Positions 1 through 21,274 of a stretch of DNA of 21,274 bases are shown here, piece after piece. Below the pieces are notes generated by a model that was given only the letters and a program-made list of their open reading frames with translations, was not told the DNA's origin and did not search any database. Origin of the DNA: Didymodactylos carnosus (lineage: Eukaryota). A program made the translations under genes and the position numbers. The stretch is taken from positions 1 to 21,274 of the forward strand of contig CAJNOQ010003136.1 in the NCBI GenBank assembly GCA_905250885.1. Direction: 5' to 3'. Every line of letters begins with the position of its first letter. Within the stretch, counting starts at the first letter, position 1.

Positions 1-439
1 TGTGCGAGGTCTTATTTTGATCAGAAACATTTGCTCTGCAAAGCTGTGTTTTCAAAAAAATTTTAATTGCATGAGTATCCAGGAAAAAAACATTATTTAA
101 AGACCCATTTTTTCGAGGCTCTTGGAAAACTTGCTCAAAATCCCCGAAAAACCAGTTTTGTAACCAAAAGCAATACAGATTCTGGAAGTAGACACTTCAG
201 GCTATCTTTCCATGTGTGTATCTTAAAACCGATTTTTTGACCGAAAATCACCATTTCTGAGGGGAGGGAGGCCCTTAATAGTTAATAATAACTAAAATAA
301 ACTGAGATAAACTATCGTATTTGCAGCCTTCATCCGAACATGGTCACCGAACTATCGGATTGGTGCATGCCTAGACCTAAACAGTAGTTTGTTCGTTCTT
401 TTCCAAAGACACGAACATTTCTCTGGTAATTCAATCGTG

Positions 440-980
440 AACCCAAGTCAAACAAACCTACCGAAGGATCCTACAAGATTCTTACAAAATCTAACTTTAG
501 GATCCTGTAAGATCCTACAAAAATCTTGTGTGACTTTGTAGGAGAATCCGAAAGCCAAAAAACCCTTCAAAATCCTATTGTAAGATTCTTATAGGATCCT
601 GTTGTCAGATCTTATAGAATCTTGCAAGATCCTACAGGATCCTATTGTAAGATTGCAGTAGGATTTTATCGAATTTTCTGCTGGTTTAGCCTCCTAGGTT
701 TATTATTTTTATTTGTTTGATTATTCTCTGATCCCAGCCACCCAAAATCAGGTGATTCTGAGCTAGGATAAGCCCAAGACTTGTGAGTACTGATCCACAC
801 GTCGTTGAACAGTAGCGAGTTTCATCCTATATATATAATCCTATATTTTTCTATAGGACTATACCAAGAATTTTACGGATTCTGTGGCTTAGGATTTCAC
901 AGAACCGTATAACAGGAATCCTATGAAATCCTATTATCAGTAAGATTCTATGGGATCTTGTAGAATCCTAGTAGGATTGC
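440..980. repeat. Degenerate tandem array of 10-13 bp units of the form (T)AGGATCCT / GTAAGATCCTACAA / TAGAATCCT, in two blocks (about 440-700 and 830-980)
   Basis: Visible reiteration of ggatcctacaag, gatcctgtaagatcctacaaaaatc, taggatcctgttgtcagatcttatagaatcttgcaagatcctacaggatcctattgtaagattgcagtaggatt, and again aatcctatgaaatcctattatcagtaagattctatgggatcttgtagaatcctagtaggattg. No ORF. Probably intronic or upstream of the first recognisable PARP4 exon. Confidence 0.7.
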
Positions 981-1053
981 TTGACTTGGGACGACGATAT
1001 TCTTAAATCTTTTTTAGCTTTCTTAATTTTCATGCTATTTTTAATCTTTTTAG

Positions 1054-1190
1054 GTAGTCCAATTAAATCTGGTCCTGTGGTTAAATCGAAAATCGATATT
1101 ACCAAAATAAAAGTATGGAATTATGATGATATCAATTTGCCAACATTTGATGAAATAAATGCTGAAATTGCAAAATGGGCAATATTTAAA
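1054..1190 (+). CDS. Possible PARP4-like exon (C-terminal end of BRCT region; ...KSKIDITKIKVWNYDDINLPTFDEINAEIAKWAIFK). Exon limits and phase uncertain
   Basis: Acceptor ctttttag at 1052-1053, donor GTATTC at 1191. KIKVWNYDD resembles human PARP4 RLLDVKNYDP at the end of BRCT. Not phase-reconciled with the next exon. Confidence 0.3.
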
Positions 1191-1449
1191 GTATTCAGCA
1201 TCAGTTTTTGTTTATTCTTCAGTTACAACACGTTTTCTTTATAGGAAACGAATGATAATTCATTTGTTTATTTTGTCTTGGAAATACAAGTTATACCAGA
1301 TAATCGAATGACCGTTACAAGTGAACATCGAATACGATTTCGTTATGAAAAACAGATGTTTTCAACAGATCAAGTATGTTAACATGCCTATAATAAAACT
1401 TATATATTTGTGTGTCTTTCTTCATTTCTGATCAAAAACGAAAAAATAG

Positions 1450-1589
1450 TTCAATACATGTACAGTGATGATGTGAATGAACAGGAACAATTATTTTCAT
1501 CGTATTACTATCGTATTGCAACAATGCCTCGTATAATAAAAATCAAAGACATGTTACCAAATCATATCGGTTCCAAATCACTTGTTCGG
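1450..1589 (+). CDS. Possible PARP4-like exon (QYMYSDDVNEQEQLFSSYYYRIATMPRIIKIKDMLPNHIGSKSLVR), inter-domain region
   Basis: Acceptor aaaaatag at 1447-1449, donor GTACGT at 1590. Open frame. Weak similarity to the PARP4 region between BRCT and the helical domain. Upstream junction unresolved. Confidence 0.35.
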
Positions 1590-1687
1590 GTACGTCGCTT
1601 TCTTCCACTGTTTCGCGAAACGTGCTGTTATGTACATTTGTATATTGTAGTTATTATGGTGTCATAAGATTGATACACAATCAATAG

Positions 1688-1788
1688 ATGATAGCATTGG
1701 TCAATTAGTTGAATCAATATGGTTAGAATCAGTTGGTGATCTAAAAGAGTTGTTGAGTGTTCAACCAGAAACAATAACAGTGAAAAAT
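1688..1788 (+). CDS. PARP4-like exon (DSIGQLVESIWLESVGDLKELLSVQPETITVKN). An alternative acceptor at 1650 would extend it 5' to 1651 and leave only a 43-bp intron
   Basis: Acceptor caatag at 1686-1687 (or tattgtag at 1649-1650), donor GTAAGA at 1789. Matches human PARP4 SQEVSDLVEMIWAEALGHLEHML. Confidence 0.55.
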
Positions 1789-1977
1789 GTAAGAGAAAGA
1801 CGAGGAAAAAGCTTTTCTACGCTTTGAGTAGGCTTGGACTTCCTGGTTATAGAAGAACAGATAAAGCAGCTTATAGTGCACTCGAGAGGGGGCATCCAAC
1901 GTTGAGGAATTCTAACTGACTAACAAGGTCCTTCAGACTCAATTTATGTATCTTAGTGTTTTAAATTGTTTATTTAG

Positions 1978-2151
1978 ATTATCGAAGCTGAAGCTGTTCT
2001 ATTGGAGCAAAAGCGTTTCTTAGATAATAATGCGAATGATGTATCAGTTGAAATCAATGCCAAATTTTATTCACTTATTCCACACAATTCGCTGTTTGTA
2101 TTGGATTTAAATAATCGACGTGTACTACGTGAAAAAATGGATCTGTGTCAA
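1978..2151 (+). CDS. PARP4-like exon, PARP alpha-helical regulatory domain (IIEAEAVLLEQKRFLDNNANDVSVEINAKFYSLIPHNSLFVLDLNNRRVLREKMDLCQ)
   Basis: Acceptor tatttag at 1975-1977, donor GTAAAG at 2152. The FYSLIPH motif is a hallmark of the PARP helical domain (FYTLIPH in PARP1, FYRLIPH in PARP4). Phase 0 continuity with the 1688-1788 exon. Confidence 0.8.
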
Positions 2152-2317
2152 GTAAAGTTTAACTTTATTCTTTCATCTGTAAAAAGGGGGATAAAAATTT
2201 CAGATTTTCAACAATTTTTCCCTTTACAAATTTTCACTCCTTGTTCTTCTTCAGAAGAAGAATTTATAGGAAGAGTTACACAAAAACATACTTTTCTTTT
2301 TGCTTTGTTCGGAGTAG

Positions 2318-2481
2318 ATGTTGCGTGATATGTTAACTGTCAATGAAATAACAAATTGGAATGTAAAAGCCTCCACTGAAGCTAAATATCGTTCGCTGAA
2401 ATGTTATATAAATACGATGGACAAAGATTCATTGGAATTTAGAAAACTTAGTGATATGATTCATTTATCATCCACAGATTC
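2318..2481 (+). CDS. PARP4-like exon (MLRDMLTVNEITNWNVKASTEAKYRSLKCYINTMDKDSLEFRKLSDMIHLSSTD-S)
   Basis: Acceptor ggagtag at 2315-2317 after a pyrimidine tract, donor GTATGT at 2482, ends in phase 2. AKYRSLKCYI matches human PARP4 AKYRALRCKI. Confidence 0.75.
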
Positions 2482-2542
2482 GTATGTATTCTGTGTGTAA
2501 TAACAAAAACGACACAATCACGACTATGATTTTATGTTACAG

Positions 2543-2680
2543 AAATGAACAAGTAATTATTCATAATATATTCGAAGTGACTAGACAAACGGAAGTAATT
2601 AATTTTCAAACAACATTACATAATCAATGTCAACTCTTTCATGGTTCAAAATACAGCAATTTTCTTGGTATTTTATCAAG
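2543..2680 (+). CDS. PARP4-like exon, start of the ADP-ribosyltransferase fold (NEQVIIHNIFEVTRQTEVINFQTTLHNQCQLFHGSKYSNFLGILS-R)
   Basis: Acceptor ttacag at 2537-2542, donor GTAATT at 2681, phase 2 in and out. Contains the catalytic H-G-S motif (LFHGS...NFLGILS compare LLWHGSR..NFAGILSQG of PARP1). Confidence 0.85.
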
Positions 2681-3114
2681 GTAATTTACTTCAATGAATT
2701 TTTTAACGAACCTTAGGGTCATGTAAATGACCCAAAATAGGACGTGTACAATCCCCAAGTCAACACTATTGCCGTAGTCATGCCACGAGCACGCTTATCA
2801 CGACATGATGGCTATAGATTTGCTTACTCATGTGGCGATTGCTATAAAATTTTGATGTCACTTTGCGATCGCGATATATTCTTACTATTAGGGTTTTCCA
2901 TGAACATGGAAACACGCTCTCCTCTCTTAGAAACACGTTACTTATGGCAAGTAATATTAAGGTTTCAGTAGCTTGCAGACCCAGGTTGATTACAACTAAC
3001 TTAGTTCTCTTTTTAGTTCTCTTTGAAACCATGGTCTATTCTTTTGTGATGATGATAGCGAATAATTTGAGAAGAGTTCCATATGTTTACGCTGATAATT
3101 TTTTATTTTTGTAG

Positions 3115-3213
3115 AGGTTTGTTAATGCCAAAAATAATTGTTAATGAAATGGGAAATACAAGAACTGATGTCGGACATTTAGGTTATGGTTTGTACTTTT
3201 CAGATTCAGTGAG
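3115..3213 (+). CDS. PARP4-like exon, catalytic domain (R-GLLMPKIIVNEMGNTRTDVGHLGYGLYFSDSV)
   Basis: Acceptor ttttgtag at 3111-3114, donor GTAATA at 3214. GYGLYFSDS is equivalent to GKGIYFADM of PARP1 (nicotinamide-stacking Tyr). Phase 2 to phase 2. Confidence 0.85.
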
Positions 3214-3275
3214 GTAATATATTTTTATGGTAATAGCGTACTTTAATCTTATCGTTTCTCTATGTGTTGTTTTAG

Positions 3276-3459
3276 TACGTCTTTGCAGTACACAAATAAA
3301 AGTGATCAAAACAGGAAGCGTTTATTGTGTATATGTCAAGTGGCTCTTGGTGACAGTGCGAATTACTACTCATATGCATGTGATTTAACGCAAGCACCGG
3401 AAAATTATCATAGTGTTCATGGTGTTAAAATGACAAATGAAAATCATTCAGTATTTGAA
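3276..3459 (+). CDS. PARP4-like exon, catalytic domain (S-TSLQYTNKSDQNRKRLLCICQVALGDSANYYSYACDLTQAPENYHSVHGVKMTNENHSVFE)
   Basis: Acceptor ttgttttag at 3271-3275, donor GTAATT at 3460. LCICQVALGD compare LLLICDVALGK of human PARP4. YHSVHGV compare YDSVHGV. Confidence 0.85.
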
Positions 3460-3533
3460 GTAATTTTTTTGTCTTATCCTCTGATAATATATTATGTATC
3501 ATTCATTAATTCTAATTTTCTTTTCTTGTACAG

Positions 3534-3690
3534 GATAATGAGTTTGTCATTTATAATCTTGATCAACAACGTCTTCTCTATTTGGTGGAAGTTTCATGGC
3601 ATCCACATGATGTCATTTCAAATATTCCCATCACAAAATTACCAATTATATGGGATCAAATGGCAGAGCGGCAACTATCAACAATAGAAA
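3534..3690 (+). CDS. PARP4-like exon, end of catalytic domain carrying the catalytic Glu (DNEFVIYNLDQQRLLYLVEVSWHPHDVISNIPITKLPIIWDQMAERQLSTIE-)
   Basis: Acceptor cttgtacag at 3531-3533, donor GTAAAA at 3691, ends in phase 1. NEFVIYN compare NEYIVYD of PARP1 and DEFVVYK of PARP4. The H-Y-E triad is therefore complete. Confidence 0.85.
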
Positions 3691-3749
3691 GTAAAACTTT
3701 GGTTCTTACTACTGAGATCATCCTTATATTTTCAAATTATTTTTTTTAG

Positions 3750-3877
3750 TACCAGAACTAATTGAAGACGAAGTAATACAGATCGCTGAACAAGATTATG
3801 GTCTTATTACTTCTGGTCGACGTTTGCCATTGAAACAATTTCATATTCGAGCACAATTAATTGATATTACCGCCGAA
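3750..3877 (+). CDS. PARP4-like exon, start of VIT domain (PELIEDEVIQIAEQDYGLITSGRRLPLKQFHIRAQLIDITAE)
   Basis: Acceptor ttttttttag at 3747-3749, donor GTAAAT at 3878. Phase 1 in, phase 0 out. Confidence 0.8.
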
Positions 3878-3937
3878 GTAAATAGTTAATGTTTTTATAT
3901 TAAATAACGTCGGTTGTTTGAAATTCTCATATTGCAG

Positions 3938-4156
3938 GTTGTACTGTATCAATTGTTTCATAATAATAATTCGCAATCAATAGAAGCCAAATATGTTTTC
4001 CCACTTGATGAACATTCAACCGTTTGTGGTTTTGAAGCACATGTTAACAACAAGGTCATCATCGGTGTGGTTAAAGAAAAAGAGCAAGCTAAAAAAGAAT
4101 ATAGGGAGGCAATTGAAAAAGGTCACGGTGCTTATTTAATGGATCAAGAACAACCG
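3938..4156 (+). CDS. PARP4-like exon, VIT domain core (VVLYQLFHNNNSQSIEAKYVFPLDEHSTVCGFEAHVNNKVIIGVVKEKEQAKKEYREAIEKGHGAYLMDQEQP)
   Basis: Acceptor atattgcag at 3935-3937, donor GTATAT at 4157. Near-diagnostic VIT signature: human PARP4 has IEAKYIFPLDDKAAVCGFEAFINGKHIVGEIKEKEEAQQEYLEAVTQGHGAYLMSQDAP. Confidence 0.9.
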
Positions 4157-4224
4157 GTATATTCATGAAAATAAAAAATAATAAATAGAATTGAACCATC
4201 CATAATACTTTCTTTTTTATCTAG

Positions 4225-4389
4225 GAAGTATTCAGCGTGTCCGTCGGAAATTTACCACCCAATTGTGAAGTTGTTATTAAAATTACTTATGTCCAAGAAT
4301 TGCCAATTGAAAATGATGATGTGATGTTTCGCTTACCAGCAAAAGTAGCCGATTGGCAATCGAAAATGGCCATTGAACATCACGACCAA
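4225..4389 (+). CDS. PARP4-like exon, VIT domain (EVFSVSVGNLPPNCEVVIKITYVQELPIENDDVMFRLPAKVADWQSKMAIEHHDQ)
   Basis: Acceptor tttatctag at 4222-4224, donor GTGCGT at 4390. Human DVFTVSVGNLPPKAKVLIKITYITEL. Confidence 0.85.
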
Positions 4390-4704
4390 GTGCGTTTTCT
4401 CTTCATAAACGACCTAAGCAAGGGATGAAATTCAAAACCAATAAAGATAGCCACTGTTTTTGAGAGAAAGACAATTAAACTATATGTCATCAAAGCAGAA
4501 GTTCTTATAATAGTTTACCATTAAACTCATAGATATTTCACGTGCGTTTTGAGATTATCAAATGTCCTAGAAATTCGGGTTAATGTAGATCTACAGCTTT
4601 AAAACGTGCTGGAACTCTAATCTAGTTTACAGACGCTAAAAGATAAAAATGCGTAGAATTTTTGACCATTTATACGACTGGATTCATATTATTTTTTGTT
4701 TTAG

Positions 4705-5547
4705 ACTATACTACCATCAATTGGAATGACATCAACAACTGATTCAAATCAAATTCAATTTAGCTTAAAAGCCACCGTACAAATGCCATACTCAATAAAA
4801 AAACTATTTTCACCAACACATCGTCTTCGTCGAAAGGTAACCGATTGTCAAGCAATGATTGAATTAATTGATAATATTTTTGATAAAGATTTTATTTTAA
4901 CAATCACATTGCAAACAATTCATATTCCTCGTATGTTAGTTGAAACATATAAATCAGATTCAGAATCAAAAGCTTGTATGTTAACATTTTATCCTGAATT
5001 TGATTTTGAAACAACACAAGTCACAATTGAAATTATTTATTTAATCGATTCATCAAATTCGATGGATGGAAAAACGATGAAACAAGCGAAACAGTTGGCA
5101 CATCTTTTTCTGTCAAATATGATAAGTTCCACCAATAAAAATAACAACATTTTATTTAATATTGTTACATTTGGCTCAGATAATGATGAATGTTTTCCTG
5201 TGTCTGTTCCATTAATAAAAGAAAATTTAGACAAAGCAAAACATTTTGTTCTTCATTCATTGAGTCATCGTGGTAATACAGATCTGTTTTCTGTTCTTCG
5301 AAATTATTCATTATTATCTGGTAGAGGAGAACGTAATTTTATTTTATTATCCGATGGTCATCTGAATGATATGAAAGCTATTATTTTGTTGTTAAAACAG
5401 CAGCAAATGAAACATGATCGATTTTTTACATGTTCTATTAGTGAAACAGCTAATAAACATAACCTGAAACAATTAATTAGTTGTACAAGTGGTGGGGGTC
5501 AATCAACAGTATTCGATACTAACTATCGTTCGAAATGGAAAATAAAA
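4705..5547 (+). CDS. PARP4-like large exon: end of VIT plus the complete von Willebrand factor A domain with an intact MIDAS motif (IIYLIDSSNSMDGK ... NIVTFGSDND ... FILLSDGHLND)
   Basis: Acceptor ttgttttag at 4702-4704, single open frame of 281 codons. DxSxS (DSSNSM), T (VTFGS) and D (LLSDG) of MIDAS are all present. SPTHRLRRKVTDCQAMIEL compare human SDTHELKQKRTDCKAVIST. Proposed 3' donor GTAGAA at 5548 is weak but gives KWKIK/VLNILESIRQP. In-frame stop at 5560-5562 if unspliced. Confidence 0.8.
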
Positions 5548-5617
5548 GTAGAAACAGAATGAAACTTAAAAAGTTTCTTAACTTTTACAACACTTTTTCT
5601 CCTTCGTTTTGTTGTAG

Positions 5618-5797
5618 GTATTGAATATTTTAGAAAGTATTCGTCAACCATGCGTCAACGGGATTGTTATTGATTGGCATAACGAACAATTAGATGAAAA
5701 TAACAATCTGCAATTTCTTCAAGCACCATCACATATACACTCACTGTTTAACGGTCAACGTCTAACAATTTATGGTTTTATTAATAACTGCTATAAA
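5618..5797 (+). CDS. PARP4-like exon (VLNILESIRQPCVNGIVIDWHNEQLDENNNLQFLQAPSHIHSLFNGQRLTIYGFINNCYK)
   Basis: Acceptor ttgttgtag at 5615-5617, donor GTAAGA at 5798. Human PARP4 has QAPAQVPSLFLNDRLLVYGFIPHCTQ. Confidence 0.8.
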
Positions 5798-5999
5798 GTA
5801 AGAAGAATGCTAAAAAGTAAAATTAACTAATATCACACTTCCTCAAAACCTAAAAGATGCCTGACTCCTCTCTTTTGATACACTGTTACGACTATTTAAC
5901 TGCATCAATGTGACAGATTTGTCCGTAACATTTCTGAGATATAAAAAGCGATGAACCTTAAATGCTATCTCAACTTTTTATTAAAAGTAATAATGAAGA

Positions 6000-6580
6000 C
6001 TATTACCGTTTAAAAAAAAGAAAGGCAGGTGGGTAGATTGCTTATAACTTTTAAAGGGAAAGAGCTAGAGACATGCGGTCTTCACCGTTGGATAGAGAAC
6101 ATCAGAGAACGTAGGCGTATGTGAAAACTGGGCCTCCAGGTAAGGTTTATCATGGCAAACCTTTCGATGCAAAGTCTACGAGACCGCCGTTCCAGGACAG
6201 TACGATGGATTTTGATTTTCAAACAGTGCAATGGATAGCTCAAACCGAGATCTACAATTCTAGACCGGTCTTAACTCTCTATCTCTTAAGATTCAAGAGT
6301 TATAAGCACTTTTACGAGCGCTCCGATTTCGGTTAGTTGACCTTGAGTGATCTTAAGATAGGTCAAGATAGAGGTATTCGGCAACGCTGAGTCGAGCGAT
6401 GATGTTTATTTTTGATTGCAAACCAACCTATAGTCACTAAATAAAAATTTCGAAATATCCACTCTATACGCAACATAGCGGTAGAATGCTTTAATTTGAA
6501 AATCCGCATGTCTCTAGCTCTTTCCCTTTAAAAGTTATAAGCAATCTACCCAGCTGCCTTTCTGTCTTAAAACGGTAATA
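6000..6580. mobile_element. MITE-like non-autonomous DNA transposon (about 581 bp) with roughly 80-bp terminal inverted repeats, inserted in a PARP4 intron
   Basis: Left end ctattaccgtttaaaaaaaagaaaggcaggtgggtagattgcttataacttttaaagggaaagagctagagacatgcgg (6000-6078) is the reverse complement of the right end ccgcatgtctctagctctttccctttaaaagttataagcaatctacccagctgcctttctgtcttaaaacggtaatag (6504-6580) with few mismatches. No transposase-length ORF inside. Confidence 0.7.
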
Positions 6581-6869
6581 GAGCTGGTACCCGGCAACAC
6601 ATGACCGAGTCTAACTTAACAGAATCACACATCACGACCCTGTTTGTTCTTGATTTATCTAACAATGTACTGCTCGTCGCCGTAGTCCTTCCTTCTCATC
6701 GTGGATAAAAGGAGGAGCAGGATAGTGCTTATGTAAGCCTGTGAGATTCAGACTCAATATGTTTGACCACTGCGCAAACAGTTTACGTGTCATCATCAAA
6801 TCATTAATTTCAAAAAGACGATTTTTCTTTAAATCAACTAAGTATTGTTCTTTTCTGTCTTGTTTAAAG

Positions 6870-7068
6870 GCAACACTAAAAGCAAATGTTAATGGATGTG
6901 AATTGACAACGACTGTATTTACAAATAAAATGACTGAAACAACAGGAAAAATTCTACATTGTCTGGCAGCTCGAGCAATTATTGATGATTGGGAAAATGG
7001 ATTGGTGAATATGGACGATATAGAGAATGAAGTAAATTTTTTCTTTCCAATTAAAAATAGTAGTAAAG
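6870..7068 (+). CDS. PARP4-like exon (ATLKANVNGCELTTTVFTNKMTETTGKILHCLAARAIIDDWENGLVNMDDIENEVNFFFPIKNSSK-)
   Basis: Acceptor ttgtttaaag at 6867-6869. KILHCLAARAII matches human MIHKLAARALI. Donor chosen at 7069 (GTGCAA, phase 1) because only this phase joins the next exon. A stronger consensus donor GTAAAT at 7032 exists but is phase-incompatible. Confidence 0.6.
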
Positions 7069-7151
7069 GTGCAACACATTATAGTTTTGTGTTTAGCTGA
7101 TAAAATCTCACTTTAAACAACATATTATTGATCTGAGTATAAAATATTCAG

Positions 7152-7220
7152 TCGTTAGCCCATTTACAAGTTTCATTGCCATCGAAGAAAGGGATAAAGA
7201 CGATAAATTTACACATGAAG
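7152..7220 (+). CDS. PARP4-like exon (V-VSPFTSFIAIEERDKDDKFTHE-G)
   Basis: Acceptor atattcag at 7149-7151, donor GTGAAT at 7221. FTSFIAIEERDKDD compare human FTSFVAVEKRDENE. Phase 1 to phase 1. Confidence 0.65.
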
Positions 7221-7287
7221 GTGAATATTGAATGATTCATCCTTCACTTATGAACAGCCGATTACAGTCACTCTTTTTTTGTTTTAG

Positions 7288-7367
7288 GTGTTCAACTGTT
7301 AGATATTATGTTAGAAAAAGACATAGATGTATTACCATACGTTGGATGGGATGGCGAAAAATCGCAG
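7288..7367 (+). CDS. PARP4-like exon (G-VQLLDIMLEKDIDVLPYVGWDGEKSQ)
   Basis: Acceptor ttgttttag at 7285-7287, donor GTATAT at 7368. DIDVLPYVGWDGE compare human EDVDFLPYMSWQGE. This motif is specific to PARP4 rather than the paralog VWA5A. Confidence 0.75.
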
Positions 7368-7702
7368 GTATATGAAAAGTTTGAGAAACGTTCGCTGAAC
7401 GTTCACGTGTTCATTTTTTCCCAACGCTCGTCCTGTATGATGACTGTCGAGCGACTCACGCTTTCATCGTGAAAATAGGCTTTCAAATCACTTTTCCAAA
7501 TCTACACGGGAGCGTTCTGCGTTGGCTCAGGTACTTTCCTCAATCAGTTTCAACCAGTAGCAGAAGAAATTTATCACCATTGAATTCAGTCTCGAGCAGG
7601 ACTTCCGATTTGAAGTATTGTCCGAGAAGTGTTAATAACTACTGGACTTACAAAGCTTTTTTTATGTAATCCGTATAATTTTTCATTTTATTTCACTTTT
7701 AG

Positions 7703-7928
7703 TCAGTCTCAATAAAAGAACAATTAATTGATTCAAAAAAACAATTGGATTCATCGTCTGTAACAGAGAAAATTCGATTATGTCCGGAACTTATTTCCTT
7801 ATGTAAAAATGTTTCATATCGACAATGCTATGAAAAATTTGATACAATGTTAACGTTGATTGATACATATTATTATACATTAAAAAATCAAGAACAAGCT
7901 ATCGAACTTCTGAAGCAAATGAAATTCG
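7703..7928 (+). CDS. Tentative PARP4 exon (SVSIKEQLIDSKKQLDSSSVTEKIRLCPELISLCKNVSYRQCYEKFDTMLTLIDTYYYTLKNQEQAIELLKQMKF-)
   Basis: Acceptor cacttttag at 7699-7702, donor GTAATT at 7929. Open and phase-compatible (0 in, 1 out), but no counterpart in the human protein. Could be a lineage-specific insert or a false exon, since 7367 can also join 8527 directly in frame. Confidence 0.3.
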
Positions 7929-7999
7929 GTAATTATATAATTCAAAATACTCTAAAGTTTTTCTACTTTTTTGGTGTTCTCTTTTTCGTTCGTATCTAG

Positions 8000-8090
8000 A
8001 TGTTAAATTGGAAATGGAAACGGCATCCTCTGAAGAACGTACGCAAATGGAAAGTCGTTTGAATTCAATGAAATATTTGTTTGATGAAAT
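8000..8090 (+). CDS. Tentative PARP4 exon (D-VKLEMETASSEERTQMESRLNSMKYLFDE-); runs into an in-frame TAG at 8092-8094 if the weak donor at 8091 is not used
   Basis: Acceptor cgtatctag at 7997-7999. The donor GTAGTT at 8091 is weak. Either a terminal exon of a short isoform (stop 8092-8094) or an internal exon. Confidence 0.3.
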
Positions 8091-8152
8091 GTAGTTAAAA
8101 TACTGTGTTGAGAATATTACACATAATCCTACATGCTTTAACTCTGTTTCAG

Positions 8153-8252
8153 GTTGGAAAAAGAAGAGCTCGATCTTTCTGTGTTAGAGTCGGAATCCAA
8201 AGTAAGAGTGTGGACATTAGGAGAGACTGCAAAAGAAATTACTAAAGAAGCA
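8153..8252 (+). CDS. Tentative PARP4 exon (M-LEKEELDLSVLESESKVRVWTLGETAKEITKEA)
   Basis: Acceptor ctctgtttcag at 8149-8152, donor GTACTT at 8253. Phase chain with neighbours is consistent, but an internal GTAAGA at 8202 competes. Confidence 0.3.
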
Positions 8253-8308
8253 GTACTTTCAGATTTCGAAAAAGGAAATAAAACTCGTTACTTACACATT
8301 TATTTTAG

Positions 8309-8389
8309 GAAAGTAGTATGACGCTGAATGCTTTTAGTACAAATTTAACGTGGCAAAATGATCTATTTGATGTAACGCCAGCATTGATG
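8309..8389 (+). CDS. Tentative PARP4 exon (ESSMTLNAFSTNLTWQNDLFDVTPALM)
   Basis: Acceptor ttattttag at 8305-8308, donor GTAAGA at 8390, 27 codons, phase 0 to phase 0. Confidence 0.35.
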
Positions 8390-8526
8390 GTAAGAATAGT
8401 TTTGTTTCAAGTAGTATAAAATGATATAATCGAAGGACTCATTCAGCCTAATGCAAGAAACCTTGATATTCGATCCATAATTAGTTGTTGTTTATTTGCT
8501 ATTACGATTTTCCAACTTTTTTCTAG

Positions 8527-8821
8527 CCACCAGAGATACAAATGGACAGTAAGACAATGGAAATGTATGCACGACAATTGAGAGAAGCAGCAGCCGTCCC
8601 ACTTCCTGACGAAGACGACGATCTCGAGGGTGGTATAGGCTGGGACGTGTTTACTGGTGGAATGACGCCTACATCGGTGGATCTTCTGGAAATGAACGAT
8701 GCCTGTTCCCTAAGTGATGTCGGAAACAAAAGAGACGAAAGAAAAAAAGGGAAGAAAAAAACGGAAGAAAAATATCGGGATGGTACCAGTCCCAGCAATA
8801 GAATGAACAAACTTCAGACAG
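8527..8821 (+). CDS. PARP4-like exon, acidic segment (PPEIQMDSKTMEMYARQLREAAAVPLPDEDDDLEGGIGWDVFTGGMTPTSVDLLEMNDACSLSDVGNKRDERKKGKKKTEEKYRDGTSPSNRMNKLQT-)
   Basis: Acceptor ttttttctag at 8523-8526, donor GTGTGT at 8822 (alternative GTACCA at 8783, same phase). EDDDLEGGIG...VDLLEMNDAC compare human PARP4 EDFEEDGLGV...VEKLLDLSWTESC. GC-richer than the introns. Ends in phase 1, matching the acceptor at 10750. Confidence 0.65.
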
Positions 8822-8930
8822 GTGTGTTAGGTATTGTAAATATTTTACGAGCAAATCTTGCAGAAGTCTTGGAGCGGTGTTGGTGTAGCCCATTTTGGTA
8901 GTTCCCATTTTAAAAAGCTCGTAGTTCAGT

Positions 8931-9740
8931 GAAACATAATTGTCGAAACGTTCTTCTTGCACAGTTTGAGTCAATGATATGTGATTAAAGTTTGATGAAA
9001 ATTGATGAGAGAGGTTTTTTAACCTATTAGTTTGTAATTAATTAATATTGGTTTCCTTGCCAAAATAGGAAAAGTATGGATAGTTTTTGAACAGGGAAAG
9101 TGATAAAGACCTCCTGGCTTCATCTACCGAGCCAAGACTCTGATGCATCTTTTGATGAAAAAGTAAGTTTGTAACTCTTTTCACAAATTAAGATTCTGAA
9201 AGAATCGTTGGAAAACCTGTTATACTTCAAAATTTTGTGATAGACCTGTAATTGTTTTTCTTTCATGGATGGACAGTCCAAAGCATTCTCTCGAAATGGA
9301 GAGCAGACAAGGTGTTCACCTTTAGTTGTTTAAGCCTGGTATTGGATTTTCTCTGTGAGACTGGTGCCTCAAGACTGGTACCTGATGACTTTCAGGTAGA
9401 TCAAAAACAACTGGAATATAGGTGATCGAGTACGCTGAGTCTTCTGGTGATGTTTATATTCCGAAGAAGGTTGAAGAACTCACTAAAATCTATTTTCTCT
9501 GAAATATACAGTTTTTGGCTAATTTTACGTAATACTAAAACCTTCAAAAACTAGTTTATCACTTTCCCTGTGAACGTTATTCAAAAACTATCCATGCTTT
9601 TCCTATTTTGGCAAGGAAACCAGTATTAATTAATTACAAACTAATAGGTTAAAAAACCTCTCTCATCAATTTTCATCAAACTTTAATCACATATCATTGA
9701 TTCAAACTGTGCAAGAAGAACGTTTCGACAATTATGTTTC
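8931..9740. mobile_element. Foldback-type element: 810-bp unit with about 175-bp near-perfect inverted arms around a 430-bp GC-richer core, in a PARP4 intron
   Basis: Left arm 8931-9105 (gaaacataattgtcgaaacgttcttcttgcacagtttgagtcaatgatatgtgattaaagtttgatgaaaattgatgagagagg...ggaaaagtatggatagtttttgaacagggaaagtgataaa) is the reverse complement of 9556-9740 (tttatcactttccctgtgaacgttattcaaaaactatccatgcttttcc...cgtttcgacaattatgtttc), with one 9-bp indel. Confidence 0.7.
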
Positions 9741-9866
9741 AATTATGTTTCACTTTTATGCTATTTGATTGTACTTCAACTAATATCATAATAGTAAATT
9801 ATCTTTAAAACCTATTTCGGCTGCTTATGTGCCGGTTGAATTCATACTAATTTTGAAAAAATACGA

Positions 9867-10374
9867 GTGGGTATTTTTTGAATAACTTTTGACAGAAGCA
9901 AGATAGAGAGCTGCGGTTTTCACCGTTGGAAAGAAGAGCTGAAGACGCATCGAATCATATATCATAGATTTTCTTGATTTGTTCCTTGTAAGGTTTTCAA
10001 TTGACCTTTTTAAGAACAAATATATTTGATAAGTTGTTTACATTGAATTTTCAATTATCAAGTGTAAATTCAACCCACTAATCGAAGATCTACAAAGTGC
10101 GGAAGGTTGAGATGAATAATATGCATTTTAGTAGAGCTTCTAATAGAATTTTCTAGCAAAATCTGTGAAAAAAGCTCACTTTTGTGCTTTTTCCTTTTTT
10201 CAGAAAAAAAAAACATTTTTTCGACACTTAGAAAATTGCACAAAAATACTTCAGAAATCAATATTAGAAAAGCCTATAATATATGATTCGACGCATCTAC
10301 ATTTTCTCGCTCCAACGGTGAACACCGCAGCTCTCTATCTTGTTTCTATGAAAAGTTATTCAAAAAATACTCAC
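9867..10374. mobile_element. Second MITE-like element (about 508 bp) with 95-120-bp terminal inverted repeats, related to the 6000-6580 element
   Basis: Left gtgggtattttttgaataacttttgacagaagcaagatagagagctgcggttttcaccgttggaaagaag...gcatcgaatcatatat is the reverse complement of right atatatgattcgacgcatc...ctccaacggtgaacaccgcagctctctatcttgtttctatgaaaagttattcaaaaaatactcac. Shares the internal core GCGGT(C/T)TTCACCGTTGGA with element 6000-6580. Confidence 0.7.
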
Positions 10375-10749
10375 TAGCATTCATGGAACCGTGACACATG
10401 CGAACAAAACAGATTTTATCAAAATTTTATTATTCTTATATTAGTTGAAGTATGATCAAATAGCATAGAAAAATAGAGCTTTTTTTTCTCTATCAGACTA
10501 CATAAAAAGAAAATTTCTTAAAGTCTACTTTGGAAGAAAAAATTGGAACTCTCACTACTTTTGGTATGCTCTTAGTACTTACCTGTTCAGCGAAAAAGTT
10601 TAAGGACAGTCAGATGTTCTCTTCAAACCGACAAGGACGGATTTACGTATAGGGGTGGATGAACTCGCACTTGAAAAACTTCGTTTATTTTCTAAAAAGA
10701 CAAGCTGTCACGCTTATATCTGTTTCTTGTTAATTTCTTCTCTAATTAG

Positions 10750-11382
10750 AGCATATAACCGCATTATCACCTGCTAGTAGCGGACCATTCTTAAACTCAG
10801 CAGAACAATCGCGTGAAGCTGATGAATCTGGAAATGGAGAAGAATTTGATTTACTTGATAGTATAGAACTATGCGTTCTCCCCACAATATCAATAACTCC
10901 ACAGCAACAAACATATTCTACATCAGTCTCTGGTTTTTCTCCTGCAACGCCATATGTATCTTCAAAAAGCGCCGCTAAAAAACAGAAAGCTGTTTTCTCG
11001 TCTACGTCAGAATTAACATCATCAACATATTTTCCAACTTCGCCAACATATTCTCCAACTTCGCCAACATATTCTCCAACTTCGCCTACTTACAGCGCAA
11101 CACAATATGAAAATTGTCCGTATACAGCCGATTGTGATCTCATGCTGAACCGGACGCCTGCTACACTAGTATTTGGTACTAATGATAGAGACAATACCAG
11201 ACCTGTTTATACTCCAAATTTCCCATCAGTACCATTGATGTCAACCACCACATCTTCACCGTTTCTATTTGGTGCATCATCCGTAGAAACAACAGCCCCA
11301 TCTTTCGGATCCGCTGCAGCGGCAGCTCCTCAGCTACAATCATTCGGTTTCTCTTCTCCTAATCAACAACAGCCGCCTCAGT
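10750..11382 (+). CDS. PARP4-like exon, low-complexity S/T/P-rich linker with three YSPTSPT heptads and FG motifs (E-HITALSPASSGPF...TYFPTSPTYSPTSPTYSPTSPTYSATQYENCPYTADCD...PFLFGASSVETTAPSFGSAAAAAPQLQSFGFSSPNQQQPPQ-)
   Basis: Acceptor tctaattag at 10747-10749, donor GTGAGT at 11383. A 211-codon open frame with no ATG until 11142 indicates an internal exon. APSFGSAAAAAPQLQSF compare human PARP4 VASFGSAAPPRQFDASQF. Phase 1 in and phase 1 out fit both neighbours. Confidence 0.65.
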
Positions 11383-12194
11383 GTGAGTACCAAAGAGAAT
11401 TCTATTTCTATTTTTTTGTAAAGCTGATAATCCCAATTTGAGTATGTATGAGTGAAAAGCTTTTACGTCGAACTATTTGAGGAATAATTTTCGGTATTTT
11501 TTTGCAATTTTATTCTTCTCTCCCGTGCGAAATTTCTGTCTCATATACCTATAAATTCAATACCGATTCTGCAAGCTCGATCTTCACAAAAACTATTCTT
11601 TTTACGGTATAGGTGTTTTTATTATTTGAACACTATGCCATGCCTTCACATATGCAAATAAAGGAAAAGAAATTCTCGAATAAAGATTACTACGATTTAT
11701 ACGAACGATGGTAAAGCATCATTTTTAAGAGCGACTTAGCTGAGTCCGAGAGGTTTGATGAGTTATTCTTGAAATACAGCAGTACCAGCAGCATAAATAT
11801 AATATATTCACCGAAATAATTTAAATTTTCTTCTTATCATCCGCTAGTCCTGGGAAAGTGCCAAAAGCGTCATTCTATCCTTAGTTTTAAAAAAGTCAAT
11901 AAAAAAGCAGTTCAAGCTAAACTGGGAAAGATTATCTTTTACTTGTCGTCCATTTGTGAGCAGTATTATTTATCGAACAAGTTTACATTCAATGAATACA
12001 TGTAAACATTAGGACAGTAGCTAGGATTTCGCTAACGAAAATATACAGTGATCGAGATATGATCGGGATTTTCCGAGAAGGGATTGTTCATAAAAAATTG
12101 AAGTCTGGAGAATTGTACATGCAAAACTGCAGTGACGCTCGGATGAACCTGAATTTATTGGTCGTTATTCTTCTTTTTGAATTTTTTTGTCCAG

Positions 12195-12535
12195 TATTTC
12201 CTGTTCAAAGTCCACAATCATTCGGCTCAACGACAACTTTATCGATGGATTATCAGCCAAAACAAATGGTAACAAAACAAAATCGTGGAGCTCAAAGACA
12301 TTCAAAGAAAATGTCCACGGTTGAAATAAACCAAGGGACTGAACAATACCAACGACAAGCAATGCCTCCAGCACCACAAATGTCAGATTTAAATAAATCA
12401 ATACAAGCAGCAGGATACTTTCCCTCCTTATTTGAAAACGAGTCATTCTATGACAAGTCGTCGGCAGCATCTACATCTTTATTGGGAAAAATAAAAAATG
12501 TTGTTACGTCAGGAATTAGCAGCCTTGGGTTTACG
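12195..12535 (+). CDS. PARP4-like exon, linker (L-FPVQSPQSFGSTTTLSMDYQPKQMVTKQNRGAQRHSKKMSTVEINQGTEQYQRQAMPPAPQMSDLNKSIQAAGYFPSLFENESFYDKSSAASTSLLGKIKNVVTSGISSLGFT)
   Basis: Acceptor ttttttgtccag at 12191-12194, donor GTAAGA at 12536 (perfect consensus). Phase 1 in matches exon 10750-11382. The frame stays open to 12733 if unspliced. Confidence 0.55.
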
Positions 12536-12559
12536 GTAAGATACAGATCTATGTTGGAG

Positions 12560-13400
12560 GAAGTAATGATGCCTGCTGAGATGAGACGAGCACGGGAAGA
12601 GGCTCATTCAAGCCCTAAGGTTTTGGTTACTGGCGGTAGGACGGAAAGCTTCACCTTTAGTGCAGAAGATACTAATATCCGTTCCGAAATACAGTGGAGT
12701 CTCATTTATTCAACAACTAACCATGTTAACTAGAGTGATGAGACGTTCAAAGACTGGTAGCCCACTGTCTAAGCTATCGGAATGACCAAATTTATACTTG
12801 AAATTCATTGAATCTACATGGTTTAGCGATCAATTCCTTGAGAGATAGATGAAACACGCCACCTACCGGCGGTGGTTCGGCTTGACTTTTCATATCATTT
12901 CATAGCAAAAAAGTATTGTCTTTTTAGTGGTAAAAACGCATGGTTTTATCTAGGCCTGCACCGGTTACCTTATCGGAACCCTCAGAGTAGTAGTTTTAAA
13001 AATCAGAGAAAACTTTAAAAAAATTTTTGTCAGGAGTCTCGATAAGTAATTTTCTCTACAAATAATAACTGAGTATGGCATTTATCTGTAGTCAAGACAA
13101 AACATGCAATTGCAACAAGGTGGCGAGGACTTCCAACGAGGACTTTCACCAAGATCAGTGAGCTCAAGAAGGGGCGGCTTTTCGGAATTAGAACGTGGGA
13201 GAGGAGCAATGTCTAATAAAGGAAAACAAGCTGCGCACGCCGCCCGGTTTACTGATGTAAGTAATATTCTATTTAACAATAGAAAAATATATTACTTAAG
13301 CCATTCGTAAATCGTTCAGTTATGCTGCGGAGCCAGTTTACAGAGAATTTAGTTGAAATAAACGCAGACAGCAGCGGCTCGGCAACGAAGTTTTGCATAC
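12560..13400 (+). pseudogene. Colinear, frame-disrupted remnants of an Hsp70 nucleotide-binding (ATPase) domain; GC-richer than the flanking sequence
   Basis: In Hsp70 order: PKVLVTGGRTESFTFSAEDTNIRSEI (about 12640-12715; compare [24 protein letters not shown]), DETRHLPAVVRLD (about 12850; weak match to NEPTAAAIAYGLD), QQGGEDFQRGL (13118-13150; compare HLGGEDFDNRL), ISELKKGRLFGIRTWERS in the +2 frame (13155-13210; compare ISENKRAVRRLRTACER), RSQFTENLVEINAD (13325-13365; compare RARFEELNADL). Spacing is roughly as in Hsp70. Stops and frame changes lie between the pieces. No GIDLGTTYS or DLGGGTFD motif found. Confidence 0.35.
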
Positions 13401-13823
13401 GGAACGAACGTTATAGTCTATGTACTCTTCATCCTAAATATCATGTCGGTTTCGTACTATTGTAGACAAGAGCAGACGAACAGGCTCGAAGTTGTCACAG
13501 TCCTGTTCCACTTCCAGATTTAGAAACAGACTCACCACCATTGCAATCAATCGTACAAAGGTCGTACGTATGAAAAGTCAAATGAAAGAAAAGAAATTGA
13601 TTGTTTTCTCTTTTAATTTAGTGAGAACGAATTGTCTTCGTTGACAGAAACCAGAAAAGCTAATAAAAGCGCCAGCAAAGGATACTTACACAAGACCGAT
13701 GCTCTAAGATCGAAAAAGAATTTACTACCACCACCACAAGAAGAAGAACAGAAAGTAGTAATAAAATATGAATAGACTGTTAGCAAACATTAAAAAAATA
13801 TTCGTTATTGTTTTCACTTTTAG

Positions 13824-14033
13824 TATCATGTTAATATTTGTGATCTATTATTGTTAGACGTTGCACCATTATCTTTGGGAATTGAGCTAGTGAGCGGTGA
13901 ATATGTAGCCGTTATCCAACGAAATACAACAATACCAACAAAAAATTGGGCTATATTTACAAATGCATTTGCTGGTCAAACAACAGCTACAGTTAAAATT
14001 TTTGAAGGTGAACATCGATTAACAAAATATAAT
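13824..14033 (+). CDS. Hsp70-family substrate-binding domain, exon 1 ([70 protein letters not shown])
   Basis: Acceptor cacttttag at 13821-13823, perfect donor GTAAGT at 14034. Canonical Hsp70 linker plus beta-sandwich motifs [16 protein letters not shown] and KRNTTIPTK. Phase 0 to phase 0. Confidence 0.8.
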
Positions 14034-14945
14034 GTAAGTTGTTTTTCAAAATTTTCTTTATCTGGAAGAGAATTAGGTAAGCTCATTTTTCTAGTTCAAA
14101 TTGGCCTAAAGCTCTTTTCAAATTAACAGACCCTTCACTCAACAGAAGACCAACATATCCAAATTTTAGCAAAAAGTGTTATTCTCTTGATCCTTTTTTT
14201 CGGTCAACAAATTTATTCGAATGTTGATCTTTTTTTTTCCATAAGAAATTATCAGAATTTTATCTCCTCCCTTTCAGCAGTTATGAACCCATAAAGCAAC
14301 CAAAGTGAGAGCAAGTGGGAGTTTCTGATGTTACAGGATTCTTTCTTCAAAGAGAACATAGTTGTGAATTATTGATGTGTGCGCCAGAACCATAACTGTG
14401 GCTGATTTTTTTGCTTAATTTTAGTATGCGCTTTACTTACAAAAACCCAAAAATACGTATCGACTTTCTTAGAAACTTGTTTTCATAAAAAAAACTGATG
14501 TTTAACGTCAGAATTCGTCTTTGTTACTCTCCATAATGAGAAAAACTTCGCTAATTGATTTTGAGGAAAGGCTGTTTAAGCCGTGAATAGGTGCAGACAA
14601 AAAATCCGTTCGGCGGCAAAGAAAGTTCGGAAGCAAAGAAATATTAACCAAGTTTTGAAGCGTATAACTTCCGATCTAAACATCCTTTCACAATTGCTGT
14701 CCGAACTCCTATTTCAAAGAGAAATGTGTGATTTGTTTTGGAAAGAGATAAAGGTATAATCTACATGTCACAGTTAAATCTCTCAAGAAAATCCTGGATT
14801 TTAACGGGAGGGGGAAGTTTACAGCAAAATAAGGCTTTTAACCGACTCTATCTGACAAAGACATTGTTAAATCTTTCTATCGTTAATGCGTCTCTTATCG
14901 ATTCTTATGACTAAATGAAAAAAACGTTTTTGTGTTTTACTGTAG

Positions 14946-15105
14946 AATTATTTGGGTGAGTTTACACTTGAAAAACTGTCCAAAAATTTTGCTTCTGAAA
15001 CATTGAACATAACTATTACTATGGATATCGATGCTAATGGAATATTAAACGTTACTGCCGAAGAACAAGCATCGCGAGTGAAAAAGTCAATTGCAATAAC
15101 AGATG
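14946..15105 (+). CDS. Hsp70-family substrate-binding domain, exon 2 ([54 protein letters not shown])
   Basis: Acceptor ttttactgtag at 14941-14945, donor GTAAAT at 15106. [37 protein letters not shown] of canonical Hsp70 aligns residue for residue. Confidence 0.85.
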
Positions 15106-15179
15106 GTAAATTGAAGACTTGTTTCAAGCGTTTTGTAGCCAATGTTAAAAAAGAAATTATCTTTTTTTTCCTCATTTAG

Positions 15180-15254
15180 ATAAAGGTCGTCTGACACGCG
15201 ATTTTATTGAGCAACATGTACGTTTTGTAGAAAGTTTACCATCTGCTGATCACG
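15180..15254 (+). CDS. Hsp70-family exon 3 (D-DKGRLTRDFIEQHVRFVESLPSADH-)
   Basis: Acceptor ctcatttag at 15176-15179, donor GTAAGA at 15255. ITxDKGRLSxEDIE is the conserved Hsp70 SBD-to-lid junction. Phase 1 to phase 1. Confidence 0.75.
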
Positions 15255-15332
15255 GTAAGAACGACATAAACTGTATATACTGAAAGTTGGTTTATAAAAC
15301 TTCTTATATAAGAGTTCTTTTCTTCTTTCTAG

Positions 15333-15361
15333 CAATCCGTGATCGTTCGAACAAACTAATG
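15333..15361 (+). CDS. Possible Hsp70-family micro-exon (A-IRDRSNKLM)
   Basis: Acceptor ttctttctag at 15329-15332, donor GTGGGT at 15362. Phase 1 to phase 0. Short and therefore uncertain. Confidence 0.35.
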
Positions 15362-15456
15362 GTGGGTGATTGCTAGATTTTTGCCTCACTAAAATTGCCT
15401 CAGTTCTGCAAGTTAGACTTTTTGATGCATTAATGTGTTTTTTTGGTTTCTTTCAG

Positions 15457-15514
15457 CTTGATGGTAAAACAAACTTCCATCCATACAATTTTTCAGCAAA
15501 TGATATATCGATTA
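15457..15514 (+). CDS. Possible exon (LDGKTNFHPYNFSANDISI-) that either terminates an Hsp70-like ORF at TAG 15517-15519 or, via the weak donor GTTAGT at 15515, joins PARP4 exon 15580
   Basis: Acceptor ggtttctttcag at 15451-15456. Only a weak donor is available. The frame hits a stop 3 nt after the proposed donor. Confidence 0.25.
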
Positions 15515-15579
15515 GTTAGTAAAATTGTTATTTTCTTGAGCCAGAAATCCTGCATTTCGTCTTTTCGTTACTCTACCAG

Positions 15580-15665
15580 ATTCGTCGACACCATTACTTG
15601 ATCAGATGCACCGCAGAATGATGACAGCTGAATTAATCGACAGTATATTTCAACTTCAGAATGAT
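15580..15665 (+). CDS. PARP4-like C-terminal module exon (N-SSTPLLDQMHRRMMTAELIDSIFQLQND)
   Basis: Acceptor ctctaccag at 15576-15579, donor GTAAGC at 15666. TAELIDSIFQLQNDDGSF compare human PARP4 TELLSLQTEDGFW. Needs phase 1 from upstream. Confidence 0.6.
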
Positions 15666-15732
15666 GTAAGCTGAACAATACTAACGTCCTCTCTGTTTAC
15701 ACCATATATCCTGTATTTTTCTCACGTTGTAG

Positions 15733-15835
15733 GATGGTTCATTTTCGTTCACCAAAGATCTGCAGGCCATATTCAATAATATTGATTTTGGTATAGTTCA
15801 ACAACATTTAACTGAACAAGGACTAAATTCATTTG
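15733..15835 (+). CDS. PARP4-like C-terminal (MVP-interaction region) exon (DGSFSFTKDLQAIFNNIDFGIVQQHLTEQGLNSF-)
   Basis: Acceptor cgttgtag at 15729-15732, donor GTAAGT at 15836. Human EDGFWKLTPELGLILNLNTNGLHSFL. Confidence 0.7.
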
Positions 15836-16032
15836 GTAAGTCTACGAATACATCATTTTTGAGTAGGAACTTTTTTCCATAGAATTTCCATGAAAGGAGG
15901 TCTATAATAGAGATGCAATCGGACCGGGCGCCCCGGGGTGAGGCAAATTCTTTATTCCGAATGAAAAGAAATGCAAAAGGTTCATTGTTCTTATAGAAAT
16001 TACTATCCCGAAAGAGTTCTTGAGGAACGTTT

Positions 16033-16200
16033 GTACCGGTCGCTTACATCAAAATTTTTAGAAAAATAGTCGGTCAACCGGCCGGTACCGGTCATGATTT
16101 TTTTGTTGACCGGTTGTATCTCTAGACTATAAGTGTTGTTGCAATTTATTTCCACCCCATAATGAAGGATCTTAATGTTATGCATTTTTCATCGGATCGC
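16033..16200. repeat. Copy A of an approximately 170-bp dispersed repeat (second copy at 18700-18882, about 88 percent identity), located in a PARP4 intron
   Basis: cgcttacatcaaaatttttagaaaaatagtcggtcaaccggccggtaccggtcatgatttttttgttgaccggttgtatctctagactataagtgttgttgcaatttatttccaccccataatgaagg... aligns with 18712 gcgcttacatcaaaagttttagaaaaatggtcggtcgaccggccagtacttgtcatgatttttttgttgaccggttgcatctctagactataaagtgttgttgcaatttagttccactccataatgaggg. Contains an internal CCGGTCAAC...GTTGACCGG hairpin. Confidence 0.6.
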
Positions 16201-16229
16201 AAGATTTTGATGACTAAAATGTATTTTAG

Positions 16230-16384
16230 CTGAAAAAATCCGCAATGAAATCAATGATTTGATTTGTACAACTGTGATCGTAATTTATATTATCTCGCAA
16301 AGTGAATTATCATTGACATTAACATTTCCACTTGATATTCATTCAATCAGAAATTTAGTTGAACAAATTAAAAATAATGGCAAG
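16230..16384 (+). CDS. PARP4-like C-terminal exon (A-EKIRNEINDLICTTVIVIYIISQSELSLTLTFPLDIHSIRNLVEQIKNNGK)
   Basis: Acceptor gtattttag at 16225-16229, donor GTAATT at 16385. DLICTTVIVIYII compare human DLIATMLVLQFIR. Phase 1 in matches 15835. Confidence 0.7.
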
Positions 16385-16452
16385 GTAATTTACTCAATAC
16401 AGAAGATCTTCTTTGTTCTTAAATGTTCCTTTCTTTTGTTTTTCTTAAAAAG

Positions 16453-16647
16453 AAAATTGATCCAATAATGGAAAACTACAGAAGAGAATATGGAATGGCA
16501 TTTGATTATGTTTTAAAAATGCGTGATAAAAATTCAATGTATTGTACACAGTTAGAGTTAGGCTCTACGTGGGAATTATATATTCAAAAAACGTTGCTTG
16601 GCCTTGATAATAGTGGTGATCATGGTATTACTCTAGTTGTACATTAA
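16453..16647 (+). CDS. PARP4-like terminal exon with stop codon (KIDPIMENYRREYGMAFDYVLKMRDKNSMYCTQLELGSTWELYIQKTLLGLDNSGDHGITLVVH*)
   Basis: Acceptor tttcttaaaaag at 16449-16452, TAA at 16645-16647. MAFDYVLKMRDKN...CTQLELGSTWELYIQKTLLGL compare human C-terminus WAFEAIKQASEWV...CPRLELGNDWDSATKQLLGL. Confidence 0.75.
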   Translation, partial: KIDPIMENYRREYGMAFDYVLKMRDKNSMYCTQLELGSTWELYIQKTLLGLDNSGDHGITLVVH

Positions 16648-17004
16648 TTAACTTAAAGAGCGACATTACACACTATTCATTGTTGGATGCATTTTATTAA
16701 ACATGATTTTTAACTTCATTATAAAGATTTTTTTGTTATCTGTGACTTTCTTAATAAAAAAACCATACCATTACGGTTGATTCTAGGTCATCTGCTTTTC
16801 ATGGCTATGTGCAAGTCTGTAATTTACAGACTAGGCCGATTTTTGGGGGGGCGGTTTAGAGAAAAACAGCATACATATTCTGATTCCTTTTCGCATGTAG
16901 ACTCTAAATCTGATGTTTGTTTTCTGGTGGAACGTCCAGTTTTTGAAAAAGAAGCGAAAGATCGTTTTAACGTTGAAATTAGGTGTTTTTCTCCTTCTTC
17001 TTTG

Positions 17005-17030
17005 CTCTCTCACTCTCTCTCTCTCTCTTT
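17005..17030. repeat. (CT)n / (TC)n microsatellite
   Basis: ctctctcactctctctctctctctttctttcc read directly. Confidence 0.8.
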
Positions 17031-18699
17031 CTTTCCTTCTGTTCGTTTCACCATTTTCATGATGAACGGAGAGAATGAGGAAGAGAATATATATCTATAT
17101 TTTCTACAGGTATTTTCTTCAAACATTGACACAAAAACAAGTTTCGTAACTTTAAGCGAAAAAAATTGCTTTCAAGACAAAGCAAACATAAATGTCCCCA
17201 TTGCACAGCTTAAAATATGGCCCAATTTGGAAAACACTCAGCGTTTGTTCCGGCCAGGGGTGTCAGAACACGAAATCAACAACACCAAGAAATTAGTGTT
17301 GTCGATACCGGGCTCTGGATATCAGCACACACCTCTTTTCCGTACAAAACTACAGTGAGTTCAACTACTCCTGTATTTCGGTGCTAGTATAGAAATATAC
17401 TCATCACAGATTTATTAATTTTGCTATTATACTAAGCATTATCGAGTTGGTTATACTTGCATCCGGTTTGGAAGAAAACGGTATATGTATTCTGATTCAG
17501 TTTCTTACGTATACTCCGAATCCGGCGTCTGTTTTTAGGTGCAAAGTCTAGTTTTCGAGAAATAGAGGAAAAACTTGTTTTACATGTAAATTAACTCCTT
17601 TTATTGCTTTCTCTCTGTTTTTTCGTTCGGAATATATATGTTTTTCTTTTCACTTTCTCTTTTCGTATTTTATCCTGGTAAACAAACAGAAGGAGAAAAA
17701 GAATATCCATCTATAGCTTGTAACGAGCACTGCTGTTATTCAGTATACTTGTTCAAAATTAAACCGATATAAAATATCAATTTTATTGAATCCGAGAGAA
17801 AAAAGGAAGATTGATAATACGAAACGCTACAATTACTTGTATACAAACGATTTGTATGCTCTCGCGGGGTACAAAAAGTAGATTATTGACTCCTTTTTCG
17901 TAGTAGACAACGTCGTTACATAAGCAACTTGAACTTTTTTCTTCCTAAATTGATCACATTCTTTGACAAAAGGGCTTGCTGACTCTCTCTTCGAGATGTG
18001 TGAGTTGTCTTGCAAAGTGGATGTTCAATTGTTTCATCATACTGGACAGACGATTTGTTAAAGTCTTGAGAAAAAAATATCCATGTCTATGTAAATGAGA
18101 TATATACTCAAATAAAATAGAACCAAAGAGAAAAGACGCTGAGAAGGATGATTTAATGTTTACGTGGGACGCAGAAAGGATTTAGAAAATGAATTTATGT
18201 ACCATCTAAGGAAGCACATCAAGGTAAATCCCGATCAGCCGGTCGCCATTTCTCTATTCCTAGAGTATTCTCCTATTGCTTGTCCCTCTTTTTCTCTATT
18301 CCGCTACTCTTTCGATCATTTTATTTCTGCATACTCATATTTTATGCGCAAAGAATATCTTTTCTTTCGAAACAATAAATGCGAAAAGACAAGTTTTATA
18401 TTTTATCGAAAAGAACAAATTCTACCTGCTCATCGAAATGTTCGTTCATCTTATGGGCAAGATAACCCGACATTCTAATACACTAACGAAATAACTCTAA
18501 TCTTCCACCTTGAGGATCAGATAAAGAATTGAAATAAATCGCCGTAAATTGTTTCTTCCCGTGAAGAGTAATACTTGAAAAATGCACTCTTTATATGATT
18601 CAATTTACTTTGTCAGAATATTGAGTAAGTTCATCCTAGATATTATCTTTCTTATTCATAAGCTGAATGAAGATTTTGACGAAGAAATAAAATTTCTCT

Positions 18700-18882
18700 G
18701 AAAATTTGCGCTTACATCAAAAGTTTTAGAAAAATGGTCGGTCGACCGGCCAGTACTTGTCATGATTTTTTTGTTGACCGGTTGCATCTCTAGACTATAA
18801 AGTGTTGTTGCAATTTAGTTCCACTCCATAATGAGGGTTTCAACTGCATAATGTTTTATCTACATCGGTTTTTTCATCGATT
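18700..18882. repeat. Copy B of the approximately 170-bp dispersed repeat (see 16033-16200), downstream of PARP4
   Basis: Alignment to copy A as given there. Flanks differ, so these are two insertions of one repeat family rather than one duplicated segment. Confidence 0.6.
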
Positions 18883-19874
18883 GATATAGCACTCGAAATA
18901 GCTGCCCAGTAGGACTTTTACCTTGAATCGTTTAAGTTTATTCATAAATCGCTAATATTTTTGGCTTAGAGCCTTTAAAACGGAAAGTATTTTACATTTA
19001 GAAAAGGTCAGCTTCGGAGAGGAGATTCCAAATTTCAGCAAAATGCTATATATTTTTTAAAAAGCATTGCGTTTCCTATGTATAGCTGTCGTTGTATGTC
19101 TATCTGCTTTTTTGTCCTGCATTTCTTCTTATGTTCGGTAGTTAACGCCGTCTTATGCAGAATCAGTTCATTACTCAGACATACATATATTTAAGAGAGA
19201 TTTCGCGCCTCAGTCGAGCACTGCTTCAGAGATCAGTGGAATGGTCAAAATTGTCCCTCGCTCCTTACGATCCCATTCGATTGTATGATTAAATCTGGGG
19301 TTATGAAAAAATTTTTGGATCTACCGAACTTAATTTGACTGCGATATGAATTTTCAAGTAAAGGATGTCAAGGATTTTCCAAAAAGTAGATGTTGCCAGC
19401 ATTTTGCATGTAGCTCAGTCAAATTTGATCTGTTCTGTTCGAGCAAAATCTTATTCAAAAGCCCGATAAAAACTAAAGAAGATGGGTCATTTACTTTTGT
19501 TGCACTATTGAGTTTTTCTAGAAAACAATTGGGATTTCTGAAATTTTCTATTTTTCAAAACGCAACTAATTTTCTTCAAAGGTTATTTCTGAACCAGAAA
19601 AAGGTTCTTAGCAGGATTCTCTTATCCCGCATTTTCTGGAACGACTGATCCTCTACAAGATGGAATAATCAATTTGAAAATAAAAGTTTTTCGCATTTTT
19701 TACCGAAAAATTGACGTTCTCCAAAATGCTTGAAGTATACATCCCCAGATGCATTTTTTCACGCTGAAATGCACTTTTCATCATCTAAATCTATTTTTGA
19801 ATTCACAAAAAGCTTTTTCCACCTTAAATCGCGAAGACTCTCGTTTCTGTATTTTTTTCGTAAGTAGCGAATTT

Positions 19875-19990
19875 TTCGGTACTTTTCCTGGTACCGAACC
19901 GAAAGTGCCGAACGATACCTAACAGGGTACCGAACCGAAATGTTCGGTACTGTGTGAAAACAGTACTGGTACCGATACCGAAGTACCAAC
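19875..19990. repeat. Cluster of direct and inverted copies of the 9-10 bp motif GGTACCGAAC / GTTCGGTAC
   Basis: ttcggtac...ggtaccgaaccgaaagtgccgaacga...ggtaccgaaccgaaatgttcggtac...agtactggtaccgataccgaagtacc. GGTACCGAACCGAAA occurs twice exactly. Confidence 0.5.
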
Positions 19991-20234
19991 AATTCTCTAG
20001 CCGATAAATCGAATAAAACAGTAATTCTCATCTTTCAAATACAATTTCAGTTTTCGTTGTTACATGATTTTCCGTTTCGTCTAGAGAACTTCGTTTGAGA
20101 TATTCATTCACCGCTGTTATTACATATTTTCTAAAGATGAATAACACACACGTTAAACCACGATATAGCATATGTGTAACAGAATTGTAATGACTATAAA
20201 ATGCTAATCAGTGACTCTACAAATCAAAGACCGA

Positions 20235-20268
20235 TTTTCTGGACCGATATATATAATGGTCCAGAAAA
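20235..20268. repeat. Perfect 11-bp inverted repeat hairpin (TTTTCTGGACC ... GGTCCAGAAAA) around an AT-only loop
   Basis: ttttctggaccgatatatataatggtccagaaaa read directly. Confidence 0.6.
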
Positions 20269-20723
20269 AATTAAACATTAAACTTCCAAGAGGCTCAATT
20301 TAATTTAATGTCTGTTAGTTGCAATTCTTGCCAATTCAAATTTGTCTTGTGTTTAGGTCCAATAATATCGCCTTGTGATCAAGTGTTGAATTGAAAATTC
20401 ACCTTGACACGTATTCTAAAAAGGTCATCATGCAAAATGCATTTACATCTTTTAACCATGGTTAAAAGACCAAGACAAAAAGAAAAATCAGAAAAAAAAA
20501 TATGCTTCCGTTTCTCCAAAATGGACCTTTTTTCAAAAAATAGGACCAAATCAATGTTTTGATTTTCTTTTAATGTAAAAGCCTTTCAAAAAAAATTTAA
20601 AACTACATTTTCCTATCCAGTTTTGTCCGCTCTAACCAACCATTGACAAATAAATTAAAAAACAAACCTTGCTCAAATTTCGAATTTCCGGCACCTTATG
20701 TGTTTTATTTTTCGATTTTTAGA

Positions 20724-20968
20724 AAGTCAAGTTAACACCGCATATATACACTGAACTTCAAGACTGCTCAGAAAAAGACGTATATTGTTTTCCTATGTTG
20801 GTAAAATCGTGTAAGATGGATGAGTCATCCTATCCAGCTATTGATGCGATAATATCGTTTTATATGATGTACGATCGGGTGAAAATAGCGACGTTCATTT
20901 TGAGGTATAACTCGGAAAAAGTAGACAACGCATTTCTTCATCAGTTTCTTTTCGAAGTACAAATCCTG
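20724..20968 (+). CDS. Possible exon of an uncharacterised downstream gene (KVKLTPHIYTELQDCSEKDVYCFPMLVKSCKMDESSYPAIDAIISFYMMYDRVKIATFILRYNSEKVDNAFLHQFLFEVQI)
   Basis: Acceptor tttcgatttttag at 20721-20723, open for about 80 codons, candidate donor GTAAGA at 20969. A further open stretch 21063-21165 may follow. No recognisable domain. Confidence 0.2.
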
Positions 20969-21274
20969 TAAGATTAAACCATTAAATATTATTATTATTT
21001 ATTTAGTCTATTGAATTAAACACACACACATTAACCTATCTTACTCTTCTTGTTATCAACAGTCAACGAGCTTCTGAGCTCTTCACATTTGGTTATTCAA
21101 TTCACAGACTAGCGAATCAACTTTCCGTTCAGCTCGGTCTATGTCGAGACCTTTCTCGTCCGTCGTAAATTTTTCCGTACATCAGTTCTTGCATCGTGCA
21201 GAAAAATTGTGTGTGCTTCAGACGATCAAAACTGAAGCTGCATTAGATTCAAATTATCCTCTTATCTTTCCTCG

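Follow-up and report, generated by a model that had tools for sequence, protein, structure and literature searches.

The locus analysed here raises two questions: which PARP it encodes, and whether that gene tells us that its owner has vaults. In the window (the whole 21,274-nucleotide stretch of Didymodactylos carnosus DNA under study) a first-pass annotation, made from the sequence alone, had read a near-complete ortholog of PARP4, the vault PARP. That observation is confirmed, whereas the interpretation built on it is partly supported. We are highly confident that the locus is a PARP4 gene of this bdelloid rotifer and that an Hsp70-derived insert within it is real; apart from this insert, it is an already deposited and mostly ordinary PARP4 gene.

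Gene structure and family assignment

On the forward strand, to which all coordinates refer, positions 1054 to 16647 hold a PARP4 gene of 35 exons with GT-AG at every intron. A 30-exon model was threaded by hand first, and the public annotation P0199 (NCBI CAF0997286.1/CAF3768889.1 of D. carnosus) was then mapped, giving 35 exons that match exon by exon at 100% identity; CAF0997286.1 is a partial protein of 2098 aa deposited as "unnamed protein product". The coding exons of P0199 span 1056 to 16644 and are followed by a TAA stop at 16645-16647. The first reading had missed the Hsp70 exons within 13824-15254 and five further exons, at 8309-8389 and 13092-13256 (central low-complexity part), 13466-13563, 13622-13757 and 15180-15254. 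Position 1054 is an exact exon start (acceptor TTTTTAG/GT, phase 1). Since no BRCT-coding sequence was found in 1-1053 by tblastn with bdelloid PARP4 N-termini as queries, the 5' end lies beyond the window, which is a whole contig: the gene is truncated at the contig edge and only its BRCT-coding 5' exons are missing, in agreement with the description as near-complete.

The best PDB match of the product is full-length human PARP4 (E 1.9e-204, query 77-1117 against human 202-1226), whereas PARP1 reached only E 2.7e-19 in the same search, which upholds the assignment to PARP4 and not to PARP1-3, tankyrase or VWA5A. The three motifs quoted for it are also found on the forward strand: DIDVLPYVGWDGE at 7320-7358, SFGSAAAAAP at 11301-11330 and LELGSTWELYIQKTLLGL at 16552-16605. 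The word ortholog needs qualification: the gene is a true family member, but D. carnosus has no fewer than four PARP4-like loci, of which this is one. The proposed exclusion of insects, nematodes, fungi and plants as the source fits a bdelloid rotifer. Encoded in order are WGR-like, HD, ART (H-Y-E), VIT, vWA (MIDAS), PARP4-specific helical, disordered FG-rich, Hsp70 substrate-binding (SBD) and MINT regions; the claim that domain order matches PARP4 thus holds for the shared domains but not for the in-frame SBD before MINT, of which the human protein has none.

Catalytic, VIT and vWA domains

The first three exons (1054-1190, 1245-1373 and 1485-1589) encode a post-BRCT linker and a WGR-like region, and align with the N-terminal regions of the Adineta ricciae protein and a D. 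carnosus paralog, as well as with the human protein from its residue 202 onwards. WGR had no Pfam match in 1054-1589, and the label is given by position, following PMC10711553. The HD and ADP-ribosyltransferase (ART) domains follow at 1651-3690 (exons 1651-1788 to 3534-3690), with matches to Pfam PARP (E 1.5e-28 over aa 267-443) and to the human PARP4 HD-ART crystal chain 8sx1 (E 2.6e-61). The triad residues H (in LFHGS, 2634-2648), Y (in GLYFSD, 3188-3205) and E (in DNEFVIY, 3534-3554) align column for column with human LLHGS, GIYFSD and DDEFVVY.

The VIT exons (3750-4389) match Pfam VIT at E 3.8e-37 over aa 502-612 and show about 77-90% identity to a D. carnosus paralog, with dN/dS 0.03. A single exon (4705-5547), 80% identical to paralog P0001, encodes the vWA domain (Pfam VWA_3 3.2e-11, VWA 4.7e-09) with a complete MIDAS motif: DSSNS at 5047-5061, GNTD at 5269-5283 and LLSDGH, which contains the SDG, at 5344-5361. 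Alignment to human PARP4, Pfam and these motif coordinates together bear out the earlier claim that triad, VIT and a MIDAS-competent vWA are intact. From the triad one would predict an active ADP-ribosyltransferase, probably a mono-ADP-ribosylating one by analogy with human PARP4, which is such an enzyme despite its H-Y-E.

Beyond the vWA exon, a PARP4-specific region containing DIDVLPYVGWDGE and a helical middle region (5618-8713) align with human PARP4 up to residue 1226 and with Rotaria fragments; 14-3-3 similarity was not detected in the middle region of the window. The low-complexity, disordered exons at 10750-13757, known from a single automatic annotation, carry FG-type motifs, three YSPTSPT heptads at 11028-11096 and a 21-nt tandem repeat (3.0 copies, 97% matches). 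This region gave no alignment with Adineta and its sequence is unconserved between genera.

An Hsp70 substrate-binding domain precedes MINT

Between the disordered region and MINT, three exons (13824-14033, 14946-15105 and 15180-15254) encode in frame the substrate-binding beta-domain of an Hsp70. The insert matches Pfam HSP70 (E 2.5e-29, profile positions 381-526 of 599) and the human HSPA1A SBD chain 4po2 (E 2.3e-28), and its top Foldseek matches are Hsp70 SBDs; the AlphaFold prediction has a mean pLDDT of 54, a low confidence. It comprises the interdomain-linker motif DLLLLDV, the whole beta-sandwich and, at its beginning only, lid helix A (DKGRLTRDFIEQHV), with no ATPase domain and, of the lid, only this first helix.

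Could these exons be an intronic relic of an hsp70 gene that automatic prediction joined into PARP4? They do lie among long repeat-bearing introns (912 and 1288 bp), and the assemblies have fragmentary, at times chimeric gene models, P0197 and P0231 extending into unrelated sequence. The exons are, however, bounded by canonical splice sites, and across the predicted junctions the frame stays open through all three and on into MINT. An SBD precedes MINT in every other bdelloid PARP4 retrieved that covers the region, namely in D. carnosus paralogs, at least four Rotaria species and A. ricciae. Independent predictions for seven or more other loci give the same order, and one carrier is a full-length BRCT-to-MINT protein of 2063 aa. 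In A. ricciae, where introns measure about 50-60 bp, one exon (L003 8107-8457) joins upstream, non-Hsp70 PARP4 sequence to the first SBD half, and the intron after ...TKYN coincides in position with that of the window, SBD intron positions being common to different bdelloid families. Clade-specific substitutions are fixed in 8/8 sequences, and dN/dS against a D. carnosus paralog is below 1 in the SBD exons (0.55, fairly high, in exon 1 with its 54 codons, and 0.21) as in MINT (0.22-0.33). Nor are there nearby remnants of the nucleotide-binding domain or lid, which a decayed gene should have left. We regard a relic as extremely improbable: across Bdelloidea the Hsp70 piece belongs integrally to the PARP4 coding sequence and is under selection there, which is as firmly established as the family identity and domain content of the gene. 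We found no description of it in the literature, and the catalogue of extra domains in PARP4-like proteins (PMC4245714) contains no Hsp70-derived domain.

Is the peptide-binding groove retained?

The insert is likely to be binding-competent, judging from the residues that line the groove. Among the hydrophobic-pocket residues named in PMC4110032, F428 and I474 are kept in 8/8 sequences, L403, I440 and V476 are each Ile or Val, and V438 is Ala in 8/8, so that 6/6 positions are kept or conservatively replaced. The arch (A406 to I/V/T, Y431 to Ala in 8/8) resembles DnaK M404/A429 and is hydrophobic in 7/8 sequences, the exception being Thr at position 406 in P0183. The lid-contact residues G407, V409 and R469 are all replaced, as would be expected if the lid is gone.

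The PARP4-clade consensus also differs at 40 of the 93 columns conserved in canonical SBDs, among them the invariant residues G407, R447 and R469 as well as the L5,6 loop PPAPRGVPQ, so that the ability to bind peptides may have changed or disappeared. The domain would then persist as a folded spacer or protein-protein interaction surface, a reading compatible with the truncated or degenerate SBDs tolerated in paralog models P0201 and P0215. Yet besides the retention of pocket and arch, the changes are not scattered but clade-fixed and clustered at lid-contact positions, which suggests constraint and a shift in function instead of decay, and we consider a loss of binding quite unlikely.

If the groove binds, its ligand may lie within PARP4 itself. 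When isolated or truncated in the lid, Hsp70 SBDs bind their own linker in trans and form oligomers. Most bdelloid copies keep the linker motif D(L/E)LLL(L/I)DV despite the lack of an ATPase domain on which it could dock, a lid-truncated BiP oligomer (7a4u) and 2v7y are among the structural matches of the insert, and the adjoining disordered region holds many hydrophobic segments of the FG type. The SBD might thus act in cis or between PARP4 molecules, and not on foreign clients, by binding the DLLLLDV linker or the FG-rich region, and autoinhibit, compact or oligomerise the protein. The disordered region is unconserved between genera, which makes any specific ligand in cis, apart from the linker, unlikely; as a whole we hold such self-binding to be unlikely as well.

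The MINT domain and the vault

Four exons (15580-15665, 15733-15835, 16230-16384 and 16453-16644) and the stop codon make up the C-terminal domain (15580-16647), which had been described as MVP-interaction-like. A profile of 11 sequences (nine named bdelloid, two untyped Logan reads) supports this description, as it matches residues 1575-1704 of human PARP4 (E 1.6e-13), the sole significant PDB match, with no other below E 0.26. The A. ricciae ortholog has a precomputed PF26156 PARP4_MVP-ID match, marked weak, and Rotaria homologs bear the UniRef label 'PARP4 MVP-ID C-terminal domain-containing protein'.

Does this domain place the rotifer enzyme in vaults? Across eukaryotes, PARP4 and vaults are missing together in nematodes, insects, fungi and plants (PMC4245714), and the bdelloid Adineta vaga has annotated MVP genes that are induced by radiation and rehydration (PMC10809525). 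That D. carnosus has vaults, as had been concluded from the locus, is plausible, but the conclusion is drawn from the correlation in the literature (PMC4245714) and is not shown by the locus itself. Of the four MVP-contact residues of human MINT, only S1614 is invariant (Ser) in bdelloids; K1618 is Lys in the window copy and Asn in Rotaria, while every bdelloid sequence has other residues in place of Q1682 and R1689. The MVP residues that contact PARP4 are in turn reported to be conserved only in vertebrates, and PARP4 has been proposed as a late entrant to the vault (PMC12280208). MINT-like domains also occur outside PARP4 in bdelloids, alone in P0180 and joined to an EF-hand in the model P0224, and could mean a different, lineage-specific use. 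A true PARP4 that works outside vaults, with MINT and the Hsp70 domain serving another complex and the locus silent on vaults, is thus possible but doubtful, given the coinciding absences, the stress-induced MVP genes and a significant MINT homology in which S1614 and, in this copy, K1618 are among the best-conserved positions. We would give docking of the rotifer PARP4 to the vault an even chance.

A possible function

Taken together, we infer with moderate confidence a mono-ADP-ribosyltransferase with its MINT docked to MVP and a lidless Hsp70 domain that binds hydrophobic peptides. The MINT homolog would dock PARP4 to the inside of the MVP shell, and the Hsp70-derived domain, which lacks the ATPase part and keeps just the first helix of the lid, would therefore bind short hydrophobic peptide segments independently of nucleotide and without a lid. 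Located beside MINT, it would hold clients, or hydrophobic segments of PARP4 itself, near vault wall and enzyme. Client capture in particular is a tentative and rather doubtful suggestion from sequence features.

Comparison with known systems

Human PARP4 (9bw6, 9bw7, 11jf, 8sx1; PMC12280208, PMC10711553) has the same order WGR-HD-ART(H-Y-E)-VIT-vWA-disordered-MINT, with continuous alignment from human 202 to 1226, homologous MINT regions and the shared motifs DxDxLPYxxWxGE, SFGSAA and LELGxxW. The rotifer gene differs by the SBD of about 150 aa directly before MINT, by a MINT in which Q1682 and R1689 are not conserved, by an expanded family with four or more loci in D. carnosus, and by BRCT exons missing from the window, BRCT being present in the A. 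ricciae ortholog. PARP4-like proteins with VIT-vWA and C-terminal 14-3-3, actin or ubiquitin-related modules (Perina et al. 2014, PMC4245714) are likewise Clade-5 PARPs with a protein-interaction domain added after vWA. In D. carnosus, paralog P0215 carries a 14-3-3 fragment together with an Hsp70 piece.

The insert scores highest against cytosolic Hsp70 and Hsc70 and, compared with HSPA1A (4po2) and DnaK (1dkx), keeps the beta-sandwich, linker motif, first lid helix, pocket and arch. Unlike these chaperones it lacks the nucleotide-binding domain, lid helices B-E and the EEVD tail, has the L5,6 loop changed from PPAPRGVPQ to xxNFAxxTL, R447H and D452Y fixed and the lid contacts replaced, and sits inside an unrelated enzyme. 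A parallel in layout is engineered: MINT fusions carry cargo into vaults, the module likewise lying directly N-terminal to MINT, which suffices for targeting to the human vault lumen (PMC12280208). In the rotifer the arrangement is natural, with a chaperone-derived, putative peptide binder as the module and a putative targeting to bdelloid vaults.

Gene model and identity of the vault PARP

The window is AT-rich (about 34% GC), and its forward strand has the appearance of a eukaryotic gene with multiple exons. With the largest exon as query, bdelloid rotifer proteins were retrieved, the best of them from Didymodactylos carnosus (80% identity), and an exhaustive profile search with cluster look-up led to P0199, an "unnamed protein product, partial" of 2098 aa from this species (NCBI CAF0997286.1/CAF3768889.1). 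It maps to the window with 100% identity in 35 exons, with GT-AG introns throughout, from 1056 to 16644 and is followed by TAA, so that the span proposed in the first-pass annotation (1054-16647) is exactly the annotated partial CDS. An independent, hand-built 30-exon model agreed with the public one in 29 of its 30 exons, except for boundaries at 8713, 11380 and 12211, and is superseded by it: P0199 adds exons at 8309-8389, 13092-13256, 13466-13563, 13622-13757 and 15180-15254, all five of them short and lying in or beside low-complexity sequence. The public model is favoured because the last of these exons extends a region of Hsp70 homology.

The assignment to PARP4 is well borne out. Among all PDB sequences the best match is full-length human PARP4 (E 1.9e-204), with PARP1 reaching only 2.7e-19, and query residues 77-1117 align continuously with human residues 202-1226. 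The crystallized HD-ART chain of human PARP4 (8sx1) matches with E 2.6e-61, the ADP-ribosyltransferase (ART) fold is nearest to PARP4 among the PARPs, and the Pfam PARP catalytic domain is recognized at 1.5e-28. The three peptides quoted in favor of this assignment were all located in the window. The H-Y-E catalytic triad is indeed intact, LFHGS, GLYFSD and DNEFVIY aligning column for column with LLHGS, GIYFSD and DDEFVVY of the human enzyme, and a VIT domain (Pfam 3.8e-37, aa 502-612) followed by a vWA domain (VWA_3/VWA, aa 754-913) lies C-terminal to the ART domain as described, the latter with a complete MIDAS motif (DSSNS...GNTD...SDG, pattern DxSxS...T...D). From these residues it is reasonable to predict that ADP-ribosyltransferase activity is retained; poly-ADP-ribosylation should not be assumed, since human PARP4 possesses H-Y-E and yet mono-ADP-ribosylates (PMC10711553).

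The gene was also correctly called near-complete. The exon at 1054 follows a good acceptor and opens in phase 1, so the missing 5' exons must fall beyond the contig edge, and no BRCT-coding sequence was detected in 1-1053 by tblastn with the N-termini of Adineta and D. carnosus paralogs (nothing better than E ~1). The N-terminal BRCT domain of animal PARP4 is matched weakly in the ortholog of Adineta ricciae (E 7e-4, under the Pfam cut-off). Where BRCT exons would be expected, the upstream stretch has short repeats, among them a 23-nt tandem repeat (572-653). Neither in this 1 kb nor in the 4.6 kb that follow the gene (16648-21274) was a recognizable gene, Pfam domain or Rfam family found; the longest ORFs not belonging to PARP4 had no Pfam match, and Rfam (e.g., vault RNA) had no match anywhere in the window. 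As originally described, then, this is an ordinary PARP4 gene, with a public sequence and domains already tagged by automatic pipelines.

The MVP-interaction-like domain and the probable presence of vaults

In human PARP4 the domain that interacts with the major vault protein (MINT, residues 1562-1724) binds MVP repeats 3-5 (PMC12280208). The claim that the window protein ends in a comparable domain holds for 15580-16647 when a profile is used: as a single sequence the C-terminus finds human PARP4 only weakly in the PDB (i-Evalue 3.4), and a profile of 11 sequences (nine from named bdelloids and two untyped Logan reads) matches human PARP4 1575-1704 with E 1.6e-13, with nothing else in the PDB below 0.26. 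The A. ricciae ortholog has a precomputed match, marked weak, to PF26156 (PARP4_MVP-ID), and UniRef names of Rotaria homologs agree with this assignment; the local copy of Pfam gave no PF26156 match for the window protein. A word-indexed search with the C-terminus alone reached only D. carnosus and a query including the Hsp70-like region was swamped by Hsp70s, so that the Rotaria and Adineta homologs were reached only by exhaustive profile search.

Of the human residues that contact MVP, S1614 is invariant in the bdelloid domains, K1618 is kept in the window copy and is Asn in Rotaria, and Q1682 and R1689 are replaced. The PARP4-contacting residues of MVP are conserved only in vertebrates, and a late recruitment of PARP4 to vaults has been proposed (PMC12280208). 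The bdelloid MINT may thus serve something other than vaults, a reading that has the two replaced contacts on its side and the invariant serine and the profile match to the human domain against it.

The first-pass annotation had taken the locus as a statement that its source organism builds vaults. PARP4 is missing where vaults are missing (nematodes, insects, fungi and plants), and some vault-bearing lineages lack PARP4 (PMC4245714). In the bdelloid Adineta vaga, MVP genes are annotated, five of which are over-expressed after radiation or rehydration (PMC10809525). On this correlation and the A. vaga genes, D. carnosus likely has vaults, the locus itself being no demonstration.

MINT-like domains also occur outside PARP4. 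P0180 of Rotaria sordida (182 aa) is a stand-alone domain, and P0224 of D. carnosus (306 aa) is a model, perhaps a chimeric one, in which a calmodulin-like protein with four EF-hands is fused to a domain like MINT. If MINT directs proteins to vaults, both would be additional passengers.

A Hsp70 substrate-binding domain inserted before MINT

The PARP4 domains listed in the first-pass annotation are present in the order given, but a further domain between the disordered middle and MINT was missed. Three exons on the forward strand (13824-14033, 14946-15105 and 15180-15254) encode a Hsp70 substrate-binding domain (SBD), spanning the interdomain-linker motif DLLLLDV, the entire beta-sandwich (…RNTTIPTK…IFEGEH…DIDANGILNV…) and the beginning of helix A of the lid (DKGRLTRDFIEQHV). 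The Pfam HSP70 profile matches with E 2.5e-29 over positions 381-526 of 599, and in the PDB the SBD of human HSPA1A is found with E 2.3e-28, cytosolic Hsp70 and Hsc70 outscoring BiP, mortalin and DnaK. A low-confidence AlphaFold2 model of the SBD-MINT segment (mean pLDDT 54), computed from an alignment of 11 rows and used for secondary structure and supportive Foldseek searches only, shows eight strands in the SBD, with Hsp70 SBDs as the top Foldseek matches; it allowed no usable comparison of MINT. The lid beyond helix A and the EEVD tail are absent, the sequence after DKGRLTRDFIEQHV running into MINT, and no ORF resembling the ATPase domain was found anywhere in the window. The protein is therefore not a Hsp70, but only the carrier of a Hsp70-derived domain. 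Human PARP4 has no counterpart to the SBD, its matches being confined to residues 202-1226 and 1576-1706 in the PDB search.

Several independent lines argue that the SBD is a real part of PARP4. It is in frame with both neighbors via canonical splice sites. A second D. carnosus locus (L001, CAJNOK010009539.1; product P0057, 57% identity) holds SBD and MINT within one prediction and has its SBD intron at the same codon as the window. A Hsp70 domain upstream of MINT is found in most of the longer matches to the MINT profile, namely in R. sordida, R. magnacalcarata, the Rotaria spp. Silwood1 and Silwood2 and A. ricciae; R. socialis has only a partial SBD remnant, and the exceptions are the stand-alone P0180 and an untyped Logan protein (P0193). 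The A. ricciae protein P0214 is full-length (2063 aa), extending from BRCT through MINT. Its gene is compact (7.75 kb, with introns of ~50-60 bp). A single exon there holds both non-Hsp70 sequence and the first half of the SBD, and three introns of the gene, those following …TKYN, preceding DGSF and following NS(F/L), coincide in position with introns of the window. Within the species sampled, the insert is, on these gene models, fixed in the bdelloid genera Didymodactylos, Rotaria and Adineta.

The sequence has also remained under constraint. Compared with the D. carnosus paralog, dN/dS is 0.55 and 0.21 for the two SBD exons, 0.22-0.33 for MINT, 0.14 for vWA and 0.03 for VIT, the SBD thus being similar to MINT and above vWA and VIT. 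When eight bdelloid PARP4 SBDs were set against 66 canonical ones, the consensus was kept at 53 of 93 highly conserved columns, and at many of the others an alternative residue is fixed in all eight (e.g., Y431A, V438A, R447H, D452Y). Taken together, these lines of evidence fit one ancient acquisition followed by constrained divergence; a decaying fragment does not fit them.

Paralogs, disordered region and repeats

At least four PARP4-like loci exist in D. carnosus, including L001, L002 (CAJNOK010016398.1) and the locus of P0201. The closest copy has between 80% (vWA) and 57% (SBD-MINT) identity to the window, with a synonymous divergence of ~1-2, as expected if the copies are old bdelloid duplicates. 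In the copy represented by P0201/P0179 the model passes from the first half of the SBD directly into MINT. Another paralog, P0215 (1849 aa), has a degenerate half SBD and MINT, a gene model that skips the ART core, and a clear piece of a 14-3-3 domain (aa 1202-1264, E 1e-12), which echoes the "VIT-vWA plus 14-3-3" class of PARP4-like proteins (Perina et al., 2014; PMC4245714). The middle region of the window protein (aa ~1093-1300) was considered as a degenerate 14-3-3 domain and rejected: it has no Pfam match, and a profile of seven sequences had no PDB hit with E of 5 or less.

Within the disordered exon, positions 11023-11096 (forward strand) encode just over three perfect YSPTSPT heptads (YFPTSPTYSPTSPTYSPTSPTYS) resembling the CTD repeat of RNA polymerase II. 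They arise from a 21-nt tandem repeat (3.0 copies) that has probably expanded recently, given the 97% match between copies, and no such heptads were seen in the sequences of Adineta or of the paralogs. FG-type motifs (FLFGASS, SFGSAAAAAP, SFGFSSP, SFGSTTT) are abundant in 11172-12226 (forward strand), and the equivalent region of the Rotaria sp. Silwood1 protein P0189 holds a long array of near-identical repeats containing SFGG/SFGA, reminiscent of FG-nucleoporins. The two longest introns contain foldback or MITE-like inverted repeats (8930-9741, 9754-10470 and 6014-6568), the first with 162-nt arms (8930-9091 and 9580-9741) of 98% complementarity separated by 488 nt, the other two related and sharing sequence with each other. 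A 92-nt direct repeat (92% identity) has one copy at 16041-16132, in the intron that precedes the last coding exon but one (16230-16384), and another 2 kb downstream of the gene (18709-18800). The short ORFs across it (…QPVNKKIMTxTGR…) are alike in both copies, and it probably represents a dispersed repeat family.

Possible function of the Hsp70-derived domain

We assigned residue roles (pocket, arch, lid contacts) from the SBD of HSPA1A (PMC4110032). The substrate pocket is retained, with I or V at 403, 440 (Ile in HSPA1A) and 476 (Val), F428 and I474 kept, and V438 always Ala, and the arch is hydrophobic, I/V/T at 406 and Ala at 431 resembling Met404/Ala429 of DnaK. At the positions that contact the lid (G407, V409 and R469), all eight bdelloid sequences have other residues. 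Such retention of pocket and arch together with loss of lid contacts is the pattern expected of a lidless peptide binder uncoupled from the ATPase. The domain may instead be a non-binding spacer, a reading favored by the canonical residues lost elsewhere and opposed by the retained pocket; or it may bind in cis to the protein's own linker, which is retained, or to its FG-rich tail.

The sequences show domain content and conservation, from which we infer binding, docking and activity. In the reading that we prefer, MINT would dock the enzyme inside an MVP shell, the Hsp70-derived domain would tether short hydrophobic stretches, either from client proteins or from PARP4, beside MINT, and the ART domain would then modify whatever is nearby. 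It is tempting, if rather improbable in our own estimate, to speculate that the bdelloid vault PARP is a chaperone-like cargo receptor, whose lidless, ATP-independent SBD captures exposed hydrophobic segments of unfolded or damaged proteins and holds them inside the vault beside an ADP-ribosyltransferase. The function of vaults is a long-standing open question, and bdelloids are famous for surviving desiccation and radiation. If it were true, a cargo-receptor role would link vaults to proteostasis under these stresses and offer a concrete, testable mechanism of vault cargo loading, and the EF-hand-MINT and stand-alone MINT proteins would act as additional adaptors that target cargo to vaults. 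Bdelloid MVP and many PARP genes are stress-induced; in A. vaga, 17 PARP genes respond to radiation, and "von Willebrand factor" genes are likewise induced (PMC10809525).

A literature search returned no paper covering both bdelloids and PARP4. In a broad survey of domain architectures, the additions to clade-5 PARPs are 14-3-3, actin and ubiquitin-related domains, with no Hsp70 domain among them (PMC4245714), and the Hsp70-MINT arrangement is the new element of the gene described here. An isolated Hsp70 SBD within an unrelated enzyme is unusual, and this one adjoins MINT, the only domain with a known role, in humans, in loading proteins into vaults. The placement of the SBD immediately N-terminal to MINT is significant, since the fusion of a module to MINT is the standard means by which cargo is loaded into recombinant vaults (PMC12280208). 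A natural module of peptide binder and MINT suggests a direct experiment on vault cargo, and it may be of use to vault engineers as a generic tag for capturing cargo.

Follow-up and report, generated by a model that had tools for sequence, protein, structure and literature searches.

Polymerase II CTD-like heptads in the linker of a rotifer PARP4 homologue and in PARP4-family proteins from Amoebozoa to Metazoa

We report that the linker of a PARP4 homologue encoded in the 21,274-nt stretch of bdelloid rotifer DNA analysed here (the window) carries three tandem heptads of the RNA polymerase II C-terminal domain (CTD) type, and that the underlying motif, SP[ST]-Y-x-P-T-S-P, recurs at the level of protein sequence in linkers of the PARP4 family from Amoebozoa to Metazoa. 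We suggest, with a probability of about 0.5, that the CTD-type heptads of PARP4 linkers constitute a recurrent and probably selected docking or phosphorylation motif mimicking the polymerase tail. The rotifer array sits in an intrinsically disordered, fast-evolving linker, the counterpart of exon 30 of human PARP4. New here is the presence of CTD heptads in PARP4 linkers, while CTD mimicry as such and the accretion of modules in PARP4 linkers are already known. In the literature searched we found no paper joining PARP4 with CTD heptads, and two evolutionary surveys of PARPs make no mention of Rpb1 or heptads. The features of the locus are listed in Table 1.

Table 1. Features of the PARP4-like locus and of its linker, in window coordinates
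Feature	Position	Strand	Basis
PARP_reg	1978-2150	+	Pfam, 17 bits, below cut-off
PARP catalytic domain	about 2520-2681 and onward	+	PF00644, 36.6 bits
VIT	3908-4165	+	Pfam, 88.3 bits
vWA exon	4705-5559	+	VWA_3, 48.4 bits; VWA, 41.7 bits
Acidic exon (…DEDDDLEGGIGWDVF…KKGKKK…) upstream of the linker exon	8527-8821	+	Acceptor ttttttctAG, donor ACAG/GTGTGT; phase-1 end
Linker exon of the PARP4-like gene, 633 nt, 211 codons, phase 1 at both ends	10750-11382	+	Splice sites, phases
Possible relic of older heptads, YSTSVSG-FSPATP-YVSS	10914-10964	+	Repeat family D2, register print-out
Three 21-bp tandem units, YFPTSPT, YSPTSPT, YSPTSPT	11028-11090	+	Tandem Repeats Finder, codon comparison, PF05001
Degenerate fourth unit, YSATQYE	11091-11111	+	In register, other codons (TAC AGC GCA ACA...)
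FG-motif segment: FLFGASS 11262-11282, SFGSAAAAAP 11301-11330, SFGFSSP 11340-11360	11262-11360	+	Motif coordinates
Next linker exon (LFPVQSPQSFGSTTT...GISSLGFT)	12195-12535	+	Acceptor tttttttgtccAG at 12194, donor ACG/GTAAGA; phase 1 start, phase 0 end
Arg/Gly-rich exon (…RRGGFSELERGRGAMSNKGKQAAHAARFTD)	13092-13256	+	Phase 0 at start and end; conserved in the linkers of other rotifers
HSP70 substrate-binding-domain-like module, exons 13824-14033, 14946-15105, 15180-15255	13824-15255	+	Pfam, compatible phases
'DGSF' exon, putative start of the C-terminal (MVP-interacting-type) domain	15733-15835	+	56% identical to rotifer locus L001 (tblastn)

A preliminary description of this DNA had reported CTD heptads together with an FG-motif segment, and the string was located on the plus strand at 11028-11096, where a single open frame reads SSTSELTSST-YFPTSPT-YSPTSPT-YSPTSPT-YSATQYE; the heptads and their frame are as claimed there. 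The 21-nt periodicity was recovered by Tandem Repeats Finder (11023-11086, period 21, 3.0 copies, 97% matches), and the score of this repeat, 121, is the highest in the window. The degenerate DNA pattern TAYWSNCCNACNWSNCC, with at most one mismatch, has three matches in the window, all of them at the heptads, against a shuffle expectation of 0.11, and three matches were reached in 0 of 100 shuffles. Taken in isolation, the heptad peptide scores 23.2 bits (E 7.4e-5) against the Pfam family PF05001 (RNA_pol_Rpb1_R), above the gathering score of 20.3. The heptads were initially called identical to the RPB1 consensus, which overstates the case: the consensus is YSPTSPS, whereas every copy has Thr at position 7 and the first also has Phe at position 2, with copies 2 and 3 agreeing with the consensus at six of seven positions.

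The exon that holds this array lies within a 231-codon stop-free stretch of an intron-rich window with 34% GC. It is rich in Ser, Thr, Pro and Gln (17% Ser, 11% Thr, 10% Pro), no Pfam domain was found in it, and along with the heptads it contains four FG motifs, the fourth being VFG at 11172; a further one, SFG at 12221, belongs to the next exon. The FG motifs said to flank the heptads are thus real, but all of them lie downstream of the array in the same exon rather than on both sides of it. The FG segment aligns weakly (tblastx) to the FG-rich linker open reading frames (ORFs) of rotifer loci L007 and L005, and FG or FG-polyproline motifs are recurrent in PARP4-family linkers, as in the fish Gouania, where FG[SA]..PP occurs six times. 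A minus-strand ORF across the repeat (10745-11089, VGEVGEY...), with neither homology nor splice support, was set aside as a by-product of the stop-free repeat, and an RNA gene was dropped as an explanation because neither an Rfam nor a tRNA scan of the window gave any match.

Comparison with PARP4 relatives shows that other lineages carry the motif too. With the vWA exon as query, an exhaustive HMMER search of 1.84 billion representatives yielded roughly 3000 hits of the PARP4 family, and canonical YSPTSPS arrays are found among these proteins in a sponge, a bivalve and dictyostelids. In each case the heptads lie in the linker that follows the vWA domain: about 10 YSPTSPS-type heptads in Sycon ciliatum (sponge, XP_065198502.1), seven each in Dictyostelium purpureum (XP_003290740.1) and Heterostelium album (XP_020434976.1), five or more in Cavenderia fasciculata (XP_004366641.1), two to three in the EukProt protein P0144 and two in the bivalve Sinanodonta woodiana (KAL3858028.1). 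Exact YSPTSP is present in 6 of 69 PARP4-family linkers, against 0.005 expected from residue shuffling, a conservative figure in that each linker was shuffled with its own composition and the residues of the arrays were retained. Even collapsed to three independent lineages, the recurrence of YSPTSP is far beyond chance. Arrays are absent from most family representatives, including all vertebrates sampled, where at most isolated look-alikes occur (PSYAPLSPS in Clarias, PCYAPISPS in Protopterus), in line with the statement in the preliminary description that human PARP4 is not known to have CTD heptads.

In genomic DNA of D. purpureum, one uninterrupted ORF of 1875 codons carries the PARP His motif, a 14-3-3 motif and the heptads, five of them perfect, together with three P-stalk-like motifs. 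For this species a chimeric gene model as the source of the PARP4 heptads is therefore ruled out. Where the heptads stand with respect to the FG, polyproline and WH2-like elements varies between lineages and also among dictyostelids, which makes turnover of the motif or its repeated gain as likely as strict ancestry.

Among the rotifers, locus L006 has SPSYEPTSPAYSPTSPC (at 12871) in its linker, between the acidic motif and the FG-rich ORF, and L011 has a single, unamplified SPSYSPTSPM (at 14169) at the end of the FG-rich ORF of the same linker. A six-frame regular-expression scan of the window and 12 loci placed such motifs essentially nowhere else. No heptad motif was found in rotifer loci L005, L001 and L010, and L007-9 have assembly gaps in the linker. 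Between rotifer loci the linker is unalignable and of variable length. When the whole linker exon was searched against 5.8 billion proteins, the matches were RPB1 CTD fragments (PF05001) only, with no PARP4 orthologue among them; the linker is too divergent for a word-indexed search. Relatives were likewise not found in a JGI metagenome scan using the linker minus its heptads plus the next exon.

The divergence among the three units of the rotifer array amounts to 2 nt in 63, with copy 1 showing TTT/TCT and the end of copy 3 having CCT ACT in place of CCA ACA, and since the units differ by so little, we conclude that the triplication is young and arose by recent replication slippage of the 21-bp unit. 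The 'lineage-specific expansion' originally proposed therefore survives for the triplication, but not for the motif itself, which is present in PARP4 homologues of Sycon, three dictyostelids and Sinanodonta and in two other rotifer loci. Heptads of D. purpureum are likewise almost identical in DNA, which suggests that everywhere slippage renews the arrays and the motif itself persists. About 114 bp upstream of the rotifer array lies a stretch with aromatic residues spaced 7 and 6 residues apart, whose DNA, AACATATTCTACA, is 92% similar to the start of the unit, AACATATTCTCCA; read by eye, this possible relic weakly hints at earlier cycles of expansion and decay.

Units as alike in DNA as these three do not allow selection on the array itself to be demonstrated, and their youth, together with that of the D. 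purpureum arrays, also suits a neutral explanation. According to this, the linker is a disordered spacer rich in Ser, Thr, Pro and Tyr, with minisatellite units that grow in number and decay; its likeness to the CTD would be functionless, and shared composition and slippage-prone codons would account for the recurrence across the family. The composition of the exon, the unalignable and length-variable linker of the rotifer loci and the absence of the motif from many family members all speak for it. However, composition fails to predict exact YSPTSP at the frequency observed in the 69 linkers. Slippage, moreover, would amplify any seed, leaving unexplained why a CTD-consensus seed is found in sponge, bivalve, dictyostelid and rotifer, and unamplified single copies exist, such as that of L011. 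Neutral slippage accounts for the youth and the patchiness of the arrays, and not for the CTD-consensus seed in four distant lineages; we consider it the main rival of the mimicry reading, and less probable than the latter.

The recurrence of the motif across the family makes a function as a substrate of CTD kinases and phosphatases, or as a docking site for WW or CID domains, more plausible than it was when first proposed for the rotifer array. If the heptads do mimic the polymerase tail, they would act as a multivalent short linear motif, on which proline-directed kinases and phosphatases could write and erase marks of the Ser2/Ser5 type. Readers of the CTD (CID, WW/Pin1-type, SPOC-type and similar modules) might thereby be tethered to PARP4, where they could undergo ADP-ribosylation or be retained in the vault or close to it. 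Slippage would let the copy number drift, with selection maintaining the presence of at least one or two heptads. Weighing against this reading are the low copy number of the rotifer array, with its Thr at position 7 and one Phe at position 2, the lack of the motif in several rotifer loci and of arrays in most family representatives, and the shifting placement of the heptads within the linker.

We regard as unlikely the possibility that the linker as a whole works as a bait or decoy. It would display copies of highly conserved cellular hubs, captured time and again across eukaryotes, the heptads being a CTD bait for pathogen factors, and the factors so lured might be ADP-ribosylated, trapped in the vault or made to trigger vault-linked immune signalling; the vault PARP and the TIR-like NADase of TEP1 would then together form an innate-immune trap or sensor for toxins and effectors. 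The hubs in question, as listed below, are targets of pathogen factors. Consistent with such a role, PARP4-family linkers of one lineage or another contain ribosomal P-stalk tail motifs (PF00428; D. purpureum 43.7 bits, rotifer L011 35 bits), WH2-like motifs, the HSP70 substrate-binding module of bdelloids, a ubiquitin domain (in a bivalve), EF hands of the calmodulin-like kind (in L001) and a 14-3-3 domain, the last of which was also reported by Perina et al. 2014 (PMC4245714) along with actin and ubiquitin appendages. The recurrent positive selection on the human linker exon has been read as the mark of a host-pathogen interface (PMC4038475), and TEP1, the other minor vault protein, has an immune-type TIR-like NADase (bioRxiv 10.64898/2026.05.01.722283, 10.64898/2026.09.21.753143). 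Against this, the case is entirely inferential, the linker modules could equally recruit endogenous partners, and the calmodulin-like ORFs of L001 might belong to a nested gene.

The assignment of the array to PARP4 was borne out by the architecture of the locus. PARP, VIT and vWA domains are recognised by Pfam, and the ORFs of the window show the H motif (LFHGS), the Y motif (GLYFSD) and the E motif (DNEFVIY). The catalytic domain lies mid-protein, upstream of VIT-vWA, as in clade-5 PARPs, and VIT is followed by vWA in an ITIH-like region, as in PARP4. WGR-like sequence begins at about 1080, and a BRCT domain, which is present in four of four relatives (P0105, P0153, P0071, P0135), would fall further upstream, outside the window. 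The best homologues carry the names PARP4 or poly[ADP-ribose] polymerase and include PARP4-like proteins of bdelloids. The vWA exon of the gene is 81% identical in amino acids to a partial protein of the bdelloid Didymodactylos carnosus, while for Rotaria proteins and for metagenomic fragments named 'poly[ADP-ribose] polymerase' the identity is 50-60%; in DNA, the identity to a D. carnosus contig is about 79%. By these values the window is of bdelloid origin, from a relative of D. carnosus or else as a diverged paralogue. D. carnosus, the closest named relative, is covered by short contigs alone, L003 (5999 bp) and L004 (1140 bp), both ending before the linker.

Downstream of the vWA exon, a chain of compatible phases runs 8527-8821 > 10750-11382 > 12195-12535 > 13092-13256 > 13824-14033 > 14946-15105 > 15180-15255. 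The linker exon has a polypyrimidine-AG acceptor at 10749 (ttctctaattAG/AG) and the donor CAGT/GTGAGT at 11383. The acidic exon before it, which in the window copy has no Pfam match, occupies the place of the motif DDMGFGLFD of other rotifer loci, which resembles the ribosomal P-stalk tail; the exon after it carries, besides its SFG motif, a weak WH2-like stretch, PPAPQMSDLNKSIQAAG. Segments like the Arg/Gly-rich exon are found at the end of the linker ORFs in L005 and L007. The spliced translation of the HSP70-like module matches PF00012 at 104 bits over profile positions 381-516 of 599, and this module is found at the same place in L001, L005, L006, L007-9 and L011. The Rotaria equivalent of the DGSF exon aligns, with E 5e-6 against a small database, to residues 1694-1735 of 1850 in a fish PARP4, where its C-terminal MVP-binding region begins; a PDB sequence search with the C-terminal exons of the window found nothing useful.

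In tblastx comparisons with six other rotifer loci, conserved exons are collinear from vWA through the HSP70-like module to DGSF. The linker exon takes part in the collinear chain with L006, L011, L007 and L005, its internal matches being weak, among them those of the heptad segment to L006 and L011. Judging by splice logic and synteny in genomic DNA, we infer that exon 10750-11382 is part of a PARP4 homologue, in the linker that separates its ITIH-like region from its C-terminal domain. That the ORF should lie outside the mature PARP4 mRNA, as an unspliced pseudo-exon, a nested gene (for example for an FG-rich protein) or a cassette that is usually skipped, is very improbable: although skipping of this symmetric 633-nt exon would keep the frame and public rotifer gene models are fragmented around the linker (Rotaria P0061 ends before it, P0216/P0217 begin at the HSP70-like part), a stop-free stretch of 231 codons at 34% GC has a chance of about 3e-8 per start from base composition, the splice signals are canonical with phases that fit both neighbours, every complete rotifer locus has an FG-rich ORF on the same strand between its vWA and HSP70-like exons, and full-length models from other phyla, like the intron-free ORF of D. 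purpureum, have a heptad-bearing linker contiguous with the PARP domain.

What vaults and PARP4 do has been an open question for decades, and the PARP4 linker is so far known mainly as a disordered, positively selected region. The heptads, the stalk tails and the other hub-derived modules offer concrete candidates for PARP4 partners, which may be the kinases, phosphatases and readers of the CTD, or pathogen factors targeting them. This would also be a rare instance of canonical CTD heptads outside RPB1, and in organisms that carry them the PARP4 heptads bear on the interpretation of CTD-phospho antibodies and of CTD-reader specificity. Several MVP genes are expressed in the bdelloid Adineta vaga (PMC10809525).

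The closest sequence parallel is the RNA polymerase II CTD itself (PF05001, YSPTSPS), with which the rotifer array shares the heptad period and residues Y1-S2-P3-T4-S5-P6, and which is matched by perfect YSPTSPS arrays in PARP4-family relatives. Unlike the CTD, the rotifer heptads are neither in RPB1 nor C-terminal, and their host is a PARP4 homologue. They are flanked on the same strand by PARP, VIT and vWA exons upstream and by HSP70-like and DGSF exons downstream, and no Rpb1 domain is present in the window. Moreover, there are three rotifer copies with 2 nt differences in 63, whereas the CTD has tens of repeats with diverged synonymous sites. The rotifer heptads thus match PF05001 in sequence but lack the defining context of a CTD; they are CTD-like, and not a CTD.

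A precedent for a short, disordered, CTD-imitating segment in a non-polymerase protein is provided by the Nrd1-interacting motifs (NIMs) of yeast Trf4 and Sen1, for which CTD mimicry docking the Nrd1 CID is established (PMC4186968, PMC7110113). The NIMs are single, sequence-divergent mimics of the phosphorylated CTD, whereas the PARP4 linker repeats the literal heptad, the likeness being one of sequence alone. Disordered segments with SFG or FxFG-like motifs and spacers rich in Ser, Thr and Ala, as seen in the rotifer linker, are also found in FG nucleoporins. The FG motifs of the relatives, in contrast, typically precede polyproline (FGxAPPPP), which is not a nucleoporin pattern, and we rejected a nucleoporin reading: the two linker exons have five FG dipeptides in 324 residues, and no anchoring domain or nucleoporin Pfam family.

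Within the PARP4 family, the linker of human PARP4 is encoded by exon 30, a single large disordered exon present in every EST isoform examined (PMC4038475, PMC10450202) and on which positive selection has acted recurrently (Daugherty et al. 2014, PMC4038475); the mammalian linker is described by Suskiewicz et al. 2023 (PMC10450202). Both it and the rotifer linker lie between VIT-vWA and the MVP-interacting domain, which in the rotifer is a putative one, and both have a large, disordered and fast-evolving exon. Fish PARP4 has FG and polyproline motifs in common with the rotifer linker. The vertebrate proteins differ in having no heptad arrays, and the rotifer gene has an added module resembling the HSP70 substrate-binding domain. 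Perina et al. 2014 (PMC4245714) described PARP4-like proteins with appended 14-3-3, actin or actin-binding, and ubiquitin domains, with no mention of CTD heptads, P-stalk tails or an HSP70 module. These proteins and the rotifer homologue share the same family, the same region of the protein and the same tendency to accrete modules derived from cellular hubs.

The PARP4-like gene in the window carries a module resembling the HSP70 substrate-binding domain, split over three exons located between the linker and the 'DGSF' exon, which begins the C-terminal domain. The spliced translation of these exons matches PF00012 at 104 bits (profile positions 381-516 of 599), and their splice phases are compatible. 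The module is kept at the same place in all complete bdelloid loci with PARP4-like genes (L001, L005, L006, L007-9, and L011), and none was found in the scanned PARP4 proteins of sponge, dictyostelid, bivalve, and frog. In public Rotaria gene models it is given as a separate small protein.

Two further domains lie on the same strand as the PARP4-like gene in rotifer locus L001. Sequence for a near-complete calmodulin-like protein separates the vWA/helical exons from the HSP70-like one; it may belong to a nested gene or be a further integrated module. A TIR_2 ORF precedes the PARP catalytic exons by ~2.5 kb, and belongs either to the PARP4-like gene or to a neighbour.

Coordinates of domains, motifs, and repeats in the window, in other rotifer loci (L), and in PARP4-family proteins (P, residues)
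Feature	Sequence	Position	Strand	Details
HSP70 substrate-binding-domain-like module, three exons	window	13824-14033, 14946-15105, 15180-15255	+	PF00012 score, splice phases
Calmodulin-like protein, four ORF pieces	L001	12652-13330	+	EF-hand_7, 105.6 bits
TIR_2 domain ORF	L001	6689-7045	+	
P-stalk tail motif	L007	~12700		SDDDAGTDMGFGLFDDYDS
P-stalk tail motif	L005	~12700		
P-stalk tail motif	L006	~12780		
P-stalk tail motif, three copies	L011	12360-12650		
Degenerate P-stalk-type motif	window	8600-8650		DEDDDLEGGIGWDVF
WH2-like motif	P0153	1876-1892		
WH2-like motif	P0172	1924-1935		
WH2-like motif	P0178	1965-1976		
Faint WH2 look-alike	window	12372-12410		PPAPQMSDLNKSIQAAG; exon following heptad exon
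23-bp tandem repeat	window	572-653		3.7 copies, score 92; near window start
(CT)14 microsatellite	window	17005-17032		
ORF	window	9828-10037	minus	…IYDSMRLQLFFPTVKTAALYLASVKSYSKNTH
ORF	window	10147-10374	plus	…IYDSTHLHFLAPTVNTAALYLVSMKSYSKNTH
14-3-3 domain	P0153 (D. purpureum PARP4-like)	1323-1545		47.5 bits
Ubiquitin domain	P0071	1318-1383		
Ubiquitin domain	P0101	~1040-1120		

Short motifs recur in the linkers as well. PARP4-family linkers contain copies of DDMGFGLFD, the C-terminal tail motif of the ribosomal P-stalk. PF00428 scores 43.7 bits over four motifs in D. purpureum, whereas its score in rotifer L011 is 35 bits; a literature search returned no paper connecting PARP4 with the P-stalk. 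The motif was also seen in one Amphiprion PARP protein and one Logan contig. In dictyostelid PARP4-like linkers, polyproline and FGxAPPPP repeats are followed by a WH2-like motif, LLxxIxxGxxLKK, which Pfam matches weakly to WH2 (12 bits).

In three near-identical metagenomic rotifer scaffolds (L007, L008, and L009), runs of N occur at 13250-13360 within the FG/polyPro linker, and the linker ORFs (13136-14340) are unequal, at 322, 258, and 252 residues. The repeat region is unstable or assembles with difficulty, a pattern that fits copy-number variation. In the window itself, a stop-free stretch of 214 codons (16714-17355) that closely follows the last PARP4-like exon to be recognised contains the (CT)14 microsatellite. 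ORFs on opposite strands at 10070-10380 encode similar peptides, pointing to an inverted duplicated element, possibly a transposon remnant, within the intron that precedes the heptad exon.

Whole domains are also found in PARP4-like proteins of other lineages. A ubiquitin domain (50.2 bits) lies within the linker of the PARP4-like protein of the bivalve Sinanodonta and of a Logan contig protein, and the 14-3-3 domain of the D. purpureum PARP4-like protein has been known since Perina 2014 (PMC4245714).

Follow-up and report, generated by a model that had tools for sequence, protein, structure and literature searches.

Hsp70 substrate-binding-domain exons as very likely internal exons of the PARP4 gene in the bdelloid rotifer Didymodactylos carnosus

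Introduction

What the vault and PARP4 do has been an open question for decades. Human and other vertebrate PARP4 (vPARP, the minor vault protein) is built from a PARP domain, a VIT domain, a vWA domain, and a long disordered linker and ends in an all-helical MVP-interacting domain (MVPID), and the protein described here is colinear with it. The MVPID of human PARP4 is reported to have been resolved bound to the vault wall, on the inner side of the shell (Lodwick et al. 2025). Accessory modules on a PARP-VIT-vWA core, the same phenomenon as the one considered here, have been described in PARP4-like proteins by Perina et al. 2014 (PMC4245714); the cases in that paper differ in coming mostly from Amoebozoa, a choanoflagellate, and Capsaspora, and Hsp70 has 0 occurrences in it.

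Here, we analyze a complete contig of 21,274 bp from the bdelloid rotifer Didymodactylos carnosus, referred to in its entirety as the window. A first-pass annotation had noted exons for an Hsp70 substrate-binding domain (SBD) within what it took to be an intron of a PARP4 gene, and it had offered two explanations: (a) an Hsp70 paralog nested in the intron or (b) SBD exons captured into a chimeric PARP4-Hsp70 transcript. We conclude that the Hsp70-like exons very probably belong to the D. carnosus PARP4 orthologue itself, as constitutive internal exons (numbers 29-31 of at least 35).

Results

Gene model and catalytic core

The deposited protein CAF0997286.1 (P0362), an ab initio annotation of D. 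carnosus, maps exactly onto the window in 35 exons, with AG/GT at every junction in an exon-by-exon mapping, and its exons 29-31 encode the SBD (Table 1). The contig begins inside the gene, and the coding sequence is therefore 5'-partial. All of the upstream PARP4-like exons are open and in phase on the exon map, and a second D. carnosus assembly has the same structure. A Pfam search of P0362 found PARP, VIT, vWA, and HSP70; the domain order of the D. carnosus protein is PARP-VIT-vWA-linker-SBD-MVP-interaction domain. Neither the downstream ORFs nor a read-through ORF at 12536-12730 had a Pfam match, and a search for Rfam families in the window found none.

Table 1. Position and evidence for each feature of the PARP4-like locus in the window
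Feature	Position	Strand	Evidence and remarks
PARP4-like (vault PARP) CDS	1056..16647	+	GenBank CAF0997286.1 (P0362), 35 exons, 2098 aa
PARP catalytic domain, exons 6-10 (aa 267-443 of P0362)	2318..3690	+	Pfam PF00644, E 1.5e-28
VIT domain, exons 11-13 (aa 502-612)	3750..4389	+	Pfam PF08487, E 3.8e-37
vWA domain (aa 754-912), inside exon 14 (4705-5547)	5029..5505	+	Pfam VWA_3 and VWA
Low-complexity linker, exons 19-25	7703..12535	+	Exon map; fast-evolving
Exon 26, linker, phase 0/0	13092..13256	+	Splice sites; in-frame ATG at 13104; motif 'RGRG...ARFTD'
Exon 27, linker ('TRADEQARS...')	13466..13563	+	Splice sites; matches A. vaga exon 'RSDEASNAP...'
Exon 28, basic linker, end 'PPPQEEEQK(V)'	13622..13757	+	Splice sites; alternative donor at 13754
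Exon 29, first SBD exon, 210 nt	13824..14033	+	AG/GT; Hsp70 interdomain linker DLLLLD and about the first half of the SBD beta-sandwich
Exon 30, second SBD exon, 160 nt	14946..15105	+	AG/GT; remaining beta-strands
Exon 31, third SBD exon, 75 nt	15180..15254	+	AG/GT; encodes '(D)KGRLTRDFIEQHVRFVESL', helix A only
Probable microexon, 29 nt ('AIRDRSNKLM')	15333..15361	+	AG/GT; absent from GenBank model
Probable microexon, 58 nt ('LDGKTNFHPYNFSANDISI')	15457..15514	+	Absent from GenBank model; sequence conserved
Exons 32-35, MVP-interacting domain (MVPID/MINT), all-helical	15580..16647	+	Stop TAA
Exon spans 32-35	15580-15665, 15733-15835, 16230-16384, 16453-16647	+	GenBank model

Within the PARP domain, the motifs 'LFHGS', 'GYGLYFSD', and 'EDNEFVIY' can be read from the sequence, and by analogy with PARP1 we take them to hold the H-Y-E residues. 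The catalytic domain is followed by VIT and then vWA (VWA_3 E 3.2e-11, Pfam), as in PARP4; the orthologue of Adineta vaga carries BRCT.

The linker and the interval 12536-15579

The interval between 12536 and 15579 had been described as a single intron with PARP4-homologous exons on both sides, a description that must be revised on two counts. First, three coding exons (26-28) lie inside it and link the exon ending at 12535 to the SBD in frame. Exon 26 is homologous to 'RGRG...AR(Y/F)CD' of A. vaga and A. ricciae, and the junction of exons 26 and 27, 'ARFTD/TRADEQ', matches 'ARYCDTRSDEA' of A. vaga. Second, the exon before the interval, which the GenBank model places at 12211-12535, is linker of low complexity, shows no detectable homology when taken alone, and is 'PARP4' only through its position in the CDS.

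The linker runs for about 850 residues before the SBD. Its exons 19-25 encode an acidic stretch and FG-like repeats, and a 21-nt repeat at 11023-11086 (3 copies, 97% matches, TRF) encodes YSPTSPT heptads. A tblastx comparison of the linker (8000-13830) with the Rotaria locus gave no significant similarity, and hence the linker of the window is untraceable by similarity at this distance.

The SBD exons

The three SBD exons are cleanly spliced, as had been claimed for them, with AG acceptors, GT donors, and an open joined frame, and the phases assigned to the exons of this region were all correct. When joined, they match positions 381-528 of 599 of the Pfam HSP70 family (PF00012) with an E value of 9.6e-32. 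This match covers the beta-sandwich substrate-binding domain only and ends, at 526-528 of 599, in exon 31. The module derives from cytosolic Hsp70, from which it retains the DLLLLD linker, the eight-stranded beta-sandwich, and helix A. The intron after 'TKYN' is kept in Rotaria and A. vaga, and intron positions are shared across three genera.

We looked for other parts of Hsp70 around the module. Searching by tblastn with a nucleotide-binding domain (NBD, ATPase) query returned no NBD remnant in the 21-kb window at E values up to 10, and a lid query likewise returned no lid remnant in the window. There is no EEVD tail on the SBD module; the protein instead runs on into the MVPID.

Microexons, spacer, and MVP-interacting domain

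Two microexons between the SBD and the MVPID are probably missing from the GenBank model CAF0997286.1. Together they total 87 nt and so keep the frame, and their joint product, 'LMLDGKTNFHPYNFSAN', aligns with 'YMLDGQTESIMHNFSGE' of Rotaria and Adineta proteins. The intron before 'L(D/K/G)G' is conserved at the Rotaria locus L001 and the A. vaga locus L005. The spacer between SBD and MVPID is roughly 50 residues long, and a single exon of A. vaga covers both this spacer and the beginning of the MVPID.

The exons from 15580 to 16647 had been called MVP-interaction-like, and homology to the corresponding domain of human PARP4 bears this out; the first of these exons ends at 15665, not at 15667 as previously given. 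The C-terminal sequence of the window alone has human PARP4 residues 1576-1706 as its best PDB match (E 0.023), and a family profile with a fish PARP4 among its members matches human PARP4 residues 1571-1709 with an E value of 3.5e-27. Local Pfam scans left the MVPID undetected in the window and its relatives, and a precomputed Pfam list contains PF26156 (PARP4_MVP-ID), marked weak.

The same architecture in other species

The PARP4-SBD structure is present in about ten species beyond D. carnosus. Single proteins with both PARP4 and SBD occur in A. ricciae, A. steineri, A. vaga, Rotaria sordida, R. socialis, R. magnacalcarata, R. sp. Silwood1, oysters, and Dreissena, and the same domain order is seen in four Adineta and Rotaria species whose gene models were guided by RNA-seq from the species itself. 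HSP70 occupies residues 1899-2088 of 2221 in the A. vaga protein, and the SBD of oyster and Dreissena PARP4 lies just before the C-terminal domain. A Logan transcript contig, SRR23076780_3415, contains the full architecture in one uninterrupted ORF of 7,692 nt. A representative-library search gave mostly ordinary Hsp70 fragments; the two-domain matches with a traced source came from rotifers (Rotaria, Adineta, and Didymodactylos) and Pinctada only. The comparison with related species that the first-pass annotation had called for places an SBD before the MVPID in PARP4 of other bdelloids and of bivalves.

Of the bdelloids sampled, D. carnosus branches deepest (Nowell et al. 2021), and the PARP4-SBD fusion therefore predates the bdelloid radiation. 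These data support the SBD as an integral, ancient chimeric domain of rotifer PARP4. Of the two original explanations, the chimeric one holds insofar as the PARP4 product includes the SBD, given the 35-exon CDS, the homologous single proteins, and the Logan ORF. The terms 'captured' and 'new architecture' were overstated, both because the fusion is older than the radiation and because the architecture is already in GenBank, UniProt, and RefSeq models. We found no paper that describes it: literature searches and targeted reading of PARP and vault papers turned up neither a PARP4-Hsp70 fusion nor a decoy model.

All PARP4 SBDs group together, weakly (52-57% bootstrap), in a neighbor-joining tree whose outgroup is an E. 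coli DnaK sequence entered by hand. A common origin of the rotifer and bivalve SBDs may be read from this grouping, with weak tree support (57% bootstrap).

Conservation, fold, and binding pocket of the SBD

Across bdelloids, identity is 54-62% in the SBD; its flanks reach 0-16% and 0-29%, and the MVPID reaches 24-34%. We modeled the deposited version of the protein, which is without the two microexons, using AlphaFold. The SBD block has a pLDDT of about 80-90, with 8 beta-strands and a helix at 143-155, and the MVPID is helical; the pTM is 0.50, and the relative orientation of SBD and MVPID is unreliable. A Foldseek comparison with Hsp70 SBDs gave an rmsd of 1.1-1.6 Å over 133-138 columns (E 1e-14 to 1e-17), and the profile matches the Hsc70 SBD with an E value of 7e-53.

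At the positions of human L403, F428, V438, I440, I474, and V476, the window has I, F, A, V, I, and I, respectively, and the pocket residues stay hydrophobic across bdelloids. There are changes in loop L1,2 and at arch residues (T405 to L/D, A406 to V/I, and Y431 to A), and consequently the specificity of the SBD could be changed or its binding lost.

Discussion

What might the module do? Since its pocket-lining residues stay hydrophobic, it probably binds hydrophobic peptides and would still accept extended hydrophobic segments. Having neither nucleotide control nor a lid, it would be a fast-exchange, ATP-independent clamp. The human structure has the MVPID, which here adjoins the SBD, attached to the inside of the vault shell, and for this reason the SBD would sit at the vault wall, where it could keep client polypeptides, or the disordered linker of PARP4 itself, near the PARP catalytic domain. 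We give such peptide binding, by an ATP-independent clamp at the vault wall, a chance of close to one in two or slightly less. A chaperone-type peptide-binding module under strong constraint throughout bdelloid history, present also in bivalves and lying beside a vault-anchoring domain, points to a specific, testable activity: inside the vault, and alongside an ADP-ribosyltransferase, the module would capture segments of polypeptides independently of ATP. An Hsp70 SBD-beta without the ATPase domain and lid is, besides, a rarity in nature.

A different role would be that of a non-working 'bait', a copy of a conserved host protein carried on the PARP4 tail that would meet pathogen effectors as decoy or sensor, or offer Hsp70 partners a docking site. 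This would fit the company that the SBD keeps. Related PARP4 linkers carry an actin N-terminal fragment, a synaptobrevin SNARE motif, and ubiquitin (Pfam) and, by eye, an H3-tail-like 'RTKQTARKSTGGKAPR', YSPTSPS heptads, and a recurring 'DDMGFGLFDD'. Additions of 14-3-3, actin, and ubiquitin-related modules to PARP4-like proteins are on record in Perina et al. 2014, and positive selection is reported in the primate PARP4 linker beside the MVPID. A protist-like sequence, too, has a fusion of PARP4-like and SBD regions, probably an independent one. However, the case is purely correlative, and a pocket that stays so strongly conserved and hydrophobic would be expected just as much of a working binder; the two roles are not mutually exclusive. 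We consider it unlikely that the SBD is a bait, and we put at the same low level the broader proposal that highly conserved host proteins have been copied as baits into the vault-tethered PARP4 tail of invertebrates, which would then be an array of them, the rotifer SBD being one. If such baits did lie inside the vault, they would trap or sense pathogen effectors or recruit natural partners for ADP-ribosylation, giving the vault a concrete and testable innate-immune or sequestration role like that of the integrated decoys of plant NLRs.

Listed together, the candidate bait modules are the Hsp70 SBD, the actin N terminus, the synaptobrevin SNARE motif, ubiquitin, and 14-3-3, and further candidates are the histone-H3-tail-like motif, the Pol II CTD-like heptads, and the ribosomal P-stalk-tail-like DDMGFGLFDD.

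The boundaries of the gene can also be drawn differently. The linker, SBD, and MVPID could by themselves make up a separate same-strand gene or an isoform from an internal promoter, starting for example at the ATG at 13104 in exon 26, with the upstream PARP-VIT-vWA gene ending earlier. In some rotifer and Pinctada models, the locus is indeed divided between two genes, one for PARP-VIT-vWA and the other for linker-SBD-MVPID, and stand-alone models exist for Rotaria sp. Silwood1 (P0001, 272 aa), R. magnacalcarata (P0364, 609 aa), R. sordida (P0366, 666 aa, the same in several assemblies), and Pinctada (P0377, 742 aa); the fused D. carnosus model is, for its part, ab initio. However, P0364 is 99% identical to residues 1793-2401 of a fused protein, P0132, from another assembly of R. 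magnacalcarata, so the splitting of the locus looks like annotation variance, and the end of P0001 is a read-through into an intron. Against a split stand also the open, in-phase upstream exons, the uninterrupted Logan transcript ORF, and the oyster and Dreissena models, which are annotated as PARP4 isoforms. Moreover, a split would leave PARP4 without the MVPID, the domain that ends PARP4 in fish and human. A separate gene is thus quite improbable, and split gene models at the PARP4 locus in several rotifer assemblies are probably artefacts; a short isoform may accompany the long PARP4 product.

An Hsp70 gene nested in the intron, the other of the original explanations, finds no support. The first SBD exon has no in-frame Met, and its acceptor AG creates an in-frame TAG (13821-13823) directly upstream. 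A terminal exon of its own, with the stop at 15517, would be used only if the donor at 15515 were ignored; the sequence across this junction is conserved and lies within a single exon in A. vaga. We rejected the nested gene, which would strip the PARP4 protein of its only MVP-interacting domain. Finally, the presence of only an Hsp70 fragment and the long introns here might suggest a decaying, partially duplicated pseudogene in non-coding sequence or an assembly chimera, a reading that is hardly credible and that we rejected in view of the open frame, the canonical splice sites, the 54-62% identity over the deepest bdelloid split beside unalignable flanks, and the recurrence of the same structure in the second D. 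carnosus assembly and about ten other species.

With the Hsp70-like exons read as internal exons of the PARP4 orthologue, the module can be set beside its known relatives. Canonical Hsp70 (HSPA8/HSPA1A) shares with it the DLLLLD linker, the beta-sandwich, helix A, and the hydrophobic pocket, at 45-51% identity. In contrast to HSPA8/HSPA1A, the module of the window is without the nucleotide-binding domain, the lid (SBD-alpha), and EEVD, and its loop L1,2 and arch are changed. With no NBD, lid, or EEVD, it is an Hsp70-derived domain and not an Hsp70 chaperone. Unlike the window, vertebrate PARP4, for example that of Amia (P0199), lacks an Hsp70-derived module ahead of the MVPID. The SBDs of bivalve PARP4 proteins are only 36-38% identical to that of the window, and the bivalve linkers differ in carrying an extra actin fragment, a synaptobrevin motif, and ubiquitin. 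The bivalve SBDs share T405D and partly V438A with the rotifers, and in Magallana gigas (X4/X5), Ostrea edulis, Crassostrea virginica, and Dreissena polymorpha the SBD-beta lies directly upstream of the MVPID, as it does in rotifers.

An Hsp70 substrate-binding domain lies within a PARP4-like gene

The window comprises an entire contig of the bdelloid rotifer Didymodactylos carnosus; its gene structure is eukaryotic and rich in introns, and it is ~34% G+C. A search with the spliced C-terminal model returned a partial D. carnosus protein (P0241) with 95% identity to it, whose 90% cluster includes the deposited protein P0362 (CAF0997286.1 / CAF3768889.1, 2098 aa). We mapped P0362 to the window as 35 exons (1056-16647) with zero mismatches and AG...GT at all junctions. 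The genome comes from Nowell et al. (2021), in which D. carnosus is the deepest bdelloid divergence sampled. Because its gene model is ab initio, the gene structure in D. carnosus rests on comparative evidence.

The first-pass annotation had proposed three cleanly spliced exons encoding an Hsp70 substrate-binding domain (SBD). Their splice sites are canonical, with lengths and phases as described, and the joint product matches Pfam HSP70 (E 9.6e-32), confined to profile positions 381-528 of 599. The SBD family profile matches the solved substrate-binding domains of Hsc70, Hsp70, and DnaK with E values down to 7e-53. In an AlphaFold model, the SBD forms a sandwich of eight strands plus one helix, and superposes on Hsp70 SBD crystal structures with an rmsd of 1.1-1.6 A. 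Neither the Hsp70 ATPase domain nor the lid, each used as a tblastn query, found a match anywhere in the window.

The PARP4 homology claimed for the downstream, MVP-interaction-like C-terminus also held. The product of exons 32-35 is all-helical in its AlphaFold model; alone, its best PDB match is human PARP4 residues 1576-1706 (E 0.023), and its family profile, which includes fish PARP4, matches human PARP4 1571-1709 (E 3.5e-27). This is the MVP-interacting domain (MVPID/MINT), seen by cryo-EM bound to the inner vault wall.

The interval 12536-15579, previously read as one intron, instead contains three further exons that link the exon ending at 12535 to the SBD in frame. The peptide at the first linker junction, 'RGRG...AARFTD|TRADEQARS', has a match in Adineta vaga ('RGRG...ARYCDTRSDEASN'); A. 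ricciae has a similar stretch. These linker exons are real coding sequence.

Features of the PARP4-SBD gene in the window
Feature	Position	Strand	Remark
Inverted repeat 1	8930-9091 / 9580-9741		intron 23; 162-nt arms, 98% complementary
Inverted repeat 2	9754-9972 / 10269-10470		intron 23; arms ~210 nt, 73-83%
Linker exon	13092-13256	+	in-frame chain to SBD
Linker exon	13466-13563	+	in-frame chain to SBD
Linker exon	13622-13757 (or -13754)	+	in-frame chain to SBD
SBD exon 1	13824-14033	+	canonical splice sites
SBD exon 2	14946-15105	+	canonical splice sites
SBD exon 3	15180-15254	+	canonical splice sites

On the other side of the SBD, the GenBank model joins 15254 straight to 15580, skipping 15333-15361 and 15457-15514. 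We confirmed that both microexons, and the join to 15580, are in phase. Their product '...LMLDGKTNFHPYNFSAN...' aligns with 'YMLDGQTESIMHNFSGE' of Rotaria and Adineta proteins, and the intron preceding 'L(D/K/G)G' has the same position in Rotaria and A. vaga. Both are probably genuine exons, constitutive or alternative.

Evidence that the SBD is part of the PARP4 product

PARP, VIT, vWA, and HSP70 (SBD) domains occur in single annotated proteins of A. ricciae, A. steineri, A. vaga, Rotaria sordida, R. socialis, R. magnacalcarata, and R. sp. Silwood1; the annotation of A. ricciae, and of three Rotaria species among these, drew on same-species RNA-seq. NCBI/UniProt records of oyster and Dreissena PARP4 isoform models have the identical domain order. 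A Logan assembly of run SRR23076780 includes a contig of 8.4 kb in which a single ORF of 7,692 nt runs without interruption (BRCT-PARP-VIT-vWA-...-SBD-C-terminal domain). This contig must be a spliced transcript; among the proteins compared, it is closest to an annelid PARP4. In A. vaga, one exon runs from the SBD-proximal spacer on into the MVPID ('LKGDTEST...QLPNGSFD...GFNSF'). The proposal of a chimeric PARP4 transcript is supported by single proteins in other rotifers and bivalves and by the uninterrupted ORF.

Split gene models in some assemblies raise the question of two genes at this locus. However, the 609-aa stand-alone model of R. magnacalcarata matches, at 99% identity, the tail of a fused model of 2401 aa that comes from a different assembly, and the 272-aa Rotaria model terminates by read-through into an intron. 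A short isoform in addition to the full-length product is possible. The suggestion of a nested Hsp70 gene is not supported, since in-frame linker exons join the SBD upstream and SBD exon 1, having no in-frame methionine and following a TAG codon made by its own acceptor, cannot start a protein.

PARP4 linkers carry repeats and appended modules

Exon 24 (10750-11380; annotated CDS) contains three near-perfect 21-nt tandem repeats (11023-11086) encoding 'YSPTSPT' heptads, which resemble the RNA polymerase II CTD consensus; the Dreissena linker has similar heptads. The vWA-SBD linkers of oysters and Dreissena (P0175, P0181, P0182) hold fragments of other conserved proteins: Pfam identifies actin residues ~5-54, synaptobrevin SNARE motif 17-62, and full ubiquitin, and an H3-tail-like 'RRTKQTARKSTGGKAPR' was noted by eye. 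One to three copies of an acidic 'DDMGFGLFDD' motif occur in rotifer, bivalve, and Logan linkers (P0121-P0130, P0175, P0180, P0190), with a degenerate version, 'DEDDDLEGGIGWDVF', at ~8600-8660 of the window. We take this motif to resemble the tail that is conserved at the C-terminus of ribosomal P-stalk proteins; two of the motif-bearing proteins have PF00428 among their Pfam entries. Intron 23 (2 kb) carries two inverted-repeat structures, probably foldback or MITE-like insertions.

Constraint and origin of the SBD

Between D. carnosus and other bdelloids, identity is 54-62% in the SBD, 0-16% in the 19 residues preceding it, 0-29% in the spacer following it, and 24-34% in the MVPID. Three genera share two SBD introns, one following 'TKYN' and one preceding helix A. 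The SBD is nearest to cytosolic Hsp70s (45-51% identity, versus 40% for DnaK). In an NJ tree, bdelloid SBDs are monophyletic (100% bootstrap), with D. carnosus sister to two Adineta+Rotaria paralogue clades, and all PARP4 SBDs group weakly (52-57%). Rotifer and oyster SBDs share T405D, partly V438A, and the same position before the MVPID. Together, these features make a single spiralian origin plausible at most. A protist-like PARP4 relative (P0179) lacks the MVPID and ends in a far more canonical SBD, which suggests a separate fusion.

Further copies and neighbors were seen. In Rotaria sp. Silwood1, a second PARP-VIT-vWA copy (L001 14497-21144) follows the SBD-MVPID exons in tandem, ~3 kb further downstream. 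A second D. carnosus protein, from other contigs (P0453 / P0529), shows two matched stretches: it aligns with the MVPID portion of the profile and may keep a remnant of the SBD. This protein is possibly the homoeologous copy. A. ricciae P0121 has a lipocalin/FABP domain after the MVPID, probably a fused-neighbor annotation error, because in A. vaga lipocalin is a separate gene just downstream (L005 12309-12851).

Predicted function and relation to known PARP4 proteins

Residues lining the Hsp70 hydrophobic pocket are hydrophobic in every PARP4 SBD compared (human L403, F428, V438, I440, I474, and V476 are I, F, A, V, I, and I in the window), and loop L1,2 and arch residues differ from Hsp70. 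From its pocket, the PARP4 SBD is predicted still to bind extended hydrophobic peptide segments. Lacking an ATPase domain and a lid, it would do so independently of nucleotide, and peptide exchange is expected to be quick. Because ~50 residues separate it from the vault anchor, the SBD would sit at the vault wall, where it could keep clients, or the linker of PARP4 itself, close to the catalytic domain.

In full-text literature searches, a 2023 human PARP domain survey, and the vault structure papers, we found no description of a PARP4-Hsp70 fusion. The architecture is thus already in public annotation, yet apparently undescribed. The core of the window protein is PARP4; Perina et al. (2014), who do not mention Hsp70, reported 14-3-3, actin, and ubiquitin-related domains appended to PARP4-like proteins.
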